Positions 1 to 64,000 of a stretch of DNA of 64,000 nucleotides are shown here, one piece after another. The DNA comes from Candidatus Bathyarchaeota archaeon. GTDB taxonomy: Archaea; Thermoproteota; Bathyarchaeia; Bathyarchaeales; Bathycorpusculaceae. Both the position numbers and the translations under genes were made by a program. The DNA lies in NCBI GenBank assembly GCA_963769845.1, contig CAVYNL010000033.1:1-64000 (forward strand), read 5' to 3'. The notes beneath the pieces are model-generated. The model was given only the letters and a program-made list of their open reading frames with translations. It was not told the DNA's origin and made no database searches. How positions within the stretch are numbered: the first letter of the stretch is position 1; the number at the start of each line of letters is the position of its first letter.

Positions 1-926
1 ATGTTCTATCCGAAAATAGGGTTACACTTTGTCTTTGAGGTATATTTCTGCTGGAGTTAAATAGTTTAGCCCTTCATGGGGCCTCGTGTAGTTGTAGTAG
101 CGTATGAAGCTCCAGTGCTGATTGAAAAGGTGCGACTCGACCTTGTACGCTTTGTGAAATGCTTCTATTTTGCCTATGGTTGTGGGCCTGCGTACGCTGG
201 CAGTGATGTGTTCAATTCCCAGTTCCTGGCAGTGCATGGCGAATTCCGATGTTCCTCCTCGGGCAGGCTTGAACTGTGTTCCCTGATCAGTAAGCACTTG
301 TTCGGGAACACCATACCGCTTAACGGCTTTCTCAAGCAGCTGCAAGGCGTTTTCTCCGGTTGGACTCCATATCTTAACCGAGCCAGTGATGAATCGTGAA
401 TGGTCATCTTGGAAACTGATCATCCAATTGTCGTCGCTGCAGAGCTTGAAATCAGCTTGCCAGAGGCTGTTGCAGTGTTCTCTTTGGAAACGCTTCGTTC
501 CCCAAGTCTTTCTGGGCTCGGTTATCGGATGGTTCAGGCCAGCTTTGCAGATTACGTCATAGACTTTGTGGTGGTCAACGGTGAACCCTCTATGTTCGAG
601 GTAACCTGCTATCTTGTTTGGTCCCCAATCGTATCTCTTCCTTAATTTGATGACTTTCTTTTTCAGAGACCCGTCAATCCCAGGTCCGCATGGACGACCC
701 CTCGGCTTTTCTTCAAGTCCCTTCCAACCTTCAGCCTGATACCGATTCCACCAATAATAGAACATTTTCCGGCTGATACGAGACTGAACACATATCGCAG
801 TGATAGGCTGCCCTTCCAACCTCTCCCTAATAATCCATCGTTTCAGCTTGTCCGAATCTCTATCCAAACCACGACACTCTCTTCTTCCGAGATAGAGAGT
901 GTAACCCATTTATTGGATAAAACTTC
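1..926 (-). mobile_element. IS481-family-like insertion sequence. The left end may extend slightly beyond the window start. One transposase ORF lies between imperfect terminal inverted repeats.
   Basis: Positions 1-25 (ATGTTCTATCCGAAAATAGGGTTAC) match the reverse complement of 901-926 (GAAGTTTTATCCAATAAATGGGTTAC). Both end in GGGTTAC and share a TATCC core. They bracket a DDE/rve transposase gene. Confidence 0.5.
22..909 (-). CDS. DDE transposase (integrase core domain with an N-terminal HTH), IS481-like
   Basis: 295 aa. The N-terminal HTH region reads ...QPITAICVQSRISRKMFYYWWNRY, followed by an rve-type catalytic core containing QADFK...DD...E. Domain order matches single-ORF IS481/ISNCY-type transposases. 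Confidence 0.8.
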   Translation of the reverse strand: MGYTLYLGRRECRGLDRDSDKLKRWIIRERLEGQPITAICVQSRISRKMFYYWWNRYQAEGWKGLEEKPRGRPCGPGIDGSLKKKVIKLRKRYDWGPNKIAGYLEHRGFTVDHHKVYDVICKAGLNHPITEPRKTWGTKRFQREHCNSLWQADFKLCSDDNWMISFQDDHSRFITGSVKIWSPTGENALQLLEKAVKRYGVPEQVLTDQGTQFKPARGGTSEFAMHCQELGIEHITASVRRPTTIGKIEAFHKAYKVESHLFNQHWSFIRYYNYTRPHEGLNYLTPAEIYLKDKV

Positions 927-1005
927 ACCCCCAAACCCAAACACGTAAAAGTACCCAAGGTCTGCCTAAGTACTTTATGGAAGAACCTTCATACAAGGCG
1001 CGCTA

Positions 1006-1275
1006 GTGTGCCAAATCTTGGTTAGAAAGAGAGGGGATGAAATGGAAAAAGAGACTAAGGAGGCTCAAGTGAAATTCTTCGAGGATTTGGAAAATGTAGC
1101 ACATGAAAAACTCATGAAACTGCCTGAAGATGTAGCATTCTTGTTTTTTCAAAAGCTTTTGGAATTAGTGATGAGCGGCGAACGTGAGAGGTCTTGGCAA
1201 CTGTTCTTTGACTGGCTTGCTAACAAAAAGACTGCAGAAGGCATCGTCTCGGAACTTGAAGCTCAAGACGAGTAA
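1006..1275 (+). CDS. hypothetical small acidic protein (likely start at the internal Met, MEKETKEAQ)
   Basis: ORF only. Acidic composition with no recognisable motif. It lies between the IS right end and an IS-end-like solo fragment at 1432-1444. Confidence 0.3.
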   Translation: MCQILVRKRGDEMEKETKEAQVKFFEDLENVAHEKLMKLPEDVAFLFFQKLLELVMSGERERSWQLFFDWLANKKTAEGIVSELEAQDE

Positions 1276-1546
1276 GTGTGTGCGGGTAAAGTCTTGTTCC
1301 AAAACCCAAAACGCGCGCTTGGTGGAATAAAGAGCATGAATATCACCTGTGCTTGAAGCGAAAGAAAGCCGAAAAAGAGTCTTTCGCCGAAACAGTCCTT
1401 CTCTTCAGAAAATTGTTGGTCGGTTGGGACAAAGTTTTATCCAAACCAAACCAACGTTATCAGTCTTAAATACCCCAGAATCAGTTATGGACAATTTGCG
1501 AGAAATGGAAGACGGGTGATGTCTCTTACCAAAGAAGAACCGAATC

Positions 1547-2278
1547 ATGAGGCAGTGGGACGAAGCAGCAGAGTCTTGGGCTGACTTCGTGAGGCAGGGT
1601 AAGGATTATTACAGAGATGAACTTAACAACCCTGCGGCTTTCAGACTTGTGGGAAATGTGAAAGGTCGACTCGCGCTGGACTTGGCCTGCGGTGAGGGAT
1701 ACAACGCTCGAATACTGGCTAGAAAAGGTGCCAAGGTGACTGGGGCAGATTTCTCGACGAAATTGATAGAACATGCGAGAACTGAGGAGGTCAAAGAGAA
1801 GTTAGGCATAGATTATCATGTTATGGATGCTGCTGACCTGTCGAGGTTTCCAAGTAATCACTTCGACCTTGTGACTTGTTTTATGGCCTTGCAAGACATC
1901 AAGAACTACAGGAGAACGGTGTCTGAAGTGGCAAGGGTTCTGAAAAGCAAAAGTCGGTTTGTGTTTTCAATTCCTCATCCCTGTTTCGAAATGGTAGTTG
2001 ACAAAGGAAACAGAATAAGCACAACTACGAGATATTTCGGAGCTGCTGAGGACCACATTCATTGGAAAATGGAGAGACTCCTGAAACCATTCGAGACTAC
2101 AAGCTTCCACAGGACATTAACCGACTATTTCAAAGTGCTCTATAAGAACAGACTTCTCGTAAGAAGGCTCGTGGAGCCACAACCGACGAAGCAAGGAATT
2201 CAGAAGCATCCACCTCTTATAGAAGTTCTTCTCAGACCACAATCAGTAGTAATAGAAGCAGTAAAAGAGCCAATCTGA
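1547..2278 (+). CDS. class I SAM-dependent methyltransferase
   Basis: Motif I reads LDLACGEGYNARILARKGAKVTGADFS (GxGxG-type SAM-binding fold). 243 aa, typical of Methyltransf_11/25 family proteins. Confidence 0.8.
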   Translation: MRQWDEAAESWADFVRQGKDYYRDELNNPAAFRLVGNVKGRLALDLACGEGYNARILARKGAKVTGADFSTKLIEHARTEEVKEKLGIDYHVMDAADLSRFPSNHFDLVTCFMALQDIKNYRRTVSEVARVLKSKSRFVFSIPHPCFEMVVDKGNRISTTTRYFGAAEDHIHWKMERLLKPFETTSFHRTLTDYFKVLYKNRLLVRRLVEPQPTKQGIQKHPPLIEVLLRPQSVVIEAVKEPI

Positions 2279-2280
2279 GC

Positions 2281-2290
2281 AGCGCGCGCT
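2281..2290. repeat. AGCGCGCGCT palindromic decamer, located 3 nt after the methyltransferase stop codon
   Basis: Exact match read from the sequence. Confidence 0.9.
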
Positions 2291-2454
2291 AACACCAAAG
2301 CCGCGAGCATTTTCGTAGACTACGTCCACTCTTGTAAGTTCAGGAGGAATCATTTCGGTTCGACGCATATTCCACCACTGAGCTAACCATCCATGAGGAC
2401 TTCACGTGAAAGTTTTTTATCTCAAGTGTACGTAATGCTCAAGCAGTGAGTCTA

Positions 2455-2619
2455 ATGGCTAAATGCCCCAAGTGTAAGAAGGAAATCAGCAAACCCGAGA
2501 AGACTTGGAAGATGGCTGGTAGAAAAGACAAGAACGGCAAAAGAACCGAACTCACAATAGGCCTCTACAAATGCTGCGGGAAGACTTTCAGGTCCGTATT
2601 GAACAAACGCAAGATCTAG
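2455..2619 (+). CDS. zinc-ribbon miniprotein (54 aa), missed by the ORF-track length cutoff
   Basis: My own translation: MAKCPKCKKEISKPEKTWKMAGRKDKNGKRTELTIGLYKCCGKTFRSVLNKRKI. Two Cys pairs (CPKC ... CCGK) with a basic composition. It lies on the strand opposite a low-complexity 60-aa track ORF. Confidence 0.5.
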   Translation: MAKCPKCKKEISKPEKTWKMAGRKDKNGKRTELTIGLYKCCGKTFRSVLNKRKI

Positions 2620-2959
2620 ACCAAGCAAAATCAACTTCCCAACTTTTTTCTATCCAAAAACCAGCGTACTGCATGTGACCCCCAACTTCTCTCGCTCTAA
2701 TGAAATGGAACGTTTGGTTATGAAGAAAACAAGCCTTGACAGGGCTTTGGAGCACATCACGTCCCGTGTTGAAAAAGAGGAGAGCGTTGCTCTAGGGATG
2801 CATCCGTGCCAGCGCGCGGTAAACTTCGATCTGCGCCGCAATCTTCAGCTTTTCGTTCTTTATCTTCATGTTTTTTCACCTCAAACAATCCATAACGGCT
2901 TTGACACTTTAAACATCGACGCACGTAATGCGAACACAAGAAAACCTCACAAATTGTTA

Positions 2960-3230
2960 CTATACCTGGCACCTGCGCACACGCGCGCGTTTGGACTGAG
3001 CACAGGCTCTGGTACTTCGGCCTGACACCCGCAGACGAACCCGCAGTACAGTAGATACCCGATCCCATTCATGGCGACGGAGTCTGCATCACGGCGCTGG
3101 GGATTCCGGCATTCCACAGGTCCAAAGGGAAGAACGCGCGCTTCGCCCCCTCCGCCAGTTCTTCCCCGCCGCCTCCTGCTCCTCCACAATACGCATAGCA
3201 GGCGAGTGATCGATTGGGCATCTATCTCAG
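2960..3230 (+). ncRNA. possible structured non-coding RNA. A weak SRP-RNA helix-8-like motif is present (CAGGTCC-AAAG-GGAAGAAC).
   Basis: A GC-rich segment of about 270 nt contains no convincing ORF; the track ORFs here are short, overlapping and low-complexity. The palindromes at 2981-2990 (ACGCGCGCGT) and 3134-3142 could pair. The segment CAGGTCCAAAGGGAAGAACG resembles the universal SRP RNA motif CAGGUCCGGAAGGAAGCAGC. Identity is uncertain. Confidence 0.15.
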
Positions 3231-3297
3231 GAAGCCATTATGATGGAGACCGATAAGAAAATTAGGACCTTCACGGACTAGTCGGCAGGGAAGAACC

Positions 3298-4110
3298 ATG
3301 CTAGATAAGCTTGAGAAGGTCTTTGCAGTTTTGATCTGCGCGTCTTTCGTCGTTCTAGCCGTTCCTGTTGGGGCAACCGAGTACAATCCAGGCGTCCAAG
3401 TCGGGTATTGGGTCGAATACAGGAATCTTATTTCAGGCGGGACCGGCAACCCTGAGGATTTCAACGCCACAGAATGGATGAAGATGGAAGTCATACTTGT
3501 CACTGGAAACAGAGTCACTGTTCATACGTCTCGGATGCTCATGAACGGCACTTTCCAAGACGGCTCAGACTATGTGTTTGATGTTGCAACGCGAGAAACA
3601 GACCGTTCAGGAGACTCGAGCAACCTGTGGAACAATTATCTTGTGGTTGCAGGTAATCTGGCAGAAGGCAGCGATACGCACCTGCTAGTGGCGCTTCCTG
3701 AAGGTTCGGCTGCAATGTTTATCAACAAGACCGAAACGAAAGGCCTGCTCGGCATGAACAGGACGGTCAACCTAATCGACTGCAACGAGTCGTTTAACGC
3801 CATTCCCGACTACGACTTTGAATTTCACCTTGTGTACGATCAGGCAACGGGCATGATGCTGGAACTGAATTATTCACTGACATCACATAGTATCCCCAGC
3901 ACCAATGAAGTGGTCTCGTATTCCGCTGCGGAAATCAACACGACGCCGAAGTCGTCTGACAACACGCTGACTTACGCGGAAGTGACAATCGCAGCTGTCA
4001 TCATCGTGGTCATTGCAGCTGCACTTGTAGTTAGACGAAGAAGAAAAGCACATGCCGCGGGGTCTGTGAAGAAAGTTGCGAAAGAGAAAGCCAAAAAAAT
4101 AGCGCGCTAG
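3298..4110 (+). CDS. secreted, C-terminally membrane-anchored glycoprotein (hypothetical surface protein)
   Basis: N-terminal signal peptide (MLDKLEKVFAVLICASFVVLAVPVGA). Many N-x-S/T sequons. C-terminal TM segment followed by a basic tail (IAAVIIVVIAAALVVRRRRK). Confidence 0.55.
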   Translation: MLDKLEKVFAVLICASFVVLAVPVGATEYNPGVQVGYWVEYRNLISGGTGNPEDFNATEWMKMEVILVTGNRVTVHTSRMLMNGTFQDGSDYVFDVATRETDRSGDSSNLWNNYLVVAGNLAEGSDTHLLVALPEGSAAMFINKTETKGLLGMNRTVNLIDCNESFNAIPDYDFEFHLVYDQATGMMLELNYSLTSHSIPSTNEVVSYSAAEINTTPKSSDNTLTYAEVTIAAVIIVVIAAALVVRRRRKAHAAGSVKKVAKEKAKKIAR

Positions 4111-4314
4111 GGCGTTGCTAAATCGAATTGTTTGTGTCAATTTCTGCTCACCTTCCAAGCACAGTTGCATTCTCCTAACACTTCTACGTACTAGTCATGG
4201 GCGTCTGGCCAAGCCAAAGCATGACCAAACAAGTTCATGTTAATTCATCGAATTTAGCAACACGCTGGCGCGCTCACTCTGCAGATTTCTGAAACGGGGA
4301 GGAAACCGATTCGT

Positions 4315-6678
4315 TTATGCTGCAAGCTTCTGCTTTATGTTGTTCCTTTTTTCTTCGGGGAGCAGTCCGAACTTCTTGATCCGGTCGGTGAACATCACGA
4401 AGAGTTCCGCGGCTTTCTTGTATACCGGCAGAGGCACGTAGCTGTAGCGTACGCGCATGTTTTCGATTCCGTATTTTGCCAGTTCGCGGCCCATGTCGAT
4501 CATGCGTTTTTTCGAGAATTTTTCGTCGATCTCCTGTGTTCCCTCGATGACTAGAACACCGTCGGCTCCGTATGCGAAGGCATTGAGCATGTGTTTGATG
4601 CCTATGATTGCCGTTGTTGGAACTGTGACTATGCGGATGTTTTCTGGATACTTGGTTCGGTCTAAGCCTAGAAAGTCCATGCCCGTGTAGCCTACGTTCT
4701 TATCTACGAAAGCGACGATTCTGACTTCGCCCGGGTCCTTGTCTGCCAGCACGCCTTTCAAGCTTGCAATGATCTGTTTTGTGGTTGCGTTCTTGAAGTC
4801 TATAGCTTCTTGCGGGCAGACGGGTATACATGCGCCGCAGCCTGTGCACTGGAACGGGTCGATCTTGGCTTTGCCTTCCTGCATCGTTATAGCGTTTCTC
4901 GGACAGATAGACACGCAGGCGCTGCAGCCGTTACACAAATCGCTAATCACGTAAGCTTTTTCTGGGCTGGTAGTGACGTAGTCGCTCTTCAGGAACAGTG
5001 CAGCCTTGGCGGATGCACCTAGGCCATCTGAGACCGTGTCCCGCACGTCTTTGGGGCTTAACCCGCAGCCGCACGCGAAGATGCCTGTGACGAGCGAGTC
5101 CACGGGGTCGAGTTTAGGATGCTTCTCCATGATGAAACCGTCTTCGCCGATGGACACCTTCATTTTTTCGGCGAGCTCGTTCAAGCCGGAGGGCGAAACC
5201 ATCGGCGTTGCCAAGGCGACCATGTCGAATTCGTCCTCGGTCACTTCGCCTGTAATCGTATCTTCGGCCACGGCGACGAGCTTGCCGTTGTTCTTCCTGT
5301 AGACCTCGGCGACTTTTCCACGGATGAACGACACGCCGGCTTCTTGGTCACGCCAGTAGAGATCCTCGTAGCCCTTGCCTGTGGCTCTGATGTCAGTGTA
5401 ATAGATTGTGACGTCGATGCCCAGCATCTTCTTCAAGACGAAGGCCTGTTTGAGCGAGTACATGCAGCAGATTCGGCTGCAGTAGGAGATGTAGTTCTTG
5501 TCTCTTGAGCCTGCGCAAAGGACGATTGCCATGCGCTTGACGTCACTGCCGTCTGCTCGTTTGATGTAGCCGCTCGTCGGGCCCGTTGCGGACACGAAGC
5601 GTTCGAGGTCCATCATCGTGATGACGTCTTTGTACGTGCCGTACCCGTACGTTTCTAGTTTCTTTGCGTCGTAAAGCTCGTATCCGGTGGCCATTATTAT
5701 GCCGCCGACGTGCAGGTCAACAGTGCTTCCCTGGTCTGAGAGGCTGACAGCTTTGGCTGGGCAGAGCTGTTCGCATTTTCCGCATTTGGTGCATGATTTG
5801 AAGTCTATCGTGTAAGCCGAGGGCACAGCCTGTGGAAACTCGATGTACGCGGCTCTTCTCTGCGACCAGCCCTCATTGAACTCGTCGGGAACGGAAACCG
5901 GGCAGACTTTCGCGCATACTCCGCAGCTTCTGCATTTTTGAACGTCAATGCCGCGGGGTTTCATGAACACCTTCACGTCGTAGTTGCCGGGCCTTCCGCT
6001 CACTTCCTGTACCTGTGCGTAAGTGTAGAGCATGACGTTTGGGTTGCGTCCGACCTCAGCCATTCTCGGCGTAAGAATACACTGCGCACAGTCAAGCGTC
6101 GGAAACACCTTCGTCAGTTTGGCCATGTTGCCGCCGATGCTCGGCTTGCGCTCGACAAGATGAACCTTGTAGCCCAAATAGCCAAGTTCAAGGGCTGCGG
6201 TTATACCTGCGATGCCTCCGCCGATGATGAGGATCTCTCTTGAGCCCTTTTCGCTGATGGTCTGTAATGGCTCAAGTTCTCTGCTTCTCTCGTACCCGCC
6301 TTTGATGAGGCTTATGGCCTTCTTCGTGGCCTCAGGCGATGGGTGTGGTCCGAGGATCCATGAGTCTTGTTCCCGGATGTTCACGAACTCAAGCATGAAC
6401 GGGTTCAACCCGGCTCTTTCGAGCACGCTCTGGAACGTGGCTAAATGCATGCGTGGTGTGCAGCTGGCCACGACGACTCTGTCCAAGTTCTCCTTCTTGA
6501 CGGAGTCGAGTATCATTTCCTGAGCCGGCTTGGAGCATAGATACTTGTGATATTTTGCCACGGCGACACCTTCCCAAGTCTTCACAGCGTCGACGACCGC
6601 CTTGACATCAACAACTTCGCCTATGTTGCCGCCGCATTCACACACGAAAATGCCGATTCTAGGCGATTTCTTCTCCAT
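4315..6678 (-). CDS. hdrA: heterodisulfide reductase subunit A (HdrA)-like flavoprotein fused to a C-terminal MvhD (methyl-viologen-reducing hydrogenase delta subunit/FlpD) domain
   Basis: N-terminal Cys cluster (CECGGNIG...). FAD-binding motif GGGIAGITAALELGYLGYKVHLVE. Ferredoxin-type CxxCxxCxxxCP motifs (CRSCGVCAKVCP, CTKCGKCEQLCP, CNGCSACVSICP, CTGCGACIPVCP). The C-terminal part, RIVAFVDKNVGYTGMDFLGLD...GADGVLVIEG, is typical of MvhD. The probable start is the internal Met (MEKKSPRIG). Confidence 0.85.
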   Translation of the reverse strand: MEKKSPRIGIFVCECGGNIGEVVDVKAVVDAVKTWEGVAVAKYHKYLCSKPAQEMILDSVKKENLDRVVVASCTPRMHLATFQSVLERAGLNPFMLEFVNIREQDSWILGPHPSPEATKKAISLIKGGYERSRELEPLQTISEKGSREILIIGGGIAGITAALELGYLGYKVHLVERKPSIGGNMAKLTKVFPTLDCAQCILTPRMAEVGRNPNVMLYTYAQVQEVSGRPGNYDVKVFMKPRGIDVQKCRSCGVCAKVCPVSVPDEFNEGWSQRRAAYIEFPQAVPSAYTIDFKSCTKCGKCEQLCPAKAVSLSDQGSTVDLHVGGIIMATGYELYDAKKLETYGYGTYKDVITMMDLERFVSATGPTSGYIKRADGSDVKRMAIVLCAGSRDKNYISYCSRICCMYSLKQAFVLKKMLGIDVTIYYTDIRATGKGYEDLYWRDQEAGVSFIRGKVAEVYRKNNGKLVAVAEDTITGEVTEDEFDMVALATPMVSPSGLNELAEKMKVSIGEDGFIMEKHPKLDPVDSLVTGIFACGCGLSPKDVRDTVSDGLGASAKAALFLKSDYVTTSPEKAYVISDLCNGCSACVSICPRNAITMQEGKAKIDPFQCTGCGACIPVCPQEAIDFKNATTKQIIASLKGVLADKDPGEVRIVAFVDKNVGYTGMDFLGLDRTKYPENIRIVTVPTTAIIGIKHMLNAFAYGADGVLVIEGTQEIDEKFSKKRMIDMGRELAKYGIENMRVRYSYVPLPVYKKAAELFVMFTDRIKKFGLLPEEKRNNIKQKLAA

Positions 6679-6766
6679 CAGTGAAATCTCCTGTTGAATG
6701 GTTTGATTCAGAAGATTCACGGGAAAACGCTTTAATAACCTTATGCTCCTTTTTCACGTAAAAGTG

Positions 6767-7885
6767 ATGTTTGAGATGAATGCTCAAGAACTCACCCAGA
6801 AGCACAAGCTGCTTGAATGCATCCAGTGCGGAACATGCACCGGGAGCTGTCCAGTTGCACGCAAAGCCAACCTCAACGTCAGGAAGTACATGCGCGAAGT
6901 CGCAACACTGGGCAAGCTGACGCAACATTCGCAGAACGAGCTGTGGAGCTGCACAACCTGCAGCACCTGCGGCGTACGATGTCCGAAGGAGTTGAACCCG
7001 TACGAGTTTCTGATTGACGTTCGCGGTATGGCGGTTGAAGAAGGCCAGATCGCACCGACGATTCGTGATGCTTTGGAGAGCATTTTCAAGAACGGCAATC
7101 CATGGGGAAGGATCCGTAACAAGCGTTCAGAATGGATGCAAGGATTGAACGTGAAGCACATGTCACAAGGCGCAGACATGCTCTACTTTGTTGGTTGCAC
7201 GTCGGCTTATGACCCGCGAATTCAAAACGTGGCAAAAAACGTTGCAGCCGTTTTCGCTAAGGCAGGTTTGAACTTTGGCGTCTTGGGCGATGAGGAGAAC
7301 TGCTGTGGAAGCGAAGTCTACGGAATGGGAGAAAAAGGGCTCTTCGACTTCCTCGTCGAGGAGAACATGAAGGCTTTCAACAAGTACAACGTCAAGCAAG
7401 CGGTGACGAACTGTCCACACGGCTATCACGCGTTTAAGAACAGGTATAACCAGACGAGCTTCGAGGTCCAGCATCACTCGCAGCTGCTGTGCAAGCTCAT
7501 TGACGAAAAGAAGCTAACGTTCTGCAAAGAACTGAACAAGAAGGTCATTTATCATGACCCATGTTTCTTGGGGAAGCAGAACGGCATCTACGACGAGCCA
7601 CGGAAAGTGATCGAAAGCGTGCCAGGCGTGAAACTGCTAGAGTTCGACCGCTCACGGACAAGAAGCGTGTGCTGCGAAGGCGGCGGCGGAAGAATGTGGG
7701 TCGACATCCCAGGACCAAGACTGTCCGAGACACGCGTGAAAGATGCAGTAGAAGCTGGCGCAGACATCCTAGCTACAGCATGTCCTTACTGCCTGTTAAC
7801 ATTTGAAGACGCTGTCAAGACCACGGGAAACGAAGGCAAAATCCAAATCATGGACATAGCCGAACTCCTTGTGCAAGCACTTTAG
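6767..7885 (+). CDS. hdrD: HdrD-like protein: an HdrC-type 2x[4Fe-4S] domain fused to an HdrB-type duplicated CCG (Cys-rich) domain
   Basis: CIQCGTCTGSCP and CTTCSTCGVRCP match HdrC ferredoxin motifs. Two CCG motifs follow (VGCTSAYDP...ENCCGSE and DPCFLGKQ...CCEGGGG), as in HdrB/GlpC/SdhC. The gene is divergent from hdrA-mvhD with an intergenic gap of about 85 nt. Confidence 0.8.
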   Translation: MFEMNAQELTQKHKLLECIQCGTCTGSCPVARKANLNVRKYMREVATLGKLTQHSQNELWSCTTCSTCGVRCPKELNPYEFLIDVRGMAVEEGQIAPTIRDALESIFKNGNPWGRIRNKRSEWMQGLNVKHMSQGADMLYFVGCTSAYDPRIQNVAKNVAAVFAKAGLNFGVLGDEENCCGSEVYGMGEKGLFDFLVEENMKAFNKYNVKQAVTNCPHGYHAFKNRYNQTSFEVQHHSQLLCKLIDEKKLTFCKELNKKVIYHDPCFLGKQNGIYDEPRKVIESVPGVKLLEFDRSRTRSVCCEGGGGRMWVDIPGPRLSETRVKDAVEAGADILATACPYCLLTFEDAVKTTGNEGKIQIMDIAELLVQAL

Positions 7886-8087
7886 TTGATCTTCGCAGCT
7901 TTCCAAGTCCCGTTTGCTTTTCTTGTTTGTGGATCATCGGCTAATTCGACGAGCTACCAGAATCGCAATGCACGCTGTGTCTTTGGGCATAACTGTATTC
8001 GAACGAAAAAGAGGAAGGGGCCTTCTTCCTTGCGACTGATTACAAAAAAAGAAGGGGAAAACGAAGTAAAGATGTTAGCTTTATGAA

Positions 8088-8210
8088 CTAGTATCTTCTC
8101 GGCGGTCTTCGTTTAGAAAAACACTCGTTGCAGTACACAGGTCTGCTGCCGTCTGGTTTGAAGGGAACTTCACATTCCTTGCCACATTCAGCGCAGACCG
8201 CTTTGTGCAT
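8088..8210 (-). CDS. zinc-ribbon miniprotein (40 aa), below the ORF-track cutoff
   Basis: My own reverse-strand translation: MHKAVCAECGKECEVPFKPDGSRPVYCNECFSKRRPPRRY. It has a CxxC-x17-CxxC motif and a basic tail, a pattern typical of widespread small Zn-ribbon proteins. Confidence 0.5.
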   Translation of the reverse strand: MHKAVCAECGKECEVPFKPDGSRPVYCNECFSKRRPPRRY

Positions 8211-8839
8211 CTCTCGATTATACATCTTGCTCTTTCAACTCCTTATGCTATTTAGCGCAAAAAAAGACTTTCTTGCACGGAAGTTGATCCGTCGCCTATG
8301 CTTTAAACCTATCTATTAGGGCGCGCCATAATGTCCAAGACTGGAGGTGTGGCGAGACTGCGTTTTCCTCGTTGCCGAAGACACAGCACTGCATCTTCTG
8401 CGCCGAATCGCCGGAATATTGTAAATACTCCATGCAGAGCGTAGTAGGCTCTTTCCGAGCTGCATATACATTTCGGACACCTCTTCAAAAAACCCAGATT
8501 TGAAGAATCATGATCAGCCAAGGCATGCTTCTCACGTGAGAGATCTCACTCAGGAGAATAGCGTTCTGTTCTCCGGTGCAATTCCTGCCAACTGCGAAGA
8601 TGCTCATGTGGATCTGACCCAAACCGGTCCATATGCTTCTTAAGATCCTCTTCTGAGCAGAAACGGCAAGAACAGAAGCGGCAATCAAGTTTTTGTTCTT
8701 CGCTTTCCACGCGGATCCCTTAAAGGGCAATCTGCTATAACACATTTAAACATTTGTTCATTTTCCAGCACGCGCTATTAAGAAGGTTTAAGAAGTGAGC
8801 CGAGATTCCTCTTGCTTCAGAAAAGGCTGGCAACGAAAC

Positions 8840-9256
8840 ATGAGCACAAATGTAACCACTATCCGACAGAAGACGTTAATCCCGGCTACTCCAAACGAGG
8901 TTTACGAAGCATTCATGGATTCAAAAAAGCATTCTGCCTTCACAGGAAGCAAAGCAAAATGTGATCCGAAGGCAGGAGGAGAATTCACGGCTTGGGACGG
9001 GTACATCTCGGGCAGAAACCTGGAGCTGGAGAAGGGAAAGAAGATAGTGCAAGAATGGTTGACATCTGAGTGGCCAGACGGTTATTCTCCTTCAAGACTG
9101 GAATTGACATTCAGGAAAGTGAAGGACGGCACCGAAATATCCATGGTTCATTCGAACGTGCCAGCAGAGCAGGCAGATGATATTGCAGAAGGATGGACAG
9201 AGTTCTACTGGAAACCGCTCAAAGAATACTTCACGAAACGAAAGCCCAAACAGTAG
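8840..9256 (+). CDS. SRPBCC superfamily protein (AHSA1 / activator of Hsp90 ATPase homolog-like)
   Basis: TIRQKTLIPATPNEVYEAFMDSKKHSAFTGSKAKCDPKAGGEFTAWDGYISG is typical of the AHSA1/SRPBCC fold. The start is taken at the internal Met (MSTNVTT). Confidence 0.7.
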   Translation: MSTNVTTIRQKTLIPATPNEVYEAFMDSKKHSAFTGSKAKCDPKAGGEFTAWDGYISGRNLELEKGKKIVQEWLTSEWPDGYSPSRLELTFRKVKDGTEISMVHSNVPAEQADDIAEGWTEFYWKPLKEYFTKRKPKQ

Positions 9257-9656
9257 ACAATACGCGAAACGAAAAAGAAAAACTGAGATTTTGCAGTTGA
9301 GCTCTCTTCTGGGTGTCCAATACACACGGGCATCATTGGTAAATTCTCGCCAGTCTAAATCACATTAGCAATTGTGGGAATGAGCACTTTATTCTTTCGT
9401 GCCTCACAAAGAACAGTTGCAGAGGAAGAGATTTCATGCTGGGGCAGCAAAAAATGTTGGATGTGAATTTGTATTCGGTGACTCTGTGCTTCTCGGAAGT
9501 GAAACTGGTACGACTGGCACTGTTGGAAAAAGGTTGGCAGCATCAGCTCAGCATGAAGTCTTGACAAGTCGAACCGTGCGGATGGGTCATCTTTCATTAA
9601 TCCTTAAATCTCGGGTTGCTTGTGTTGTTACACTGTGAAGAAGGGGGAAAATTGAG

Positions 9657-11057
9657 ATGGACTTCGACGTAGGAACGATAGCCGCGATTGTAGGCATAGC
9701 ATTCTTGGTTGTAGTTGTTGTTGTCTTCATCATTTCGAGAAGCTACACGGTTGTTAAGCCATCAGAGGCTCACATTGTTGTCAGACGCAAAGGCAGGAAA
9801 GTCTACAGTTCTAGGGAAGGACAGAGATCGGCATATTGGTATATCCCTTATATCATGCAAAGGTCTGTTCTGCCGCTGGAGAACATCAAGCTTGTGATTC
9901 CGAATATTCCCTTGAGAGACATTGACATGGCAAAGTTCGCTGGGGATGTCAGGTGCTGGCTGAACATTGAGAATCCTGACCTTGCAGCAGAGAAGTTGGG
10001 CAAGGTGGAAACTGAGGGAATGACAGGTTTCCCCGCGATACAGGCTGACGTCAAGGACCTGATTGAAGCTGTTGCAAGGAACTCTTCTATGAAGATGGAT
10101 GTCGTCAATATCATGAAGGACAGGGCCAAGTTTAGTCAGACAGTGAAGGATGAAGTGGCTCCAATCCTGAAGACTGAATGGGGAATAAAGATTGCAGGTC
10201 TAGAAGTCATCTACTTCAGAGACATTGAGAACTACACTGTCATCAAGGACATTGAGGCAAGACAGGCAAAACTGATCGAGACAGAGACGAGGAAGCAGTT
10301 GGCAGACTACGAGAAGAACGCAGCAATAGTTGAGGCCATTGCCAATCAGGAGAAAGAAACACAGAGAGCACAGGCAGAAGAGACATACAGGATCAGACAG
10401 ATTCAGAAGGACCAAGCTATAGGGCAAAGCGACCAGCAGAAACAGCAAAACATTGCAATGGCTACTCAAGAGGCTAATAAGCAGACTGTTGAGGCTAACA
10501 GACTCTTGACCGTAGGAAACGCTGAGATTGAGAAGCAGGCCGCCATAACCAGAGCAGATGGTGAAGCTCAATCCAACGTAAAGAGAGGGGATGGGACTGC
10601 TCAGGTGACGAAGCTGACGGGCTTTGCAGAAGCAGATGTCAGCAGGCAGAAACTGTTTGCCGAAGCAGAAGGCACTGAAAAGAAGGCATTGGCGCTCAAA
10701 CAGTACAATGAAGCAGGTCTGTCCTTGGAAGTCATCAGAGCGAATCAAGCCATCAAAGAAGCCCAGTTTGCCGCCCTCAGCGAAGGACTGAAAGTAGCTA
10801 AGATCAACCTTGTGACGAGTGGTGAAAGCAACATTCTGGGCATTCCTGTGAGCGCGGAGATGGGAGCAGACCTTGGAGCCATGCTGATTGCGTTGCAGAA
10901 TATGGGAATAGACATCACCGACCTTCTCAGAAAACTGCCGATAACCGAGACAGCCAAACTTGCCATAGCTGCAAAAGCAGGAATCAGCGTAGCCAAAGAA
11001 GGAACAAAAGAAGCAACCAAAGAAGCCCAACCTAAAGGCAAGAAGGGATCTGAATGA
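9657..11057 (+). CDS. flotillin / SPFH (band 7) domain protein
   Basis: N-terminal TM segment, then an SPFH domain, then a long coiled coil rich in E/A/Q (EAQ-type repeats), followed by a C-terminal region. 466 aa, typical of flotillin/YqiK. Confidence 0.85.
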   Translation: MDFDVGTIAAIVGIAFLVVVVVVFIISRSYTVVKPSEAHIVVRRKGRKVYSSREGQRSAYWYIPYIMQRSVLPLENIKLVIPNIPLRDIDMAKFAGDVRCWLNIENPDLAAEKLGKVETEGMTGFPAIQADVKDLIEAVARNSSMKMDVVNIMKDRAKFSQTVKDEVAPILKTEWGIKIAGLEVIYFRDIENYTVIKDIEARQAKLIETETRKQLADYEKNAAIVEAIANQEKETQRAQAEETYRIRQIQKDQAIGQSDQQKQQNIAMATQEANKQTVEANRLLTVGNAEIEKQAAITRADGEAQSNVKRGDGTAQVTKLTGFAEADVSRQKLFAEAEGTEKKALALKQYNEAGLSLEVIRANQAIKEAQFAALSEGLKVAKINLVTSGESNILGIPVSAEMGADLGAMLIALQNMGIDITDLLRKLPITETAKLAIAAKAGISVAKEGTKEATKEAQPKGKKGSE

Positions 11058-11320
11058 CTCAGATAGAACTCGACAAGCTCAGTCCAAGAGCTAAAGAACT
11101 ACTGGAAATCTTTGCAAAGACGAGCGGCGTGGCAGATCTCTCAATGGTCATTCAAGATGAAACCTTCAGCATCTTTGAACTCATGAAACTGATCGATACC
11201 ACAAGAGATCCAAAGATCTATCCACAGGACTCAGTACTTGTCTTCAACACGGTGAAAGCTGTGCTCGCGAAATTTAGCAGATTTGGGCAGCCGACAAAAT
11301 TGACAGAACAAGAGCCCTAA
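11054..11320 (+). CDS. hypothetical 88-aa protein translationally coupled to flotillin (ATGA overlap)
   Basis: Its start overlaps the flotillin stop codon. No recognisable motif. Confidence 0.45.
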   Translation: MTQIELDKLSPRAKELLEIFAKTSGVADLSMVIQDETFSIFELMKLIDTTRDPKIYPQDSVLVFNTVKAVLAKFSRFGQPTKLTEQEP

Positions 11321-11346
11321 CAATCTTCTCTTTTTTTGCGCGCGCT
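11321..11346 (+). terminator. T-tract (CTCTTTTTTTG) immediately after the stop codon, followed by a GCGCGCGCT palindrome
   Basis: Archaeal termination occurs at oligo-T tracts. A T7 run lies 10 nt past the TAA codon. Confidence 0.3.
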
Positions 11347-11535
11347 ATCAGCGTCCAATATGGGTTTGTTTGATGGCTAAATCTTGGTCGTGTTGAGAGA
11401 TGGTGAATCACGGGAGCTCCGCCTGATGGCCGGCGCGAAAAATGGTTGTGCACCTCAAAACCGCCCCAAAACCCCAAAAAAGAAATAAAAACCACTTTTG
11501 ACCATCTTAGGAACACGCATGCGCGCTATAATAGC

Positions 11536-11883
11536 ATGGTGACTTCAATGATCACGTATGAGGATTTCAGAAGAGTTGACATGCGAGTAGGCAGAATCTT
11601 AGAAGTGGAGCGTTTCCCAGAGGCAAGAAAGCCTTCCTACAAGCTGAAGATAGATTTCGGTCCACAGATAGGTGTAAAGAATTCCAGTGCCCAGATCGCA
11701 GGGTACAGGAAGGACGAACTAATAGGGAGATTAGTCATAGCCGTTGTCAATTTTCCTCCTAAACAAGTGGCCAACTTTCAGTCTGAAGTCTTGACTCTAG
11801 GAGTGGCAGATAAATCTAAGAAGAATAACTGGTTCTTGATAGAGCCTGACAGGGACGTAGATTTGGGTACCAGAGTAGAATGA
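11536..11883 (+). CDS. csaA: tRNA-binding protein CsaA/Trbp111 (EMAP/MetRS C-terminal-like OB fold)
   Basis: ITYEDFRRVDMRVGRILEVERFPEARKPSYKLKIDFGPQIGVKNSSAQI...RLVIAVVNFPPKQVANFQSEVLTLG is a classical tRNA_bind domain. Confidence 0.75.
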   Translation: MVTSMITYEDFRRVDMRVGRILEVERFPEARKPSYKLKIDFGPQIGVKNSSAQIAGYRKDELIGRLVIAVVNFPPKQVANFQSEVLTLGVADKSKKNNWFLIEPDRDVDLGTRVE

Positions 11884-12167
11884 CAGAAACCTTTCCGACG
11901 CACCCACGCCCAGAATCCCAAATGAGACCACGATCGAGCAAACGACCTTCGTTTCTTTCCTCAAAAATCAGGTTTGCGGGAGACGTCGCCACGCGAGTTC
12001 GCCCCAATCCCGAACCTGTGAATGCGTGCGTCCAAGGGTTCAAACGTGAGCTTTGACCTGTCGATCCCAGACAGTATCATGATCTGAGCAATCTCCGGTT
12101 TTTTAGGAGTATAGACGTCGCAGCACTAGCGACAAGAAATCCGAGAAATAAACAATATAAGACACAT

Positions 12168-12779
12168 ATGAGGCTTTCTTACGAATGCGCACATGGTTCA
12201 TTTGTCTCTTACAAAAGGGGATGGCGTCAACTGACGATAATTGTTGATGATGCTGGCATAGGTGATCTACTTTTTGGCGTCGTCATAGGCGCCTTTCGCT
12301 CCGAGACTCAGGAATTTAGATACGATATCGTAGATGTCGGATATTTCAGATATCCGCGATTCCGATCAAAAGAGTATCTGAAGCAGACTTCGAAAATTGT
12401 GTTTCAACTATTGAATAAACTTGAACTCAAGAAAGACGAACAAATTCAAATCTGCAAAGGCTACATCTTCGACGAAGCGGTAAACAGTTTGAAAGAGAGG
12501 TATGGCGACAATCAAATTGACAGAATCACAGTCACTGGAGAACCGCAGAGGCTTACAGAAATTGCATATCTCGACGAGATCAGAAACTTGGGGTATGAGC
12601 CAGTAAAAGACAGAGATGAGAAAAAGGCAAAGAGCTTCTTCCACATGATGAACTGGCTAAAGAAAAATCCAGAGAAACTGATCTATGCAAAGACTGGTTG
12701 GCCACGCCTGCAGAGATATGATCTATTCAGATCCTACTGTCAAAAACGATCAACAGAAGACAGAGAAATCAGTTCTTGA
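12168..12779 (+). CDS. hypothetical protein (203 aa). The N-terminal segment LTIIVDDAGIGDLLFGVVIGAF resembles an RNase H-like/YqgF-type glycine-rich beta-strand motif.
   Basis: ORF plus weak motif resemblance only. Confidence 0.35.
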   Translation: MRLSYECAHGSFVSYKRGWRQLTIIVDDAGIGDLLFGVVIGAFRSETQEFRYDIVDVGYFRYPRFRSKEYLKQTSKIVFQLLNKLELKKDEQIQICKGYIFDEAVNSLKERYGDNQIDRITVTGEPQRLTEIAYLDEIRNLGYEPVKDRDEKKAKSFFHMMNWLKKNPEKLIYAKTGWPRLQRYDLFRSYCQKRSTEDREISS

Positions 12780-12977
12780 ATCTGTATAGTGCACAATGGC
12801 ATTATACAATTAGCAAAAAGAGCTTGCCGAAGACATCTCTTTCGATGTGCTCGTGTAATGCATTACAGTCTGAGAGCGCGCGAGAGATTTCGCCGCCTGA
12901 TGGGGGCTCGGATCCCACTTTGCCCACCAAAAGCCTTGGATAGCATGTGCTGAGGTTGTGTCTGGCTTGATTGTCGT

Positions 12978-14225
12978 TCAAGTATTGTGAGACTTGATCT
13001 CGAGAAATCTGAATGTAGATTCGCAGGTAATGGCTTTCTTGGTTCTCCGATTTTCCTCCAGTCCCATTCTCATTCCCAGCACCCAGACTCCGATTCTTTT
13101 CTCTGACAAGGATTCTCGAGGAAAACTGATCAGACCCTCTTCGTTCTTGAATCGAGTCAACGTTTCCACAGATCGACTGTACCAGATGTGGTTTCTTGCC
13201 ACATTTGATCTGCCAAAGAGACCAAGCAGCAGAAGCAGCCTTCCAAACTCCATGCCTGAAAACTCGGACCCAAAGTATCCAGGCAAGTGGACGCTCCACC
13301 CCATCATGTAGTATCGTCCCGGCCCATGGCGGACTACTCCATATCCAACTCGAAGCTTCTGGTATTCTGAAGTCAGGATGAATTTGATGATGGTTTCAAC
13401 CTTGGCTCTGAGCGTTGCATCTTCCATTATGGATGGCGAGTGCAAGAAGGCATTCACGTCGTGTATCCAAGGCAGCTTCATCTCTTCATGAGGATAGATC
13501 TCAGGGTTCACCAGTGGAGCATTCCTGAAGGCCTTGGGAAAACCAGGGAACTTGTCTTGAGGAACATATACTCCTTTCAGATCGCCTTTCCTCGCAAACG
13601 GATAGATGGTTTCCAGCCGTCTGAGAACCCATGCCTTGACAGACTCATCATCCGCATATCCGGTCATGGTCAAAAAAGCGGAGACCAACGTGCGAAAGAA
13701 TACTGGGAGATACCCTTCCGCGGGGACGCTGATCTGTTGGTGCAACCATCGGAGAAACGGTTCAGTCTTGCGGTCCAAGATGGACATTCCTTTCCTCAGA
13801 CCAAACTCATACAGTTTTCCCATGACGTTCTCGTATGTTTCTGTTTTGGCACCATGCAACGCATTCCTTCCGCAATCTGGTCTCAGATTTCCCAGCCAAT
13901 ATCTCACAAGGTTACTTGACAAGAGATCCCTTTTTGCAGATTCAACCCCCTTCTTTTCATGAAGAAACTCCGTAGCAGTACGAAATCTAATAACCGAACC
14001 TGCATTGTCTACGAGCCAATCTGAATAATCTGTGAACTCCGCATCCCACACCAACCCAATCTGTGAACATTGTCCGAACTTAAGATTTTTGGCACGTATC
14101 AAAATCGGTTCCACAGTGACAAAACGGTCTTTGACGATAAAACAAGCAAACAAAAATGGGGGGTCGCGAGAGACATCGTCAATTGTCACGTTTCCAAGTG
14201 CCGGCGAGCCTGTCACGTGGCTCAA
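12978..14225 (-). CDS. hypothetical protein (415 aa), no recognisable family
   Basis: Long ORF with non-repetitive, non-low-complexity composition. It is convergent with 12168-12779. Confidence 0.5.
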   Translation of the reverse strand: MSHVTGSPALGNVTIDDVSRDPPFLFACFIVKDRFVTVEPILIRAKNLKFGQCSQIGLVWDAEFTDYSDWLVDNAGSVIRFRTATEFLHEKKGVESAKRDLLSSNLVRYWLGNLRPDCGRNALHGAKTETYENVMGKLYEFGLRKGMSILDRKTEPFLRWLHQQISVPAEGYLPVFFRTLVSAFLTMTGYADDESVKAWVLRRLETIYPFARKGDLKGVYVPQDKFPGFPKAFRNAPLVNPEIYPHEEMKLPWIHDVNAFLHSPSIMEDATLRAKVETIIKFILTSEYQKLRVGYGVVRHGPGRYYMMGWSVHLPGYFGSEFSGMEFGRLLLLLGLFGRSNVARNHIWYSRSVETLTRFKNEEGLISFPRESLSEKRIGVWVLGMRMGLEENRRTKKAITCESTFRFLEIKSHNT

Positions 14226-14340
14226 CTACTTATGACCTCTACTCTGGAGTCTTAGCGTGGTCTATTTGCAGAGGGAGCTGATGTGATTGGTCTCCGATAA
14301 CGGTTCAAATGGAGAAAACAGGGTTACGATTGCGTTAGGT

Positions 14341-14940
14341 TCATGTGCTTCTTGCGCTGATGTTTCTTCTATTCTTTGTTTTGAGGAGTTCAAGGGCTGC
14401 CGTCTTCGCTCCGAGTTCTGCCTTGATTTCTTCGTCTGCACTTCCGATTATTACGACGTCGCCGTCTTTCAGGTTCAGTTTTGACAGAGCGGCAAGGAGG
14501 GGGAAATCACCTTTTGACACGTTTTCCCCTATGCCCGGCATAGACAGCCCGTTCTTGGTAAAGATCAAAGTCGTGGCTCCTCTTGCTCCTGCCATTATTG
14601 CAGCGTCTCTCTGTTCCAGACCGTATTTCACTGAGTCCTTCATTCCTGCCACTCGGACTGCAACGTTGAAGGACCCGACCGTCAAGGACGTGGACGAAAT
14701 CTCTACTTGTTCGCTGAGGAGAGCTCTCAGACTACCAAGCAGTTTTCTTCCCGTTGCGGAGAGGGAAATCCCTGATTTTGAAACGTCGATCAGCCCTTCG
14801 TTCTTCAAATGCTTAACGAGAGTCCTGGCCTCGCCTTCACCCAACTGGAGGTCTTTTGAGAGTTTCATCCTGCCTACGGTCTGTTGGAGATTGATTTCTT
14901 CCAAAGCCTTGATCACGTGAGCCTCAGCGAACGAGGGCAA
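14341..14940 (-). CDS. winged-helix transcriptional regulator with a C-terminal uncharacterised domain (DUF4443-like)
   Basis: N-terminal wHTH (VIKALEEINLQQTVGRMKLSKDLQLGEGEARTLVKHLKNEGLIDV). The fully overlapping plus-strand ORF is S/P/A-rich low complexity and is rejected. Confidence 0.5.
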   Translation of the reverse strand: MPSFAEAHVIKALEEINLQQTVGRMKLSKDLQLGEGEARTLVKHLKNEGLIDVSKSGISLSATGRKLLGSLRALLSEQVEISSTSLTVGSFNVAVRVAGMKDSVKYGLEQRDAAIMAGARGATTLIFTKNGLSMPGIGENVSKGDFPLLAALSKLNLKDGDVVIIGSADEEIKAELGAKTAALELLKTKNRRNISARST

Positions 14941-15267
14941 CCGTCCAGGCGCGATTTTCGCCGAGACCTTGCTAACTGTTTCAAGCGGGTCCGTTCGTAT
15001 TCACCTCGCACACAGACCGTCATTGATTAGAAATGAAAACTCATGAACGTTTCCGAACTGGTGAACGAGACCCACGGAAGGCCTACAACGACGGGCAATC
15101 TTGCTCGCACAATCAACCGTTCTCAGGAATCCCACTGCCAACCATTCTCCAAACCACAGTGCTCGACTTGAACACAGATTCTTAGTAACAATTTACGCTT
15201 TTAAAACGTTTGAACGAGCAAGCTGTAAGAAAGAGATGAATGAGTTGCGGACAGAAGAGCAGCTGCA

Positions 15268-15792
15268 TCATGAAGGTGAAGTTGGCCAGGGGTTGTAGCT
15301 CTCGTATGAGAAGGCAACAGTATCTCCTCGATGAAGTATGTATTGCGAACATGAATAGCTCGGAGATACCCACGTCGAATTTTGCACGTCTCTGTACCAG
15401 TAGAACCATCCGTGCGCCATAGTATCGCCAGCTAGACCATTTATGGATGTGACCAGTATCCCCATAGTTCCTCCGTAGTCCTTGTACTCGACGTCCGATA
15501 CTGCAAGTATGGCCGTGAACGCTGTCGAACCGATAGGGAGCGCCGTGTTGTTAAACCATGCTCTCGTCCCGTTGCCGTAACTCAGGAGAATGTCGACCCG
15601 CAAGGCGAGGGGGTTGATCACACTCGAGAGGTTTCCCATCGTGTTTGAAAGCGTGTTCAAATCATTCAGCAGGTTTCTGTATTCATCTCGGTAGGTGGTG
15701 TATTGGGTGAAGTAGTAGCCAGCTATGGCGGTGCCGCTGACTGCCCAGACGAGAAAGGCCAAGATCACGTAGGTGAGAACTCTTTTTTCCAA
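15268..15792 (-). CDS. DUF4430-like secreted/membrane-anchored protein (a family found next to ECF/cobalamin-uptake S components)
   Basis: N-terminal TM anchor followed by a beta-rich domain. It overlaps the upstream membrane protein gene by 28 nt, suggesting an operon. Confidence 0.45.
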   Translation of the reverse strand: MEKRVLTYVILAFLVWAVSGTAIAGYYFTQYTTYRDEYRNLLNDLNTLSNTMGNLSSVINPLALRVDILLSYGNGTRAWFNNTALPIGSTAFTAILAVSDVEYKDYGGTMGILVTSINGLAGDTMAHGWFYWYRDVQNSTWVSPSYSCSQYILHRGDTVAFSYESYNPWPTSPS

Positions 15793-16340
15793 GTTTGTCC
15801 ACCTCCAAGAAGTCTTTGCAGAGCGTTTGTGATTGGGACGAAAGCTGCTCCGAAGACGACCGTGTTAGAGACAACATGTACCAAGCTGAACACAGCACCA
15901 GAAACGAGTGTGCTGACAAACGCTAGGAAAACGGGTTGGCCTGACAACCCAAAATGGACGGCCCACCCGAAATTGGTGACGACATCAAAAACGAGAGTAA
16001 GAAAAGCGCCCAAGACCGCCGTCTCAGCACACGACGCTGAGTCATAAGAGCCATGTCTCGAACGTCCGTACAAGCCGCCTCCTAGTCCAACCATGGCCAT
16101 CCCGATCATCTGAAATGGTGCGATCAGTCCAGCAAACCCCCAAGACGAAACAAATCCGTTGACAAACATCACCAAGACTCCCAGCCCACCACCGAAAGGC
16201 ATGCCGAAAATAGCACCAGCCAAGAAGACGATCAACGACGTAAACTCGACGTTCGGGGGCCGAGGCGCGAGTTGGACGCCTATGCACAGAGCAGCCAGGA
16301 CAACGAACGTTGAGAGGCGGGGAATCGTAAGGTTTCGCAC
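15765..16340 (-). CDS. ECF-transporter S-component-like small integral membrane protein
   Basis: 191 aa, about 6 predicted TM helices, Gly-rich (GMPFGGGLGVLV, MVGLGGGLYG). Paired with a DUF4430 gene, as in CbrT-type cobalamin S components. Confidence 0.45.
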   Translation of the reverse strand: MRNLTIPRLSTFVVLAALCIGVQLAPRPPNVEFTSLIVFLAGAIFGMPFGGGLGVLVMFVNGFVSSWGFAGLIAPFQMIGMAMVGLGGGLYGRSRHGSYDSASCAETAVLGAFLTLVFDVVTNFGWAVHFGLSGQPVFLAFVSTLVSGAVFSLVHVVSNTVVFGAAFVPITNALQRLLGGGQTWKKEFSPT

Positions 16341-16545
16341 AAAGTGTGGTTGGATAGTCCATCCATATAAGCCTTTCTCACCACGGATACTGTAAACTCA
16401 TCTGTCATGACTTTTCCAGCTTACAGAATGTTAGTGGTGCATTTGTCAGTTTTGTTTTCTAATTGTGCCTTGGTTTTTCCCTTTGCTTCAGAATACGCAG
16501 AAAACCTGATTCAGATGTTGTCTTTATGGGTTCTTTGATTATTCC

Positions 16546-16555
16546 TTTGTTCTTA
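16546..16555. repeat. AGCGCGCGCT palindromic decamer, intergenic within the AT-rich islet
   Basis: Exact match. Confidence 0.9.
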
Positions 16556-16570
16556 GCGCGCGCTCGGATT

Positions 16571-17149
16571 CTATGTTTCCATGGTAATGGAAAACAGGAT
16601 TCGTCTTCTTGTGTTGAGAACGAAATTGACGACGATTTTGGCGTGAATACCTATTATGGTTGCGAGACTAGCAATTAGAGAGATTATTAGCTTGGATATT
16701 TCAGAAGATAGCATTTTCAGTTTAAGTGTGGCTGTTCGTCCGAATTTTTGTTTTTCTGAGATTGTCTTTTCTCTCGGTCTCCTTATTTTGTTAAGAAGCC
16801 ATGATAGAAATTTCGTTATTGCTTTTTTAATATCATTTTCGTCAGACATGTAGCCGTAATAGTCTATGACCCTAACTACAAAAACCGTAAATGTTGTAAT
16901 TCCAAAAGTCCAAGTTTCTGCGGTATGCCAGCCTATTTGGTCAGAAGTTTGTGGTTTTTCTACAACAATTGGTGGAGAGCAATCAACCTTGAGAACGTAA
17001 AAACTGCTGAAAACGCTGACCAAAGTTATGGCTAAGACTATGAAAACAACGACAGACTTGACTATTCTCGATGCTTTGAACGCATCATTTTCCATTTTTC
17101 CATCAAACGTAGATGAGCGAGCTCCTATTAATGTGTTTACGACTGTCAC
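16571..17149 (-). CDS. hypothetical membrane protein within an AT-rich islet
   Basis: ORF with 2-3 hydrophobic segments. The surrounding 16400-17250 region is markedly more AT-rich than its neighbours. Confidence 0.35.
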   Translation of the reverse strand: MTVVNTLIGARSSTFDGKMENDAFKASRIVKSVVVFIVLAITLVSVFSSFYVLKVDCSPPIVVEKPQTSDQIGWHTAETWTFGITTFTVFVVRVIDYYGYMSDENDIKKAITKFLSWLLNKIRRPREKTISEKQKFGRTATLKLKMLSSEISKLIISLIASLATIIGIHAKIVVNFVLNTRRRILFSITMET

Positions 17150-17271
17150 TTTTGGTTATAAAGAGGGGTTTTTTGCTAGCGTGTGCGTTATGACAGATAA
17201 GTTTACAGTATCGCTGTTACGAATAGTTCATAAATGACTTCCTGAAAACTAGTGTTCCTGAGCTGTGTCAC

Positions 17272-18204
17272 ATGGAAAGTTATGAATTGATAATCATCGG
17301 CGCTGGTCCTGCTGGTTTGGCGGCTGGGATTTATGCCGTTAGAAGCGGGTTGAAAACGCTTGTTCTTGAGGAGAAGATGGCCGGCGGGACCGTGGCCGAT
17401 GCTCCAATGGTTGGGAACTATCCGGGTATTCAGGACGCAAAGGGCAGCGAGATTGCACAGAAGATCCACGCGCATGCAAAGAGCGCGGGCGTGAAGGTTA
17501 ACGAGTTTGAAAGTGTCGAGGGCCTGAAGCTTTCGGCGGATAGAAAAGTAGTGAAGACTCAGAAGACAGAGTACGAGGCCAAGACAATAATTATCGCGTC
17601 GGGTAGCCATTATCGTGAGCTGGGAATTCCAGGTGAGAAAGAGTTTCGCGGAAGGGGCGTGAGCTACTGCGGCATCTGTGACGGCCCGTTCTTCAAGGGC
17701 AAGCGTGTGCTCGTTGTGGGCGGCGGCAACTCGGCCTTGATGACAGCGCTCTATCTTGCACATCTTGCTGGAGAAACAAAGGTTGTGCACAGGAGAGAAA
17801 CGTTTCGGGCTGAGGAGGTGCTTGTCCAAGAACTGAAGAAGTTGAGAAACACGGAGGTTCTCTGGAGCACCGAAGTTAAAGAGATCGTAGGTGACAAGGT
17901 CGTCAAGAAAGTCGTCGTACTTGACAAGAAGGACAATAGAACGAGAGAGGTGCCGGTTGACGGCGTTTTCGTGCAGGTAGGCGAGTCGCCCAACAGTCAA
18001 TTAGCCAAAGAGGCGGGCGTGGCCGTTGACGAGGATGGCTATATTAAGATAGATTGGCTTCAGCACACGAACATCGCTGGCGTGTACGCCGCTGGAGACG
18101 TCACAAATCATCCGGTCAAGCAGGTGGGCACGGCTGTCGGGCAGGGCATAACTGCGGCCCTGGAGGCATACGGCTACATTCGAAGACCATATTACAAACA
18201 GTAG
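17272..18204 (+). CDS. trxB: thioredoxin-reductase-like FAD/NAD(P)-dependent pyridine nucleotide-disulfide oxidoreductase
   Basis: IIIGAGPAGLAAGIY (FAD GxGxxG), redox-active SYCGICDG, NAD(P) GxGxxA (VLVVGGGNSA), C-terminal YAAGD. Confidence 0.8.
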   Translation: MESYELIIIGAGPAGLAAGIYAVRSGLKTLVLEEKMAGGTVADAPMVGNYPGIQDAKGSEIAQKIHAHAKSAGVKVNEFESVEGLKLSADRKVVKTQKTEYEAKTIIIASGSHYRELGIPGEKEFRGRGVSYCGICDGPFFKGKRVLVVGGGNSALMTALYLAHLAGETKVVHRRETFRAEEVLVQELKKLRNTEVLWSTEVKEIVGDKVVKKVVVLDKKDNRTREVPVDGVFVQVGESPNSQLAKEAGVAVDEDGYIKIDWLQHTNIAGVYAAGDVTNHPVKQVGTAVGQGITAALEAYGYIRRPYYKQ

Positions 18205-18301
18205 AAAACATGCCAAAACCATTATATTTTCCCGAACCCACGAAGCAACGTCTAGAGTATCGTGTTCGCGCTTATCTACCAGCATTGGAGAAGTCTGGCG
18301 A

Positions 18302-19513
18302 ATGACTGAAAGTTGTGCAGCCGCAGTAACGATCAACCAGGACCTTTGCAGTAAGTGCTCCATTTGCCATTCAATCTGTCCCTACGAAGCCATCAAGCGG
18401 GACCAGGAAACTGGTAAAGTTGAGATTGACTTGCAGAAGTGCCAGGTCTGCGGCATATGCTACAGCGCCTGCCCGTCCATGGCGATCGAGATCAAGTATT
18501 ACGATTATGACAGCCTCGTGAAGCTCGTCAAGGAAATGCATGAGAAGTGCGACAGCGACACGCTCGTTCTGATGTGCAGGGGCAACTCGCCCTCAACCTG
18601 CGAGGTCCAAGAGATGCTGGAAAAGGAAGGCTTGAACGTCAAAGATTACATTCCGTTACGATTACCGTGCGCGGGACGGGTGCCCTCCGAGTTCGTGTTC
18701 AAGGTCCTGAAAGCGGGCATCAAAAGGGTCATCTCGATCCAGTGTGAGGACAAATACTGCAGGTATAAGGAAGGCACGAGGATTGGCAACAGGCGGATGA
18801 CGCTGGGCAGAGCCGTGCTGGAGCAGTTCGGCCTCAGCAAAGACGCGTTCAAGGTTGTGAGATACTCTCGGAAGGTCGTTTATGACACTTCCAAGTGCGT
18901 GGGCTGCGACAAGTGCGTTTTCATATGCCCGTACAAGGCGATCGAGGCTGAACCGTTTGCCACGCCCAACGTGCTTTTCGACGATTGCATGGGCTGCGGC
19001 GCATGCGCACTGGTCTGTCCGCACCAGGCGATCGAGGTCAAGGGCTTCGAGTTCGAAACCGTGCTCAAGCGCTACGGGGAAGCGGCGACGAAACTGAAGG
19101 CGCAGGGCAAAAGCCCAATCATCCTGGTTTTTGTATGTCAGTGGTCAGAGTTCTCGGCGTTGGACCAGCCTGAGAGGGAATTGCTGAAGAAGAACGCAGT
19201 GACCCTGGAGGTTCCATGTTTCAAGGCCCTCGACCCTGTACACGTGGTTAACGCGTTGCAGAGCGGTTTTGACGGGGTCATGGCCGTGGTGTGTGCGCCT
19301 GAGGATTGTAAGCTTCAGGAAGGCAAGGAGACGGCTGAAAGAAACGTTGCCGTTCTGAAGAACGTGTTGAAAAAGCTGGGGCTGCTGAACCGTTTCGAGC
19401 TCTTCTATGCTTCGCCGAGGTGCATGGGCGACTTCAACCAGAAGCTGGAGGAGTTTTACAGGAGAATTGCCGTGTTGCCATCGTTGAAGATGGAGGTGAA
19501 GGTGCGTGTATGA
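18302..19513 (+). CDS. duplicated module protein: [2x4Fe-4S ferredoxin + MvhD-like domain] x 2
   Basis: Two ferredoxin pairs (CSKCSICHSICP/CQVCGICYSACP and CVGCDKCVFICP/CMGCGACALVCP). Each is followed by an MvhD-like Cys pattern (LVLMCRGNSPSTC...LPCAGRV...IQCEDKYC and ILVFVCQWSEF...VPCFKAL...VVCAPEDC). Confidence 0.8.
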   Translation: MTESCAAAVTINQDLCSKCSICHSICPYEAIKRDQETGKVEIDLQKCQVCGICYSACPSMAIEIKYYDYDSLVKLVKEMHEKCDSDTLVLMCRGNSPSTCEVQEMLEKEGLNVKDYIPLRLPCAGRVPSEFVFKVLKAGIKRVISIQCEDKYCRYKEGTRIGNRRMTLGRAVLEQFGLSKDAFKVVRYSRKVVYDTSKCVGCDKCVFICPYKAIEAEPFATPNVLFDDCMGCGACALVCPHQAIEVKGFEFETVLKRYGEAATKLKAQGKSPIILVFVCQWSEFSALDQPERELLKKNAVTLEVPCFKALDPVHVVNALQSGFDGVMAVVCAPEDCKLQEGKETAERNVAVLKNVLKKLGLLNRFELFYASPRCMGDFNQKLEEFYRRIAVLPSLKMEVKVRV

Positions 19514-20345
19514 GATACTGAAGAAAAGAGAGCTTGCGCCCAAGATCAAGTGGTTTGAGGTCAGAGCGCCCGAGATGGCTGAAAAAGCAAAGCCCGGCCA
19601 GTTCATAATAGTGGTAATCGACGAGAAGGGCGAACGCGTGCCCTTGACGATAGCTGGCATCGACCCGAAGAAGGGCACCGTGAGCTTCGCGTTCAACGAG
19701 GTCGGCAAGACAACGAAGCAGCTCGGATGCATGAAAGAGGGTGACAGCATCTGGAACGTCACTGGACCGCTTGGTGTGCCGTCGGAAATCAAGAAATACG
19801 GCAAGGTCCTGTGCGTCGGCGGTGGCGTGATGATCGCGCCCATGCTGTTGCAGGTCAAGGCCCTTCGAGAGGCAGGCAACTCGGTTGTGAGTGTTGTGGG
19901 CGCGAGGATCAAGGAACTGCTGTTCTTCGAGGACGAGGTCAAGGCTTTGAGCGACGGCTTCTACGTGGCGACGGATGACGAGTCGAGAGGCTATAAGGGC
20001 TTAGACTTCCTGAAGGGCGTGCTTGAGAAGGAACGGTTTGACAGGTGCATCGTGTATGGGCCGGTTGTAATGATGAAGGATGTCTCGGAGATCACGCGAC
20101 CTTTCAGCATTCCGACGGTTGTGAACCTGACGCCGATCATGATTGATGGCATGGGAATGTGCGGCGTGTGCAGAGTTTCTGTGGGCGGCAAGATGAAGTT
20201 CGGTTGTGTGGACGGGCCAGAGTTCGACGGGCACAAGGTGAATTTTGACGAGCTGGTGAACAGGCAGAGGATGTTCCTGCCAGAGGAACGGTTGAGCTCG
20301 ATGCTGTGGGAGAGGCAAGGAGGATGCGGCTGTGGCGGAAAGTAA
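19506..20345 (+). CDS. nfnA: NfnA/SudB-like subunit (PyrK-type FAD + [2Fe-2S] electron-transfer subunit)
   Basis: FeS motif CGVCRVSVGGKMKFGCVDGPEFDG and NAD/FAD-binding region VLCVGGGVMIAPM. Its start overlaps the upstream gene by 8 nt. Confidence 0.8.
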   Translation: MYEILKKRELAPKIKWFEVRAPEMAEKAKPGQFIIVVIDEKGERVPLTIAGIDPKKGTVSFAFNEVGKTTKQLGCMKEGDSIWNVTGPLGVPSEIKKYGKVLCVGGGVMIAPMLLQVKALREAGNSVVSVVGARIKELLFFEDEVKALSDGFYVATDDESRGYKGLDFLKGVLEKERFDRCIVYGPVVMMKDVSEITRPFSIPTVVNLTPIMIDGMGMCGVCRVSVGGKMKFGCVDGPEFDGHKVNFDELVNRQRMFLPEERLSSMLWERQGGCGCGGK

Positions 20346-21747
20346 GCCGAAGCCTAAGCTGAAGAAAGAAGCCGTGCCGATGCCTAAGCAGGCACCGAAA
20401 GTGAGAAGAGAGAATTTTGAAGAGGTGGCCACGGGCTACACGGAACAGCAGGCACTCGAAGAAGCAAGCCGCTGCCTGCAGTGTCCGAAACCACAGTGCG
20501 TGACGGGATGCCCCGTGGGGATCTGCATTCCAGATTTCATCAAACTACTGCGAGAGGGAAAGTACGAGGAGGCCATTCAGAAGATCAAGGAAAAGAACGC
20601 GCTGCCAGCCGTCTGCGGAAGAGTGTGTCCGCAGGAAGAACAGTGCCAAAAAAAGTGCATTATGGGAAAAGTCGCTGAGCCAGTGAGCATAGGCAGGCTT
20701 GAACGATGGCTCGCAGACTGGGAAAGAGAAAAGGGGGTCAAAGCACCTGCCAAAACTACATCTACTGGAAAGAAAGTTGCCGTCATCGGCGCCGGTCCGG
20801 CTGGACTGACGGTCGCGGCTGAGCTCGCCAGGCTGGGGCACAAGGTAGTCATGTACGAGGCGCTACATCTGCCAGGCGGCGTGCTGATCTACGGCATCCC
20901 CGAGTTCCGTCTGCCCAAGAGCATCGTTCGGTCCGAGGTGGACTACGTTCAGAAACTGGGAGTCGACCTGAACTTGGGGTATCTGATAGGGAGGATACAC
21001 ACGATTCCCGAACTGCTCAAACAGCGCGGGTTCGACGCGGTTTTTATCGGGACAGGAGCGGGGTTACCGGCGTTCATGGGCTTGCCGGGAGAAGGCCTGG
21101 GAGGTGTCTATTCTGCCAGCGAGTTCTTGATCAGGGTCAACTTGATGAAGTCTTACGCGTTTCCAATCTATGATACGCCCATCAGGGTCGGAAGGCACGT
21201 TGTGGTCATAGGCGGCGGGAACGTGGCGATGGACTCTGCCCGGTCTGCACTGCGTCTGGGCGCTGAAGAAGTCTGTATTGTCTACAGGCGCTCCAGAGAG
21301 GAAATGCCCGCGAGGAAGGAGGAGATCGAGAACGCGGAGGAGGAGGGAATACTCTGCAAGTTCTTGGCCAACCCGACAAGGTTTGTTGGTGATGAGAAGG
21401 GCTGGGTGAAAGCAATGGAGTGCGTCTGCATGGAACTCGGACCACCAGACGAATCAGGCCGAAGGAGACCTGCACCCGTCAAAGGATCAGAGTTCGTGAT
21501 GGACACAGACACGGTGATAGTCGCTGTTGGAAGAAGCCCCAACCCAATAATACAAAGCACCACAGAAGGACTAGCGGTGACAAAGTGGGGAACCATAATG
21601 GCAGATGACAACGGCAAGACGAACATCGAAGGAGTCTACGCTGGCGGAGACATAGTAACGGGTGAAGCCACCGTCATAAGCGCCATGGGCGCAGGCAAAA
21701 AAGCAGCAAAAGCAATACATGAATACTTGATGACCTGCAAATCCTAG
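20332..21747 (+). CDS. nfnB: NfnB/SudA/GltD-like subunit (NAD(P)H:ferredoxin oxidoreductase large subunit, 2x[4Fe-4S] + FAD + NAD(P))
   Basis: CLQCPKPQCVTGCPVGICIP and CGRVCPQEEQCQKKC, then VAVIGAGPAGL...VVVIGGGNVAMD...GVYAGGD. 471 aa. Overlaps nfnA by 14 nt. Confidence 0.85.
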   Translation: MAESKPKPKLKKEAVPMPKQAPKVRRENFEEVATGYTEQQALEEASRCLQCPKPQCVTGCPVGICIPDFIKLLREGKYEEAIQKIKEKNALPAVCGRVCPQEEQCQKKCIMGKVAEPVSIGRLERWLADWEREKGVKAPAKTTSTGKKVAVIGAGPAGLTVAAELARLGHKVVMYEALHLPGGVLIYGIPEFRLPKSIVRSEVDYVQKLGVDLNLGYLIGRIHTIPELLKQRGFDAVFIGTGAGLPAFMGLPGEGLGGVYSASEFLIRVNLMKSYAFPIYDTPIRVGRHVVVIGGGNVAMDSARSALRLGAEEVCIVYRRSREEMPARKEEIENAEEEGILCKFLANPTRFVGDEKGWVKAMECVCMELGPPDESGRRRPAPVKGSEFVMDTDTVIVAVGRSPNPIIQSTTEGLAVTKWGTIMADDNGKTNIEGVYAGGDIVTGEATVISAMGAGKKAAKAIHEYLMTCKS

Positions 21748-21798
21748 TCTGAACGCGAACTCGCTCACGCGTCTTTGGCTTTGTTCACAGATTGCGCA

Positions 21799-22680
21799 TT
21801 AGTCCGAGTCCTGTACGACCGTGTATTCGTTCTCGCTTCTTACTCCCAGTCCGAGTGCGGTTGCGCGGCGGATTTGGGTGTAGCTCCACGGGTCATCTTT
21901 CAGTTTGGAATTTTCGTAACTCGCGATGACTTTGATGGATTCGACATCCATGGCCACTCGGTCTCCTGAAGCAAGAATGACGTTTGCGTCTCGCACCTGG
22001 CCACTGAAGGGTCCTCCCGATATGAAGCATTTTCTTCCGTCCATGATTATCAGGTTTGGATGCACGACTAGGTTCAGGTCGATGAGCTTTTCTTTCAAGT
22101 GCCTGACGTGAAACGCCATTCTCTCGCTCTTCTTCGTGAACCCGAAGGCCAGCTTCAGGCTGAGGGAGAAGTCAGCGCGGAAGTGTGTCTTCATGCAGCA
22201 GGAATAGACTATCTTGTCAGCCTGCATGGCTCGTTCTGCCAAGCTCACATGCTTGAGATATTCCCCGCCCACATTGACCTTGACGAATTCTTCCTCATCG
22301 AAAAACGCGACCTCTGCGCCAGTGCCTTTCAGTGCATCGAGTGTTCCAGCTCGCTCCAGCGCCTTCCGAGTAGCGAGCCCCTGCCAAGAAGACTCCCCCA
22401 CGATCACTTTTCCAGCGCCATGCTCAAACAACAACTCAACTATAGCCTTAAGGAATTCAGGGTCGCTCGATGCAGGCGAGGGATCGGCGCTATTGTAATT
22501 AGGCTTGAGCAGAACGCGGTCACCCTTGTTGAGGACCTTGTCGAAACCGCCAATCAGGTTGACAGCTTTGAGGATGTCCTTTTTCAGGTCTCCCGAAACA
22601 GCAATCTTGCTCAAAAGGACCTTGCCGTCCTTCGTAAACGGGTTGCCTGTGATTCTTCCGATTCCTTCATTCGACGACAT
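21799..22680 (-). CDS. DUF362 domain protein
   Basis: LLKPNYNSADPSPASSDPEFLKAIVELLFEHGAGKVIVGES matches the DUF362 signature (KPN...T.PEVV.AVVE). It is convergent with nfnB. Confidence 0.6.
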   Translation of the reverse strand: MSSNEGIGRITGNPFTKDGKVLLSKIAVSGDLKKDILKAVNLIGGFDKVLNKGDRVLLKPNYNSADPSPASSDPEFLKAIVELLFEHGAGKVIVGESSWQGLATRKALERAGTLDALKGTGAEVAFFDEEEFVKVNVGGEYLKHVSLAERAMQADKIVYSCCMKTHFRADFSLSLKLAFGFTKKSERMAFHVRHLKEKLIDLNLVVHPNLIIMDGRKCFISGGPFSGQVRDANVILASGDRVAMDVESIKVIASYENSKLKDDPWSYTQIRRATALGLGVRSENEYTVVQDSD

Positions 22681-22796
22681 GGAAAAACACCGAGAATGGC
22701 ACTGAGAATATGAGACCGTTCAGCACAGGTTTAGCCTTCGCGGCCAACTTCCGATCACCACGTTCGACCAAGAGCGCGCCAACCACGGGCAGCAAT

Positions 22797-23132
22797 TCAT
22801 TTTCTGTGTCTTCGAATTCTCTCTTGTTTCTGCGTTTTTCTGCGCCATTCCCGCTTCTTCTGCGTCCTTATCATCGCCCGACCAAAACCGCGTTGATAGC
22901 CTTCTTCGCCCCTGAACTGGCTAATGTTTCTGTAGAAGGCCTGACAGTCTATCTTGTTCTGCTGCAAAGCCACAATATTCTCGTTAAGCTGCTTCTTGCC
23001 CTCTTCGCCAGAAGTCTTGTCGAAAGCGTCAGAATATGCCATGTAGGCGACGTGAAACTGAAAATTCGACAAATCATCAATCAAAAGCTTCTCAGCAGGA
23101 GCCACTTTGGTCTCTTCAGAACCTTCAGCCAT
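22797..23132 (-). CDS. hypothetical protein with a strongly basic C-terminal tail (RTQKKREWRRKTQKQERIRRHRK)
   Basis: ORF only; possibly nucleic-acid binding. Confidence 0.3.
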   Translation of the reverse strand: MAEGSEETKVAPAEKLLIDDLSNFQFHVAYMAYSDAFDKTSGEEGKKQLNENIVALQQNKIDCQAFYRNISQFRGEEGYQRGFGRAMIRTQKKREWRRKTQKQERIRRHRK

Positions 23133-23282
23133 AGTTCCCCAAGCTTAACAACATACCACAAATACCAACCTTCCCTTTATAATTAACGCATAACCTCACC
23201 GCAAAAGAACAGCCCATGGCCTTCACAGTAATATTAAATAGACAAGTCAAGGCTAACCATAAAGGCTAAAAAGTGAACGAAC

Positions 23283-24572
23283 ATGCTCGACATCAAACTC
23301 ATTCGCGAGAACCCGGACCTCATAAGGGAGAATCTAAAGAAAAGGGGAGACCCTGAAAACCTCAAGATGCTCGACACGCTCATCGAGTATGACGAGCAGT
23401 GGCGTCAAGGCCTGACCCGCCTCAACGAGCTACGCCACGAAAGAAAACAGACAACCGCAGAAATTGCCACCGCAAAAAAAGCCGGCAAAGACGCTAAGAG
23501 TGAGATTGCCAAAGCCAAAACAATAGACAACGAAATCACCACTCTGGAAAAGCAGGTCACAGGATGCGAAGAAAAGCAACACGACCTCCTCCTTCGCCTC
23601 CCAAACCTCCTGCACGAGTCCGTGCCTCAGGGCAGGGATGAAAAAGACAACCAGGAAATCCGCCGATGGGGCAGACCTCCCAAATTCACGTTTACACCTA
23701 AAGGCCACATGGAAATCGGCTTGGCACTAGACATATTTGATATTGAAAGAGCCGGCAAAATCGCTGGAGCCCGCTTCTTCTACCTCAAGAACGAAGCCGT
23801 GCTACTCGACAACGCCATAATCCAGTTCGCACTGGAAGAATTGAGAAAGAAAGGTTACACACCAGTAGAGCCGCCTTACCTGATGCATCGTAAACCGTAT
23901 GAGGGCGTCGTAGCCCTGGCAGACTTCGAAGACGTGCTGTACAAGATCGAGAACGAAGACCTCTACCTCATCGCCACGTCAGAGCATCCGATGGCCGCCA
24001 TGTATATGGACGAAGTCCTCAAGGCCGAAGACCTCCCACTCAAGCTCGCAGGCTTCAGCACAAACTTCCGCAAAGAAGCAGGCGCACACGGCAAAGACAC
24101 ACGCGGAATATTCCGCACCCACCAATTCAACAAAGTCGAACAATTCATCTTCACAAAACCCGAAAGCTCATGGCAACTCCACGAAGAACTCATCCAAAAC
24201 GCAGAAATGCTCACACAGAAACTCGGCCTACCCTACCGCATCGTAAACGTGTGCACAGGCGACATCGGCACAGTAGCAGCCAAAAAATACGATTTAGAAG
24301 CTTGGATGCCCGCCCAAAACGCCTACCGCGAGCTACACTCATGCAGCAACTGCACCGATTATCAAGCACGAAGGCTCAACATACGCTACCGCGAAAAAGA
24401 GGGCGAAGCGCCAAAAGGCTTCGTTCACACGCTCAACTCGACAGCCTTTGCCACAGGACGCACAATCGTAGCTATATTGGAAAACTTCCAGAAAGAAGAC
24501 GGCACAGTAGCAATTCCTGAAGCGCTGAGAAAGTACATGGGAGCAATCAAGGAAATCACCTCTAATCGGTAA
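23283..24572 (+). CDS. serS: seryl-tRNA synthetase
   Basis: N-terminal coiled-coil arm (MLDIKLIRENPDLIRENLKKRGD...). Class II catalytic core with FRKEAGAHGKDTRGIFRTHQFNKVE. 429 aa. Confidence 0.9.
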   Translation: MLDIKLIRENPDLIRENLKKRGDPENLKMLDTLIEYDEQWRQGLTRLNELRHERKQTTAEIATAKKAGKDAKSEIAKAKTIDNEITTLEKQVTGCEEKQHDLLLRLPNLLHESVPQGRDEKDNQEIRRWGRPPKFTFTPKGHMEIGLALDIFDIERAGKIAGARFFYLKNEAVLLDNAIIQFALEELRKKGYTPVEPPYLMHRKPYEGVVALADFEDVLYKIENEDLYLIATSEHPMAAMYMDEVLKAEDLPLKLAGFSTNFRKEAGAHGKDTRGIFRTHQFNKVEQFIFTKPESSWQLHEELIQNAEMLTQKLGLPYRIVNVCTGDIGTVAAKKYDLEAWMPAQNAYRELHSCSNCTDYQARRLNIRYREKEGEAPKGFVHTLNSTAFATGRTIVAILENFQKEDGTVAIPEALRKYMGAIKEITSNR

Positions 24573-24623
24573 AACTTTTAATAGTATGATGCGAACCTTT
24601 CAACTCGCATTCGGAGGCATAAA

Positions 24624-25232
24624 GTGTCCAGTAAGACAAAACGCATCCGCGACAAATGGCGCAGCAAGACATGGTACATGGTCATGGCTCCACCCTACTT
24701 CGGAAACGTTGAACTCGGAGCCATCCCCGCAGACGAGCCTGAAAAGCTAATAGGCAGAGTAGTAGACTCCACGCTCTACGATATAACCAACGATTTCAGC
24801 CACCAATACCTGAAGATGCGCTTCCAGATCACGGAGATCGAAGGCAAAAACGCCAAAACAAGTTTCAAGGGCCACGAATACAGCCGTGACTACCTGCGCA
24901 GTCTCGTACGCAGGAGGACAACAAAGGTAGACGGCCTCTTCAAGATCACCACAAAAGACGGATACTCCCTCCGCGTCGCCGTAAGCGCCTTCACGCTTTC
25001 ACGCATCAAAACATCACAAGAGCACGTGCTCCGGAGAATAATGGACAAGATAATAAAAGAAAAAGCAGCTGCGCTTACGATGGACCAGTTTGCGCAGGAA
25101 ATCGTCCTGGGCAAGATAGCCTCGGACATCTATAACGAAGCAAAGAAGATCGCGCCTTTGCGACACGTGGGCATCAGAGGGTCAAAAGTCATAACCCAAC
25201 TGGCCCAGCTTCCCAAACAAGCAGCCGAATAG
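24624..25232 (+). CDS. rps3ae: 30S ribosomal protein S3Ae (eS1)
   Basis: KRIRDKWRSKTWYMVMAPPYFGNVELG...YLKMRFQITEIEGKNAKTSFKGHE is a typical S3Ae sequence. Confidence 0.85.
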   Translation: MSSKTKRIRDKWRSKTWYMVMAPPYFGNVELGAIPADEPEKLIGRVVDSTLYDITNDFSHQYLKMRFQITEIEGKNAKTSFKGHEYSRDYLRSLVRRRTTKVDGLFKITTKDGYSLRVAVSAFTLSRIKTSQEHVLRRIMDKIIKEKAAALTMDQFAQEIVLGKIASDIYNEAKKIAPLRHVGIRGSKVITQLAQLPKQAAE

Positions 25233-25244
25233 CCACCAGCGCGC

Positions 25245-25264
25245 TCCCAACAGACTTGTTGGGA
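25245..25264. terminator. perfect 9-bp-stem hairpin (TCCCAACAG-AC-TTGTTGGGA) between the convergent genes rps3ae and korG, adjacent to an AGCGCGCT motif
   Basis: Inverted repeat read directly from the sequence. Confidence 0.25.
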
Positions 25265-25446
25265 TTCGCAGATTTTCTTTCTCTCACGAGTGACCTACCT
25301 AGTTTCGTATATGGTCCAAATATGCGTACAGAGTGTAAAGCTGAGCAAGCGGATACGTCCTCAGAACCCCCGCACACGACTGCAAATTCGTTATGTGTAG
25401 GAACGCTATCTGGTCTTCTGCGACTCCCAGATTATCTATAGTGTCT

Positions 25447-25983
25447 CTACAGTTTCTTCCCGAACTCGTATCCTTTCTCAAAAGCAGCCAGGTTCAATTC
25501 CTCAGTGCCCTTGGGAATGTTCTCCTTGATTGCTTCCTTCATCGCATCAGTATCCAGCAAACGCGTGATCGCGACGAAACCGCCCAGCATTACAATGTTC
25601 GCAACGATACGCCTGCCAAGCTGCTCCGCGATCTTCGTGGCCGGAACCTTGTACACCTTCACACCCTTCAACCCCTTCTCCGACGGAATCATATCAGGGT
25701 CCATGATCACTGTCCCGCCCGCCTTCACGTCGCCCGTGTAGTCATTGTACGCGTGTTGACTCATCACCACGAGCACGTCGGGCTCAACAACCTTCGGAAA
25801 ATCGATGTCCTCCTCAGAAATCACGACCTCAGACTTGCACGCTCCGCCCCTGGACTCAGGCCCGTAAGATTGCGTCTGCACAGCGTTCTTCCCGCCGTGG
25901 ATGCAAGCCGCTGAGGCCACGATGATGCCAGATTTGATGATGCCCTGACCGCCGAAACCCGCAAACCTAATCTCAACACGCAT
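25447..25983 (-). CDS. korG: 2-oxoacid:ferredoxin oxidoreductase gamma subunit
   Basis: MRVEIRFAGFGGQGIIKSGIIVASAA...PESRGGA is a Por/Kor gamma signature. Confidence 0.85.
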   Translation of the reverse strand: MRVEIRFAGFGGQGIIKSGIIVASAACIHGGKNAVQTQSYGPESRGGACKSEVVISEEDIDFPKVVEPDVLVVMSQHAYNDYTGDVKAGGTVIMDPDMIPSEKGLKGVKVYKVPATKIAEQLGRRIVANIVMLGGFVAITRLLDTDAMKEAIKENIPKGTEELNLAAFEKGYEFGKKL

Positions 25984-25985
25984 GT

Positions 25986-26834
25986 CTATTGCACCTTCTC
26001 CATAGCTTTCTCGTTAATCTTCGAGATCTTCTCATGCAATAACTTCTCGTAACTTAGCTTTTCAATGTCCACAAACTCGCCCACCGCAATCCTGTCCTGC
26101 GAAATGTCCGCCTTAGCCGGGTCAGAAAAATTCTCAACAACTGAAGCCCGCTTGAACCAGTCCATCATCTCCAGCCCAGAGCGCATCTTGTTCTGCCTGC
26201 CGAAAATCTCCGGACACGGCGACAGCACCTCCACGAAGCAGAACCCCTCCTTCTGCAACAGTTTCTTGATAGACTGCGTCAGCCTACGCACATGCAGAGT
26301 CGTCCACCTCGCCACATAAGTCGAGCCTGAAGCAGCAGCCAGATGCACGAGGTTAAACGGATGCTCCACATTCCCATAAGGGCTCGTCGCAGTAATCGAA
26401 TCCAAAGGCGTCGTCGGTCCCTGCTGCCCACCGGTCATGCCATAATTCAAATTGTTAACGCAGATCACCTTCACGCCGATGTTCCTCCGCGCCGCATGGA
26501 TGAAGTGGTTGCCACCGATGGCGAACAGGTCACCGTCACCACTGACAACGACGACCTCCAACTCGGGGTTCGCGAGCTTCACGCCTGTGGCGAACGCTAA
26601 TGCCCGTCCGTGCGTCGTGTGGAAAGAATCAGCGTACGTGTACCCAGCCGTGCGTCCGATGCAGCCGATTCCCGAGACTATCACAAGCTTGTCCAGGTCA
26701 GTCTTCAACTCGTCCAAAGCATGGACGAAACAGTTCAAGACAATGCCGTTACCGCAGCCTGCACACCAGATGTGCGGCATCATCTCCGCTCGAAGATACT
26801 TCGCAAACGGATGAACCAATTCTTGCACCATCAA
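25986..26834 (-). CDS. korB: 2-oxoacid:ferredoxin oxidoreductase beta subunit (TPP-binding)
   Basis: WCAGCGNG...GIGC...SGDGD is a TPP-binding beta subunit motif. Confidence 0.9.
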   Translation of the reverse strand: MMVQELVHPFAKYLRAEMMPHIWCAGCGNGIVLNCFVHALDELKTDLDKLVIVSGIGCIGRTAGYTYADSFHTTHGRALAFATGVKLANPELEVVVVSGDGDLFAIGGNHFIHAARRNIGVKVICVNNLNYGMTGGQQGPTTPLDSITATSPYGNVEHPFNLVHLAAASGSTYVARWTTLHVRRLTQSIKKLLQKEGFCFVEVLSPCPEIFGRQNKMRSGLEMMDWFKRASVVENFSDPAKADISQDRIAVGEFVDIEKLSYEKLLHEKISKINEKAMEKVQ

Positions 26835-27991
26835 CTACTCCTCCTGATAGACTCCAATATTTCCAGAGGCGTGTGCGGCTCCTCCCCAAGCTTCCCCAGA
26901 AAAGAGACAGGAGTCTCCTTAGCTGCCCGCTCAACCTCACGAACAAGCTGCCCACAATTCATCTCTGGAACAACAATCTTCTCCGCCTGTTGCGCAACCT
27001 TGGCCACTTGCTTCTCGGGGAAAGGCCACAAAGTGATAAGCCGCAACAGTCCAGCCTTGATGCCCTTCTCCCGCGCTTTTCGAACTGCGCTTAACGCGGC
27101 GCGTGCAACGATGCCGTAGGCGACAACAACCACGTCCGCATCGTCCAGCATCACTTCTTCTACCCTGATTATCTTGTCAGCGTTCTTGCCTATCTTTTCG
27201 CACAGCCTTCGAACCAGCCTCTGCTGTACTTCGGTGCTCGAAGTCTTCGGAAAACCATGCTCATCATGCGTCAGACCCGTCGCGTGAAAACGATACCCCT
27301 CACCGAAACAGGCCATCGGCGGAACCAAGTCAGCATCAGGCAGGAACGGCTCATACTCCTCACGCGGCACGTTCGGCTTCTTTCGATTCAAGGTCCTGAT
27401 CTTGTCCCCGGCTGGAATCGTCACCTTCTCCCACATGTGCCCCACAATCTCATCCGCCATCAACAACGTCGGCACACGATAAGTCTCAGCCAAGTTGAAT
27501 GCCTCAACAGTCAGATTGAACATTTCCTGCACAGAACTGGGCGTCAAAGCGATGATCCCATAATCCCCATGCGAACCCCACTTCGCCTGCATGACATCCT
27601 GCTGCCCCGGCATAGTCGGCTGACCCGTACTCGGACCGCCACGCATAACATCCACAACCACACACGGCGCTTCAGTCATTACTGCCAAACCGATGTTCTC
27701 CTGCATAAGACTGAAACCCGGACCCGACGTGGCCGTCATGGCTTTCAAACCACTGTAGGAAGCACCTATGACGGCGGCCATCGACGCAATTTCGTCCTCC
27801 ATCTGAATGTATATCCCGCCGATCTCCGGCATCCTCAGCGACAAATGTTCAGCAATCTCTGTAGCTGGCGTAATCGGGTAACCAGCGAAGAACCTGCAAC
27901 CAGCCGCCAAGGCGCCTTCCGCGCAGGCAACGTCACCGTTCATGAAATGCGGGCCGCTCAAAGCGTTCCTAGTCTTAGTCATGTTTACCAC
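26831..27991 (-). CDS. korA: 2-oxoacid:ferredoxin oxidoreductase alpha subunit
   Basis: GDVACAEGALAAGCRFFAGYPITPATEI...SGPGFSLMQE is a Por/Kor alpha signature. Overlaps korB by 4 nt (ATGA). Confidence 0.9.
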   Translation of the reverse strand: MVNMTKTRNALSGPHFMNGDVACAEGALAAGCRFFAGYPITPATEIAEHLSLRMPEIGGIYIQMEDEIASMAAVIGASYSGLKAMTATSGPGFSLMQENIGLAVMTEAPCVVVDVMRGGPSTGQPTMPGQQDVMQAKWGSHGDYGIIALTPSSVQEMFNLTVEAFNLAETYRVPTLLMADEIVGHMWEKVTIPAGDKIRTLNRKKPNVPREEYEPFLPDADLVPPMACFGEGYRFHATGLTHDEHGFPKTSSTEVQQRLVRRLCEKIGKNADKIIRVEEVMLDDADVVVVAYGIVARAALSAVRKAREKGIKAGLLRLITLWPFPEKQVAKVAQQAEKIVVPEMNCGQLVREVERAAKETPVSFLGKLGEEPHTPLEILESIRRSS

Positions 27992-28280
27992 CCTTCACTT
28001 CCACTTTCTCAACACCCTGAGGTTTCTCAACCACATAAATCGCGAAATCAGGACAGACCGCCGTGCAGAAGCCGCACATGATGCAATCCTCCTCATGCGC
28101 GACTCTTGGAGGATGAACACCCCTAGCGTTGATCTCGTCCGACTCCTCCAGCACCTTCTTCGGACAAAACTCGATACAGTACCCGCAGCCCTTGCACTCG
28201 TCCTTAATTAGATGAACCTCGCCCCTAGAGGCTTTGACCTTGTCCTTATCCAAGGGCGCATGCTTAATCCGTTCAGGCAT
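27975..28280 (-). CDS. korD: 2-oxoacid:ferredoxin oxidoreductase delta subunit (2x[4Fe-4S] ferredoxin)
   Basis: CKGCGYCIEFCP and CIMCGFCTAVCP. 101 aa. Overlaps the korA start. Confidence 0.85.
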   Translation of the reverse strand: MPERIKHAPLDKDKVKASRGEVHLIKDECKGCGYCIEFCPKKVLEESDEINARGVHPPRVAHEEDCIMCGFCTAVCPDFAIYVVEKPQGVEKVEVKGGKHD

Positions 28281-28283
28281 ATC

Positions 28284-30796
28284 CTAGACCACTCCTAAAG
28301 ACTTCTCAAAAACCTTCTTAGACTTCTCAATCTCTTCATGTGAAACCTTGTCAATGATAGGCTTCATCTCATGAACCTTCGACGCCACACGTTCGCCTTC
28401 GGCGGCTGAAGCCCACAACAACTGCAACCGTTCTTTGCTCAAGCCGCTCGTCTCCATCTTCTTCCACAACCGTTCCACACGCTTCTGCGTCTGGTAATTC
28501 GCGTTAATATAGTGACAATCGCCAAGATGACAGCCTGCCACCAGAACGGCTCCAGCGCCCCTTGCGAAAGCGCGCTCAACCATTCTCGGCGACACGCGCC
28601 CGCTGCACATCGTCCTGATAATGCGCACGTTCGGCGGATACTGCATCCTGCTGACACCCGCAAAATCCGCGCCTGCGTAGCTGCACCAGTTACAGCAGAA
28701 AGCCACGATCTTCTTCTCCGGCTTCTCCTCCGTCACCGCATCAATCTGCGCATTAATCTGGTCATCAGTAAAATGCTTCTGCGTCAACGCACCGAAAGCA
28801 CACTCAGCCGCACAAGTCCCACAGCCGCCACAAGCAGCCTCAATAATCTCCACGCGCTTCTTGTCCTTATCCAGCGTGATCGCGTTGTAAGGACAAACTT
28901 TCACGCAGAGGCCGCAGGCCTTACACTTGTCCGGGAAAGTGATCGGCGTAATAGCTTCAACGGTGACTTTGCCCTGCGCCATCAATATGCCCGCGCGAGC
29001 CGCAGCAGCGCTCGCCTGCGTAACACTGTCCTTGATGTCCTTGGGACCTTCCGCGCAGCCAGCGAAGAACACTCCGCCCGTCGCGGCGTCCACGGGCCTC
29101 AGCTTCGGATGAGCTTCAAGGAAGAACCCGTCCTGATTCCTTGAGAGCGTCAGCAACCGCTGGATCACTTCACTGTCCTTCCGCGCCTCCAGGCCTATGC
29201 TTAGTATAGCCATCTCCACGTTGACTTTGTACCGTTCTTTCTGCAGCGTGTTCTCGCCGACAAGCCACAGGTTGTGTGTCTTCCGGTCCTCAAAAATCTC
29301 CGCTGGCAAGCCCCTGATGAACTTGACACCCGCCTTTCGAGCACGCTTGTACAGGTCCTCAAAGCCCTTGCCAAAAGCCCGGATGTCCACGTAGAAAACG
29401 TAGATCTCCGTCTCAGGCCAGTGCTCCTTGATGAGCAGACTGTCCTTGATCGTGTTCATACAACAAACGTTGCTACAGTACAGCTTTCCGTTCCTGTCCG
29501 ACCGCGAGCCAACGCACTGGACAAACGCTACGTTCTTCGGGATCTGCTTGTCACTCGGCCTCAGCAAGTGGCCGCCTGAAGGCCCACCCGCGTTGATCAG
29601 CCTCTCAAACTCAAGCGACGTGATCACGTTCGGATACTTGCCATAACCGTAATATGGCAAGCCAGAAGGGTCAAAAACGTCCGCACCCGTCGCCACAATG
29701 ACGGTGCCGACCTCAAGCTCAACGGTCTCGGGCTTCATCTCGAAGCTTATCGCCTGACGCTCGCAAGCTTTTATGCACTTGTCACACACGATGATGCCGT
29801 TCTTGTTGAGGCACATACTCATGTCGATGATGTAAGTGGAAGGAACGGCCTGCGCAAACGGTGTATAAATCCCATGCCTCGTCGCGAGACCGACGTCAAA
29901 CTCGTTCGGGGCCAAGAATCGGACAGACCTTCGCACATTCGCCACACGCCGAACAGTCCTTGGCAACGTACCGCGGCTTCTTCAGCACCTTCACGTGGAA
30001 GTTTCCAATGTAACCCTTAACCTCACTTACCTCGCTGTTCGTCAACAGTTCAATGTTCGGATGGTGCCCCGCATCGGACATTTTCGGCGCCAAGAATGCA
30101 GATGGAACAGTCCATTGTCGGAAACGTCTTATCAATCCTTGCCATCATCCCGCCGATGCTCGGCTCCTTCTCCACCAGGTACACTTTGTAGCCAGTGTCC
30201 GCAAGGTCCAGGGCTGCCTGAATCCCAGCGACGCCACCGCCGATGACCAGCGCTCGTCGCGTGATCGGCATCTCAGCTTCCACAGCAGGCTCAAGCAATG
30301 CCGACTTGGCAACGGCCATCTTAACAAGGTCCTTCGCCTTCTCTGTGGCCGCTTCTCGGTCATACAAGTGAACCCAACTGCAATGCTCGCGGATGTTGGC
30401 CATCTCGAACAAGTACTTGTTCAACCCAGCCTCCTCGCACGCCTTGCGGAACGTGGGTTCATGAAGACGAGGAGAACACGAAGCCACGACCACACGGTTG
30501 AGCTTGTGCTCTTTGATGTCATTCTTAATTCCAGCCTGACCCTGGTCAGAACACGTGTAACGATTATCCTGGGCCAAAACCACGCCGGGCAGCTTCGCCG
30601 CAAACTTGGCAACTTCCGCACAATCAACAGAACCCGCGATGTTCAGGCCGCAATGACACACATAAACGCCGATACGCACATCGTCTTTCGGCTTAGCCTC
30701 AGCCGCCTTCTTCTCCGCCAACTCACCGCGCCCCCTCGGACTCCAAATAACATTCAATGGACTCAGCCGCTCGCTTCCCGTCGCGAATCGCTTCAA
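28284..30796 (-). pseudogene. hdrA: second HdrA-MvhD fusion gene, split into three ORF fragments by two frameshifts within about 150 nt (30135-29896)
   Basis: The fragments 30050..30796, 29896..30135 and 28284..29966 align in order to the intact copy at 4315-6678 (DCSICILG / [13 protein letters not shown]...CSACGECAKVCP / ...MvhD C-terminus VAFCCNWCSYAGAD...). The first shift lies inside GCCGAAAATGTCC, an A4 run. Sequencing error is possible. Confidence 0.7.
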
Positions 30797-32147
30797 TCAC
30801 CGAAGCCGGCCCCAACACCGCGTCGCCACCCGCGAAAACCCCTGGCAGGCTCGTCTCCAACGTGACAGGGTTAACCCAAACTGTCCCGTCCTCATTCAAC
30901 TCAACATCCTTCGGCAAAAATCCAAGGTCAGGAGCCTCACCGATTGCCAGAATCACCATATCCGCATCACGACTAAACTCCGAACCCTCAACCGGAAACG
31001 CCTTCTTCCGCCCCGACTCATCAGGCTCGCCCAACTGCATACGCAAACACTCAACGCCCGTGACCTTTCCTTTCTCGCCGAGGATCCGCTTAGGCGAAAC
31101 CAAAAACTCGAGTTTCACGCCCTCGTTCTCCGCCTCCTTCACTTCCCACAAGTTCGCAGGCATCTCCTCATCCGAACGCCTGTAAATTATCGTCACATCC
31201 TCCGCGCCCATGTATTTCGCGGTCCTCGCCGCATCAACAGCCACGTTTCCGCCGCCCACGACGACGACATGCTTCCCAACACTCATCTTCTTGCCAAAGT
31301 TGGAATCCCACAAAAAGTCCAAGGCATGAACCACACCGTCCAAGTCGGCACCCTCGACCCGCAAATGCTGACTCCTATGCGCGCCCACGCTGACGAATAT
31401 GCTCTTGTAGCCCTCCTTCCACAAGTCCTCAAAACCTACGTCCTTGCCCACTGTCGTACCCGTCTTGGCTTCCACGCCCAAGTCCATTATGTACTTCGTT
31501 TCCTTGGCCAACAAGCGCTTGGGCAGCCTATTCTCAGGGATGCCCTTGCGCAACATGCCACCAAGCTCGGGCAACGCTTCAAAAACCGTGACCGAATACC
31601 CTTTCCTGCCCAGCTCATACGCGGCGCTCAAACCGGCAGGACCTGAACCGATGATCGCTATTTTTCCAGAAGATTTCTCGCCCTTCCGCGGTTTGTGCAT
31701 CTCTTCCCTGATCTCTTCAATTCGTTTCAGGACTTTCTCGTTCTCTAAGCCCGCCCTTTCAGGGTGGAAACAGACGAGCGTGGTCACGAGCGGGAGTGGA
31801 ATATTCTTCACGATCTTCTGCAACGCTTTGTCGAAGGATTTGCTTCCGCGTTCTTTAGCAACTTTTCGCATTTCGAGAAAGATCTCGGGAATTTTCAAAG
31901 CCTGCGGACAACGCTTCTGGCAACCGTAGCACCAAGCGCACAGCCAAACTTCATCAGAATCCAAGACAGCTTCGGGCTCGCAGGCAATTCGCTCCAGCAG
32001 GTTCCGCGGGTTGTAGTCTGCGCCTAGCATCTCCGCCATGGAGCAGCTGGCCGTGCATATGCCGCATTCGAAGCAGTACTTGAGTTTTTCAGTGTCCAGA
32101 ATCCTGTTGAGAACTTCCTTGGAAACCGCGGTCGCCGAGCTTGCCAA
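30723..32147 (-). CDS. fusion protein: N-terminal HdrC-like 2x[4Fe-4S] domain plus a GltD/NfnB-like FAD/NAD(P)H oxidoreductase domain
   Basis: [11 protein letters not shown]...[12 protein letters not shown], then [11 protein letters not shown]...[12 protein letters not shown]...FAGGDAV. 474 aa. Its 3' end overlaps the hdrA-mvhD start region. Confidence 0.8.
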
Positions 32148-32297
32148 TTTTTTGGGCCCTCCCTTTTATTGGCGAAGCCCAACATATAAAAGTTTACAAA
32201 CGTAAAGGTTTTTCATGGACATCCGACCTCACAGGAGAACCAAACACCCTTTTAAACCCGAAAAGACAGAAGAGACCAACACAAGAGGCAGACGCGA

Positions 32298-33336
32298 ATG
32301 AAGAACATACGAGTAGCACTCTACGGCGTCGGCGCAGTCGGCGCACTTATCGCTAAACATCTACTGGAAAAGCAGGGCATAGACATCGTCGCCGCCATAG
32401 ACATAGACCCACAAAAACTGAACAAAGACCTAGGCGAAGTCCTTCAGCTAGGGAAAGAAACAGGCATAACCATCACAGACAACGTGGAAGAAACACTGGA
32501 GGAAACGCGGCCGGACATCGTTGTTCATGCCACCTCATCCTACCTCCGACAGACTTTCTCGCAGATAGGTGCTCTTGTCAAGCTGAACGTTAATGTCGTG
32601 TCGACATGTGAAGAGCTCTCGTACCCGTACATTTCCGAACCTAAACTTGCAAAGGAACTCGATGCACTTGCCAAGAAGCATAACGTAACGGTTTTGGGCA
32701 CGGGAATAAACCCTGGCTTCCTCATGGACACTCTCGTCATTACGCTTACAGCGCCCTGTACGAGAATAGACAGGATCGAAGCTACCAGAATCATGAACGC
32801 TGCCACCAGACGCGTGCCTTTCCAGAAGAAAATAGGCGCAGGACTCACAATCGAAGAATTCAACACGAAAATCAAGAACAAACAGATCACAGGCCACGTT
32901 GGTCTAGAACAGTCCATCGCCATGATAGCCGAAGCTCTAGCTTGGAAACTTGACAGAATAACCGTCGAACCCGCAGAGCCTATCATAGCTAAGAAATCCG
33001 TCGCAAGCAACGAACGTCCAAGTCCCAGCAGGAAGAGTGGCGGGTTTGAAGCAAACTGCAAGAGCCACTGTCAACAACAAAGAAGCCATCACACTCCACT
33101 TCGAAGCGTATATAGGTGCTGAGCAAGAGTACGATGCCATAAACGTCCACGGCATACCGAACATCAGCCAGAAGATCCAGCCATGCGTGCACGGCGACGC
33201 AGGAACCGTGGCAATGATCGCGAATGCCATCCCCAGAGTAATCAACGCGCCAGCCGGACTGCAAACGATGAAAGACCTGCCAGTCCCACATGGTACACCA
33301 GAAGACGCCCGTAAGTACCTGATTCCGACTGATTAG
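32298..33336 (+). pseudogene. DapB-like / NAD(P)H-dependent amine-dehydrogenase-family oxidoreductase carrying a frameshift near 33010-33040
   Basis: N-terminal NAD-binding MKNIRVALYGVGAVG. The C-terminal half continues in the +1 frame (ORF 33037..33336: ...VAGLKQTARATVNN...). The two track ORFs together give the expected length of about 340 aa. Confidence 0.5.
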
Positions 33337-33402
33337 TTCTTCTGGAAAACGCCAACCCTTATACAACCAAACAAGCCCTACCTACCTGCAGGTGCGAAAA
33401 GC

Positions 33403-33861
33403 TTGAAAAGCAGCGCAAGCGTTCATGAAAAAGGCACGTTCACACTCACCGACCTTATGAAAGACGTGAAGAAGAAACCCAACTTCCACAGAGCAGGAGC
33501 AGTTGCCATATTCGTCGGCGTCGTCCGAGGAGAAACAGAAAAACACGAAAAGGTCCAGAAATTGCATCTTGAAGCCTACGAAGAAAAAGCAAATCAGGTC
33601 TTAAAAGATATTTGTGAGGATCTGGAGAAAAAGCCAGGCATCACCGATGTGCAGATACACCACATGCTCGGAGAATTCAAAATCGGCGAAGACCTCGTCT
33701 ACGTCTCAGTAGCAGGCTCTCACCGCGATCAGCTGTTCCCAGTCCTCGAAGAAGCAGTTGAAAGATACAAAAAAGAGACCCCAATTTTCAAAAAAGAAGA
33801 AGTCAAACTGGCCAAAGGCAAAACACGCACATACTGGAAAACAGAACAGCAAACCAGCTGA
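33403..33861 (+). CDS. moaE: molybdopterin synthase catalytic subunit MoaE-like
   Basis: HRAGAVAIFVGVVRGE...YVSVAGSHRDQLFPVLEEAVERYKKETPIFKKE matches MoaE motifs. The true start may be the internal Met at 33457. Confidence 0.6.
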   Translation: MKSSASVHEKGTFTLTDLMKDVKKKPNFHRAGAVAIFVGVVRGETEKHEKVQKLHLEAYEEKANQVLKDICEDLEKKPGITDVQIHHMLGEFKIGEDLVYVSVAGSHRDQLFPVLEEAVERYKKETPIFKKEEVKLAKGKTRTYWKTEQQTS

Positions 33862-34490
33862 CAAAATTACGTTGACACGAAAGAACACTCGACTATATAG
33901 AATCAGTAGCCATGCGTACACTATTTGGAGAACCAACATAAGCTAAGGGTGCAACATTTTCTGTCGGTGACTCAAATGGAAAAAGCCAGACCAAAAAGAA
34001 CCAAAAAGAGAAGCATCCCCACCGAACCATGGTACTTCACCCACATATGAGAGAACCAACTTGGCAGACAGCCAGAACGTGATCAGCTTGAAGAAGAGAA
34101 GAAAGCAATCGAAAAAAACTGAACAAAGGACGAATGCGGACACAATCGACTGACGTCTAGCCATCGACTTCATCCCAATCTAGCGAATTTCTAATAAGAA
34201 AACCAGGATTTTTCTGTTCAAGGGTATGGTCAATCTTCGCAACGACAGACATTCGCCCAATTGTGTCAGCACGAACCTACCTAGAAGAAAAAAAGAAAGG
34301 ATTTCGGCGCATGTTGTGTACGTAATCACCAGGGGAATTATGTGAGCGCGGACTCGCGAGGATTTTCGAGGAAAACATATGGCAGATCGTGGGTCTTCAG
34401 CCCACGGTGAGATCGAGTCTTCTTTGACGAAACGTTTAAACCCACAGGCTAAACCTCGAAGGAGCTACCGACAATATATGAGGGACAGAA

Positions 34491-35423
34491 TTGAGCAGCA
34501 ATGTTGCTATTGACGTGGAGAGGCTCACGAAACGTTACGGAGATTTGACCGCTGTCAACGGTATTTCTTTCACGGTTAATAAGGGCGAGATCTTTGCTTT
34601 TTTAGGACCCAACGGTGCGGGCAAGACCACGACCGTAGAGATGCTGGAGTGTTTGCGCAAGCCCACGAGCGGAAAGGCCTACGTGCTTGGCTGTGACATT
34701 TCGAAAGACAAAGACGACATAAAGAAAAGAACAGGTGTCCTGCCGCAGGACTTTGCTACCTACGAGAGACTTACGGTTAGGGAAACAATCCAGTATTTCG
34801 CTGGGATGTTCAATAGCCACCCGGATGTCGATGGCCTGATCAAAATGGTTGACTTGGAAGACAAGAAAAACGCACTGTTCAAGCATCTGTCAGGCGGACT
34901 GAAGCAGCGACTCGGAATAGCCGTTGCCCTAGTTAACGATCCCGAACTTATTTTCTTGGACGAGCCCACAGCTGGACTGGACCCGAAAGCACGTCACGTT
35001 GTCTGGCACCTTATCGAAGAATTTCATAAACAAGGAAAAACCGTGTTCTTGACAACCCATTACATGGAAGAAGCAGAAGTGCTCGCCGACCGAGTGGGCA
35101 TAATCTACAACGGCAACATTGTCGCACTGGACACCACGGACAGACTTATTTCTGAACACGGCAAGAAGAACCTATTAATTCTGAAGAAAACAAGTCCCAA
35201 GGCAGTTCCAACGATCGAAGAACTCGGGATAAAAGCAAACTTTGACGGCGGAAGCGGTGACGTCACGGTTCACCTGAACCATGCCGTCGCAGTCTCCGAA
35301 ATCCTGCACAAGCTGGGCAGTGCGAACATACCATTTCAAGAACTGCAGCTGAAACGTTCAAGCCTCGAAGACGTCTTTCTGAACCTTACTGGAGCGCAGC
35401 TAGAGGAGGGCGACAAAATATGA
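34491..35423 (+). CDS. ABC transporter ATP-binding protein
   Basis: Walker A GPNGAGKTT, ABC signature LSGGLKQR, Walker B IFLDEPTAGLD. Confidence 0.85.
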   Translation: MSSNVAIDVERLTKRYGDLTAVNGISFTVNKGEIFAFLGPNGAGKTTTVEMLECLRKPTSGKAYVLGCDISKDKDDIKKRTGVLPQDFATYERLTVRETIQYFAGMFNSHPDVDGLIKMVDLEDKKNALFKHLSGGLKQRLGIAVALVNDPELIFLDEPTAGLDPKARHVVWHLIEEFHKQGKTVFLTTHYMEEAEVLADRVGIIYNGNIVALDTTDRLISEHGKKNLLILKKTSPKAVPTIEELGIKANFDGGSGDVTVHLNHAVAVSEILHKLGSANIPFQELQLKRSSLEDVFLNLTGAQLEEGDKI

Positions 35424-36535
35424 GCCACGTGGTTCTCGACCTTAAAGCCAGCATCAAAACCTTCTTCCGCAACAAAAGCGCCATCTTCTGGACCATCGCA
35501 TTTCCCTGCGTTCTAATACTACTATTCGGAGCCATTTTCAGTCAATCATCAATGAAATACGACCTCTACCTGCAAAATCAGGACCAAACCAACAGCAAAG
35601 CAACATACTGGTCCAGCACAATCATAAACGTCCTGAACTCCACAAACGCATTCAACCTACAAGTAATAGACTCATCAATCAACGCGACGGACTATGCAAT
35701 AGCAAACAGACTGAGCAGCCTGATCGTCATCCCGTCAGGGTTCAACGATACCGCGAACACAGCGCTTTTAAGCCACGGCAGCACTACCGCGAACGTGACT
35801 TTTGTCTATGACCAATCCACGTCCTCCGCGCCCATCGTTCGAAGCATCGTAATGAGCATCATCGACAGGTTCAACTTTCAACTTTCGAATGGCGTGCAGT
35901 ATATGAGCATTGAAGATTTGACCATAGCACCGAAGCGCTTCGGCTACATCGACTTCTTCCTGCCAGGCATGATCGGAATGACGGCAATGACCACAAGCGT
36001 TTTCACGGCCGTTTCACTGAGCGCCCGGTTCAAAGAAAACGGCGTCTTCCACAAATTGGCAACCACGCCGCTGAAGCGCTACGAGTGGATACTGTCCAGA
36101 ACAATCTACAACGTCCTCATATCCTTCCTTGGCATGGCAGTCATGATGGTACTAGGCTTGACAATATTCAACATGAAAATGACAGTTGACGCCGTGTCGC
36201 TTCTCATGGTGGCAATGGCCTCGCTAATGTTCACGGGCATTGGAATGATCATCGCAAGATTCGTCAAAGACCCAGACGGAGCAGACGCAGCAGCAAACGT
36301 CATAACCTTCCCGATGATGTTCCTCTCAGGCACATTCTTCCCACTAAGCCAAATGCCCCAATTCCTCCAAACAATCGCCCAAGTGCTCCCGCTGACCTAC
36401 GTAAACGAAGGACTCAGAGCCACCTTGATCTTCGGCCAACCACAACAGGCAATCTTGAACACGGCAATAATAACGGTTCTAGGATTACTATCCATCGCCG
36501 TAGGCTCATGGATAACCAAATGGGAAGAGGACTAA
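35420..36535 (+). CDS. ABC-2 family transporter permease
   Basis: An N-terminal TM segment, a large extracytoplasmic loop, then a 5-TM bundle. Overlaps the upstream ATPase gene by 4 nt. Confidence 0.75.
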   Translation: MSHVVLDLKASIKTFFRNKSAIFWTIAFPCVLILLFGAIFSQSSMKYDLYLQNQDQTNSKATYWSSTIINVLNSTNAFNLQVIDSSINATDYAIANRLSSLIVIPSGFNDTANTALLSHGSTTANVTFVYDQSTSSAPIVRSIVMSIIDRFNFQLSNGVQYMSIEDLTIAPKRFGYIDFFLPGMIGMTAMTTSVFTAVSLSARFKENGVFHKLATTPLKRYEWILSRTIYNVLISFLGMAVMMVLGLTIFNMKMTVDAVSLLMVAMASLMFTGIGMIIARFVKDPDGADAAANVITFPMMFLSGTFFPLSQMPQFLQTIAQVLPLTYVNEGLRATLIFGQPQQAILNTAIITVLGLLSIAVGSWITKWEED

Positions 36536-36540
36536 CCTCC

Positions 36541-36550
36541 AGCGCGCGCA
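36541..36550. repeat. AGCGCGCGCA, a one-mismatch variant, 6 nt after the ABC-2 permease stop
   Basis: Read from the sequence. Confidence 0.8.
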
Positions 36551-36644
36551 TGGGGGGAGAAAGTCAGTCTCAGGTGAAAAGGAACATGCGGACAGCAAAT
36601 CTTAAGAAGTTTTATAATGAAGGGATAACAAAAAGTAGTTAGTA

Positions 36645-37328
36645 ATGGAGACAATGGAAATGGAAAAGAGAAGTTACGAATGGTTCGAAAAACGTCGGAA
36701 ATCACGAGCTCTGGACTTGGCTCAGGAACAGATAACCAAGGCCCTGGACACTGTGACGCTTCTAAACCAGGCCGTCCAGAGCATCTCGCATGGAAACAAG
36801 AACGACGCGATACAGCGGGTCGAGAACCTGTTCAAGGAAGAGGAAGAGGTGGACATGCTCAGAACCGAGGTGTTCAAGGAACTGTCTAAAGGAGCTGCTT
36901 TGCTCGCCGACTACCGCGAAGACTTGCTGCACCTAGTGAAAAGACTGGACACACTGGCAGACCACGTGAAAGACGCTGCAAGATGCTTGGAAATGCTTGC
37001 CGATGTGAAATTCCCGAAGGAATTCTGCGAGAACACCGCTCACATGACCTCACGCCTCGTAGACTGCGCACAAGCTCTACGCGTGTGCATAGAAAAACTG
37101 AACTCCGCACCCGCCAATGCGATAACAGGAGCACAAAAAGTCGAGGACATCGAACATGACATCGACCAAGACTACCTAAAAACCAAAGCACTATTCGTGA
37201 AATACGGAGACCAAGTGAACGCCGGAGCCATGGTAATATTCGACGACCTAATCGAATTCATCGAACAAGCCGCGGACATGTGCGCCGACACAGCAGACTA
37301 CATAGTCATACTCGCAAGCCGAGAATAA
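36645..37328 (+). CDS. DUF47 / PhoU-like protein (TIGR00153 family)
   Basis: Helical bundle with repeated PhoU-like segments. The context (next to an ABC transporter) is typical. Confidence 0.55.
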   Translation: METMEMEKRSYEWFEKRRKSRALDLAQEQITKALDTVTLLNQAVQSISHGNKNDAIQRVENLFKEEEEVDMLRTEVFKELSKGAALLADYREDLLHLVKRLDTLADHVKDAARCLEMLADVKFPKEFCENTAHMTSRLVDCAQALRVCIEKLNSAPANAITGAQKVEDIEHDIDQDYLKTKALFVKYGDQVNAGAMVIFDDLIEFIEQAADMCADTADYIVILASRE

Positions 37329-37394
37329 ACCACTTTTTGATGCGATACTTACCGTCCAAACCTCAGACGTACACCAGCGTACAAGGCAACAACC

Positions 37395-38141
37395 ATGGTC
37401 AAACTCATCGCAGGAAACAAGAGCATAGACTGCGAGCTGGTGATTTTCGACAAGGACGGCACGCTCGTTGACTTGACTCAAGTGCTTTTCGGTTTGGCAA
37501 GAGCACGCAGGCTAGCGGTTGAAGAGCACGGAGGAAAGGAAGTTGCTGACCTGTGGCAAAAAGTGATGGGCGTTGACCTTGCCCATGATAAGATGGATTA
37601 CGGTGGACCCTTGGCCACGGCGCCGCGACAACAAGAGCTGCTCATCGCGGCTGCATGCTTCTACCTGAAAGGCTACTCGTGGGAAGAAGCACGAAACCAA
37701 GCTCAGAAGGCTTATGACGAGGCTGATGAACGTATGAAACCGCCGTTCAGCACGGTCCTTCTCCCAGGAGTAGAAGCCACGTTGAAGCAGATGAAAGCTC
37801 ACGGATTGAAGCTGGCCATAGCCTCAACAGACACGCACAGACGCATCGCCAGCTCGTTTGAAGCGCTTGGAATAGCCATGCTGTTTGATGCTTTCGTCGG
37901 AGACGACGACGTTGTGAACGGGAAACCCGCTCCGGACATGATAGTTGAGGCGATGAAACGCACGAACTGTTCGCCAGAACAGACCGTCATGATCGGAGAC
38001 TCCGTATCGGACATGCGCATGGGAAGAAACGCGAAAGTCCTAGCCAGCATAGGCGTACTGACGGGCTCCACAAAGAAGAAAAAGCTTGAACAGTTCGCCG
38101 ACGCTATCGTCTCTTCCGTAGCAGAGCTACGAGTCCTCTAG
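37395..38141 (+). CDS. HAD-superfamily hydrolase (phosphatase)
   Basis: Motif I VIFDKDGTL, motif IV GDSVSDMRMG. Confidence 0.75.
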   Translation: MVKLIAGNKSIDCELVIFDKDGTLVDLTQVLFGLARARRLAVEEHGGKEVADLWQKVMGVDLAHDKMDYGGPLATAPRQQELLIAAACFYLKGYSWEEARNQAQKAYDEADERMKPPFSTVLLPGVEATLKQMKAHGLKLAIASTDTHRRIASSFEALGIAMLFDAFVGDDDVVNGKPAPDMIVEAMKRTNCSPEQTVMIGDSVSDMRMGRNAKVLASIGVLTGSTKKKKLEQFADAIVSSVAELRVL

Positions 38142-38222
38142 GCCTGCTTCGCCAGAGACACATTGGATTCAAACGCTCAGTGCACACAGTTAAAACCTTT
38201 TTATGTTTTCATGGCATGATGT

Positions 38223-38954
38223 ATGCGCTTGGAGACCCGTCCGTCTATGAGAAAATCGCGAAAAGTCAAGGCCGTCATCTTTGACCTAGGCGGAACCATA
38301 GTCAAGTCGTTCGAGCCGGCACAGGTTTTCCACAGAATCCTCGAAGCCCATGGATACCGCGTGCAGATTGAGAAGATACGCGCAGCTCACAAGAGGAACG
38401 AGACAGAATTTGACGTTGACGATATGGCAGACCAGGGCATGGAATACTGGAACAGATGGAACGGGCGACTTCTGGAGAGCATAGGCATAGAAGACAACGA
38501 AAGGCTGTTGGCTCGGAGCATCAATGAACAATGGTTCAACTACGCAGACCTTCAGGTCTATTCAGACGCTGCTGAAACCCTAGAAAAGCTGAAACTGAAG
38601 AAAGTGAAGCTGGGAATCGTGACGAACGCGCTCGAGGAGGAAATCCGAAAAATGTTCGACAAACTCGGCCTCAACAACCTCTTTGACGTTGCAGTAGGAT
38701 GCGACACTTGCAGGAAAGCCAAACCAAGAAGGGAAATCTTCTGCTACGCGCTCGAAAGATTGAACGTACAGGCTGGGGAGGCCATCTTCGTAGGTGACTC
38801 CCTGAAGTATGACTACGAGGGCGCCGAAAAAGCTGGCATGAGAGCCGTGCTAGTCAGCCGGAACGGGGATGCGCCTGCAGGGATAGAAACGGTAAAGACT
38901 CTAACAGAGATCTTGGAATACGTCGACCGAGAGCAATTGCTTCGGAAAAAATAA
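38223..38954 (+). CDS. HAD-superfamily hydrolase (phosphatase)
   Basis: Motif I VIFDLGGTI, motif IV VGDSLKYDYEGA. Confidence 0.75.
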   Translation: MRLETRPSMRKSRKVKAVIFDLGGTIVKSFEPAQVFHRILEAHGYRVQIEKIRAAHKRNETEFDVDDMADQGMEYWNRWNGRLLESIGIEDNERLLARSINEQWFNYADLQVYSDAAETLEKLKLKKVKLGIVTNALEEEIRKMFDKLGLNNLFDVAVGCDTCRKAKPRREIFCYALERLNVQAGEAIFVGDSLKYDYEGAEKAGMRAVLVSRNGDAPAGIETVKTLTEILEYVDREQLLRKK

Positions 38955-39004
38955 AAAGAAAGGCGAGGTTGTCGCCGTTGTGGTACTTTGTTTTGGTTGT
39001 CTCT

Positions 39005-39292
39005 CTAGTCTTTTGCTAGGGTTATCTCCATTGTAGAGACCGCTCTTGCACTGTTTTCGCCTTCTCTGGCTGGCATCTGTTCAGTTCCTATGGCGATCTT
39101 GCTTACCTTCAAGTCTTTGAGGAAGCGGCTTCTCGTTATCTCTGCAACGTCTACGGCTGTCGTGATTGCTTGACCACGTGCTTTCAACGTAATTTCCTTG
39201 GCGTTAGAAGCCGATAGGCTTGTGATGATCGCCAGAACGTAGCTCATTGCTGGTTTCCTGCCAATGAAGACGATTTTGTTGTTTTCTGCCAT
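39005..39292 (-). CDS. albA: DNA/RNA-binding protein Alba
   Basis: NKIVFIGRKPAMSYVLAIITSL...AKEITLKARGQAITTAVDVAEI is a typical Alba sequence. 95 aa. Confidence 0.85.
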   Translation of the reverse strand: MAENNKIVFIGRKPAMSYVLAIITSLSASNAKEITLKARGQAITTAVDVAEITRSRFLKDLKVSKIAIGTEQMPAREGENSARAVSTMEITLAKD

Positions 39293-39401
39293 TTTCTTTC
39301 ACTCCTTCTTTTTTTTCTTTGGTTGTTGTGTGTAGCGTTGTTTCCATGTTTGCGATTGTTGTGAAGAACGCTACCGCGCCAGAATAATGGCGCGTCGTCC
39401 C

Positions 39402-40571
39402 TTATAAATGCGGTGCAACGATGAGGTTCTGCTCCAGTTCCTCTATGTTGGTCTTCGTCAACGCCTTTATCTGGTCCAGTCCGGCTATTTCCCCATAGCC
39501 CACGAGGCTTATGGCTGTTCCTTCACGTCCCATGCGGCCCGTGCGGCCGATCCTGTGAAAGTATACGAGTGCATCTTCTGGCATGTCATAGTTTATGATG
39601 TGCGTTATGCCATCAATATCTAGGCCGCGTGCCGCGACGTCTGTTGCCACAAGAAATCTGAGTCTGCCGTTCCTGAAAGCGTTGATCACTTGGTCACGTT
39701 GCGGCTGTGTGAATCCGGCGTGTAAAGCCTTTGCGTCGTATCTTTGTCTTCTGAGCTTGTCTGCAACGGCGCTTGTTTCTGTGCGTCTTCTGCAGAATAT
39801 GATTGCGCGGGCTATGTGGTTCTGGTCGAGTATGCTGCAGAGGCTTTCAAACTTACTGTAGGGGTTTACAACCATGTAATATTGGCTGATTTGTGTAACA
39901 GCGATCTCGTCTTTGCTTACGAGTTTTTTCTCGGGATTTTTCATGTACCTGTGACACACGTTCATGACCGACTGGTCGATCGTCGCAGAGAACAGGCTTG
40001 TCTGCCTCTGTCTGGGAACTCTTGACAGTATGTACTCGATGTCTTCGATGAATCCCATGTCAAGCATCCTGTCAGCCTCGTCGAGGACGAGAACGCTCAC
40101 GTGTGAAAAGTTCAGCGCACCCCTTTCGAGCAAATCGATTACTCTGCCCGGCGTGCCGACGACGACTTGAACTCCCCTTGCCAGCGCATGAATCTGTCTC
40201 TGAACAGGCTCTCCGCCGTAAACTGCCAACACTTTTATTCCGCGGTATTTGCCAAATAGGCCAAGCTGCTCTGCTACCTGCACAGCAAGCTCGCGTGTGG
40301 GCAGCAGGACTAGGCCTTGAACTGCCCTCTCTTCTGGGTTTAAGCGTTCAACCATTGGAACGCCGAAAGCCGCAGTCTTGCCCGTTCCTGTTTGGGCTTG
40401 TCCAATAATGTCCTTGCCTTCAAGCAATGGAAGCATAGCTTCGGCCTGGATTGGAAAAAGTTCTGTGAACCCAAGCTCTTCGATGCTCTTCATAACCTGT
40501 GGACTCAAAGGCAAGTCCTTGAAAGTTCTTATACTCATTTGTTCGTTTTCTCCTGCCACAAAAGTTTCCAT
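39402..40571 (-). CDS. DEAD-box ATP-dependent RNA helicase
   Basis: Q-motif (FKDL...ELGF...PIQ), AQTGTGKT, DEAD (VLDEADRM), SAT, HRIGRTGR. Confidence 0.9.
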   Translation of the reverse strand: METFVAGENEQMSIRTFKDLPLSPQVMKSIEELGFTELFPIQAEAMLPLLEGKDIIGQAQTGTGKTAAFGVPMVERLNPEERAVQGLVLLPTRELAVQVAEQLGLFGKYRGIKVLAVYGGEPVQRQIHALARGVQVVVGTPGRVIDLLERGALNFSHVSVLVLDEADRMLDMGFIEDIEYILSRVPRQRQTSLFSATIDQSVMNVCHRYMKNPEKKLVSKDEIAVTQISQYYMVVNPYSKFESLCSILDQNHIARAIIFCRRRTETSAVADKLRRQRYDAKALHAGFTQPQRDQVINAFRNGRLRFLVATDVAARGLDIDGITHIINYDMPEDALVYFHRIGRTGRMGREGTAISLVGYGEIAGLDQIKALTKTNIEELEQNLIVAPHL

Positions 40572-40794
40572 GCGAATTTTCAGGAGCCTTTAAAAAGCTT
40601 CTTTGATTAATGCATTGGTTATTGTGACAGCCTCACAGAACGGCAGTCTCATATAAAAAGGTTTGCTGCCCTTTTCTTGTTTATTCTGTTGAAAAATCTC
40701 GAGTGCACGTTTCTTTTGACGATTAGCGGCAGAGAATGAGAAGACTTTTATTCACTTGCTGGGACGTAACTGTGTTTAGGAGACGGACCTGAAG

Positions 40795-41100
40795 ATGGGT
40801 TTTGTGAGGGTAGCCCTCGTGAAAGACTTGGAACCGGGCAAGATGATCGGCGTTGAAGCAGGCGGGCAAGAAATCGTCGTGGCCAACGTTGACGGAAACT
40901 ATTATGCTATAGGCGAACGTTGCACGCACATGTCCTGCATGCTTTCAGAAGGCTCGCTCAAAGGCCAGAACGTAACTTGCTCATGTCACGGCTCGGTTTT
41001 CGACCTGAAAACGGGCAACGTCGTGAAGGGACCAGCAAAGAAGCCAGAGCCGGTTTTCCAGGTCAAATCTGAGGGCGAACAGATCCTGGTCAACGTCTAG
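40795..41100 (+). CDS. Rieske [2Fe-2S] domain protein
   Basis: CTHMSC...CSCHGSVF, i.e. CxH...CxxH ligands. 101 aa. Confidence 0.8.
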   Translation: MGFVRVALVKDLEPGKMIGVEAGGQEIVVANVDGNYYAIGERCTHMSCMLSEGSLKGQNVTCSCHGSVFDLKTGNVVKGPAKKPEPVFQVKSEGEQILVNV

Positions 41101-41119
41101 GCAAGCCTGTTCCTCTGGC

Positions 41120-42589
41120 CTAGAGGCTGTCAAGGAAGCCTCTGGTCACTTCTCTTGCAGACTGAAGCAGTGGGTGTTTTACATTGGTTGCTTCCCCGGG
41201 TTTTCTGAGGCGGTGGATTCTGAAGTATATGGGTGGATGCGGGTCTAAGCTCACCCATTCCTGTATACGGTAAGAGGGGACACGCTCGTAAAGGAGTCTC
41301 TTGAAACCGATTTTCTCAAGGGCCTCCGCGAGGACTTGCGGCTGCCCCACAACCATGGCAGAGGTCAGGTCAGCCCGGGCCTCGAAGAACTTGGCTATGA
41401 AGTAGATGAGCGTCATAACAGCCCAGAAGTACACGATGAAAAGCAGGGAAGTGAACAGGTACGGAAAGAGAGGCAGCAGAACGTAGAATCGAAACAGAAA
41501 TTCGGCCCCTGTCAAGCCGAACAACGCAAGCGGGTCGTGCCCTTTCATGTGGCCGAACTCGTGTCCCAAGACGCTGACGATCTCGTTCTCCTCAAGCTGA
41601 GCCAGCAGGCCAGTTGTTATAAGAACAATTCCGCGACTCGGGCTAGGACCTGCGGCTGCCGCGTTCGGGATCAACGTGTTGGAAACGACTATTTTCGGCA
41701 CCGGAAAACCAAAAATCCGAGCTGTCCTCGCGACCAGTTCGTAAACGTTCACCTGCCTTGCAGCCAAATTCTCAGGATTACATTGGATTCCATACTTGCT
41801 GAATATCTGGCTCGTGGTTTGACAGTCTATTTCGCCTTTCTGCTGAATCGTCTGCTCGTAGATTTCCTTCTTCATGCTCAGCAGCTTTTCCTTAGGGAAC
41901 TCTTTTTCGAAGCTTTTTTGTTCTTGAAGCGGCAGCCTGTACTCTAACAGATGAATAGTCGGGTTGTCTTTGGTTATGCGCCAGTCGGTGCCTATCTGGA
42001 TCAGCCTGTTTGAGAAAAAGAGGATAACGAATTGTAGGACTAGCAGGATGATAGGCACCGTCCACCATAAAGGCCCAAGAAACATGAACAGGAACAGACC
42101 GATGGTGATGAAAATAACCGCGAGGAAGACCTGAGTCTCAAGAAGAACTCTGTTGAGCGACCTCTTTTCTTTTCCTGACATTTTCTCAGGAACGATGTCC
42201 TCGCCTTCTCTCCATGCGAAATACAGCGTGTTCGCCCTGACTTTTTCTTCAAAAAGCTCCACGGCGATTTCGACGTCCTCCTTGACTTCTTCTATCGTGT
42301 CTTCTTTGACTGTCTCAACCATCGGCGTGATGTCGACTTTCAGGGGCATGCTCCCTAAAATGCGAACGCTGAGCAAGGGTGTGCCAGATTGCCCCTGCAC
42401 GCTATAGGCAAGTGAGGAGGTTCCTCCTGTTTGGGTCTTGGAGACACGGGTGAATTTCTCCTTCTGGGGCAACAGATATTTCTGGTAAATGAAATCCAGC
42501 AGGTTCTCCACATATTTGGGTGGAATGTCCGGCTTTATCTCGTAAGATACCACTCTTTCAGACATCATTCTGCCCTTACCAGCGTTCAT
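41120..42589 (-). CDS. M48-family zinc metalloprotease (HtpX-like) with an N-terminal extension and TM helices
   Basis: HEXXH motif VLGHEFGHMKGHD with flanking TM segments. Confidence 0.7.
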   Translation of the reverse strand: MNAGKGRMMSERVVSYEIKPDIPPKYVENLLDFIYQKYLLPQKEKFTRVSKTQTGGTSSLAYSVQGQSGTPLLSVRILGSMPLKVDITPMVETVKEDTIEEVKEDVEIAVELFEEKVRANTLYFAWREGEDIVPEKMSGKEKRSLNRVLLETQVFLAVIFITIGLFLFMFLGPLWWTVPIILLVLQFVILFFSNRLIQIGTDWRITKDNPTIHLLEYRLPLQEQKSFEKEFPKEKLLSMKKEIYEQTIQQKGEIDCQTTSQIFSKYGIQCNPENLAARQVNVYELVARTARIFGFPVPKIVVSNTLIPNAAAAGPSPSRGIVLITTGLLAQLEENEIVSVLGHEFGHMKGHDPLALFGLTGAEFLFRFYVLLPLFPYLFTSLLFIVYFWAVMTLIYFIAKFFEARADLTSAMVVGQPQVLAEALEKIGFKRLLYERVPSYRIQEWVSLDPHPPIYFRIHRLRKPGEATNVKHPLLQSAREVTRGFLDSL

Positions 42590-42697
42590 TCTTCTTTTTC
42601 CATGTTGCTTTCGTAGGTTCTGCGCTATTTCTAGTTGTGGAGATGTGCATATTAAGCTAGCTGGACTTCTGAAGATCTGTCAAATTCATAAGGTTCT

Positions 42698-42707
42698 AGC
42701 GCGCGCT
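42698..42707. repeat. AGCGCGCGCT palindromic decamer, intergenic
   Basis: Exact match. Confidence 0.9.
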
Positions 42708-42862
42708 ATCGAAAGCGCCAGCCCGAAGACAAGGTCAGACAGAGTTTCTATGCGCGGCCGAGGACGAGAGCCTTGGTTGTTTTCAGTCAGCAGCTAGGCC
42801 TCCATGCTTCATTGTGCTATAACCGTCATGAGGTTTCAGCCTTTTCCTGTTCTGATGCGGAT

Positions 42863-43474
42863 TCAAGGAGTCCGCATGAACTCGAGGAACTCCCTAAGTG
42901 GTCTTTCAACGAGCGTATAGTTTGTTTCTTTCTCTCTGCCGATCGTCGATTTCGGGCTTGGTCCGTAATCGTGGCCAGGGTACACTTCCACATCGTCATC
43001 CAGCTTCGTCAGCTTATCGAATAGGCTGTGGTACATGTCCGCGGGGTTGCCGCCAGGCAGGTCTGTTCTTCCGCACTCGCCGACGAACAGTGTGTCGCCC
43101 GTGAGCAGTTTTCCGTCGACGAGCAGGCAGACGCTGTCAGGCGTGTGACCTGGAGTGTGAATCACGCGGATCGACACCTTGCCCAAGCGGAGGGTGTCTC
43201 CATCTTCCACACTGACGTCTTTCTTGACGTTGGACTCTTTGTAAGCGACGATCTTGGCGTGGAATCTCTGCTTGAGGTCCTCGTTGCCTGCAGTGTGGTC
43301 AGCGTGCTGATGCGTGTTGATAATATATTCTGCGTTCAGGCCTTCTGCCTTGAGAACCTGAGCGATCGCCTCCGTGTTGAAGCTCGGGTCGACGATGGCA
43401 GCTTCCCTCGTGGAGTCGTCTGCGATGATGTAGGAGAAGTTGTCGCCCCGATGTTTGATTTGCTTGAAGAACAT
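42863..43474 (-). CDS. metallo-beta-lactamase-fold hydrolase (glyoxalase II-like)
   Basis: THQHADHTAGN (HxHxDH) plus a downstream His/Asp. Confidence 0.8.
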   Translation of the reverse strand: MFFKQIKHRGDNFSYIIADDSTREAAIVDPSFNTEAIAQVLKAEGLNAEYIINTHQHADHTAGNEDLKQRFHAKIVAYKESNVKKDVSVEDGDTLRLGKVSIRVIHTPGHTPDSVCLLVDGKLLTGDTLFVGECGRTDLPGGNPADMYHSLFDKLTKLDDDVEVYPGHDYGPSPKSTIGREKETNYTLVERPLREFLEFMRTP

Positions 43475-43519
43475 AACGGTCGATCAGTCATTTTTGCTGA
43501 AGCCTTAAAAGGGTTACTG

Positions 43520-44890
43520 TCATTTGCGGATGTACTGCTCAGTCGACAGGTGTTCCATTTTCATTCCCAAGTCTGCCAAGAATTTGAGGTCTTCAACGCA
43601 GCCTATGCTTGCGTCGATGTTGCGGTGCACAGGATGGAACCACATGAACTTGGGTACGAGGTTAAATTGCAACGGCATTCTTGTTGTGACACCGTATTTT
43701 GCGTTTAATCCGCCGATAAGAAGGTCTTTGGCGCAGGCCAAACGTGTAGTAGTGTAGCTTTTCAGCAGCTCTGAAGCTCCGAACGCTCCAATGCCGTGCC
43801 ACAGCACCGCGTTTTCGGGCGACGCGAGCGAGTAAAGGAAGAACTGCGGTGACGAAGGCGTTTGTTTGTAGTCGTAGTTTGTCAGTTTTTCTGCTTCGAC
43901 CGTGAAGCTGTCGTCTGCTTTGGCGACGCTTACGTCCGCAGGGTCGATCGCGTTGGGATACAACAGGACTGTGCGATAGTCAACTTTGACGTTTTTCACT
44001 TTAGTCCCATCAAAATAGATTCTTCCTCTGGCTGCGCGCTTGGAGCTGTAGCCCTTCGAAGAATGGGGAACGGTGAGCAGAGTTGTGAGGCTTTTCATGC
44101 TTCGGCCCATACATCTGTAAATGCACTCGAAGGTCTCGTAGTCTGCGTGAGCTTTCTGTATGACGTGATGGAGCAGCCCATCAGGAGTTTCCTTCTCCAA
44201 AACCGATAGAGGCATCCGCGTCGAGTAAACCTGCAGGTTCAAACCGAAAGGTGCTGAAAGGCTCTCCAGCTGCTCATACTTGACTGCGTCGACCATGTCA
44301 ACGTAGCTGTTGTTGCACGAACGCAAGTGCTTGGCTATGAGCTCGATTTCGCTCTTGCATATGAGCGAACCGTTGTATTTTTGTGCAAAGTTCTGGTCAA
44401 TGCCAAGGCTTTCCGTTTTCACACGTGCACAGGAAAAGGCGCTTTGGCCGCTGTTTACTATGGATTCTTTGAACGGGTTCATGGAGTATCTGTCTGCCTC
44501 GATTTCGTCTGTGTTGAGTAGGAAGGGCACGATTTTTCCTTCAGGAGGCTTCTTAAGAAGCTCACAGATCGTGTCGACATCTCTCGCATCTGGAATGTGC
44601 AACCCTGTGCCGTGGAAATGGTTGCCGCAGACCTCCAGCAGACGGGCTGCGATGATGCCTTGGACTTCTTCCACAGTCAGTTGAGGGTTTGAGTATTCGA
44701 CAGACGCTCGGAGGAAGAAGTGACTACCGTCGAAACTTAGATCTTCCCTCCGGCTGTTCTTGAAATAGTAGAGGCAAGCTTTTGGTCGCTTGCCCTCAAA
44801 GGCGCTGAGTTCTTTTACTATGGCTTCGACGCATGTCCAAGAGTTCTTGAGGAAATCTTCAACGATGATGCGACAATTGTCCTGTGACAT
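43520..44890 (-). CDS. conserved hypothetical protein (456 aa), family not recognised
   Basis: Long ORF of ordinary composition. Abuts the GNAT gene with a 7-nt gap. Confidence 0.5.
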   Translation of the reverse strand: MSQDNCRIIVEDFLKNSWTCVEAIVKELSAFEGKRPKACLYYFKNSRREDLSFDGSHFFLRASVEYSNPQLTVEEVQGIIAARLLEVCGNHFHGTGLHIPDARDVDTICELLKKPPEGKIVPFLLNTDEIEADRYSMNPFKESIVNSGQSAFSCARVKTESLGIDQNFAQKYNGSLICKSEIELIAKHLRSCNNSYVDMVDAVKYEQLESLSAPFGLNLQVYSTRMPLSVLEKETPDGLLHHVIQKAHADYETFECIYRCMGRSMKSLTTLLTVPHSSKGYSSKRAARGRIYFDGTKVKNVKVDYRTVLLYPNAIDPADVSVAKADDSFTVEAEKLTNYDYKQTPSSPQFFLYSLASPENAVLWHGIGAFGASELLKSYTTTRLACAKDLLIGGLNAKYGVTTRMPLQFNLVPKFMWFHPVHRNIDASIGCVEDLKFLADLGMKMEHLSTEQYIRK

Positions 44891-44896
44891 GATCTT

Positions 44897-45736
44897 TCAA
44901 CCTCTCTCCAGCGATTCTGCCGTTTGAATACAGTTCTGGACCACGGGCGGCCCGTGGAACATTCTGGCCACATGGAATTCCTCGATGAATTCTTTGCCTT
45001 TAAGCATGTTGATAGTCGTAGTTTCTTTTGCCGGCAAGAAAAGAGAGACTTCTATGCCGTTCAACTTGTCAAGAACTGTCTTAAGAAGGTCAAGTGCAAG
45101 GCTGTTGCGCTCTGCAGGACAAACAAGCGGGCCGAGTTCAGCCATGCCACGGTACACTTTGGCCACAACATACGCTGAAACATGACCGTTCTCGGTTACT
45201 ATGTGGCAGAGGTTATCCTGGTCCAACAGTATGGGTTCAAGCAGCTTTCTCCTGGAGCTGCCGAAACATGATTCGTCGTACTCAACGACCTTGGGGATGT
45301 CGCTTTCTTGTGCCCTTTCTACGCTAGAATTCGGCGGTGAAGGAAAGCCTTTTCCCTTCATTACCATGAAGTCGGAATCGTACTTGAAACCCAGTCTGTT
45401 GTAGAAGTGGATTCTGTTCTCATACGCGTACAACCCGATAGTCTTGACGTTCTTGTGCAGGAGATACTCCACTGAATGCTTGACGAGCTGAGAGCCTGCG
45501 CCCTTGTTTCTGTAGGCTTCGTTGACGACGAGGTTCCCGAACCAGCCAATGTTGCCGTAGTTGATTGTAGTGGCAAGGCCGATTCTTTCACCGTTGTCAA
45601 TAGCTACGAAGCAGCCTTCAGGTTCCAGTTCCATCATGAACTTGAAGTCGTCTTCCACAAGGTTCCATCCCACCTGACCTGTGATTTTAACGGCAAACGG
45701 GAAGTCCTCATTCGACATTGCCCTTATCTGAAACAT
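44897..45736 (-). CDS. GNAT-family N-acetyltransferase (two-domain)
   Basis: GLATTINYGNIGWFGNLVVNEAYRNKGAGSQLVKH, i.e. a Q/RxxGxG/A acetyl-CoA binding motif. Confidence 0.7.
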   Translation of the reverse strand: MFQIRAMSNEDFPFAVKITGQVGWNLVEDDFKFMMELEPEGCFVAIDNGERIGLATTINYGNIGWFGNLVVNEAYRNKGAGSQLVKHSVEYLLHKNVKTIGLYAYENRIHFYNRLGFKYDSDFMVMKGKGFPSPPNSSVERAQESDIPKVVEYDESCFGSSRRKLLEPILLDQDNLCHIVTENGHVSAYVVAKVYRGMAELGPLVCPAERNSLALDLLKTVLDKLNGIEVSLFLPAKETTTINMLKGKEFIEEFHVARMFHGPPVVQNCIQTAESLERG

Positions 45737-45834
45737 ATGTATTGGAACCTCGGAACGCGGGGTGCGCCAATGTCAAAGCTTATACGAAAGGATAAACTTT
45801 ACTAAAAGAAGAGGATTGTAAGGTAAATTAATGG

Positions 45835-45844
45835 AGCGCGCGCT
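45835..45844. repeat. AGCGCGCGCT palindromic decamer, intergenic, adjacent to the C3A3 repeat tract
   Basis: Exact match. Confidence 0.9.
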
Positions 45845-45986
45845 AAAACTTTATCCCCCAAACCCAAACCCAAACTACTACTTACAACTATATACTTACT
45901 TACTCTCTCTTAACACACCGTACAAGACATACAAGACATATAACAAACACACATAAGACACACAACAGAACTGACGGTTTTTAAAA

Positions 45987-46019
45987 CAGTTTTTTGGTTT
46001 TGCGGAAAAGTTATAAGCT
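45987..46019 (+). promoter_or_regulatory. promoter-like element CAGTTTTTTGGTTTTGCGGAAAAGTTATAAGCT (BRE/TATA-like), duplicated at 46921-46953
   Basis: A 33-nt element about 85% identical at two sites, each upstream of an alpha/beta hydrolase gene (46041 and 47015). Confidence 0.3.
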
Positions 46020-46040
46020 AAAATATAACAGAATGGGCAA

Positions 46041-46871
46041 TTGCTAACTCGTTTGAGTGTCTGGCGTTTGGTAGACAAGGGTTTTGCAGAAGTGAATGAC
46101 ACTAGACTTTACTACGAGATAGTTGGCAGAGGGCACCCGTTAGTGCTTGTTCACGGGCGGTCCCTTAATTCTAAAATGTGGGATGACCAGCTTGAAGTCT
46201 TTGCAAAACGTTTCAAAGTGGTGCGTTACGATGTGCGTGGCTTCGGCAAATCAGCATCTCCAACAGTCGGGAAAGAATACAGCCACACGAAGGATTTGAA
46301 AGCCCTTCTGAATCAGTTAGGGATTGACTACGCATGCGTTGTCGGTCTTTCTATGGGCGGCGGAATTGCTCTTGATTTCACTCTTGAATATCCAGAAGTG
46401 ACTAGGGCTCTCATACTTGTTGATTCCATTCTTGGAGGGTTTCAAGATTGGTCAAAGACCTATAGAGAATTGATGGAATCTCTCTGGAAAGAAGCTAAAG
46501 AAAAGGGCGTAGAGGCAGCAAAAGACATGTGGAAGAATTGCCTCATATTTAAACCAGCTTGCGAGAAGCCAAACGTGGCTTTTCGACTCAAACAGATGAT
46601 TTCTGACTACTCTGGCTGGCACTTTGTCAACCCCGACCCACTACGCTCTTTAGACCCGCCCGCAATAGAACGACTTCAGGAGATTAAAGTTCCGACCCTC
46701 ATTATCGTAGGTGAGCGTGACTTGCCAGATTTTCACAGAATTGCTGACATCCTGAGCGAGAAGATACAAAATTCTAAGAGAATGACCCTGAAAGGAGCGG
46801 GACACGTGTCAAACATGGAAACTCCAAGAGAATTCAATGAGGCTATATTGAGTTTTCTTACCAACGCTTGA
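46041..46871 (+). CDS. alpha/beta-fold hydrolase
   Basis: Nucleophile elbow GLSMGG and HGRSLN oxyanion region. 276 aa. Confidence 0.8.
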   Translation: MLTRLSVWRLVDKGFAEVNDTRLYYEIVGRGHPLVLVHGRSLNSKMWDDQLEVFAKRFKVVRYDVRGFGKSASPTVGKEYSHTKDLKALLNQLGIDYACVVGLSMGGGIALDFTLEYPEVTRALILVDSILGGFQDWSKTYRELMESLWKEAKEKGVEAAKDMWKNCLIFKPACEKPNVAFRLKQMISDYSGWHFVNPDPLRSLDPPAIERLQEIKVPTLIIVGERDLPDFHRIADILSEKIQNSKRMTLKGAGHVSNMETPREFNEAILSFLTNA

Positions 46872-46920
46872 GATGGCACACGCATGTTTTCGTGACTATT
46901 CTCTATCAGCCCTCTTAAGC

Positions 46921-46953
46921 CAGTTGTTTTTGTTTTGCGGAAAAGTTATGGCT
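46921..46953 (+). promoter_or_regulatory. second copy of the GTTTTGCGGAAAAGTTAT promoter-like element
   Basis: See 45987-46019. Confidence 0.3.
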
Positions 46954-47014
46954 GGTAGGATTTGGTGTGTAACTCTTCTACGAGTCTTTAAGAACAGTTT
47001 GGAGATAGATAGTT

Positions 47015-47845
47015 GTGTGGTGGCAGATGAAGAAGCCAGTTCCAGTTACATTTGAGAGCAAAGGTGCAAATATCCACGCAATCTTCTATCAAGCCTCTGG
47101 AGTTGAACCATTGCCAACAGTAATCCTTTGTCATGGGTTTCCTGGAAACAACACAGACGTGCTTGGACTTGGCGAGAGATTGATGAAAGAAGGGTTCAAT
47201 GCCATTGCCTTCAATTACCGTGGCACTTGGGGAAGCGAAGGACTATACACGGATGCGAACGCCCTAGAGGATGTAATCTCGACCATACGCTATGTGAAAT
47301 CCCGTTCTGTTGTCCAAGAGTTCAACGTTGACCCGTCAAGTATCACCATCATAGGATACAGTTATGGTGGCGGCATGGCTTTATTGGGCTCATTGAATGA
47401 CGCCGCCGTGAAAAGAGTGGTCGACCTTGCTGGAGCCAACCTTGGCGGTGTGGGAAGGATGATGCAACAGAGTGATGAATTCAGGCGATGGCTTGAAAAG
47501 AAAGTGGACCAAGACATATCAGATTCAGGTTTCAGAGCCCCTAAGGCTAGAGAACTTTTTGCTGCGATGCTTGCAGATGTGGATAAATACGATTTGGTGA
47601 AGCATGCTCAGGCACTGTCTTGCAAAGATATTCTGATAATCGGTGGATGGCGTGACCAGGAAGCTGACCTAGAACATCACATATTGCCTCTGTTCCGAGC
47701 ATTGCAGAGGCACGGAGCCAAACAAGTGCAAATAGAAATCTTTGACGCAGACCACTCCTTTACAAATGAAAAAAGTCAGTTGGCAGACAGAATAGTATCT
47801 TGGTTGAAGAGGAGTAAAGTTTTATCCAAAACCCAAAGATGCTAG
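47015..47845 (+). CDS. alpha/beta-fold hydrolase (dienelactone-hydrolase/peptidase S9-like)
   Basis: GYSYGG nucleophile elbow, Asp/His downstream. 276 aa. Confidence 0.75.
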   Translation: MWWQMKKPVPVTFESKGANIHAIFYQASGVEPLPTVILCHGFPGNNTDVLGLGERLMKEGFNAIAFNYRGTWGSEGLYTDANALEDVISTIRYVKSRSVVQEFNVDPSSITIIGYSYGGGMALLGSLNDAAVKRVVDLAGANLGGVGRMMQQSDEFRRWLEKKVDQDISDSGFRAPKARELFAAMLADVDKYDLVKHAQALSCKDILIIGGWRDQEADLEHHILPLFRALQRHGAKQVQIEIFDADHSFTNEKSQLADRIVSWLKRSKVLSKTQRC

Positions 47846-47897
47846 TTAAATATAACTTGAGTAATTTCCACAGGAATGCAGGAGGTAACATGAACAT

Positions 47898-48215
47898 ATG
47901 AGCCATGGAAGTTTTGCTACCGCTATTAACTGCATGGATGGTCGAACACAAATCCCAGTTATCGACTATATCCGTAAAAAGTACAAGGTAGACTACGTTG
48001 ATATGATTACGGAGCCTGGCCCAATTAGGGTTTTAGCTGAAAACAAGGATAAGCCGACGCTTGAATCTATGAAACGAAGAGTTGGAATCTCTACAGGGAA
48101 GCATGGTTCGGGCCATATTGTAATTGTTGGCCATCATGACTGCGCTGGAAATCCCGTAGAAAAAGAAACGCAGCTCAAACAAATTCTAGAGTCGATAAGG
48201 ACAGTTCGATCATAG
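47898..48215 (+). CDS. small (105 aa) protein carrying the beta-carbonic-anhydrase zinc-ligand signature (CxDxR ... HxxC)
   Basis: C12-M-D14-G-R16 and H79-H-D-C82-A-G. The spacing of about 67 residues is comparable to beta-CA, but the protein lacks the flanking beta-CA segments. Confidence 0.45.
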   Translation: MSHGSFATAINCMDGRTQIPVIDYIRKKYKVDYVDMITEPGPIRVLAENKDKPTLESMKRRVGISTGKHGSGHIVIVGHHDCAGNPVEKETQLKQILESIRTVRS

Positions 48216-48223
48216 CGCGCGCT
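48214..48223. repeat. AGCGCGCGCT palindromic decamer overlapping a stop codon, between convergent genes
   Basis: Exact match. Confidence 0.9.
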
Positions 48224-48227
48224 AGTC

Positions 48228-49265
48228 TCAGTTTGCCCTTTTCTTCCTGTGGATTTCTCTTTTGAGTCTTTGGTCCTCTTTGTATTTGGTTCGGCAAGGG
48301 TTTCCTTCAGCTCTGAATACGTCAAGATTCTTCAGGCCTGCGGTTATCGACCACAGCGTTCCCAACTTTATTTTGTCCTGATGAGAACATACGTAGCCAG
48401 TGTGATCTGACATGATTCGTTGTGCTGCTTCCAAGCTCATTTTGCGTCCCTCCTTTCGTATGCTTTCAGAGATGGCTAAGTATCGTGGGATCGTATCCCA
48501 ATTCTCTATCTTTCGACGTTCCAGGTCCTCATACTGCTGCATCTCAGGAAGAACAAAATGATTTGTACATACGATGAAGTTCTCGCCGTTCTCTGGTCTA
48601 CGAATCATGACCTTGTCGGGCGAGACTTCGGCGACGGCCATATCACCTGTATCGTCAGCCAATAAGAAGTTGGCGTTGGCTGAAGCATGCATGCCCAAAA
48701 TGCTTTTTGAGGCTTCTTTGACGCTGGCGCATTTGTCAAGCACTGATCTCACTGCCAGTGCGAAACTGATTCCGGGTTTGACGGCTTTGTCGCATAGACC
48801 TGTCATCGCGATAGCCAAGCCATCTTCGTTGATGCCATCTTCTCTTCCTATGAAAACATCAGAATGCCCGAGGCTGATGAAAGCATCTTGGGGTGCGGTC
48901 AGATAGCTTTCCGTGTACTTCTTGAAGCTGTAGAAGAAGTCATAGTTTCTCCCGAATATCACATCAGAGCCATTAGACGCAGCGAAGCTGCTACACATTG
49001 GTTGAGGTTTGAAAGCTCCAATCGTCAGCATGAAAGCTGCCATGTCGTTGTATGAAGCGTGACAGGCTTCTGAGAAGCCTCTAATCTCGTCCAATATTTC
49101 TGGAAAGACTCTTCTTACTTCGGACTCAGATTTCGCGGCAAAATCAAGCTTTTCTTCTGGTTGGGCTGCGACTCTGAAGCCATGCCTGTACAATATAGCT
49201 CCATAGCTGCGTCCCATGTCATAATATGAACCTTTTATCCTCGGATGATACATATCCTGCTTCAC
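48228..49265 (-). CDS. peptidase C45 / acyl-CoA:6-APA acyltransferase-like Ntn-hydrolase
   Basis: The internal nucleophile motif MCSSFAASNGSDVIFGRNYDF is typical of C45/choloylglycine-hydrolase-fold autoproteolytic enzymes. Confidence 0.65.
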   Translation of the reverse strand: MKQDMYHPRIKGSYYDMGRSYGAILYRHGFRVAAQPEEKLDFAAKSESEVRRVFPEILDEIRGFSEACHASYNDMAAFMLTIGAFKPQPMCSSFAASNGSDVIFGRNYDFFYSFKKYTESYLTAPQDAFISLGHSDVFIGREDGINEDGLAIAMTGLCDKAVKPGISFALAVRSVLDKCASVKEASKSILGMHASANANFLLADDTGDMAVAEVSPDKVMIRRPENGENFIVCTNHFVLPEMQQYEDLERRKIENWDTIPRYLAISESIRKEGRKMSLEAAQRIMSDHTGYVCSHQDKIKLGTLWSITAGLKNLDVFRAEGNPCRTKYKEDQRLKREIHRKKRAN

Positions 49266-49409
49266 TCTACTACACTATTATCTGCCTTGACAAAAAGTGT
49301 TTCCGACGCTTCTGGAATGTTTTTTGTCTTCTTACGGATTAATTTTGCCGAAAGGCACATTTATTTGCCGAAAGGTAGAAGGATACTCGCATCAGGAGTG
49401 GCAAGCTGG

Positions 49410-49700
49410 ATGAACTCTCAGGAAAAAACGGAAAGACTTCTTAAGGCGTTGGGCGATAAATCTAGACTTCAAATCTTAGAATGCATACAAGGAGACATAA
49501 GCAACCCGGGCAAGATAGCACTTAATCTTAATCGTCACAGATCAACAATCGAAAAACATCTCCGTGTCCTGCTGAGAGCTGGAATCGTGGAGAAGACTCC
49601 ATCACTTACAAGCCAAGGCAACTTGTCAATCAAGTACAAGATCACCGAGAACGCGGCAAAACTGCTCGCAGCCCTCAAAGAAGCCTGCAAAGAATTCTAA
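49410..49700 (+). CDS. ArsR/SmtB-family winged-helix transcriptional regulator
   Basis: LKALGDKSRLQILECI...IALNLNRHRSTIEKHLRVLLRAGIV. Start set at the internal Met. Confidence 0.65.
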   Translation: MNSQEKTERLLKALGDKSRLQILECIQGDISNPGKIALNLNRHRSTIEKHLRVLLRAGIVEKTPSLTSQGNLSIKYKITENAAKLLAALKEACKEF

Positions 49701-49704
49701 TCAG

Positions 49705-49716
49705 AGCGCGCGCGCT
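49705..49716. repeat. AGCGCGCGCGCT, an extended 12-mer version, between the convergent arsR and ATP-cone genes
   Basis: Read from the sequence. Confidence 0.9.
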
Positions 49717-49725
49717 CAATTAGAT

Positions 49726-49974
49726 TTACTCTTTCTTTGCTGGCTTTTTGTATGTCTCGTAGGCTTTTGCAGCTTTAGGGTCTAGCGGTCTAAGTTCGGT
49801 TATGACCCATCGCCTTATCACGACAGTCGTCGTTCCTTGCTTTACTTTGCCTGCAATCTTCTCGGCAATTTTTGTTGCGTGTTCATCTTTGGCTCCAGCT
49901 TTCTTAACAGAAGCTTTCAATTTTGCCTTATTGAAATCCTCAGAACGTTTCTTCACTCTAACCAAAGAAACCAC
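49726..49974 (-). CDS. ATP-cone domain protein
   Basis: VRVKKRSEDFNKAKLKASVKKAG...IAEKIAGKV has an ATP-cone-like periodicity. 82 aa. Confidence 0.45.
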   Translation of the reverse strand: MVSLVRVKKRSEDFNKAKLKASVKKAGAKDEHATKIAEKIAGKVKQGTTTVVIRRWVITELRPLDPKAAKAYETYKKPAKKE

Positions 49975-50130
49975 CGTAGATGCATATCATAGATGCCAAT
50001 TTAAAACTTTCCACATGCAATAGTTTAAGCTTTGGAGGAAATGGATGGATAAAAAATATACAGGGGAACCGAAGGATATTTTACTAATTGATATCATTTC
50101 GATGCAAAGGCAACAGGAGAAACAAGCGCT

Positions 50131-50652
50131 ATGGAACCCAAGCTCAACGTCGAGATACTCCGCAACGCAAAAACATGGACCGAGCCATTTACCGAACATT
50201 TCAAGGGCTTCGAGAAGGTTGAGGCAATCAGGCGAATCTTCGGGGAGAAGACAGAAAAGGTACTTTCGGAGCTGAGAGTCGAGTTTTCCGGAAGACGTGG
50301 CTACATGGGCGTCAGCGACACTGATGGACATCTGATCGTCAGCGCGGACTACCTGAACTGCGGAGACTTCGTCGACATCTACCTCGACGTGGTCCATGAG
50401 CTGGTCCACGTTAGACAGTTCATGGAGGGAAAGGAACTGTTCGATGACAGATACAGCTACGTGGACAGGCCCACCGAGATTGAGGCCTATGAGCATACGG
50501 TTGAAGAAGCAAAAAGGCTAGGTCTGAGCGACGAGCGGATTTGCGAGTACCTAAAGACCGAGTGGATGAGCAACAATGAAATGAAACGCCTAGCTAAGAC
50601 GCTGAATGTCAAGACGCCTGCTCGTCAGGGATTCAGGAGACACGTTCAGTAG
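50131..50652 (+). CDS. hypothetical protein with a HEXXH zinc-metallopeptidase-like motif (VVHELVHVRQF)
   Basis: A single HExxH plus a downstream Glu (EIEAYEH). 173 aa. Confidence 0.4.
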   Translation: MEPKLNVEILRNAKTWTEPFTEHFKGFEKVEAIRRIFGEKTEKVLSELRVEFSGRRGYMGVSDTDGHLIVSADYLNCGDFVDIYLDVVHELVHVRQFMEGKELFDDRYSYVDRPTEIEAYEHTVEEAKRLGLSDERICEYLKTEWMSNNEMKRLAKTLNVKTPARQGFRRHVQ

Positions 50653-51218
50653 TTCTCAGTCCAGACCTCGAAGAAGCTCCTCGGATGCTCGCACACGGGG
50701 CACTTGTCGGGCGCTTCGCTGCCTTCGTAGACGAACCCGCAGTTTCTGCATTTCCACTTTATCGGCACGTCTTTCTTGAAGACTTTGCCTTGCTCTACGT
50801 TTGCCAACAACTTCAAGTACCGCCTTTCATGGTAAGCTTCGACCTTGGCAATGCTCCTGAAGGTCTTCGCAGCGTCCTTGAAACCTTCTTTCTCGGCAAC
50901 CTCGCCAAAACCTGGGTACAGTGTTCCCCACTCGAACTTTTCGCCCTCAGCAGCCGCCTTCAGATTTTCTCTTGTTGTTCCAATGATCCCAGCAGGATAG
51001 GCGGCCTTGATCTCGACAGTTCCGCCTTTCAGGTGTTTGAAGAATAGTTGCGCGTGCTCTTTCTCGTTGTCTGATGTTTCTTGGAAAATCGCGGAAATCT
51101 GTTCGTATCCCTCCTTCTTTGCCTCACTGGCGAAGAAAGTATAACGTGTTCTGGCTTGAGACTCGCCGGCAAAAGCTGCCAGCAGGTTCTTCTCGGTTTG
51201 ACTTCCTTTAAACTCCAT
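50646..51218 (-). CDS. rbr: rubrerythrin (ferritin-like diiron domain plus a C-terminal rubredoxin-like CxxC...CxxC)
   Basis: ESQARTRYTFFASEAKKEGY...EKEHAQLF, and C-terminal CRNCGFVYEG...CPVCEHP. Confidence 0.9.
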   Translation of the reverse strand: MEFKGSQTEKNLLAAFAGESQARTRYTFFASEAKKEGYEQISAIFQETSDNEKEHAQLFFKHLKGGTVEIKAAYPAGIIGTTRENLKAAAEGEKFEWGTLYPGFGEVAEKEGFKDAAKTFRSIAKVEAYHERRYLKLLANVEQGKVFKKDVPIKWKCRNCGFVYEGSEAPDKCPVCEHPRSFFEVWTENY

Positions 51219-51513
51219 GCGATGAACTTCCTTTCAGTTTCATCTTTGCAGAAGCGGTATAAAAACCATTTTGAAAAGGTAGTCTCTCGCCAGTATTAAG
51301 TCTCAGCTGCTGTTATACTGTCTTGTTCGGAGCCGAAGAATTGCTCAGTTCTGTCCAGAATGCGCGTGCGGCATGTTGAACATTATCCGTTTGACCGAGT
51401 TGCGGACCGTCCTCCTGAAATCTCTTAAGTCTACAAGAAAGTCCCAGTTTTGTGCCTTCAAGAAAGACTATTATGCTCGGGCAATCTGATTCAATTCAAG
51501 GGGTCTGGAAACC

Positions 51514-51786
51514 ATGCAAATTGGCATTCTTGACGTTGCCGTCAGGGCTGGGTTAGTAATGGCAACGACAATATTGTTCCTGCTTGTCATTTCAGCGTAC
51601 TGGCGGATGAAGAATTCGAAGATGATGCTTATCTCCGTGGGTTTTGGTGTTTTCTGGGTTCACGCCTTGATCTCGTTACCTGAGCTGGTCAACGAAGCGT
51701 ATCATATCGCATTGGACGAGAACATGCACCTTCTGATTCCTTTGATTGGACTGATATTCATCCTGCTTGGAATACTAAAGGACTAG
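51514..51786 (+). CDS. small membrane protein (2-3 TM), hypothetical
   Basis: ORF plus hydrophobicity only. Confidence 0.3.
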   Translation: MQIGILDVAVRAGLVMATTILFLLVISAYWRMKNSKMMLISVGFGVFWVHALISLPELVNEAYHIALDENMHLLIPLIGLIFILLGILKD

Positions 51787-51793
51787 TTTCGTA

Positions 51794-52351
51794 ATGTTCA
51801 AAGATGAAATCCTGGAGAACGAAAAACGCAAGAAGATATACGAAGTCATAGAGGCAAATCAGGGTATTCATCTTAGGGAACTGCAGAGAATCCTCGAAAT
51901 GCCAGTAGCGACAGTAGAATACCATGTCAGCTACATGACCAGAAGGAGAATCATATACAGTGAAGCAGACGAGCACGTCAAAAGGTACTATACACGGCCT
52001 CTGGACCCGGAAGACAAGAAAGTTCTCTCAGCACTCAGACAGAAGAAGCTTAGAGAAATCGTCTTGGTGATATTGTCGGACCAGAAGGCAAAGTACCAGT
52101 TCCTCGCAAACTGTTTTGAGTTGCCACATTCGACACTTTCGCTCTATCTCAAGTACTTGGTTGACAAGGGCGTTCTCGACAGGGAGAAGGTGGGCTACGA
52201 GAACATCTACACCGTTCACGATGAAGACAGAGTGGCGAAAGTGCTGGTAGCCTACAAGTCAAGCTTCATGGACACACTCGTCGACAAGACGCTGGCGACT
52301 TGGATGGAAACACGAGTTCGACGAGAAGCCAGCATGCCGCTACAGTCTTGA
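51794..52351 (+). CDS. transcriptional regulator with tandem winged-helix domains
   Basis: KKIYEVIEANQGIHLRELQRILEMPVATVEYHVSYM, and a second wHTH-like segment KLREIVLVILSDQ...LSLYLKYLVDKGVL. Confidence 0.5.
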   Translation: MFKDEILENEKRKKIYEVIEANQGIHLRELQRILEMPVATVEYHVSYMTRRRIIYSEADEHVKRYYTRPLDPEDKKVLSALRQKKLREIVLVILSDQKAKYQFLANCFELPHSTLSLYLKYLVDKGVLDREKVGYENIYTVHDEDRVAKVLVAYKSSFMDTLVDKTLATWMETRVRREASMPLQS

Positions 52352-52904
52352 TCCAAGCTTTGTTCGAATCCCGTTCAAAGTTTGTCCGACGGCTCTTATA
52401 TGGGCGAAATGGAAAGTGTTTACATGTCGGAGGTTGAGAGCAAGTGGACGCATCTTGTTCCTCACGAAAAATCGTCAAGGTCTGGAACGACCTAGATTTT
52501 CATTCTCCTCTCCTTTCTCCCCTTTGGGCCTCTCCAGACCTTAACGAGAACCTCCAAAGGAACAGGAACACAACCTGACGCTAATGGAGAAGGTGGCGCG
52601 ACCCTTGAACGAACAAGCATTGGTCGTAGAGCGTGATGCCCTGAAGAAGACGCTACTTGAGGACATGAAGGAAAAGGATTCAGTGGAGCACAAGATAACT
52701 GTAGAATTTCAAGAATTGAAAAAAGTCGAAGTTTCGCTAGAAAAACTGCGATCAAATCACAGACCGCGTGTTTAAGGCACGGCTAGACTCTTAGATCAAT
52801 CGGCACCCATGCCCACAGGATTAGAGTCGCGCACATTCCCTTCGATTTCCAGTCCTGAGATGGAGCGAAAGCAAAATATACTTGTCGTCATTTGGCATAG
52901 GTGC

Positions 52905-54269
52905 ATGGTAAGAAGAATCGCAGTTATCGGTATGGGGTACGTCGGAATACCTATCGCAGCCCTTTTTGCGGATGTTCCAGGTTTTGAAGTCGTCGGCGTG
53001 CAACGTAGGTCTAAGCGTTCTGGATGGAAGATTGACTGGCTGAACAAGGGAAAGAACCCGATCGGCGGAGATGAACCAGGCTTATCTGAGCTTATTGCAC
53101 GCGTTGTGAAGAAGAAAACCTTCAAGGTTGTTGAGGACATCGCCGTCTGCAAAGATGCCGAAGCCGTGTTGATTGACGTGCAGACGCCAACAGACGCTAA
53201 CAGAGTTCCTGACTATTCATCGTTGAAGGACGTTGCCGCGCAAGTTGGCCAGTACATGCGGCCAAAGACGCTTGTGGTTGTCGAGTCAACTGTAGCCCCC
53301 GGGACAACGAACAACATTGTGAAGCCCATCCTGGAGAAGAGTTCGGGCCTGAAGGCAGGCAAGGATTTTTCGCTGGCCTTCTGCTACGAGAGGGTAATGG
53401 TAGGGCGGCTGATCAGGAATATTGTGGAGCTTCCCAGAATAGTCGGAGGAATTGACGAAGAAAGTACCAAGCGTGCGTTAGAGCTGTACAAGCATGTTGT
53501 GAAGGCGGGGCTCTACCCTACGGATGCACTTACGGCGGAAGTGACCAAAGTCGTCGAAAACACGTACAGGGACGTTAACATCGCCTTTGCCAACGAAGTG
53601 GCACTGATTTGCGAGAGTCTTGGCGTCGACGCCTACAAAGTGCGAGAACTAGTCAACACGCTCCCAAACGACCCCAAGAACCCGGCTTCAAACCCTGTGA
53701 GGAACATGCACTTCCCAAGCGGGGGAGTCGGGGGACACTGCTTACCAAAAGACCCGTGGCTGCTCAAGTACGGCTTGGATACCTACGGCAAGTTCAAATT
53801 CTGTCCAAAGGTCATAATCGGAAGCAGGGAACTGAATGATAAAATGCCGGCACACGTTGTAGACCTGCTAGAAGAAGCCTTGATGGAACACGGCAAGAAA
53901 CTGAAAGGGACAAGAATAGCCATATTGGGTGTGGCTTTCCTTGCAAACTCCGACGACACAAGAAACACTCCGTCGGCTACACTGTATGAAGAGCTGAAGA
54001 AACGCGGCGCAAAACCAGTCCTTCATGACCCACTTGTCCGCGACTTCGAACTACCTTTCACCAAAGACTTGGACGAAGCCATAAGAGGCGCAGACGCAAT
54101 CATTCTTTCCACGAAACACAAGCAGTACCTCACACTAGATTTGAAGAAACTGAAGAACAAACTAGCAACTCCAGTCCTGATCGACGGCGGGAACGCTTAC
54201 AGCGAAGAAACAGCAACCAAAGCAGGATTCACATACCGAGGGATCGGCAAAGGCAAAGCGAAGAAATAA
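52905..54269 (+). CDS. nucleotide-sugar dehydrogenase (UDP-glucose / UDP-N-acetyl-D-mannosamine 6-dehydrogenase family)
   Basis: IAVIGMGYVGIPIAALFA Rossmann motif and the catalytic Cys region GGHCLPKD. Confidence 0.85.
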   Translation: MVRRIAVIGMGYVGIPIAALFADVPGFEVVGVQRRSKRSGWKIDWLNKGKNPIGGDEPGLSELIARVVKKKTFKVVEDIAVCKDAEAVLIDVQTPTDANRVPDYSSLKDVAAQVGQYMRPKTLVVVESTVAPGTTNNIVKPILEKSSGLKAGKDFSLAFCYERVMVGRLIRNIVELPRIVGGIDEESTKRALELYKHVVKAGLYPTDALTAEVTKVVENTYRDVNIAFANEVALICESLGVDAYKVRELVNTLPNDPKNPASNPVRNMHFPSGGVGGHCLPKDPWLLKYGLDTYGKFKFCPKVIIGSRELNDKMPAHVVDLLEEALMEHGKKLKGTRIAILGVAFLANSDDTRNTPSATLYEELKKRGAKPVLHDPLVRDFELPFTKDLDEAIRGADAIILSTKHKQYLTLDLKKLKNKLATPVLIDGGNAYSEETATKAGFTYRGIGKGKAKK

Positions 54270-54270
54270 G

Positions 54271-54280
54271 AGCGCGCGCT
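54271..54280. repeat. AGCGCGCGCT palindromic decamer, 2 nt after the sugar-dehydrogenase stop codon
   Basis: Exact match. Confidence 0.9.
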
Positions 54281-54526
54281 GGTGCACTGCGAGACGTTGA
54301 GCAGCAACTAGATAACAACACGCCTCCCGTGTCTCTTCACAACGGGCCATTTTGACTGGAAAATCTCTCCACGTGATCATTCTTGCCTGTGCTTAGCTTC
54401 ATATATCTTAATATGTGACCAAGTGCACTGTAGTTAGAGGTAGAATTTTCGTAGAGAAGAATACTGACAAAAGGGACCAATCGAATTTTGTCATTTTTCT
54501 TAACACCATTCTACTAAAAAAATGAG

Positions 54527-54739
54527 GTGAAAACTATGGAATTAACAAACGAGCAGGTGAGCACGCCAGCTCGGTCATCGACCAGCAGTGCAGAAAGAAG
54601 ACACCCGTCCAAAGTGGACTGTAATTCTGAACTGAGAAGCTGGGTGCTCCACGTCATACGAGAAGCAGAAAAAGAAAGAGACTTCAAAAAGAGAACTCGA
54701 TTCTTAAGCCTTCTCAAAGACCTTCAGAATCGTCCATGA
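54527..54739 (+). CDS. hypothetical small protein translationally coupled (ATGA) to the RPA-like gene
   Basis: ORF only. Confidence 0.3.
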   Translation: MKTMELTNEQVSTPARSSTSSAERRHPSKVDCNSELRSWVLHVIREAEKERDFKKRTRFLSLLKDLQNRP

Positions 54740-55416
54740 GCAGTCATTACGATGGGAGTAGCAGAAGGAGAAAAGACCCCGTGAGGCCCTTGAAAAACAA
54801 AGTATCAGCCGGCGAGTACCTCGCCTTTCTATCAACAAAACATGAAGTTGACCCTGACGAACTCTTTTATGCGTTGATCTCGGCGGGGGAAAGACAGAAA
54901 GCCAAATGTGGAAAACTTTCGATCGAATGCCGCAGCACAACACAAGACAAGGCCATATTTCTTATCATGAAAGACTCCAGAGTTGTTGCACAATTTCCAG
55001 TGCCCAAGGCATTCCTCTTGGAACGAATCAACCCGATCAAAGACTTCATGAAGACCGACATGATCCGCAGACATCTGAACAAGAAAAACAAGGGATCACA
55101 CTCTTTCCCCATTAGAGACCTGCGAACCGGAATGAACCACATTAGTCTGAAGGCAAAGGTTTTAGAAATCCCAGCGCCAAAACGTGTCGTCACACGGTTT
55201 GGAAACTACGCAAACATAACCAACGCCTTGATAGCAGACGAGACTGGAACAATCAAGCTATGCTTGTGGAATGAACAGATAGACTCCATCTCCACGGGAG
55301 ACACCATCCAAATCGAGAATGCACGAACATCCAGATTCAGAGGAGAAAAACAACTGAGTATCGGAAAAAAAGGAACACTCAGTAGCACCCAAAACCTTGG
55401 CGCCCAACTACGATAG
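54736..55416 (+). CDS. RPA-like OB-fold single-stranded nucleic-acid-binding protein
   Basis: The C-terminal OB fold (AKVLEIPAPKRVVTRFGNYANITNALIADETGTIKLCLWNEQIDSISTGDTIQIENARTSRFRGEKQLSIG) matches RPA/SSB OB domains. Confidence 0.55.
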   Translation: MSSHYDGSSRRRKDPVRPLKNKVSAGEYLAFLSTKHEVDPDELFYALISAGERQKAKCGKLSIECRSTTQDKAIFLIMKDSRVVAQFPVPKAFLLERINPIKDFMKTDMIRRHLNKKNKGSHSFPIRDLRTGMNHISLKAKVLEIPAPKRVVTRFGNYANITNALIADETGTIKLCLWNEQIDSISTGDTIQIENARTSRFRGEKQLSIGKKGTLSSTQNLGAQLR

Positions 55417-55634
55417 AAGCAAGGCTCCTAGGGAGCCCTGGCAAGAATCACTTCTTGACCATTCTTCCGTTTTACGGCGTTCTTAGGACGATAGCATAGA
55501 CGATGAGCATTGCAACGATGATCTACTCGCCAACAAACAAGCAGATGAAAAAGAAACTGGCTCCAAGTGTGAGGTTAATCAGGGCTATCGAAGGCGCTCA
55601 AAACGCAGCGCGTTATGTATCAGACACACTCGTC

Positions 55635-56738
55635 TCAGGATGCTTGGATAACAGCTTTTGCTTTCTCTAGGAGCTTCTCCTTTCTTTTCTTGTGTTCTTT
55701 CACAAATTTCAATACACAATCGATGACTTGTTCTTTGTGCTCTCCACACAAGAGCCTCCCAGTCTTGCATGCATCATATGTTTTCCTGATTGCATCATCG
55801 TCTTCAACAAAATGAAAGAGACAGATTTCATAGACCGGACAGATGTCCGGGACTCCACCGAGTTCGCGTTGCTCCTTGACGCTGGGTCTTCCGCCAGTGA
55901 AAGCGTTGGAGACTTTCTCGGCGATCTTTTCTGGCTTTTCATTCAGGGTAAAATAGTTGCTCAGCCTCTTGGCCATTTTCGGAGAACCGTCCAACCCTTT
56001 GATGAGTTTGTGGTAGGTTGAGGATGGCGGAACAAATCCGTACTTCCTACTGAATACGCGACTCAGGTCTCGGGTGAAACGAAGGTGCGGGTCCTGGTCA
56101 ACTCCTACGGGGACCACCGTGGGCTTAGGCCCCCCGAAGTCTTCAAGCTGAGGCAACAGAATGTCTCCGGCTTGAATCAGTGCTGACAAATACAGACCGA
56201 TTCGCCGTTCACCATAAACGGCTTTCATAGTGGCCAACGTCACCGGCCTTCCAAGGAGTATGGCCAAATCCTTGACTCTGGGTTCCTTAGATTGGCGGTA
56301 TACATAGGTCTTCTTTGGGTCCAACCCCAGAGCGAGCATGTCAGCAAGATTATCGACCGCATTTTTTGCGCTTTTGTCGAAAGGGATTCTGTTGTCTTCG
56401 TAGGCCTCTATGTCAGCGATGCAGTAGAATGTTTGAGCACCATGCTTCTGAAAATAGATGATTTCCATGCCGGTCATCAGCGTGCCTAGATGAAATTCCC
56501 CTGTAGGTTTTATGCCGCTCAAGACTGCAAATCCCCCATGGCTTTGCATGACATCCAGTATTCTGCCAAAGTCTCTGTGTCCGAATACTATTCCGCGCCG
56601 CATGTACAACGATGGTTCCGAGAGTCGCGACAGAAGCGGGCTGAAAGGTTCGATGCCAAATTCCTCATAAAGTCGTTGATAGTCATTCACCGAGCTTGTG
56701 CCGAACGGGTCGATCTCTTTTCTAGAAACAGGTGACAA
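55635..56738 (-). CDS. trpS: tryptophanyl-tRNA synthetase (archaeal/eukaryotic type)
   Basis: RRGIVFGHRDFGRILDVMQSHGGFAVLSGIKPTGEFHLG parallels the eukaryotic/archaeal TrpRS N-terminal region and the HIGH-like motif. KMAKR corresponds to KMSxS. Confidence 0.8.
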   Translation of the reverse strand: MSPVSRKEIDPFGTSSVNDYQRLYEEFGIEPFSPLLSRLSEPSLYMRRGIVFGHRDFGRILDVMQSHGGFAVLSGIKPTGEFHLGTLMTGMEIIYFQKHGAQTFYCIADIEAYEDNRIPFDKSAKNAVDNLADMLALGLDPKKTYVYRQSKEPRVKDLAILLGRPVTLATMKAVYGERRIGLYLSALIQAGDILLPQLEDFGGPKPTVVPVGVDQDPHLRFTRDLSRVFSRKYGFVPPSSTYHKLIKGLDGSPKMAKRLSNYFTLNEKPEKIAEKVSNAFTGGRPSVKEQRELGGVPDICPVYEICLFHFVEDDDAIRKTYDACKTGRLLCGEHKEQVIDCVLKFVKEHKKRKEKLLEKAKAVIQAS

Positions 56739-56930
56739 GATGAACTCCTCCTGTGATGGAGAGACCGCCGAAGATCGGAAAGCTCGCTAAGAAAGATGAG
56801 AAATCGTTGATTGGGACTAAGGCCAGTCCAAGGCATTCCCCATGCATATCAAGCGAGAATCAGACTTTAAACTTTTCTGAAACGCACGATGTCTGAGCGC
56901 ATGTCCATGTTGCCTCAGCTTTGTGAGGGT

Positions 56931-57605
56931 TCAACTGTTCGCTTTCAGCTTGCCATCCTGCATGGTGTAAACAACGGTTGCTGCTTCGACTATTTTTTCG
57001 TCGTGGGTTGCCACGACAACCGTGGTTTTTTCGCGTTTGTTTATGTCCTGAAGAAGACTGATGATTTCCTTGGCCGTTTTCGAGTCGAGCTCTCCTGTGG
57101 GTTCGTCGGCTATGATTATTTCCGGTTCGTTTGCGAGAGCCCTCGCGATGGCTACGCGTTGCATCTCCCCCATGCTTAACTGCTTTGGCCTGTGATTACG
57201 TCTGTGCGTCAGTCCGACGATTTCGAGAAGCTTCAACGCCTTTTCCCGCTGCGCTTTCTGGGATTTGTTGGCCAGTGACATGGGTAGTTCAACGTTCTCC
57301 AAAGCATTGAGCGTGGGGAAAAGATTGAACGTCTGAAAAACGAACCCCATGCGCATATTGCGGGTTCTTCTGCGCTCACGACCAGATAGCTGCGACGCGT
57401 CAGCATCGTCCATGAAGATTTTCCCCGAAGTCGGATAGTCGTTCAATCCGATAAGATTGAGCAGTGTAGACTTGCCTGAGCCCGACGGCCCGACAATGGC
57501 TACGAGCTCTGGCTCATTCATCTCCAGATTCACCGCTTTGACAGCCGCTATTTCGGATGATCCCACTCGAAACGACCTAGTCAGGTTCACTGTTCGGATT
57601 CTCAT
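56931..57605 (-). CDS. ABC transporter ATP-binding protein (MacB/LolD-like)
   Basis: Walker A GPSGSGKST, signature LSMGEMQRVAIARAL, Walker B IIADEPTGELD. The start is the internal Met (MRIRTVNL); the upstream part of the track ORF reads out of frame through the permease gene. Confidence 0.85.
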   Translation of the reverse strand: MRIRTVNLTRSFRVGSSEIAAVKAVNLEMNEPELVAIVGPSGSGKSTLLNLIGLNDYPTSGKIFMDDADASQLSGRERRRTRNMRMGFVFQTFNLFPTLNALENVELPMSLANKSQKAQREKALKLLEIVGLTHRRNHRPKQLSMGEMQRVAIARALANEPEIIIADEPTGELDSKTAKEIISLLQDINKREKTTVVVATHDEKIVEAATVVYTMQDGKLKANS

Positions 57606-58840
57606 CAGTATTCCGCTCTCAGAACTTCGGCGATACGCATTCTCATCGCGTTTATCGCTGGAATTACCCCTCCGAGGCAGCAGACTCCCACGATAGCTGC
57701 AAACGTTTCCAACATGTAGAGAGGCGGAACAATCTCTAGGACGCTGGGAAAGAACAGCGCCACGGGAATGTTCGTGTAGAGGCTTGCCAAGATGATGGCC
57801 GTCAGAGAACCGAAGGCTACGCCGATGATGCCGCCCAAGACACCTATCAGAAAAGTTTCGATTATCACCACCCGAAACATGTAGCTTGCCTGAGCTCCTA
57901 TGGCGTCCAAGGTTGCGAAGTCGCGCCGCCTCTCCGAGACGCTCATGACCGTGACAGTCATGACCAGTATCAGGCTGATGATGAAGACCACTGCTTCTAT
58001 GCCGACGGTCCATGTCTGCATCTGGTCCAGAATAGGCTGAATGATGTCGTTCCTCTGGGTCTCCGTCAAGGCGTTGACGTATCCTATTTTTTGTTTTATG
58101 GCCGTGGTCAAGTTCTGTTGCGGCATGTTTGAGAGGGGCTTGACCGCGATTATGTTCACGCTCTGGGGATAGTTGTATACGCTTTGTGCTAGTCTGAGAG
58201 GCATGACCAAACAGCGATTCAGCAACGCCATCTTCGTATCAAGAACGCCTGAAACACGCGAGGTGTAACCGTTCACCTGTATTTCTGTGCCCACAGTCCA
58301 GCTGTACTGGTCGGCGATGGAGCCGCCAGCCACGATTTCGTTGCTTGAATCGTTTGCTGGAAGATGCCCGTTTCCCCTCAGCTGCACTGGACCAAGAACA
58401 AGCGCCCAGTCTTCGACTGGAATTCCCATGGTGAAGTTTACGGGAACTGGCTGAGCCAGTGCCTCTGGTCCTGCTGATGTAATGAAAAGGACTGGTGTGA
58501 CGGCGCTCACTCCGGGAATCGCTGCTATTTTTTCCACCGTTGGATTCTGGGGCAACATGCCGCCGCTGATTGGAATGGCTTGGATCACGATCGCGTTTTG
58601 ATCCACGACCGTGACTTGACCGTTGAATAGCACGTTCATTTCCCGTATCACCGTCATGTACCGCATGGTAGTCGCGCCGACGGCGACCACGAAAGTTGCA
58701 GCTATTGCCACTCCCAGAATGCACAGGGCTGTTCTGATTTTTCTTCGAAGAAGGTTTCTCAAGCAGAACGTAAGTAGCCGCGCAGTGATCCCCTTGACGG
58801 TTAGTCTTGCGTGAAAGCTATATAAACATTGACAACGCAT
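57605..58840 (-). CDS. FtsX/MacB-type ABC permease
   Basis: N-terminal TM segment, large periplasmic domain, C-terminal 3-TM FtsX bundle. Its stop overlaps the ATPase start (TGATG). The start position is approximate. Confidence 0.7.
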   Translation of the reverse strand: MRCQCLYSFHARLTVKGITARLLTFCLRNLLRRKIRTALCILGVAIAATFVVAVGATTMRYMTVIREMNVLFNGQVTVVDQNAIVIQAIPISGGMLPQNPTVEKIAAIPGVSAVTPVLFITSAGPEALAQPVPVNFTMGIPVEDWALVLGPVQLRGNGHLPANDSSNEIVAGGSIADQYSWTVGTEIQVNGYTSRVSGVLDTKMALLNRCLVMPLRLAQSVYNYPQSVNIIAVKPLSNMPQQNLTTAIKQKIGYVNALTETQRNDIIQPILDQMQTWTVGIEAVVFIISLILVMTVTVMSVSERRRDFATLDAIGAQASYMFRVVIIETFLIGVLGGIIGVAFGSLTAIILASLYTNIPVALFFPSVLEIVPPLYMLETFAAIVGVCCLGGVIPAINAMRMRIAEVLRAEY

Positions 58841-58880
58841 GAATATAATGGCGAGTGCAAACAGAGATGGAGTAAAGAAC

Positions 58881-61800
58881 ATGAGAATCAAGATATTTTT
58901 GACCTTGTCGATGCTGTTACTCTTGCTAGCTTCAACGTTAACGGTATTGAGTGGATCCATCGTGGCTGCACAGCAGCCTGAAGCGAACTTGACTGGAACC
59001 ATTTTTGACCATGGTGTTGACACTAATGGCAACGGATTGTACGATTACCTGGAGGTCGATGTGGAAATCAACGTAACTGTTGCGGGAAACTTTCGGGTAA
59101 TAGTCGGTGGCCTTATGGACCAGTCTGGCAACAACATCCCGGTCAATTTCCTTGAGGGAAGCTTCCTCAATGTTGGCGTTCAGTACATAAACTTGTCCGT
59201 CTACGGTCCCATGATTTTCGACTCTCGCTTGAACCCTCAAAGAGTCAGTTGGATCGACCTTAGCACTGGAGACTACCTGCCCCTGGACAGCACGTACAAC
59301 GCCCCGTTGTCGAGAGTCTACAACTACACTGAATTCGATAGTCCTCATGCCTTTCTGACCGGACACATCTCGGACCGAGGCATTGACGCTGATGGTGATG
59401 GCCTCTTTGATTATCTTGAAGTCGGAATAGAAATCAATGTTACTGAAGCTGGATATTATCAAGTCAGTGCACAAGGTTTGATGGAAAACGGGACCATGAC
59501 AAACTACTTTTACGATTACCAATATGTGACGGAAAACTTCACTGTTGGTGTTCACGTGGTCTACATGAATTTCTCAGGTTCAGGGATCGCTTCTGAGCAT
59601 CTCAATCCAACGGATGTAGATTACATATACATATATGACGGTGCAAACGCCGTTGAAACAAGCCGCCTTGATTTTGCAGCTCTTTCAAAGCAGTATGACT
59701 ACACGCTTTTTGACGCGTCCTCGAAAGATATTCAAGTGAACTTTAAGGTCTATCCGGACGCAACCGTTGCGGTGGACGGAACACTCAATTTCACACACAT
59801 GTACCCAGAAAACAAGTACTGGCCCAGCATAAACGCGACACTGGGTTACTCAACGACCGGGAACCTGACGACGAGCACATCGAGCGGCACCATGGTTTTT
59901 CCAGGAAATTTGGACTACAAAGCAATCGAAGCGCATCTGCGCTCAGCATACGAGAACGGACTCTTGAACGACGCACTCAACATCTCAGATGTCTTGCCTC
60001 CGGAAGCGACCTGGTACTACCCATTCAACTCGACAGACGTCAATCTTAACGCCACGTACTCTGGGGGGATGTTTGACGTAACCATCACCGGGCAGACGAT
60101 CATACCGGCTGACTTGTTGAACACTCAGAGCACCGTTTTTCCACTTAACATGTCAGACGCGACGGTTCGCGCGGATTTTGATGGAACACAATTGAGGGGG
60201 AACATCACTTTTCACGCGGTTCCAGGATTCCCGTTCGCCGATGTCACGGTGGACTTCAGCGGTAACAGGAGCAGTCTCTACTTCAGCGGCGACCTTAACA
60301 TCACCTACGCGAGCTTCAACGATTTCCAAATAAACGAAACGACACTGAACCAGAAGCTCGCTGACCTGACTAGCAACTTCACTGGACGAGGGCCAGATTC
60401 CCTCTACGACCAGAGTTCGGGTTACCTAGAATGCACGCAGCTGAACATCACAAAGACCCCGTGGTCGAACCCAACGCTCGGCGCATACGTCACGTACAGC
60501 GCTACCATCAACGGAAACTTCACAGGGGCCCTTGCCCAAATGATGTTTCCGCCAGGGTCTCCAGCTGATCAATTGCAGCAGCTTGCATACGCGTCCTTGG
60601 AGTCACCCGCCTCTTCGGTCAGAAACGCGTCTCTAGTGCTCAGTTATTATCATAGTTCACGAATTGCGCAAGTGGATCTTCATCTGACGAGCGATGTGCA
60701 AGCTCTGTGCAACAGCCTCCTTGTCCTAGTGCCACCCGCGATACCCCAATCAATGTCTCCATGGTCTTCAGAGAGAACGCAGATAGAAGCGTGGCTAAAG
60801 ATTGCCAACGCGACAGCCCATGTCCTGACAGACGCAAGTGTCAACGCCTCCTATTCAAGCACAGACCGAAGAATGTCTATGAACACGCGGCTTTCAGCCA
60901 ACGTGAGCAAGCTGAAAAACGACATCCTTCCATTTCTGCCAGACACGGCGCCGCCTAACTTGCATGACGTCTTCGAATCGTTCTTCAATAATATCTACTG
61001 CAATACGACGTCTTCAACGGAAACGTTTGATATGTCAAATGGAACAGCGACCTTTGCCTCAACCGCGATTGCTCAAGGCGATTTCGAAGCTGAGCTCAAC
61101 CAAGCCAAGCGCTTCATGATAGCAACCATGTACCCGCCGCCCCCAGCAGGATTGCCTTGGGAGGTCCGCCTGCTCAATGAGACTGAAATAAACATCAATA
61201 ATCTCCAAGTAGAATTTGAAATGGGACAGGACTGGATGCACGCGAGCTTTAGCGGGCTGATCCTCAAACCCCAAGCTGACAACATAGACACCATAACGTT
61301 CAAACTCAAGAAGTGGATGGACCTGGCAACTGACCCGAATGCGCCGCCGCTAGACTTCGAAAAACTCACCGTCACGTTCACAGGAGCATCAAACGCAAAC
61401 CAGACGGTCCTGCTGAACAGTCCATCCGACGTGCCTACTCCAGACCATTTCTCCGGAGACTACAGAAGCATGGTCTGGGACAACGCTTCCCTCAGCAGTC
61501 TGAAAGACCTGACGTTTCTCATAGCCTGCGAAAACCAAGTGAATTACAACCAAGAAACCTACGACATTCCAATACTCACGAACTCCACTGTAACCAGTTT
61601 CCGCCTTGACCCCGACGCCAAGCAGATAACCTTCAATGTCACTGGACCACCGGGCACAGGATTCTGCAACGTGACCATTCCAAGAACCCTGCTCAACGCG
61701 AGTGCTCTCAACGACTGGACCGTCACGTTTGACGGAAGAGCCCTGACCCCAGGAGGTTTCAACATAACAGGAAACGCTGAATACGTGTTCGTGTACCTGA

Positions 61801-61967
61801 ATTACACTCACTCGGAACATGTGATATCCATCAAAGCCACCTGGATCGTCGCAGAGTTTCAACCAGACATTTTGCCGTTTGCCCTGATAATCCCACTAAT
61901 TATCGTGGGCGCAATAATCGTCATGCAAAGAAGAAAAATTCGGCCGCTGAAAACCAAGTACCGCTAG
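58881..61967 (+). CDS. very large secreted surface glycoprotein with a C-terminal TM anchor (S-layer-like/adhesin-like), about 1030 aa
   Basis: Signal peptide (MRIKIFLTLSMLLLLLASTLTVLSGSIVAA). More than 40 N-x-S/T sequons. The internally repeated motifs GxDxNGNGLYDYLEVDVEINVT and GIDADGDGLFDYLEVGIEINVT are Ca-binding-like. C-terminal TM segment plus a basic tail. Confidence 0.7.
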   Translation: MRIKIFLTLSMLLLLLASTLTVLSGSIVAAQQPEANLTGTIFDHGVDTNGNGLYDYLEVDVEINVTVAGNFRVIVGGLMDQSGNNIPVNFLEGSFLNVGVQYINLSVYGPMIFDSRLNPQRVSWIDLSTGDYLPLDSTYNAPLSRVYNYTEFDSPHAFLTGHISDRGIDADGDGLFDYLEVGIEINVTEAGYYQVSAQGLMENGTMTNYFYDYQYVTENFTVGVHVVYMNFSGSGIASEHLNPTDVDYIYIYDGANAVETSRLDFAALSKQYDYTLFDASSKDIQVNFKVYPDATVAVDGTLNFTHMYPENKYWPSINATLGYSTTGNLTTSTSSGTMVFPGNLDYKAIEAHLRSAYENGLLNDALNISDVLPPEATWYYPFNSTDVNLNATYSGGMFDVTITGQTIIPADLLNTQSTVFPLNMSDATVRADFDGTQLRGNITFHAVPGFPFADVTVDFSGNRSSLYFSGDLNITYASFNDFQINETTLNQKLADLTSNFTGRGPDSLYDQSSGYLECTQLNITKTPWSNPTLGAYVTYSATINGNFTGALAQMMFPPGSPADQLQQLAYASLESPASSVRNASLVLSYYHSSRIAQVDLHLTSDVQALCNSLLVLVPPAIPQSMSPWSSERTQIEAWLKIANATAHVLTDASVNASYSSTDRRMSMNTRLSANVSKLKNDILPFLPDTAPPNLHDVFESFFNNIYCNTTSSTETFDMSNGTATFASTAIAQGDFEAELNQAKRFMIATMYPPPPAGLPWEVRLLNETEININNLQVEFEMGQDWMHASFSGLILKPQADNIDTITFKLKKWMDLATDPNAPPLDFEKLTVTFTGASNANQTVLLNSPSDVPTPDHFSGDYRSMVWDNASLSSLKDLTFLIACENQVNYNQETYDIPILTNSTVTSFRLDPDAKQITFNVTGPPGTGFCNVTIPRTLLNASALNDWTVTFDGRALTPGGFNITGNAEYVFVYLNYTHSEHVISIKATWIVAEFQPDILPFALIIPLIIVGAIIVMQRRKIRPLKTKYR

Positions 61968-62188
61968 ACACGAACCCGCGCGTTTCGATTTGTCACAATT
62001 GCAGGTCTTCCCAACATTACTGGCACGCGCTGGAGAAGCAAAATACTCCAGACTTTTGATGACTATTCTGCGCGCCTTTCAATGATGTCGGACGCGCACA
62101 CTCAGATTTCCAAGATTTAAATACCGTCGTGTCCCCATGTCTGACTTGACGTGTGTTGACTGGTCGATCCTGACTGGAGGTTCCTGAT

Positions 62189-63161
62189 ATGGAAATGACG
62201 AAGATTCTGATTTCTTTCGATTTGCCCGAGATTTATGTTGAGAAGATCAGGGATGTTTCGCCTGAAGTTGAAGTCGTGCAGAGTGAGGACAAAGAAGAAG
62301 CTCTGGACCTCGCCAAGGATGTGGATTGTCTGTTTGCTGGTTTCTTCTCGAAAGAACTGTTCCAAGCTGCCAAGAAACTGAAGTGGATCCAATCTTTTGG
62401 CGCGGGTGTTGAGAGGATTCTCATTCCAGAAGTAGTAAACAGCAGGGTGATTGTGACGAACGCTGGAGGCGTCCATCCAACGCCCATCTCGGAACACGTC
62501 ATCGGCATGATGCTCTGCTTCACTCGAGGATTGCACGTCTTCATCAGAAATCAGACGGAGAAGAAGTGGGAACGGCCCGAAACATGGACCTCGCCAATGA
62601 TCGATGAATTGTCAGGCAAAACCTTAGGAATAGTAGGACTGGGCAAGATCGGAACGGAGATAGCCAGAGAAAGCAAAGTGCCTGGGAATGAGAGTGATCG
62701 CCACAAAAAGAGACCCGACCAGTCCAGCATCGACCAATGTTGACAGGCTCATCGCCCCCGCTGATTTGAACCAGTTGCTCGCCGAGTCTGACTTCGCCGT
62801 TCTCTCTTTGCCCCTAACTAAGGAAACAGAAGGAATGATCGGAGAAAGGCAGTTGAAAAGCATGAAACCCACGGGTATACTCATCAACGTGAGCAGAGGA
62901 AAAATCATTCAAGAAAACAAACTCGTTCAAGCCCTCAAACAAGGATGGATCGCCGGCGCAGGCTTGGACACTTTTGAAAACGAACCCCTACCAGAAAACA
63001 GCGAACTCTGGAACTTCAAGAACGTCATAATCACCCCCCACATCGCTGGGGACACACCACACTACCCCGAACGATTAACAAACATATTCACGGAAAACCT
63101 GAACCGATTCATCCACAAACAACCCCTAATCAACGTCGTAGACAAGAACCTCGGGTACTAA
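62189..63161 (+). pseudogene. D-isomer-specific 2-hydroxyacid dehydrogenase carrying a frameshift near 62680-62695 (at AGAGAAAGCAAAG)
   Basis: N-terminal substrate domain followed by GKTLGIVGLGKIGTEIA (NAD GxGxxG). The C-terminal half continues in another frame (...ALGMRVIATKRD...ITPHIAGDT). The two track ORFs overlap at a homopolymer-rich site. Confidence 0.6.
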
Positions 63162-63254
63162 ACCAGACGCGCGCGGCGACTGCTCATTCATATCCTGACA
63201 GAGAACAAGCTTTGAGCTAATGAAGCAAGAGTAAGAACGTGGACCCTGACTGAG

Positions 63255-64000
63255 CTAGCGCTTCGTGTGCCTGTTTTTTGGAGTTTTTCTGTTTTGATTT
63301 TCTGATCTGAGGGAAAGTTTCGGAGTGGCTATGGTTACTGTCGTGTTAGGCGGGATGGAAGAAGTTATCCAGACGTTGCCGCCGATGACGGCACCCTTGC
63401 CGATGACTGTTCTTCCTCCGAGGATTGTGGCTCCAGAGTATATGATGACATCATCCTCGATTGTTGGGTGACGTTTTTTGCCCCTCAGCTTGGAGACTTC
63501 TTCGCGGGGCACGCTTTGTCCGCCGAGAGTCACTCCTTGATAGATTCTCACATTGTTTCCGATCTCGGTGGTCTCGCCGATCACGACTCCAGTTCCGTGG
63601 TCTATGAAGAAGTTTTCGCCGATCTTTGCACCTGGATGAATATCTATGCCGGTAAGCGAATGAGCATGCTCGCTCATCATTCGAGGTATCAGAGGAACTT
63701 GTCTGCCGTAGAGTTCATGGGCAATGCGGTACGTTGCAATAGCATAGATGCACGGATAGCTCAAGATGATTTCTTCAAGACTCTTTGCTGCCGGGTCGCC
63801 GTCGTATGCGGCTTGAATATCACATGACAGTCGTCTCTTTATCTCGGGGAGGCACTCAACAAGGTCCTCTGCGACTTTTTGCGCTTTTTCTTTGCAGATA
63901 TCAGTTGGGCATTCTTCCTCCTTGAGGCAGACGTGCTTCAGGCTCTTCGCTATCTCTTCTTCGAGGCGGGTGCGGAGAGAATGTAGTGTGCCGCCTAGAA
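63255..64000 (-). CDS. cysE: serine O-acetyltransferase (CysE). The N-terminus lies beyond the window end.
   Basis: Left-handed beta-helix hexapeptide repeats ([44 protein letters not shown]). The upstream in-frame sequence [30 protein letters not shown] matches the conserved CysE helical domain. The reading frame is open through to position 64000. Confidence 0.75.

Follow-up and report, generated by a model that had tools for sequence, protein, structure and literature searches.

REP/BIME elements (REPINs) of Enterobacteria and Pseudomonas are dispersed extragenic palindromes which lie past stop codons and between convergent genes, occur patchily among related genomes and are known to receive IS insertions; they are imperfect palindromes of 20-40 nt with real hairpins and are linked to RAYT transposases. 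HIP1 (GCGATCGC) of cyanobacteria is a short, perfect, GC-rich palindrome, hugely over-represented in one lineage, and a dimeric DNA enzyme, a methyltransferase, has been implicated in recognising it. The uptake sequences of Neisseria (DUS) and Pasteurellaceae (USS) are over-represented, non-palindromic 9-12-mers which form lineage dialects and are conserved between strains, DUS often lying in terminators that follow genes; both uptake sequences and HIP1 are also frequent inside genes. Integron attC sites (57-141 nt, with defined core sites and a need for integron integrase) are palindromic sites at gene 3' ends on the border of conserved and variable DNA, and archaeal oligo-T and bacterial hairpin terminators stand directly past stop codons, where transcription units end.

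The decamer AGCGCGCGCT, A(GC)4T, resembles each of these systems in part. It was followed in a 64,000-nt stretch of DNA (the window), whose host, taken for an archaeon in the earlier note, belongs to Bathyarchaeia, and in related loci (~2 Mb of fragments, with genes called by a simple in-house caller). Like REP, it is dispersed, extragenic, palindromic, patchy between related genomes and placed past stops and between convergent genes, but it is a bare perfect palindrome of 8-10 bp with no useful hairpin, and no RAYT was seen. It is as short, perfect, GC-rich and lineage-bound as HIP1, but stays at expectation within genes and is enriched only intergenically, with a bias towards stop codons. 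It shares over-representation and dialects with DUS and USS, while being palindromic, without coding excess and unconserved in 98-99% identical genomes. As with attC, it occupies gene 3' ends and borders of variable DNA, but it spans 10 bp, no integrase is present, and inserted segments do not carry it exactly at both junctions. Its place directly past stops and at the ends of transcription units recalls terminators, but no T-tract adjoins it in the window (except at 11337) and it forms no stable hairpin. A(GC)4T is a dispersed extragenic palindrome limited to part of Bathyarchaeia; the pattern is real and apparently undescribed, as a literature search gave no earlier description.

The window held six exact copies of AGCGCGCGCT (at 2281, 16555, 42698, 45835, 48214 and 54271; the second had been placed at 16546, off by 9), while dinucleotide shuffles predicted 0.11 and none of 100 shuffles reached six; the large, specific enrichment claimed earlier is therefore borne out. 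Together with the 12-mer AGCGCGCGCGCT at 49705 and four near-variants (AGCGCGCGCA at 36541, which like the 12-mer was verified, TGCGCGCGCT at 11337, ACGCGCGCGT at 2981 and ACGCGCGCGG at 63167), they make up the 11 alternating-G/C runs of at least 8 nt. Under a third-order Markov model of the window, GCGCGCGCTA (117-fold) and AGCGCGCGCT (102-fold) were the top two enriched 10-mers. The intergenic run-length spectrum jumped at exactly 8 nt (10 versus 0.2 expected) and showed no enrichment at lengths of 4-5. Eight one-mismatch hits to the decamer were found, with the (GC)4 core intact in four, and the tail of degenerate copies does not outnumber the six perfect ones. A was preferred on the 5' flank and T on the 3' flank, strand-symmetrically; around solo copies no flank conservation was seen beyond this preference, nor was there any excess of palindromes in general. 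The density of the motif was ~1 per 6 kb at most.

All 11 runs of at least 8 nt were non-coding, and seven of the ten copies in spacers with a stop-codon flank lay within 12 nt of a stop, as against 0.76 expected from random placement within the same spacers (P<1e-5), in line with the earlier description of the motif as non-coding and close to stop codons. The nearest stands 1 nt past the TAA of the UDP-glucose dehydrogenase gene 52809-54269 (copy at 54271-54280), and others follow 2 nt past the TGA of the methyltransferase gene 1547-2278 (+) (2281-2290), 4 nt past the TGA of the AAT-family hydrolase gene 48228-49265 (-) (48214-48223), 5 nt past the TAA of the ABC-2 permease gene 35420-36535 (AGCGCGCGCA, 36541-36550, which also precedes the conserved TATA box of gene 36645-37328 by ~60 nt), 5 nt past the TAA of the 2-hydroxyacid dehydrogenase fragment 62688-63161 (ACGCGCGCGG, 63167-63176), and 6 nt past the TAG of ORF 16571-17149 (-) (16555-16564). 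The spacers holding the 48214 and 63167 runs are convergent. The 12-mer (49705-49716) occupies the centre of a 25-nt gap between the convergent stops of an ArsR-type HTH gene (49245-49700, +) and an ATP-cone gene (49726-49974, -), and TGCGCGCGCT (11337-11346) lies 16 nt past the stop of 11054-11320 (+), right behind a T7 tract. Pfam domains (methyltransferase, ABC-2 permease, AAT hydrolase, ArsR-type HTH, UDP-glucose dehydrogenase and 2-hydroxyacid dehydrogenase) back most of the adjoining genes, the sole exception being ORF 16571-17149, which had a weak coding score and matched nothing in Pfam. The remaining long runs are ACGCGCGCGT (CGCGCGCG register, 2981-2990), within a ~1-kb stretch (2279-3297) where no gene was called with confidence and shorter runs occur at 2812 and 3135, and the copies at 42698-42707, between genes 42863-43474 (-) and 41120-42589 (-), and at 45835-45844, in a divergent spacer. 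Among the shorter forms, AGCGCGCT, a (GC)3 at 25238-25245, follows in the same manner 6 nt past the stop of the ribosomal protein S3Ae gene (24624-25232); the GCGCGC at 22774-22779 comes 17 nt after ORF 22797-23132 (-) stops. The close variants listed in the earlier note are real GCGCGC hexamers, but five hexamers (at 4102, 11521, 28570, 31379 and 44034) fall within called genes.

Stop-codon proximity extended to other genomes, where nine of 27 copies were at most 30 nt from a stop (4.8 expected; P=0.018); in L164, 8 of 13 runs followed a long open reading frame at 0-52 nt from its stop. Copies in tandem spacers were skewed towards the stop, with none in the start-proximal quarter and at least 95 nt still free for the next promoter, and tight operons contained none. 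Divergent spacers, which have no gene 3' end, held about one fifth of the copies and were not enriched (10 versus 12.6 expected). The excess in convergent spacers was not significant (19 versus 13.7 expected, for de-duplicated loci under crude gene calls).

The decamer alone folds into a hairpin of only -0.9 kcal/mol, and local folds around the copies were no better than those of shuffles, with two partial exceptions; flank complementarity extends the 12-mer at 49705 to -10.9 kcal/mol, which is true of only two copies. A hairpin terminator is thus rejected, as had been argued from the length of the palindrome.

Across ~523 kb of Bathyarchaeia sequence, (GC)4/(CG)4 8-mers numbered 98 in intergenic DNA versus 2.1 expected (about 47-50-fold) and 11 in coding DNA versus 11.8 expected, with no coding excess even at synonymous sites; the motif is restricted to intergenic DNA, contrary to the equal frequency inside genes that would have spoken against it. 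By locus, Bathyarchaeia contributed 96 8-mers (12.8 expected) and non-Bathyarchaeia loci with G+C of 0.42-0.60 only six (17.6 expected). Other archaea with the same G+C therefore show suppression of the motif instead of excess, and a survey found GC6/GC8 patterns suppressed as a rule across prokaryotes (PMC4060949). The motif, which the earlier note had wondered whether relatives share, is present in part of Bathyarchaeia but not universal, and is patchy even between relatives with 90-95% identical proteins: L160-L163 (92-95% HdrA identity) lacked runs of (GC)3 or more in 5-14 kb, and L082 had no run of at least 8 nt in 19.6 kb. The spacer matching 36541 holds a (GC)4 run in L006 and none in L007, while relatives carry (GC)4-5 runs in the spacer of the 54271 copy at other offsets (about 50-330 nt). 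Motif length varies by lineage in a dialect-like manner, from (GC)3 to (GC)7, and from (CG)4.5 to (CG)6.5 at one orthologous site. In a comparison of three 98-99% identical genomes, single copies were no better conserved than their flanks; the changes comprised two G>A substitutions within runs and a 12-nt indel abutting one run.

Several copies are associated with lineage-specific DNA. A 4.27-kb island found in this genome only (45805-50071; five genes, three motif copies) is bordered by imperfect short direct repeats (ACTTTACTA / ATTTTACTA), and the copy at 45835 is 31 nt inside its left edge. The 42698 copy sits in a ~155-nt genome-specific insertion, ~40 nt from its promoter-side edge. Two segments missing in relative L161 also have runs near an edge: the (GC)3 at 25238 is 6 nt into a 206-nt segment (25233-25438), and the GCGCGC at 22774 is ~20 nt from the right edge of a ~1.07-kb segment (21731-22798). 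Elsewhere, a 1.9-kb deletion in L081 has TTGCGCGCGC precisely at its junction, and the synteny of L002 and L085 ends exactly at GCGCGC (98-99% identity across the shared region, 95% within the final 213 aligned nt). Moreover, a mobile-looking, MITE-like, GC-capped hairpin of ~170 nt (4102-4273), which belongs to a dispersed element, lies between convergent genes. Its inverted arms, GCGCGC-N7-GTTGCTAAAT(T)CGA, are ~120 nt apart, and GCGCGC caps both ends, the left one overlapping the last codons of gene 3298-4110 and the right one 41 nt past the HdrA stop. This doublet-forming architecture is REPIN-like; the solo (GC)n copies, unlike REPIN arms, are not single arms of the element, and they show no trace of its inner arm (GTTSCTAAAT) and no other flank similarity.

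We tentatively read the motif (probability roughly 0.35) as a REP/HIP1-like dispersed extragenic palindrome which a putative dimeric protein would read in duplex DNA, and which would mark gene 3' ends and transcription-unit boundaries. Protein recognition appears the most economical reading because the symmetry is perfectly two-fold, A/T flanks included, and the length peak at 8 is discrete. Such a two-fold symmetric, sequence-specific protein may act at the distal edge of genes, and since the motif is palindromic one copy can serve both neighbours, as between the convergent stops at 49705. Known polymerase footprints suggest that a protein which stayed bound 1-10 bp beyond a stop would halt RNA polymerase before it has transcribed the stop codon; the partner is thus more likely transient than a static roadblock, and might cut, pass strands, recombine or help with termination. 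The same geometry suits poorly the regulator site proposed earlier, if that were statically bound or a roadblock. Further observations count against the boundary reading: patchiness at such shallow evolutionary depth is odd for a core gene-end signal, copies are not conserved in 98-99% identical genomes, and one fifth of them lie in divergent spacers while the convergent excess is not significant. The earlier interpretation holds in that the motif is specific, non-coding, stop-near and non-hairpin, but mobile DNA or break repair had not been considered in it.

Patchiness, unconserved copies, edge positions and the GCGCGC-ended element together raise this main rival, a possible though doubtful one, under which (GC)n would be a by-product or target, without host function, made or used when DNA is inserted, excised or re-joined. 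It might, for example, be the target or terminal sequence of a GCGCGC-capped hairpin/MITE family, or arise from AGCGCT if a staggered cut, once filled in, duplicated its 4-bp GCGC, and copies would persist only where an 8-10-bp insertion is harmless, i.e., outside genes. The copies near island and insertion edges, the L081 junction and L002/L085 break, and the length polymorphism and abutting indel among near-identical genomes favour such an origin; so does the HdrA spacer, where L164 has a solo run 35 nt past the stop and the window has the hairpin element 41 nt past it, and a coding frequency at expectation fits an insertion-based process. On the other hand, random tolerated insertion does not predict that copies should stand 1-10 nt past stops when the spacers measure 90-470 nt, and in the window the 8-nt peak is discrete, A/T flanks are symmetric, no growth series is seen, and solo copies without inner-arm remnant outnumber full elements 11 to one. 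Since the edges of variable DNA mostly fall at gene ends, the junction evidence is partly double-counted, and no transposase partner was established, the sole lead being an IS5-like fragment which adjoins half-sites in L147. An RNA-level 3'-UTR element acting via mRNA stability, processing or ribosome interference is unlikely. Most copies stand at the expected start of a 3' UTR; the copies are complementary to one another and might act by pairing (predicted RNA homodimer of the decamer, -19.9 kcal/mol, very stable); and REP elements within ~15 nt of a stop influence mRNA decay and translation in E. coli, which offers a precedent. Against this, the monomer and local folds are as weak as described, Rfam gave no family match, the flank preference is strand-symmetric, which is unusual in RNA signals, divergent spacers hold their fifth of the copies, and the 45835 copy is upstream of its neighbour's conserved promoter, outside any predicted mRNA.

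An uptake-like, methylation or self-marking sequence, held abundant by molecular drive and read by a competence receptor, orphan methyltransferase or defence system, is improbable. The motif is short, exact, highly over-represented and dialect-like, and both in-run substitutions (two events) are G>A, or C>T on the other strand, as in methylated-cytosine deamination; but coding excess is absent, copies are unconserved and sparse, and no competence or methyltransferase gene was tied to the motif among the partial set of window proteins scanned. The uptake idea of the earlier note is weakened on the first two of these grounds, and restriction avoidance is excluded, the motif being over-represented instead of under-represented. 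A Z-DNA-forming tract absorbing transcription-generated supercoiling is disfavoured and seems very improbable. Alternating CG is the best Z-DNA former and A/T pairs at the borders, as present here, cheapen B-Z junctions; but the tract is merely 8 bp, divergent spacers, where supercoiling is negative in the twin-domain model, are not enriched, copies occur most often at 3' ends and in convergent spacers, under positive supercoiling, and such tracts are mostly selected against in prokaryotes (PMC4060949). Chance, base composition or a simple microsatellite is refuted for practical purposes: no shuffle reached the observed count, other dinucleotide repeats ((AT)4, 6 versus 1.2; (CT)4, 14 versus 4.7 expected) gave nothing comparable to the 47-fold excess seen in intergenic DNA only, the motif's frequency is no reflection of dinucleotide composition, the motif is suppressed in archaea of the same G+C, and the 8-nt peak lacks geometric decay. 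Slippage itself does occur, as the length polymorphism at the orthologous site shows.

Exact copies of the palindromic decamer AGCGCGCGCT, A(GC)4T, occurred six times in the window (at 2281, 16555, 42698, 45835, 48214 and 54271), while 0.11 were expected and none of 100 dinucleotide-preserving shuffles of the window reached six. Thus the strong over-representation claimed in the earlier note was borne out, except that the copy it had placed at 16546 is the one at 16555. Together with a 12-mer (AGCGCGCGCGCT at 49705) and four variants (AGCGCGCGCA at 36541, TGCGCGCGCT at 11337, ACGCGCGCGT at 2981 and ACGCGCGCGG at 63167), these copies make up the 11 alternating-G/C runs of at least 8 nt in the window. 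Under a third-order Markov model, the two most enriched 10-mers of the window were GCGCGCGCTA (117-fold) and AGCGCGCGCT (102-fold). In window intergenic DNA, runs of 2-5 nt were at expectation and those of 6-7 nt were up by 2-4 times, with a jump at exactly 8 nt (10 vs 0.2 expected); moreover, perfect copies were not fewer than degenerate ones. The flanks showed a single preference, for a 5' A and a 3' T, which held on both strands; apart from position -1/+1 the flank logo was flat. Template-switch mutagenesis leading to a general excess of palindromes was rejected, since total counts of 8-, 10- and 12-nt palindromes equaled shuffle expectation.

All 11 runs were non-coding, and among the 10 located in a spacer bordered by a stop codon, 7 were within 12 nt of that stop (0.76 expected under random placement within the same window spacers; P<1e-5), in agreement with the placement in non-coding DNA just past stops that had been noticed from the sequence. 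Stop-to-motif spacing varied (1-9 nt) and all three stop codons were seen, so that the motif does not include the stop codon. The genes adjoining the copies were, based on Pfam, mostly real and mutually unrelated: they encode a methyltransferase, an ABC-2 permease, an AAT-family hydrolase, an ArsR-type HTH protein, a UDP-glucose dehydrogenase (best relatives in Bathyarchaeia MAGs, at 86-87% amino-acid identity) and a 2-hydroxyacid dehydrogenase. The exception was the ORF at 16571-17149 beside the 16555 copy, which has a weak coding score and no Pfam match. The (GC)3 short form was likewise found just past the stop of the gene for ribosomal protein S3Ae. At 36541 the order of elements was stop codon, 5 nt, motif, ~60 nt, a conserved TATA box, ~28 nt and ATG; the matching spacer in the related locus L006 harbored a (GC)4 run within unalignable flanks, and that in L007 had none.

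Outside the window the bias toward stops was weaker, with 9 of 27 copies within 30 nt of a stop (4.8 expected; P=0.018). In tandem spacers, copies tended to lie near the upstream stop (median relative position 0.20; KS P=0.025) and none was found in the start-proximal quarter. In L164, a related locus, 8 of 13 runs followed the stop of a long open reading frame at a distance of 0-52 nt. Divergent spacers held about a fifth of the copies (10 of 48, vs 12.6 expected from length), and no copy was inside a tight operon. The three-fold excess in convergent spacers suggested by an early analysis was not significant (19 vs 13.7 expected) once near-duplicate loci were removed and metagenome loci added.

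The comparison of coding and intergenic DNA covered the window and 26 Bathyarchaeia genome loci (523 kb, 22% intergenic), within a sequence base of ~2 Mb of fragments picked around three genes; two more sets of loci were collected, one by scanning metagenomes with the gene at 43520-44890 and one through HdrA homologues, and genes outside the JGI-annotated loci were called by a simple Markov caller written for this analysis. In the 523-kb set, runs of at least 8 nt numbered 50 in intergenic and seven in coding DNA. The (GC)4/(CG)4 8-mers occurred 98 times between genes (2.1 expected; 47-fold) and 11 times within them (11.8 expected); thus the equal frequency inside coding regions that the earlier note had considered was not found. 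Other dinucleotide repeats behaved differently in the same set: (AC), (AG) and (GT) repeats were near or below expectation, and (AT) and (CT) repeats showed an intergenic excess of only 3-5-fold. An apparent avoidance of the motif inside genes relative to a first-order Markov model vanished under synonymous-codon shuffling (76 coding runs of at least 6 nt vs 84), and no avoidance is claimed; therefore the motif is described as being at expectation within genes and ~50 times enriched between genes. In non-Bathyarchaeia loci (G+C 0.42-0.60), only six 8-mer occurrences were found vs 17.6 expected, in agreement with a published survey in which GC6/GC8 patterns were generally suppressed in prokaryotes (PMC4060949).

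The motif is nearly devoid of predicted secondary structure: the predicted hairpin was -0.9 kcal/mol for the decamer, as anticipated by the remark that it is too short for a hairpin terminator, and -2.9 kcal/mol for the 12-mer. Four of six contexts (30-41 nt) folded no better than shuffles, and modest extra flank pairing was limited to those at 36541 (z -1.8) and 49705 (z -1.5). A hairpin plus U-tract terminator was therefore ruled out, based on the negligible fold and the absence of a downstream T run. Among 126 flanks there was no positional T-tract, TATA box or composition signal; in the window 3' flanks T4-5, if present, was 25-75 nt away. The archaeal oligo-T terminator (T5 or longer) was rejected as well, with only the 11337 copy adjoining a T7 tract. 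BLAST of 251-nt windows (the motif plus ~120 nt on each side) against all loci, in search of a larger repeat or MITE around solo copies, returned orthologous gene ends only, which together with the flat flank logo argues against the solo motif belonging to a larger repeat. Searches for Rfam families and tRNAs gave no match at the gathering threshold or at E<=1.

Compared with known repeat classes, the motif resembles REP/BIME (REPIN) sequences in being extragenic and concentrated at gene 3' ends, but those are 20-40-nt imperfect hairpin palindromes, whereas the motif spans 8-10 bp with unconserved flanks and a negligible fold; no RAYT (Y1/HUH) transposase domain was detected among the 30 window proteins scanned. 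Like HIP1, it is a short perfect palindrome in very large excess (in the window and the Bathyarchaeia loci), but HIP1-type excess extends into coding regions. Restriction-site avoidance, one of the candidates proposed earlier, was rejected, as it would lead to under-representation, not to the ~50-fold intergenic over-representation observed. We thus class the motif with dispersed or highly iterated extragenic palindromes, among which it is itself apparently undescribed: full-text literature searches on archaeal or Bathyarchaeota palindromes and on termination found no prior description of it (GCGCGCGC).

Among close relatives the motif is distributed patchily. L160 (95% HdrA identity) and L161-L163 (92%) had no (GC)3-or-longer run in 5-14 kb, while L164 (90%) had 13 runs in 22 kb; similarly, L082 had no run of at least 8 nt in 19.6 kb and L085 had five in 19.5 kb. 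Within L002, L085 and L136, which are 98-99% identical, one run showed an abutting 12-nt indel and a (GC)4-to-(GC)5 change (L002 vs L136), and two other runs bore G>A substitutions. Such indel, length and substitution changes among close genomes leave purifying selection on single copies unsupported in this trio. At another orthologous site the run was (CG)4.5 in L032, (CG)5 in L025 and (CG)6.5 in L027. Dinucleotide microsatellites share this length polymorphism, but the discrete 8-nt peak sets the motif apart and other dinucleotide repeats had no comparable enrichment; general microsatellite slippage was therefore rejected. The 5-kb metagenome contig closest to the window (L160) ends a few bases from the position of the window GCGCGC at 8321; if such (GC)n runs interrupt short-read assemblies, as they might, the motif would be undercounted in MAGs.

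Compared with its nearest relatives, the window carries extra DNA at about 7.9-17.2 kb, 21731-22798, 25233-25438, about 42670-42855 and 45805-50071. Of these five segments, four or five had a (GC)3-or-longer run 6-40 nt from one edge. L081 lacks 1.9 kb that the window has, and the junction of this deletion falls exactly at TTGCGCGCGC (L081 3051-3140); the M48 peptidase gene is gone and the Rieske-type gene is truncated (window 40795-41100), though the junction may come from a chimeric metagenome contig. Moreover, synteny between L002 and L085 stops exactly at GCGCGC. These junction observations are partly confounded with stop-codon placement, because conserved sequence usually ends at a stop codon, where the motif is found anyway.

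Two of the extra segments carry several genes. The ~9.3-kb segment (about 7900-17220) contains five (GC)3-or-longer runs and ~10 genes, including those for an SPFH/Band 7 protein, an AHSA1-like protein, a tRNA-binding domain protein and a CggR-N/DUF4443 regulator; it is missing in L161, in which the CCG-domain gene lies directly beside the Pyr_redox/FlpD operon. The 4.27-kb island at 45805-50071 is absent from all near relatives (L002, L080-L087), harbors three motif copies, encodes two alpha/beta hydrolases, an AAT-family hydrolase, an ArsR-type HTH protein and an ATP-cone protein, and is flanked by imperfect short direct repeats (ACTTTACTA / ATTTTACTA).

A larger element with GC caps is located between convergent genes at 4102-4273. 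Its inverted arms, GCGCGC-N7-GTTGCTAAAT(T)CGA, surround ~120 nt, and its predicted fold is -58 kcal/mol (z = -4.9). Copies with the same arms were found at non-orthologous sites in four other loci (L002 13507-13656, L015 11060-11221, L009 1093-1294 and L088 up to 171) and on three IMG/VR contigs (L165 61-87, L166 314-497 and L167 305-328). The three viral-contig matches compare with roughly 20 estimated by chance given the size of the collection, so that their number is uninformative, but on inspection they were real copies of the arm. The family measures ~150-200 nt in several Bathyarchaeia, with conserved arms GCGCGC-N7-GTT(G/C)CTAAATTC and a variable interior (those of L015 and L166 are similar by eye). 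Arm variants (TTGC or TTCC) are altered on both arms of a copy, the consensus fold of the alignment has a 21-bp terminal stem with three compensatory pairs, and no Rfam family matched. With its terminal inverted repeats and its dispersal to non-orthologous sites, the element looks like a MITE or REPIN-like hairpin with GCGCGC tips; the GCGC/GCGCGC at both of its ends can be read as a target-site duplication or as the tip of the repeat. Solo motif copies lack the inner arm. Downstream of HdrA, L164 has a solo run 35 nt past the stop, the element in the window starts 41 nt past it, and L160, L161, L168 and L169 have nothing, the flanks being unalignable; the similar offset in L164 and the window suggests, tentatively, that the element either targets (GC)n sites or leaves them behind.

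Beside the IS5-like transposase fragment (...VVLDASFIKA) at L147 499-1190 there are three same-orientation half-sites, GCGCGC-N7-TTCCNAAAT (at 519, 1207 and 1743); the fragment is a possible lead to the element's autonomous partner, and the only one found. In L120 (2759-2810) and L121 (6018-6069), a gap of 34 nt separates two (GC)4.5 runs (43 nt from start to start), and the repeated word AAAGTTGAAATG comes before each of them; L004 (132/188) and L076 (14403/14463) have close pairs of a similar kind, and such pairs may be small hairpin-forming doublets.

Several readings of the motif were weighed. The one we favor, at a probability of roughly one in three, is that a putative dimeric protein recognizes it as duplex DNA at gene ends, REP/BIME- or HIP1-like in kind; this is based on the discrete two-fold symmetric 10-mer, its symmetric flanks and the strong positional rule. 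Judging from known polymerase footprints, a static roadblock fits poorly, because the site is 1-10 bp past the stop and a polymerase stalled there would not yet have transcribed the stop codon; thus the partner would more plausibly be a transient enzyme, or the effect co-transcriptional. The main rival, a tentative but serious one, denies the runs any host function and sees them as generated or targeted by mobile DNA or break repair. It accounts for the patchiness, the turnover of copies, the association with junctions and the GC-capped element, but leaves unexplained both the placement a few bases past stops in long spacers and the discrete run length.

A role at the RNA level, in 3'-UTRs, would be favored by the very stable predicted homodimer (-19.9 kcal/mol), but strand symmetry and the presence of some copies outside any mRNA make it rather unlikely. 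Even less can be said for an uptake, methylation or self-marking sequence: uptake sequences, which the earlier note had also proposed, are conserved between strains and frequent in genes, whereas the motif copies are neither, and this reading appears quite improbable. A Z-DNA supercoil sink is very improbable as well, since the alternating CG of at least 6-8 bp that it calls for is present, but the copies are stop-proximal and show no enrichment at divergent promoters, where negative supercoiling accumulates. Chance or slippage can practically be set aside. A bolder reading, which we regard as a long shot, would have the decamer recognized and cut by a dimeric DNA enzyme that is horizontally mobile and acts at gene 3' ends. 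Such an enzyme (a type II topoisomerase-like protein, a nuclease or a recombinase) would serve torsional relief or the end of transcription and would write its own sites, as a 4-bp staggered cut in AGCGCT followed by fill-in would yield AGCGCGCGCT; broken sites would then seed insertion of foreign DNA and deletion. If true, one mechanism would cover stop-codon placement, patchy phylogeny and association with indel junctions, and the archaeal gene-boundary system would be both signal and mutagen.

Bathyarchaeia are among the most abundant uncultured archaea of sediments and peat, and to our knowledge the delimitation of their genes is poorly understood. In prokaryotes, selection normally acts against alternating-GC tracts (PMC4060949), yet here they are enriched between genes. 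Should the motif prove to be a gene-end signal, it would represent a non-canonical archaeal terminator or boundary element, through which its protein partner could be sought; should it instead derive from mobile DNA or repair, it would be the trace of an unusual mutational process shaping the flexible genome. In both cases it is a simple marker, useful in binning, in the delimitation of transcription units and in following a sub-lineage.

Several other features of the window were observed. On the minus strand at 2330-2400, the stretch GGTTAGCTCAGTGGTGGAATATGCGTCGAACC resembles the 5' half of a tRNA (acceptor plus D-arm); ARAGORN and Rfam reported nothing there, and it could be a tRNA fragment, part of a split or intron-containing tRNA, or a chance resemblance. 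The 1042-aa ORF at 58839-61967 and the 456-aa ORF at 43520-44890 are conserved in Bathyarchaeia and have no Pfam domain, and the 2.1 kb upstream of the former (56738-58839) holds overlapping low-scoring ORFs only, with no confident gene call. Finally, the D-2-hydroxyacid dehydrogenase at 62189-63161 appears to be divided between two ORFs (62189-62743 and 62688-63161) that overlap and differ in frame, suggesting a frameshifted pseudogene or a sequencing error.

Follow-up and report, generated by a model that had tools for sequence, protein, structure and literature searches.

A conserved divergent hdrA and HdrD-like gene pair in Bathyarchaeia as the possible core of a soluble flavin-based bifurcating complex

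The disulfide used by Hdr in the non-methanogenic Bathy-6 has been acknowledged as unknown (PMC7886697), and the role of "Hdr" proteins in archaea that make no methane is raised again by a 64,000-nucleotide stretch of a Candidatus Bathyarchaeota contig (the window), in which an hdrA gene and a gene for a soluble HdrD-like protein are divergently transcribed. An initial annotation had read these genes as an atypical, stand-alone, disulfide-reducing bifurcation module with its electron donor encoded elsewhere. Here, we ask what kind of complex the pair may form and which partners it may have.

ORF analysis of the window and profile matches bore out both ORFs, the domains assigned to them, and their divergent arrangement. 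The hdrA ORF (4315 to 6720, minus strand) is 801 aa long, or 787 aa when counted from the ATG at 6678, close to the roughly 790 aa first proposed. The HdrD-like ORF spans 6743 to 7885 on the plus strand; its homologues are 369 to 372 aa long, and its start therefore lies at 6776 or 6767. The probable starts are 6678 for hdrA (4315 to 6678) and 6776 for the HdrD-like gene (6776 to 7885; 369 aa), leaving an ATG-to-ATG spacer of 97 nt (6679 to 6775) rather than the roughly 85 nt first estimated. In 36 related loci this spacer, the putative divergent promoter region, is 97 to 101 nt long, and its alignment contains visibly conserved blocks. The central block, GGGAAAACGCTTTAATAACCTTATGCTCC (6721 to 6749), is the only stretch more than 90% conserved among the 39 aligned sequences; it includes a TATA-like element, TTTAATAA (6731 to 6738), sits 41 nt away from the start codon of the HdrD-like gene and 56 nt away from that of hdrA, and may provide a TATA/BRE element common to both genes. 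The spacer also holds Shine-Dalgarno-like sequences, GGAGAT for hdrA (6686 to 6691, minus strand) and AAAAGTGATG for the HdrD-like gene (6760 to 6769).

The pairing of the two genes is not due to chance, because each is 69 to 95% identical, and the two are divergent, in all 39 related Bathyarchaeia loci that include upstream DNA. That they are mere neighbors with unrelated functions, separated by a spacer without regulatory meaning, is highly improbable: the spacer length is fixed, the central block is conserved, HdrA-type proteins form complexes with HdrBC- or HdrD-type proteins in every characterized case, and HdrD-like genes of sister systems likewise adjoin HdrA genes. The ORFs that were scanned across the window included none for a hydrogenase, formate dehydrogenase, FrhB, or HdrE, and neither hdrE nor mvhAG turned up repeatedly in the regions flanking 40 related loci. 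The combination of a soluble HdrA with a fused HdrC- and HdrB-type protein in the absence of HdrE is real and conserved. It is, however, less atypical than first claimed, because soluble HdrD beside HdrA and HdrA-MvhD fusions have been described in Desulfobacterium (PMC2702500), ANME (PMC9012536), and Chloroflexi (PMC5736913).

As its sequence shows, HdrA holds the bifurcating FAD and six [4Fe-4S] clusters. Residues 4 to 645 match HdrA 8rvu_a with 637 bits, 36 sequences retain C197/C200 and all six [4Fe-4S] cysteine sets without change, and the equivalents of E356 and K409 are conserved. The C-terminal MvhD domain recognized earlier was borne out by a PF02662 (FlpD/MvhD) match to residues 654 to 771; the last 140 aa contain no cysteine, all four cluster ligand positions are lost, and this fused domain therefore cannot bind a [2Fe-2S] cluster. 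MvhADG-HdrABC of hydrogenotrophic methanogens (PDB 5ODC) shares the HdrA core (about 600 to 637 bits), FAD, six [4Fe-4S] clusters, and K409/E356, whereas the window system has no hydrogenase, its fused MvhD lacks the cluster, and its HdrB and HdrC parts are fused and not of the catalytic type. The closest family is HdrA2 (NF040770), with end-to-end similarity and 831 bits, below the family cut-off of 1100. HdrA2B2C2 of Methanosarcina acetivorans (type Ia HdrA; PMC5296606, PMC12054007) is likewise an HdrA-MvhD fusion system that is soluble, lacks a hydrogenase partner, and bifurcates to ferredoxin, as we propose for the window system. Unlike HdrA2B2C2, the window system has a cysteine-less MvhD domain, fused HdrB and HdrC parts, and an incomplete first CCG motif, and its organism is not a methanogen, so CoM-S-S-CoB is an unlikely substrate.

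The HdrD-like protein consists of an HdrC-type domain for two [4Fe-4S] clusters followed by two CCG domains (Pfam Fer4_8 and two CCG matches) and has no predicted transmembrane segments. The domain order first described therefore holds, but the protein is not a canonical HdrD. When the CCG motifs were aligned for their cluster ligands, only the second (CCG2) was complete; the first (CCG1) reads C-X34-CC-X35-C-P-H-G, with an invariant Gly at the equivalent of the bridging cysteine C81. Residues C141, C176, C177, C213, H215, G216, C263, C299, C300, C336, and C339 are invariant across 41 orthologues, and position 338 is Tyr or Phe. H215 is the equivalent of EtfD His583 (compared with PMC13083937), and H215, W308, and Y338 fall in the same columns as H/W/[YF] 230/325/356 of 385- to 392-aa relatives. 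In BamD, His230, Trp325, and Tyr356 are reported to fill the heterodisulfide site (preprint bioRxiv 10.64898/2026.04.10.717634); the window triad appears to match this pocket, an equivalence drawn from homologue numbering and not from the BamD sequence itself.

The best PDB match of the HdrD-like protein is EtfD 9ojn (193 bits; Foldseek E value of 6e-22, TMq of 0.66), against 33 bits and a Foldseek E value of 1e-8 for HdrB. Mycobacterial EtfD (Rv0338c homologue; PMC13083937), which we compared together with the related ETF:menaquinone oxidoreductase (EMO)/HdrF-type proteins, is thus the closest solved relative in both sequence and fold; its proven function is electron relay linked to ETF, not disulfide reduction. 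Both proteins have two cubane and two CCG clusters and a Trp after the CCxGGG motif, and both conserve the His after the first C-P motif, which in EtfD caps the second CCG cluster. In contrast to EtfD, the window protein has no membrane or heme domain and no quinone site, and it is paired with HdrA instead of the quinone pool. It also lacks C584 and keeps the CC pair (CT in EtfD), so that the linear [3Fe-4S] ligation of EtfD is not possible. Overall, these features suggest that the HdrD-like partner more probably hands electrons to another protein than reduces a heterodisulfide.

The disulfide-reducing role first assigned to the pair would make it an analogue of HdrA2B2C2 with fused HdrB and HdrC, in which an Nfn-type module delivers NAD(P)H electrons to a disulfide, either of low molecular weight or on a protein such as one resembling thioredoxin or DsrC, while ferredoxin is coreduced. 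HdrA2 is the nearest HdrA family, the thiol-oxidizing CCG protein TfrB is the best NCBIfam match of the HdrD-like protein (184 bits), and the DsrK/DsrC system is a precedent for protein-disulfide or trisulfide substrates; both NCBIfam matches, however, fall below their curated cut-offs. CCG1 retains the Hdr-type CC pair and four cysteines, and CCG2 is complete, an arrangement that may still allow thiol/disulfide chemistry and counts against the relay reading. Against disulfide reduction stand the Gly in place of the bridging cysteine, the His/Trp/Tyr (or Phe) residues, whose counterparts in BamD and EtfD are described as filling or capping the site, and the weak similarity to HdrB. A bona fide thioredoxin reductase gene, trxR (17272 to 18204, plus strand), follows the HdrD-like gene in most relatives, which would suit a disulfide substrate; its product (TIGR01292, 348.9 bits against a cut-off of 343.45; best PDB match, 4zn0) combines a CGIC redox motif with an HRRETFR NADPH motif of its own and has no need of Hdr, and no conserved candidate for a thiol-carrier gene was found in the cluster. 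We therefore regard a disulfide reductase as rather unlikely.

The trxR gene lies downstream of the HdrD-like gene in 31 loci, at gaps of 57 to 5,540 nt, and is the first gene of a larger unit. It is followed on the plus strand by genes for a tandem protein with two copies of a 2x[4Fe-4S] ferredoxin plus MvhD (18302 to 19513), an NfnA-type FAD/[2Fe-2S] NAD-binding subunit (19506 to 20345), and an NfnB/GltD-type flavoprotein with two [4Fe-4S] clusters and an NADPH site (20332 to 21747). The double-MvhD gene overlaps nfnA by 8 nt and nfnA overlaps nfnB by 14 nt. The tandem protein (PF02662 twice, plus Fer4 domains) resembles the HdrA2 C terminus, its 16 ferredoxin cysteines and two sets of four MvhD cysteines are invariant in 26 sequences, and it is a candidate adaptor between Nfn and HdrA. 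NfnA (PRK06222, 371 bits against a cut-off of 220; Pfam DHODB_Fe-S_bind) and NfnB (TIGR01316, 619 bits against 472; Pfam Fer4_20 and Pyr_redox_2) both exceed curated cut-offs, and NfnB is 44 to 46% identical to the module inserted in the HdrA-like HdrL proteins of sister clusters. Of the 31 relatives with at least 6 kb of flank, 27 have the whole unit (window positions 17272 to 21747) downstream of the HdrD-like gene and in its orientation, with a minimum gap of 57 nt; in the present genome a variable insert of 9.4 kb intervenes. "Stand-alone" thus describes the local arrangement in this genome only, and the earlier suggestion that the Nfn-like locus at 17 to 21 kb is the partner gains from this synteny.

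Variable, sometimes opposite-strand genes separate the HdrD-like gene from trxR, so the two do not form one obligate operon, a point against a common complex. Shared ancestry alone could explain part of the trxR-nfnAB synteny, and NfnAB could act as an autonomous transhydrogenase, with TrxR merely consuming its NADPH. A self-sufficient pair would go further: the HdrA flavin would take hydride straight from a donor such as F420H2 or NAD(P)H, the route put forward for heterotrimeric HdrA2B2C2, the cysteine-less MvhD would be a mere structural remnant, and the trxR-double-MvhD-nfnAB and etf units would be unrelated genes nearby by descent. The pair is the sole universally conserved unit (39/39), 4 of 31 loci have no Nfn unit within 10 kb and 8 of 24 have no ETF genes there, variable genes lie between the units, the lost MvhD cluster argues against an external electron-input wire, and direct F420H2 oxidation by HdrA2 has been described (PMC5296606; discussed in PMC12054007). 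We nevertheless consider self-sufficiency distinctly unlikely: MvhD domains are known solely as adaptors to HdrA-type proteins, a protein with both copies intact is encoded next to the pair in translational coupling with nfnAB, sister clusters carry NfnB modules inside HdrA, and the Nfn and etf units stay close while other flanking genes vary.

The etf evidence comes from relatives. Of the 24 Bathyarchaeia loci whose flank was long enough, 16 have an etfB-etfA-acd-hbd cluster 1 to 6 kb downstream of hdrA. Against an ETF partner, unrelated genes intervene there, the other 8 loci lack ETF genes near hdrA, and no ETF or acyl-CoA dehydrogenase gene lies within the 64-kb window. In Syntrophorhabdaceae, a 44%-identical HdrD-like homologue stands immediately before etfB-etfA, where neighboring genes overlap or are 1 nt apart; next come an HdrA into which an NfnB module is inserted, a second HdrA, and MvhD, and acyl-CoA dehydrogenases lie upstream. 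In Anaerolineales, a 50%-identical homologue lies between two HdrA genes, near an HdrA-NfnB fusion, MvhD, CoA transferases, and an acyl-CoA dehydrogenase. NfnB modules are thus physically inserted in HdrA in these sister clusters.

We give about even odds to the pair being the core of a soluble flavin-based bifurcating or confurcating complex, not a heterodisulfide reductase, with an ETF-like acceptor and NAD(P)H entry through Nfn/MvhD. The HdrD-like protein would sit on the high-potential branch of HdrA, like BamD on BamE in class II benzoyl-CoA reductase, and may pass electrons one at a time along two cubane and two CCG-bound clusters to another protein, most probably ETF with acyl-CoA dehydrogenases; in cryo-ET, ETF is docked on BamD (bioRxiv 10.64898/2026.04.10.717634). 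The mid-potential partner would be NAD(P)H, handled by NfnAB-type flavoproteins, an input that we propose on the basis of synteny, the overlapping genes, and the fused domains of sister systems. The tandem ferredoxin-MvhD protein would wire NfnAB to HdrA, both of its MvhD domains having kept the [2Fe-2S] cysteines lost from the HdrA-fused domain. A cluster-bearing MvhD may, however, lack a docking site if the cysteine-less domain occupies it on HdrA. With ferredoxin as the presumed low-potential partner, electrons from NAD(P)H would go to both ferredoxin and ETF/enoyl-CoA in the forward direction; in reverse, NAD(P)+ would be reduced by reduced ferredoxin together with electrons of acyl-CoA oxidation arriving via ETF, allowing beta-oxidation without quinone.

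Among known systems, BamDEF of the Geobacter metallireducens Bam(BC)2DEFGHI complex (bioRxiv 10.64898/2026.04.10.717634) likewise joins an HdrA-type bifurcating flavoprotein to a soluble HdrB-HdrC fusion with a filled heterodisulfide pocket (His/Trp/Tyr), a degenerate distal and an intact proximal CCG cluster, an MvhD-type adaptor leading to a flavoprotein module that handles NAD(P)H and itself belongs to a bifurcating family, and ETF as the high-potential partner (proposed for the window system). In contrast, the window genes are archaeal and divergently arranged and lack the BamBC tungsten reductase, so that free ferredoxin would be the product on the low-potential side; the module for NAD(P)H is of the NfnAB type (HydBC-type BamGHI in Geobacter), the adaptor is the tandem ferredoxin-MvhD protein instead of BamF, HdrA is not a fused dimer but a single unit that carries a cysteine-less MvhD domain, and the last CCG1 cysteine is Gly, whereas a Cys-to-Ser change is reported in BamD. 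[quoted passage not shown] In the window, NfnA and NfnB are separate canonical subunits and not part of HdrA, and the acceptor subunit is of the BamD/EtfD type and not HdrBC. The strictly conserved pair suggests, in a form that can be tested, what "Hdr" may do in archaea that are not methanogens.

The hdrA-MvhD fusion gene (4315-6678, -) and the gene for the HdrD-like protein (6776-7885, +) form a divergent pair that is kept throughout the related genomes. A scan of one genome per species with the HdrD-like protein returned 40 loci, every one from Bathyarchaeia, and hdrA adjoined in divergent orientation at all 39 loci with upstream DNA. Identity to the window across these 39 loci was 77 to 95% for HdrA and 69 to 94% for the HdrD-like protein, and MAGs of Bathyarchaeia and Bathycorpusculaceae supplied HdrD-like homologues at 77 to 98% identity. 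We regard the probability that hdrA and the HdrD-like gene are neighbors without a functional relation as negligible.

The hdrA-MvhD ORF spans 4315-6720 (-; 801 aa counted from a GTG); the ATG at 6678 is the most probable start codon (787-aa product), because orthologues align from that Met and GGAGAT lies 8 to 13 nt upstream. The HdrD-like ORF spans 6743-7885 (+; 380 aa), and its start is most probably at 6776 or, alternatively, at 6767; database homologues recovered by homology search are mostly 369 to 372 aa, and the ATG at 6743 falls within the best-conserved block of the spacer. With starts at 6678 and 6776, the spacer is therefore 97 nt (6679-6775) rather than the approximately 85 nt initially estimated, and it measures 97 to 101 nt in 36 related loci. 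Alignment of the divergent spacers from 39 archaeal genomes revealed a central 29-nt block, GGGAAAACGCTTTAATAACCTTATGCTCC (window 6721-6749), that is more than 90% conserved across the 39 genomes, while the flanking spacer varies. Inside this block sits a TATA-like, near-symmetric element, TTTAATAA, which might be used by both genes or recognized by a regulator. It is reasonable to postulate a compact archaeal promoter common to both genes, which we treat as putative.

Pfam and NCBIfam bore out the domain calls made in the initial annotation for both proteins: HdrA is full length with a C-terminal FlpD/MvhD domain, and the HdrD-like protein carries two CCG domains after an HdrC-type dicluster domain. 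Solved HdrA subunits match residues 4-646 of the window HdrA at 560 to 637 bits (599 to 637 bits for chains 5odc_A and 8rvu_a). The protein has a TrxR-like FAD domain and Cys ligands for six [4Fe-4S] clusters, located in the N-terminal, TrxR-domain, inserted, and C-terminal ferredoxin domains, and 28 of 28 core Cys positions are kept in 34 to 36 of 36 sequences, as is the C197/C200 pair. Equivalents of Glu356 and Lys409 (M. thermolithotrophicus numbering), the flavin-site hallmarks of bifurcation (PMC12054007), are present in the alignment to 5odc_A, with E within LELER/MDLER and K within CCMYAMK/CCMYSLK. Judged by these residues, HdrA is predicted to be bifurcation competent.

The C-terminal MvhD domain is fused to HdrA as in type Ia proteins, and such fusions are common (PMC12054007, PMC5296606). 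PF02662 matches residues 654-771 at 73 bits over profile positions 1-123 of 123, and the best family for the whole protein is HdrA2 (NF040770; 831 bits, under the curated cutoff of 1100). The last 140 residues contain no cysteine in the window HdrA or in 30 of 35 related sequences. Read against three Cys-complete MvhD domains from the window itself, the four ligand positions of the fusion hold V/D, T, a deletion, and T/Q, so that the four Cys of the [2Fe-2S] site of HdrA2/type Ia MvhD domains are missing. The MvhD domain of M. acetivorans HdrA2 is predicted from its motifs to hold an Fe2S2 cluster, consistent with iron analysis (PMC5296606); the window fusion, which has no such Cys, is therefore a degenerate variant.

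No hydrophobic segment was predicted in the HdrD-like protein, which is accordingly predicted to be soluble, and no HdrE (cytochrome-b/NarI-type) gene was found in the window or as a recurring gene across the 40 related loci. The initial annotation called the pairing of HdrA with an HdrD-like protein without HdrE atypical. Soluble HdrD without HdrE beside HdrA was described in 2009 in Desulfobacterium autotrophicum (PMC2702500), and soluble HdrD beside HdrA has also been noted in ANME (PMC9012536) and Chloroflexi (PMC5736913); the bare pairing is therefore not new.

The best solved-structure match of the HdrD-like protein is M. smegmatis EtfD (9ojn, 193 bits); its N-terminal part matches HdrC at approximately 69 bits, and its CCG part matches HdrB at only approximately 33 bits. 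A fold search with a structure model (27-sequence input, no cofactors, pLDDT 73.6, with most of the CCG domains scoring above this) likewise returned EtfD first (E value = 6e-22, TMq = 0.66), followed by LutA and HdrB chains (E value ~1e-8). Catalytic HdrD/HdrB proteins carry two complete CX31-39CCX35-36CXXC motifs, and in Hdr the final Cys of each CxxC (C81 and C234) bridges the catalytic iron (PMC13083937). Compared with this pattern, the second motif, CCG2, is complete (C263, C299, C300, C336, and C339), but the first, CCG1, is not: it reads C141-X34-C176C177-X35-C213-P-H215-G216, with a Gly, invariant in 41 sequences, replacing the bridging Cys. [quoted passage not shown] His215 of the HdrD-like protein falls in the column of this His583.

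A second point of comparison is BamD, in which HdrB- and HdrC-like parts are fused into a soluble protein that occupies the high-potential branch of BamE, a bifurcating protein of the HdrA type (preprint 10.64898/2026.04.10.717634). Cryo-EM of the class II benzoyl-CoA reductase shows the heterodisulfide site of BamD filled by His230, Trp325, and Tyr356; the high-potential acceptor is ETF, which docks on BamD, and most homologues have a degenerate distal noncubane cluster (preprint 10.64898/2026.04.10.717634). His215, Trp308, and Tyr338 of the window protein align with columns holding H, W, and [YF] at positions 230, 325, and 356 of relatives 385 to 392 aa long, and through the numbering of these relatives we infer that they correspond to the pocket-filling triad of BamD. 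The His and Trp are invariant in 41 orthologues, with Tyr (27 sequences) or Phe (14 sequences) at the third position; in HdrB, the first two positions hold N/G and S. The protein thus combines the features of the BamD/EtfD type, namely, an HdrC-like 2x[4Fe-4S] domain, a complete C-terminal CCG and a degenerate N-terminal CCG motif, and an invariant His two residues past the fourth Cys position and Trp after CCxGGG. Its residues indicate four Fe-S sites and a departure from the catalytic Hdr pattern at defined positions.

A scan of 1.84 billion representatives recovered 11,029 relatives of the HdrD-like protein, and we inspected the nearest 150. Among these, the His is conserved in all 139 relatives that carry the 12 commonest listed triads, and CCG2 is complete in 147, while CCG1 is variable: C-CC-SPHC was seen in 38, C-CC-CPHC in 33, C-CT-CPHC (the EtfD type) in 19, and C-CC-CPHG (the window type) in 18. 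Of the 18 proteins with the window-type CCG1, 15 have five TM segments and belong to the EtfD/HdrF kind. Cluster members of ten representatives are metagenome proteins, all annotated as “Fe-S oxidoreductase.” We consider it rather improbable that the HdrD-like protein is a true disulfide reductase, as the initial annotation proposed. That reading draws on the complete CCG2, the CC pair kept in CCG1, the adjoining thioredoxin reductase gene, and the best NCBIfam match, which is to the C-terminal part of TfrB (184 bits, below the cutoff of 385), but it is at odds with the missing bridging Cys of CCG1, the pocket residues at the site, and the weak similarity to HdrB.

The pair had been described as standing alone, which applies to the local gene order of the window but not to that of its relatives. 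When window neighbors were compared with the 40 loci, 31 had counterparts of the genes at 17272-21747 that come directly after the HdrD-like gene and share its strand, and the unit is present in 27 of the 31 loci having at least 6 kb of flank. Nine loci have 57 to 315 nt between the HdrD-like stop and the trxR start; in others the distance reaches 5.5 kb (5540 nt). In the window the gap is 9.4 kb (7886-17271) and holds unrelated, nonconserved genes (AHSA1, SPFH, tRNA-binding, DUF4443, and ECF-type). This stretch is a variable insertion zone whose contents differ among the 31 related genomes, where the gap is 57 to 5540 nt.

The unit (all +) begins with a bona fide thioredoxin reductase gene, trxR (17272-18204), whose product scores 348.9 bits against TIGR01292 (cutoff, 343.45) and 256 bits against M. 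mazei TrxR 4zn0 and has the redox motif CGIC and the NADPH-binding motif HRRETFR (HRRxxxR). It is followed by a gene (18302-19513) for a 403-aa protein made of two copies of a 2x[4Fe-4S] ferredoxin plus MvhD, in which two sets of four MvhD Cys and sixteen ferredoxin Cys are invariant. The adjacent nfnA (19506-20345; PRK06222, 371 bits, cutoff 220) and nfnB (20332-21747; TIGR01316, 619 bits, cutoff 472) have the composition of an NfnSL-type pair, with predicted PyrK-like FAD/[2Fe-2S] and GltD-like 2x[4Fe-4S]/FAD/NADPH subunits. The tandem MvhD gene, nfnA, and nfnB overlap successively by 8 and 14 nt, indicating that the MvhD-NfnAB unit, usually adjacent to the pair, is translationally coupled. 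The downstream adjacency across relatives and the gene overlaps thus support the earlier suggestion that the Nfn-like locus at 17 to 21 kb is the partner of the pair.

When the flanking ORFs of all 40 loci were clustered into families, the only recurrent families besides the six genes of the pair and the unit were etfB, etfA, acyl-CoA dehydrogenase, and 3-hydroxyacyl-CoA dehydrogenase, all confirmed by Pfam. This etfB-etfA-acd-hbd block lies 1.0 to 6.0 kb downstream of hdrA, on the hdrA strand, in 16 of the 24 loci whose flank extends 6 kb or more. One example is at 867-3848 of the related locus L003, with equivalents in 16 further loci. The block was not found in the window, where the left flank ends at an rve transposase gene (22-909, -) on the window edge. 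The Bathyarchaeia EtfB is closest to nonbifurcating ETF, and EtfA is closest to bifurcating ones.

Sister families, assigned to taxa by two further homology searches, place homologues of the HdrD-like protein in similar company. In Syntrophorhabdaceae and related MAGs, etfB and etfA come straight after the gene for a homologue with 44% identity, and neighboring genes either overlap or are separated by 1 nt; beyond them are genes for a 900-aa protein, another HdrA, and MvhD, and two acyl-CoA dehydrogenases lie upstream. The 900-aa protein is an HdrA with an inserted NfnB-like module that is 44 to 46% identical to the window NfnB. In Anaerolineales, a homologue with 50% identity lies between two HdrA genes, with an HdrA-NfnB fusion, MvhD, CoA transferases, and an acyl-CoA dehydrogenase as neighbors. 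These fusions provide Rosetta-stone evidence that NfnB-type and HdrA-type modules cooperate in the sister systems. Such fused proteins (HdrL, 900 to 1518 aa) occur at sister loci L042 (11836-14547), L044 (9502-12204), L046 (1368-5924), and L048 (1286-4348), with the NfnB-like module inserted within the thioredoxin-reductase domain of HdrA, and the Syntrophorhabdaceae HdrL genes lie in one gene run with the soluble HdrD-like gene and etfBA. One sister family (P0126) was considered as BamD itself and rejected, as its neighbors are etfBA and HdrL, with no BamBC-type genes.

We propose that HdrA and the HdrD-like protein would form the core of a complex in which the tandem ferredoxin-MvhD protein wires NfnAB, and hence NAD(P)H, to HdrA, supplying the [2Fe-2S] relay lost from the MvhD domain of HdrA itself. 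Ferredoxin would be the low-potential partner, and the HdrD-like protein would relay the high-potential electron to or from a partner protein, for which an ETF linked to acyl-CoA dehydrogenases is the most probable candidate. The complex could run in either direction, with NAD(P)H driving the reduction of ferredoxin and enoyl-CoA or with confurcation during acyl-CoA oxidation. The coupling of two bifurcation modules in series resembles that in benzoyl-CoA reductase, except that the window modules would be of Nfn type rather than HydBC type and that there is no tungsten reductase. We give this mechanism as a whole (core, NfnAB input via MvhD, and protein partner) about an even chance and rate the specific assignment of ETF lower. 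Alternatively, the pair might be self-sufficient and unrelated to its neighbors, with the flavin itself oxidizing F420H2 or NAD(P)H. Universal conservation limited to the pair alone and the dead MvhD domain would fit such a pair, which we nevertheless think slightly less probable than a disulfide reductase, since it leaves the MvhD-NfnAB unit and the NfnB-HdrA fusions unexplained.

A more specific form of the proposed NfnAB-linked mechanism, which we put forward tentatively and hold to be less likely than not, is that Bathyarchaeia and, in parallel, some Syntrophorhabdaceae and Anaerolineales may possess a soluble super-complex in which NfnB and HdrA are wired in series by MvhD and joined to ETF by a BamD/EtfD-like link. 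Reduced ferredoxin and, through ETF, the oxidation of acyl-CoA would both supply electrons to be confurcated onto NAD(P)+, permitting quinone-independent beta-oxidation and amino-acid fermentation.

A second Hdr-type locus occupies 25447-32147 (-). At 30723-32147 (-), an HdrC-like dicluster domain is fused to a GltD/NfnB-like flavoprotein in a protein of 474 aa; an HdrA-MvhD paralogue whose MvhD is Cys complete comes next, followed by a PorD-like ferredoxin and by a 2-oxoacid:ferredoxin oxidoreductase (alpha, beta, and gamma subunits). The locus may represent a further HdrA system linked to NAD(P)H and ferredoxin, one with no HdrB. Its hdrA-MvhD (28284-30796, -) is divided into two ORFs, with breaks near 29970-30095. 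The split reflects two same-sign frameshifts, and an intact reading with CSACGECAKVCPI is recoverable in a third frame, indicating either a pseudogene or an assembly indel error; selenocysteine read-through was rejected because the ORFs do not share a frame and joining them takes two frameshifts. At related loci L008 and L011, hdrA is also split. Four long ORFs in the window had no Pfam match: 58839-61967 (+; 1042 aa), 43520-44890 (-; 456 aa), 12978-14225 (-; 415 aa), and 3298-4110 (+; 270 aa), the last being convergent with hdrA and conserved only in the closest relative, L002. Scans for tRNA genes and Rfam families found none in the 64-kb window.

In the literature that could be searched, we found no mention of the Bathyarchaeia-wide six-gene arrangement, of an MvhD fusion that lacks Cys and is complemented by a tandem MvhD protein, of the C-CC-CPHG variant in a soluble protein, or of the recurrent link to ETF and acyl-CoA dehydrogenase over three phyla. 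A paper on Bathy-6 lists an “MvhD/hdrA” gene beside “MvhB” without discussion (PMC11697101). Hdr genes are widespread and well conserved in nonmethanogenic archaea, including Bathyarchaeia, Korarchaeia, and Asgard lineages, and metabolic reconstructions usually draw them as CoM-S-S-CoB reductases. The Hdr substrate in nonmethanogenic archaea is an acknowledged puzzle (PMC7886697, PMC10667645), and the disulfide used in Bathy-6 has been stated to be unknown (PMC7886697).

The locus offers grounds, at the level of sequence, for regarding the “HdrD” partner not as a disulfide reductase but as a relay that passes electrons to a protein such as ETF, and it points to an NAD(P)H module that is likely attached. 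The super-complex, if true, would explain the strong conservation of “Hdr” in archaea without methanogenesis. If the relay reading of “HdrD” is correct, models of energy conservation would change for one of the most abundant groups of sediment archaea, in which neither quinones nor hydrogenases would be needed to couple the oxidation or reduction of acyl-CoA to ferredoxin and NAD(P)H. The HdrA-BamD-ETF principle, known to date only from bacterial benzoyl-CoA reductase, would extend to archaea, and the archaeal version would be a simpler complex that is easier to study.

Follow-up and report, generated by a model that had tools for sequence, protein, structure and literature searches.

FdMvhD2, a duplicated ferredoxin-MvhD protein encoded with NfnAB in Bathyarchaeia: a candidate adaptor to Mvh or Hdr modules

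Gene cluster

The locus analysed here raises the question of what a protein built of ferredoxin and MvhD-like domains does beside the genes of an NfnAB oxidoreductase, and with which partner it would exchange electrons. The window, meaning the whole 64-kb stretch of DNA that was analysed, is of bathyarchaeial origin, and the genes concerned are the following:

17272..18204, + strand: trxB-like gene, low-Mr thioredoxin reductase (TrxR; 310 aa; Pfam Pyr_redox_2, 1e-50)
18205..18301, + strand: spacer between trxB and fdmvhD2 (97 nt)
18302..19513, + strand: fdmvhD2, encoding FdMvhD2, a tandem [2x(4Fe-4S) ferredoxin + MvhD-like (2Fe-2S)] protein (403 aa)
19506..20345, + strand: nfnA, encoding the NfnA small subunit, PyrK-like, FAD + [2Fe-2S] (279 aa)
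20332..21747, + strand: nfnB, encoding the NfnB large subunit, GltD-like, 2x[4Fe-4S] + FAD + NADPH (471 aa)

The window ORFs and Pfam domains confirm the four genes as placed by the first-pass annotation, with overlaps of 8 nt between fdmvhD2 and nfnA (19506-19513) and of 14 nt between nfnA and nfnB (20332-20345). The domain content it had assigned is also found, and the distance of about 100 nt it had reported downstream of trxB measures 97 nt. Inside this spacer, positions 18222-18229 read TTATATTT, which could be an archaeal TATA box.

Conservation across Bathyarchaeia

The first-pass annotation would have lost its ground if homologues of the Fd-MvhD gene never co-occurred with nfnAB elsewhere; in the relatives they always do. 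In 80 species-level genome loci, all from one class, fdmvhD2, nfnA and nfnB are contiguous wherever the contig allows it, NfnA being encoded in 78 and NfnB in 77. The spacing between fdmvhD2 and nfnA has a median of -1 nt (76/76 below 50 nt) and that between nfnA and nfnB a median of -14 nt (all below 50 nt), and start/stop overlaps are kept at both junctions in every locus. The same order is unchanged in distant metagenome loci at 40-52% identity, and the genes flanking the core show no conservation. Since the gene order recurs in all 80 loci, the arrangement is far beyond chance. fdmvhD2, nfnA and nfnB are translationally coupled and together make up the core unit.

Identity of the flavoprotein subunits

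In Pfam, NfnB carries Fer4_20 (5e-43) and Pyr_redox_2 (2e-37), and NfnA the PyrK-like DHODB_Fe-S_bind domain. NfnB matches T. maritima NfnB (4ylf_B, 2e-176) and P. furiosus NfnI (5jca_L, 1e-164), both at full length, and NfnA matches the small subunit of P. furiosus NfnI (PfNfnI; 5jca_S, 2e-85) and 4ylf_A (8e-76), with Xfn at just 2e-55 (5vj7_B). An extended N-terminus and the arginines R201 and R333 of PfNfnI at the bifurcating FAD set NfnB apart from monofunctional Fnor, and an nfnA gene directly upstream is a further mark of NfnB (PMC12221290). The extended N-terminus is present here, the references entering the alignment at their residue 2 and the window protein at its residue 8-11; R193 (EFRLPK) and R328 (PAR), which correspond to R201 and R333, are invariant in 80/80 orthologues, and so is the CPQE of NfnB.

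Concerning NfnA, the Asp/Cys3 [2Fe-2S] motif (D-G-M-G-M-C-G-V-C...C) is present in the window, and the Asp of D-G-x-G-x-C-G-x-C is kept in 74/74 orthologues. The proteins of the window's lineage have an extra C-terminal Cys-x-Cys tail. P. furiosus NfnII/Xfn, a paralogue, has lost the NAD(H) site of the small subunit. In the nucleotide motif the window protein reads GGGV, as do NfnI and T. maritima NfnA, while Xfn has GAYTG and most orthologues G-G-S; such sequences by themselves do not give NAD(H) over another nucleotide.

On this sequence evidence the window NfnAB is a canonical pair of the NfnSL type. A HydGB- or sulfhydrogenase-type pair is rejected, as NfnA matches the sulfhydrogenase I (SHI) gamma subunit (9nez_C) at only 1.4e-12 versus 2e-85 for NfnI; a GltD-type pair is rejected too, the best solved relatives being NfnB of T. 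maritima (2e-176) and NfnI of P. furiosus (1e-164, 2e-85). The earlier assignment as NfnA/NfnB homologues therefore holds, and these relatives place them with Nfn rather than with HydGB or GltD.

Two cluster-carrying halves in FdMvhD2

FdMvhD2 contains four Fer4 stretches and two FlpD/MvhD stretches (Pfam PF02662, 1e-38). Its halves align with each other along 169 residues (28% identity, E 2e-21), from which it is evident that the tandem duplication, already singled out as unusual from the sequence, is real and old. The AF2 model (pLDDT 82.9, pTM 0.81) finds its best solved structural matches in the MvhD chains 5odc_D, 8rvu_F and 7bkb_F (Foldseek, TM 0.78-0.83), so that the MvhD fold is indicated both by these matches and by the two PF02662 stretches; none of the Foldseek matches is a solved structure spanning the whole protein. 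PDB sequence searches also return solved MvhD subunits, together with the polyferredoxin-like FwdF and MvhB. The Fd-MvhD-Fd-MvhD layout and the nfnAB neighbours rule out an ordinary MvhD, which is either a stand-alone protein of ~140 aa or a C-terminal fusion to HdrA, encoded with mvhAG/hdrA.

Every one of the 24 cluster cysteines is conserved in 82/82 orthologues; 16 of them belong to the ferredoxin modules and four to each MvhD half (C92, C123, C148, C153 and C279, C306, C331, C336). Because they are kept even across family members of just 29-41% identity, mutual or to the window protein, selection appears still to maintain both halves as carriers of clusters. In neither MvhD half is the canonical CNWC motif complete, its second Cys being replaced, which makes the cluster type and potential there uncertain.

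Changing partner genes

While FdMvhD2 stays, the genes that accompany it switch among Mvh, Hdr, MetVF and Nfn. Hydrogenase subunits are encoded in or beside the clusters of L038, L053, L059, L087, L089, L091, L109, L112 and the P0128 locus. The order is trxB-mvhG-mvhA-fdmvhD2-nfnA-nfnB in L053, L059 and L038, whose 13-kb loci lack a separate mvhD; fdmvhD2-nfnA-nfnB-mvhG-mvhA(-hycI) in L087 and the P0128 locus; fdmvhD2-nfnAB-mvhD-mvhG in L109/L112; and fdmvhD2-nfnA-mvhG-mvhA, lacking nfnB, in L091. The large subunit is of the MvhA type (5odc_F, 2.7e-120, versus 1e-28 for the sulfhydrogenase alpha subunit). It had been conceded that NfnB might fall with hydrogenase-associated HydGB proteins, with a hydrogenase lying outside the window: a hydrogenase does recur beside the cluster in relatives, but it is MvhA-type and not of the HydGB or sulfhydrogenase kind.

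Sister family members show the same pattern with another flavoenzyme, the methylene-folate-reducing MetVF: metV/metF follow fdmvhD2 in P0124, P0127, P0129 and P0138, and with a hydrogenase added the order is fdmvhD2-metVF-hydS-hydL in L130. In P0130/L084 fdmvhD2 is followed by a double hdrA with mvhD, metV and metF being nearby, and in P0126 (L082/L083) it is found with a double hdrA and mvhD on contigs that carry no metVF. hdrA is absent from the clusters of L053, L087 and L130.

Within 6 kb, mvhGA occurs in only 3/80 genome loci, and a Pfam/ORF survey of the 64-kb window found no hydrogenase gene; the MvhA and MvhG that go with the MvhD-bearing protein of an Mvh-Hdr complex are thus not encoded here. 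In most Bathyarchaeia, this one among them, the partner would consequently be encoded elsewhere or not exist.

A proposed role for FdMvhD2

The explanation that we prefer, with moderate confidence, is that FdMvhD2 is a modular MvhD-type adaptor plugging NfnAB into Mvh and/or Hdr. We infer that FdMvhD2 and NfnAB form a complex in which FdMvhD2 would most likely be a third dedicated iron-sulfur subunit, with four [4Fe-4S] and two [2Fe-2S] clusters. In NfnAB, the bifurcating FAD of NfnB would react with NADPH, and NfnA would use its own FAD for NAD(H). The ferredoxin modules could act as an electron wire to NfnAB, with entry via the [2Fe-2S] cluster of NfnA or the distal [4Fe-4S] cluster of NfnB, and the two MvhD modules may be docking or transfer points for MvhD-dependent partners. 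Solved MvhD subunits connect donors (MvhAG, FdhAB) to HdrA (PMC6085437, PMC9012536). Here the comparative context best supports an Mvh-type (group 3c) [NiFe] hydrogenase, not Hdr specifically, and HdrA-type flavoproteins may be alternative or additional partners. The full assembly could link H2, or alternatively an Hdr module, with the NADPH, NADH and ferredoxin pools by electron exchange; for example, H2 with NADH or reduced ferredoxin might drive NADP+ reduction, or the reverse. The NADPH made could then serve the neighbouring thioredoxin reductase, whose CxxC and HRRxxxR motifs fit the use of Nfn-derived NADPH.

It should be noted, however, that several observations weigh against this adaptor. 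Neither NfnA nor NfnB was found fused to FdMvhD2, and the physical association is therefore argued from gene order; two subunits and free ferredoxin suffice for the NfnAB of T. maritima and of P. furiosus, so that a third subunit is unneeded for Nfn chemistry. Moreover, the window has no hydrogenase, both of its HdrA proteins have their own MvhD, and each MvhD half lacks the second CNWC Cys. As the first-pass annotation had supposed, no description of a composite of Nfn and tandem Fd-MvhD was found in the searchable literature. The cluster suggests an apparently undescribed wiring of H2 and NADPH metabolism in abundant sediment archaea.

Alternative explanations

FdMvhD2 could instead wire NfnAB to HdrA-type modules, so that Nfn and Hdr would form a composite containing two bifurcating flavins, and a hydrogenase would play no part in this organism; we consider this reading rather unlikely. 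The genes on which it would depend in the window are these:

4315-6720, - strand: hdrA-mvhD fusion (801 aa, intact; Pfam)
6743-7885, + strand: hdrD-like gene, divergent from hdrA-mvhD (Pfam)
28284-30796, - strand: second HdrA-MvhD fusion, split by a +1 frameshift

The two HdrA-MvhD fusions seen earlier in the window are thus real, one of them being frameshifted, and an HdrC/NfnB-like fusion is encoded beside the second. The hdrA-mvhD/hdrD pair at 4315..7885 is a possible partner module: it lies 9.4 kb from trxB in the window and directly precedes trxB in L001-L007 and L070, the closest relatives, ending about 0.8 kb from it in L003, L006, L007 and L070 and about 3 kb in L001. In the distant lineage of L089, 6 nt separate hdrA-mvhD from the downstream trxB-fdmvhD2-nfnAB, and a convergent mvhGA-hdrA/mvhD-hdrCB cluster is also carried. 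Distant FdMvhD2 homologues directly 5' of double-HdrA genes, and the HdrA-NfnB fusions of ANME-1 (PMC9012536), point in the same direction. However, both HdrA copies of the window already have a fused MvhD, so that two extra MvhD modules are hard to explain. In addition, Hdr genes adjoin the cluster only in one close sub-lineage and, besides it, in L089 and L102; for the majority of the 80 loci there is no Hdr gene within 6 kb, and Mvh genes are the commoner in-cluster partner in distant lineages. The 'wire' between Nfn- and Hdr-like modules imagined in the first-pass annotation is therefore retained as far as the composite and some proximity to Hdr are concerned, but the comparative context favours Mvh hydrogenase at its other end.

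FdMvhD2 might also be a built-in ferredoxin or polyferredoxin of NfnAB that stores or accepts electrons, replacing soluble ferredoxin, its MvhD-like domains being just extra clusters with no external partner. Most bathyarchaeial loci, the window included, are indeed three genes with no partner nearby, and polyferredoxin-like proteins, such as the FwdF and MvhB returned by our searches, accompany other oxidoreductases. We nevertheless hold this to be improbable, given that the MvhD fold and four cysteines are invariant in both halves while the neighbours switch among Mvh, Hdr, MetVF and Nfn, and that the L053-type hydrogenase has no other MvhD in its locus.

The thioredoxin reductase gene had been counted as part of the set, and 71/80 genome loci do carry trxB 5' of fdmvhD2 (median gap 111 nt). 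The linkage is loose: unlike the two downstream junctions, the spacer in relatives is at minimum 50 nt and never an overlap, unrelated genes intervene in several genomes, and most of the distant fdmvhD2-nfnAB clusters have no trxB. trxB thus often accompanies the core module without being tightly tied to it. If TrxR were nonetheless the real partner, its flavin would be reduced directly by FdMvhD2, with electrons coming from NfnAB or ferredoxin, and thioredoxin reduction would be independent of NADPH; trxB still heads the cluster when mvhGA is inserted, and the FAD domain of HdrA, at which MvhD docks, has the thioredoxin-reductase fold (PMC9012536). This is very unlikely, since the window protein combines the FAD and NADPH domains, CxxC (CGICDG) and HRRxxxR (HRRETFR) of a low-Mr NADPH thioredoxin reductase. 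Among orthologues CxxCDG is found in 64/64 and HRRxxxR, the 2'-phosphate motif of NADPH-type enzymes, in 55/64, and among solved structures M. mazei TrxR is the best match (4zn0_A, 3e-75), the ferredoxin-dependent FFTR and DDOR types matching far less (about 1e-39 to 1e-43).

Least probable of all is that there is no functional complex and adjacency reflects shared regulation or phylogenetic inertia, because, even if the 80 loci of one class are not independent events, both junctions overlap everywhere and adjacency persists down to ~40% identity between unconserved flanks.

Comparison with known systems

NfnAB of T. maritima and P. furiosus resembles the window pair in both subunits, the cofactor motifs, the arginines near the bifurcating FAD and the nfnA-nfnB order with overlap. 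These enzymes are two-subunit and use free ferredoxin, whereas here a coupled third iron-sulfur gene lies upstream in every relative, which points to another quaternary composition.

NfnABC/StnABC (Bfu-type; 9N5U, 8OH5) also has three subunits with an NfnB-like NADPH/FAD domain. Its extra subunits are NuoF/NuoE/HydB-like with FMN, and since it has neither an MvhD domain nor a PyrK-like NfnA, its architecture is unrelated to that of the window cluster.

Sulfhydrogenase I (group 3b, alpha-delta-beta-gamma; 9NEZ) has an analogous layout of hydrogenase dimer, iron-sulfur connector and PyrK-like FAD/[2Fe-2S] nicotinamide subunit, which the fdmvhD2-nfnA-mvhG-mvhA order of L091 resembles. The similarity of the proteins is low, however, for NfnA and SHI gamma (1e-12) as for the relatives' hydrogenase and SHI alpha (1e-28, versus 3e-120 for MvhA). 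In PDB sequence searches SHI gamma and alpha surfaced for NfnA and the hydrogenase, while FdMvhD2 returned no SHI beta match.

With MvhADG-HdrABC (5ODC) and Fdh-Hdr (7BKB) FdMvhD2 has the MvhD fold in common (TM 0.79-0.83 to the MvhD chains), and its ferredoxin modules are similar to the ferredoxin domain at the C-terminus of HdrA, the acceptor of electrons from MvhD; an MvhA-type hydrogenase is also encoded in clusters of its relatives. The differences from these two complexes are that MvhD is fused to ferredoxin and duplicated, that NfnAB (or MetVF) takes the place of HdrA as neighbouring flavoenzyme, and that the core has no HdrBC-type disulfide reductase.

FlxABCD-HdrABC of Desulfovibrio employs an MvhD-type connector with the PyrK-like FlxA as flavoprotein module. 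In MetFV-HdrABC-MvhD of Moorella thermoacetica an MvhD-type connector joins the MetF module, by way of iron-sulfur proteins, to another redox module (PMC6085437), which recalls the sister FdMvhD2 proteins adjoining MetV/MetF. In both of these systems HdrA is the hub, while in L053, L087 and L130 there is no hdrA and the connector is a two-unit Fd-MvhD fusion.

The HdrA9-11 proteins of ANME-1 are HdrA-NfnB fusions, with NfnB inserted into HdrA and NfnA outside the fusion (PMC9012536), and they are an earlier example of an NfnB-type NADPH flavin joined to Hdr/MvhD modules. Differently from these fusions, the window keeps a complete NfnAB pair, and the link would be a separate adaptor protein.

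Gene organization and the FdMvhD2 protein

The first-pass annotation had described four genes around an Nfn-like pair, and the corresponding open reading frames were recovered at exactly these positions, all on the plus strand:

17272-18204, plus strand: trxB-like gene (gene 1), 310 aa, Pfam Pyr_redox_2
18302-19513, plus strand: fdmvhD2 (gene 2), 403 aa, Pfam four Fer4 and two FlpD/MvhD stretches
19506-20345, plus strand: nfnA (gene 3), 279 aa, GTG start, Pfam PyrK-type DHODB_Fe-S_bind
20332-21747, plus strand: nfnB (gene 4), 471 aa, GTG start, Pfam Fer4_20 and Pyr_redox_2

A spacer of 97 nt follows trxB, and the other genes overlap as claimed, by 8 nt (fdmvhD2/nfnA) and 14 nt (nfnA/nfnB). In the spacer, 73 nt 5' of the fdmvhD2 start codon, the sequence TTATATTT (18222-18229) matches the pattern of an archaeal TATA box and could provide the three-gene core fdmvhD2-nfnA-nfnB with a promoter of its own. 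A scan for bacterial sigma-70 promoters and terminators has no meaning for an archaeon and was set aside. The window encodes ribosomal protein S3Ae (Pfam) and is therefore archaeal, and the named homologues belong to Bathyarchaeia.

The product of gene 2, FdMvhD2, had been described as a unit of [2x4Fe-4S ferredoxin + MvhD] repeated in tandem. An alignment of its two halves spans 169 residues (28% identity, E 2e-21), so the duplication is genuine and ancient. All 24 cysteines (16 in the ferredoxin units and 4 per MvhD half) are invariant in 82/82 orthologues, and also in family members sharing only 29-41% identity. The AlphaFold2 model is confident (pLDDT 82.9, pTM 0.81) and its best solved structural matches are the MvhD chains of Hdr complexes (target TM 0.78-0.83), while a structure search found no solved structure covering the whole architecture (query TM-score <=0.29). 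The ferredoxin units resemble in sequence the ferredoxin domain at the C-terminus of HdrA, to which MvhD passes its electrons (PMC9012536). The usual form of the MvhD family is a stand-alone subunit or a fusion to HdrA, encoded with mvhAG or hdrA; FdMvhD2, although it has MvhD-fold domains, does not match this form.

Identity of NfnAB and of the thioredoxin reductase

The nearest solved relatives of the window NfnB are T. maritima NfnB (2e-176, 590 bits) and the large subunit of P. furiosus NfnI (1e-164), both matched at full length. Huang et al. (PMC12221290) use three criteria to divide NfnB from monofunctional Fnor enzymes, and all three features, an extended N-terminus, two arginines and an nfnA gene directly upstream, were found here; the arginines near the bifurcating FAD, R193 and R328, are invariant (80/80 orthologues). 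NfnA best matches the PfNfnI small subunit (2e-85) and TmNfnA (8e-76). Its similarity to the NAD-independent paralogue Xfn (2e-55) and to sulfhydrogenase gamma (1e-12) is clearly lower. It carries the Asp/Cys3 [2Fe-2S] motif, whose Asp is present in 74/74 orthologues. Because of these matches and motifs the pair is Nfn-type, as the first-pass annotation had suggested, and by sequence it belongs to the NfnSL family. A GltD assignment was rejected on the sequence evidence, and a HydGB/sulfhydrogenase one on the E-value of NfnA against sulfhydrogenase gamma and on that of the relatives' hydrogenase against sulfhydrogenase alpha (1e-28).

The NfnA C-terminus reads GGCGCGGK (20319-20342), and a tail of the form GGC(K/A/S)CG(R/G) is kept in most bathyarchaeial NfnA orthologues of the window's lineage; the reference chains (PfNfnI, Tm) have only 4-6 residues past the aligned region. 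This tail could be redox-active or metal-binding. We rejected it as a general trait of FdMvhD2-linked NfnA, since it is limited to the window's lineage and absent from the NfnA of distant FdMvhD2 clusters.

Gene 1 encodes a classical low-Mr thioredoxin reductase; among solved structures M. mazei TrxR is its best match (3e-75). The protein has the CxxC-DG motif, present in 64/64 orthologues, and the NADPH-type HRRxxxR motif, present in 55/64.

Conservation of the three-gene core in Bathyarchaeia

Relatives were scanned with one genome per species, giving 107 relatives, from which 80 loci were retained. Almost all of them bear the label Bathyarchaeia or Bathyarchaeota; the few with other labels are taken to be mis-binned contigs. 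Synteny in related archaea had been proposed as a check. Among the genes following fdmvhD2, nfnA is found in 78/80 loci and nfnB in 77/80, the misses being contig ends. The spacing is tight, with medians of -1 nt between fdmvhD2 and nfnA (<50 nt in 76/76) and of -14 nt between nfnA and nfnB (<50 nt in 72/72), and the window's downstream neighbours, DUF362 and SerRS genes, are not conserved among the 80 loci. This combination of contiguity, spacing and non-conserved flanks indicates that the selected unit is fdmvhD2-nfnA-nfnB.

The inclusion of the TrxB-like flavoprotein in the operon holds only in part. An upstream trxB is present in 71/80 loci, always without overlap and with a gap whose median is 111 nt, but in several genomes unrelated genes intervene (for a surface protein, an MFS transporter or an F420-type oxidoreductase). 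Given its own spacer, these insertions and its absence from most distant clusters, trxB was downgraded from an integral operon member to a frequent yet loosely attached, peripheral neighbour.

Changing neighbour genes of fdmvhD2

A search of 1.8 billion representative proteins returned 47 representatives with E <1e-30, among them full-length two-unit proteins (32-44% identity), and 40 metagenome loci found using one distant homologue, P0128, were added. The main result is that the neighbour genes change while FdMvhD2 stays. All metagenome loci that are long enough carry the core fdmvhD2-nfnA-nfnB, at 40-52% identity to the window protein, and the other arrangements are as follows. In L087, P0128, L109, L112, L091, L053, L059 and L038 the Nfn core and [NiFe] hydrogenase genes share one gene run.

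Gene orders around fdmvhD2 in relatives (L, loci on bathyarchaeial genomes or metagenome contigs; P, loci of distant family members; hydS/hydL, small and large [NiFe] hydrogenase subunits)
L087 and P0128: fdmvhD2-nfnA-nfnB-hydS-hydL(-hycI)
L109, L112: fdmvhD2-nfnAB-mvhD-hydS
L091: fdmvhD2-nfnA-hydS-hydL, without nfnB
L053, L059 (Bathyarchaeia genomes): trxB-hydS-hydL-fdmvhD2-nfnA-nfnB; L038, fragmented form
L089: hdrA-mvhD ending 6 nt ahead of trxB-fdmvhD2-nfnA-nfnB; in addition a convergent mvhG-mvhA-hdrA/mvhD-hdrC-hdrB cluster
P0124, P0127, P0129, P0138: fdmvhD2-metV(-metF)
L130 (3774-8828): fdmvhD2-metVF-hydS-hydL, hydS/hydL ([NiFe]) directly after metVF, CODH/ACS genes adjoining
P0130/L084: fdmvhD2, then double hdrA (about 1000 aa) and mvhD; metV just downstream, metF divergent upstream
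P0126 (L082/L083): double hdrA and mvhD as in P0130/L084, on contigs without metVF
L114: metV immediately 3' of nfnB

The duplicated protein shows translational coupling to NfnAB; in other lineages the coupling is to MetVF, which replaces NfnAB in sister contexts. Mvh-type hydrogenase genes repeatedly join the clusters, sometimes without another mvhD nearby: no separate mvhD was found in the 13-kb loci L053, L059 and L038. The hydrogenase large subunit of these clusters is MvhA-type (2.7e-120 to 5odc_F versus 1e-28 to sulfhydrogenase alpha). The L130 cluster may encode an H2-linked methylene-C1-carrier reductase working without HdrA.

The pairing of FdMvhD2 with MetV/MetF (methylene-tetrahydrofolate reductase type) is seen in L130, L128, L129 and L081. 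The metagenome contig L108 (2656-15763) carries an unusually dense array of bifurcation-type modules, in this order: a NuoF-like protein, an NfnB-like domain fused to a NuoG-like N-terminus, FdMvhD2-NfnA, a formate-dehydrogenase-like molybdopterin protein and a second NfnA-NfnB pair.

Hdr genes and other features of the window

In the window's closest relatives (L001-L007, L070) an hdrA-mvhD/hdrD pair precedes trxB by 0.8-3 kb; the window's own copy of the pair (4315-7885) is 9.4 kb from trxB, and no hydrogenase gene was found anywhere in the 64 kb. Both HdrA-MvhD fusions expected from the first-pass annotation are present, one intact (4315-6720, minus strand) and one broken by a +1 frameshift (28284-30796, minus strand).

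The stretch between hdrD and trxB, 9.4 kb long in the window (7886-17271), shrinks to about 0.8 kb in L003, L006 and L007 and to about 3 kb in L001. In the window it has a lower GC content (0.46-0.49) than the nfn genes (0.55), and it contains an SPFH/Band_7 gene (9657-11057) and several ORFs without Pfam match; on length, GC and gene content it is possibly an insertion. The broken HdrA-MvhD consists of two ORFs (30050-30796 and 28284-29966); near 30091-30095, DCSICIL is followed by one extra G and the protein continues in the +1 frame. Either the gene is a pseudogene or the extra base arose in sequencing or assembly. The minus-strand run containing it and the alpha/beta genes of a 2-oxoacid:ferredoxin oxidoreductase (25986-27991, minus strand) is headed by a gene for a 474-aa protein (30723-32147, minus strand), a second and different Nfn-like/Hdr-like hybrid of the window, in which an HdrC-like N-terminus (residues ~20-104, 5e-16 to HdrC) is fused to an NfnB/GltD-like FAD/NADPH domain (4e-77 to the PfNfnI large subunit). 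An integrase/transposase gene with rve core and HTH domains lies at the window edge (22-909, minus strand). Two long ORFs, 58839-61967 (plus strand, 1042 aa) and 43520-44890 (minus strand, 456 aa), gave no Pfam match, and the 1042-aa product has no record in the gene-position collection.

A possible role for FdMvhD2

MvhD is a [2Fe-2S] connector which, in solved complexes, carries electrons from MvhAG or FdhAB into HdrA (PMC6085437, PMC9012536), and it also belongs to the MetFV-HdrABC-MvhD complex (PMC6085437). By inference FdMvhD2 would be an adaptor subunit, its four [4Fe-4S] clusters wiring into the flavoenzyme and its two MvhD modules docking Mvh hydrogenase and/or HdrA. With NfnAB, the full assembly would link the NADPH/NADH/ferredoxin node to H2, or to an Hdr module. 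Electrons could enter on the [2Fe-2S]/FAD side of NfnA, H2 replacing NADH, or, equally possibly, at the NfnB ferredoxin site, H2 replacing reduced ferredoxin; the invariant fdmvhD2-nfnA adjacency, the nfnB-less L091 and the parallel to the beta-gamma module of sulfhydrogenase favour the NfnA side. The upstream NADPH-type TrxR may consume the NADPH made.

The first-pass annotation had suggested that this protein could be a wire between Nfn-like and Hdr-like modules. The composite is real and conserved and the wire fits the data, but Mvh hydrogenase is the better-supported class of partner and Hdr the second candidate. For this organism there are three possibilities: a partner encoded elsewhere, the nearby HdrA-MvhD/HdrD as partner, or no partner.

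A broader reading, that FdMvhD2 stands for an HdrA-independent use of Mvh-type [NiFe] hydrogenases, is offered tentatively, and we consider it less likely than not. MvhAG-FdMvhD2-NfnAB would be a new H2-linked electron-bifurcating/confurcating complex; it would use H2, at the low partial pressures of sediments, with NADH or reduced ferredoxin to form NADPH, or run in reverse; in the sister MvhAG-FdMvhD2-MetVF, H2 would serve to reduce methylene-tetrahydrofolate or -methanopterin; and in Bathyarchaeia such as this one, the hydrogenase or Hdr module that the three-gene core recruits would be encoded at another place in the genome.

Few archaea of anoxic sediments and soils are as abundant as Bathyarchaeia, and their energy metabolism is still largely genome-inferred. 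A conserved three-gene Nfn module, with two MvhD connectors on its extra subunit, gives the testable hypothesis that electrons from Mvh or Hdr enter the NADPH/NADH/ferredoxin balance. For Nfn, the structurally simplest bifurcating enzyme, this would mean a new quaternary form, and for MvhD a new class of partner besides HdrA. The sister clusters with MetVF suggest that the adaptor is modular and general.

Comparison with known systems

The conservation of Mvh/Hdr genes in non-methanogenic archaea has been called puzzling (PMC10667645). The openly searchable literature, including a review of Nfn distribution (PMC6405883), a bifurcating-enzyme survey (PMC6085437) and three Bathyarchaeia genome papers, gave no account of linkage between an Fd-MvhD gene and nfnAB, and we call the arrangement undescribed only provisionally. 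One Bathyarchaeia paper only counts sud/nfn genes (PMC11631310). The cluster is neither a sulfhydrogenase nor a Bfu-type NfnABC/Stn system. It should be noted that known modules are found here in a new, conserved combination, and not a categorically new system. The nearest functional analogues of fdmvhD2-nfnAB are Mvh-Hdr, MetFV-HdrABC-MvhD and the ANME-1 HdrA-NfnB fusions, and FlxABCD-HdrABC is another.
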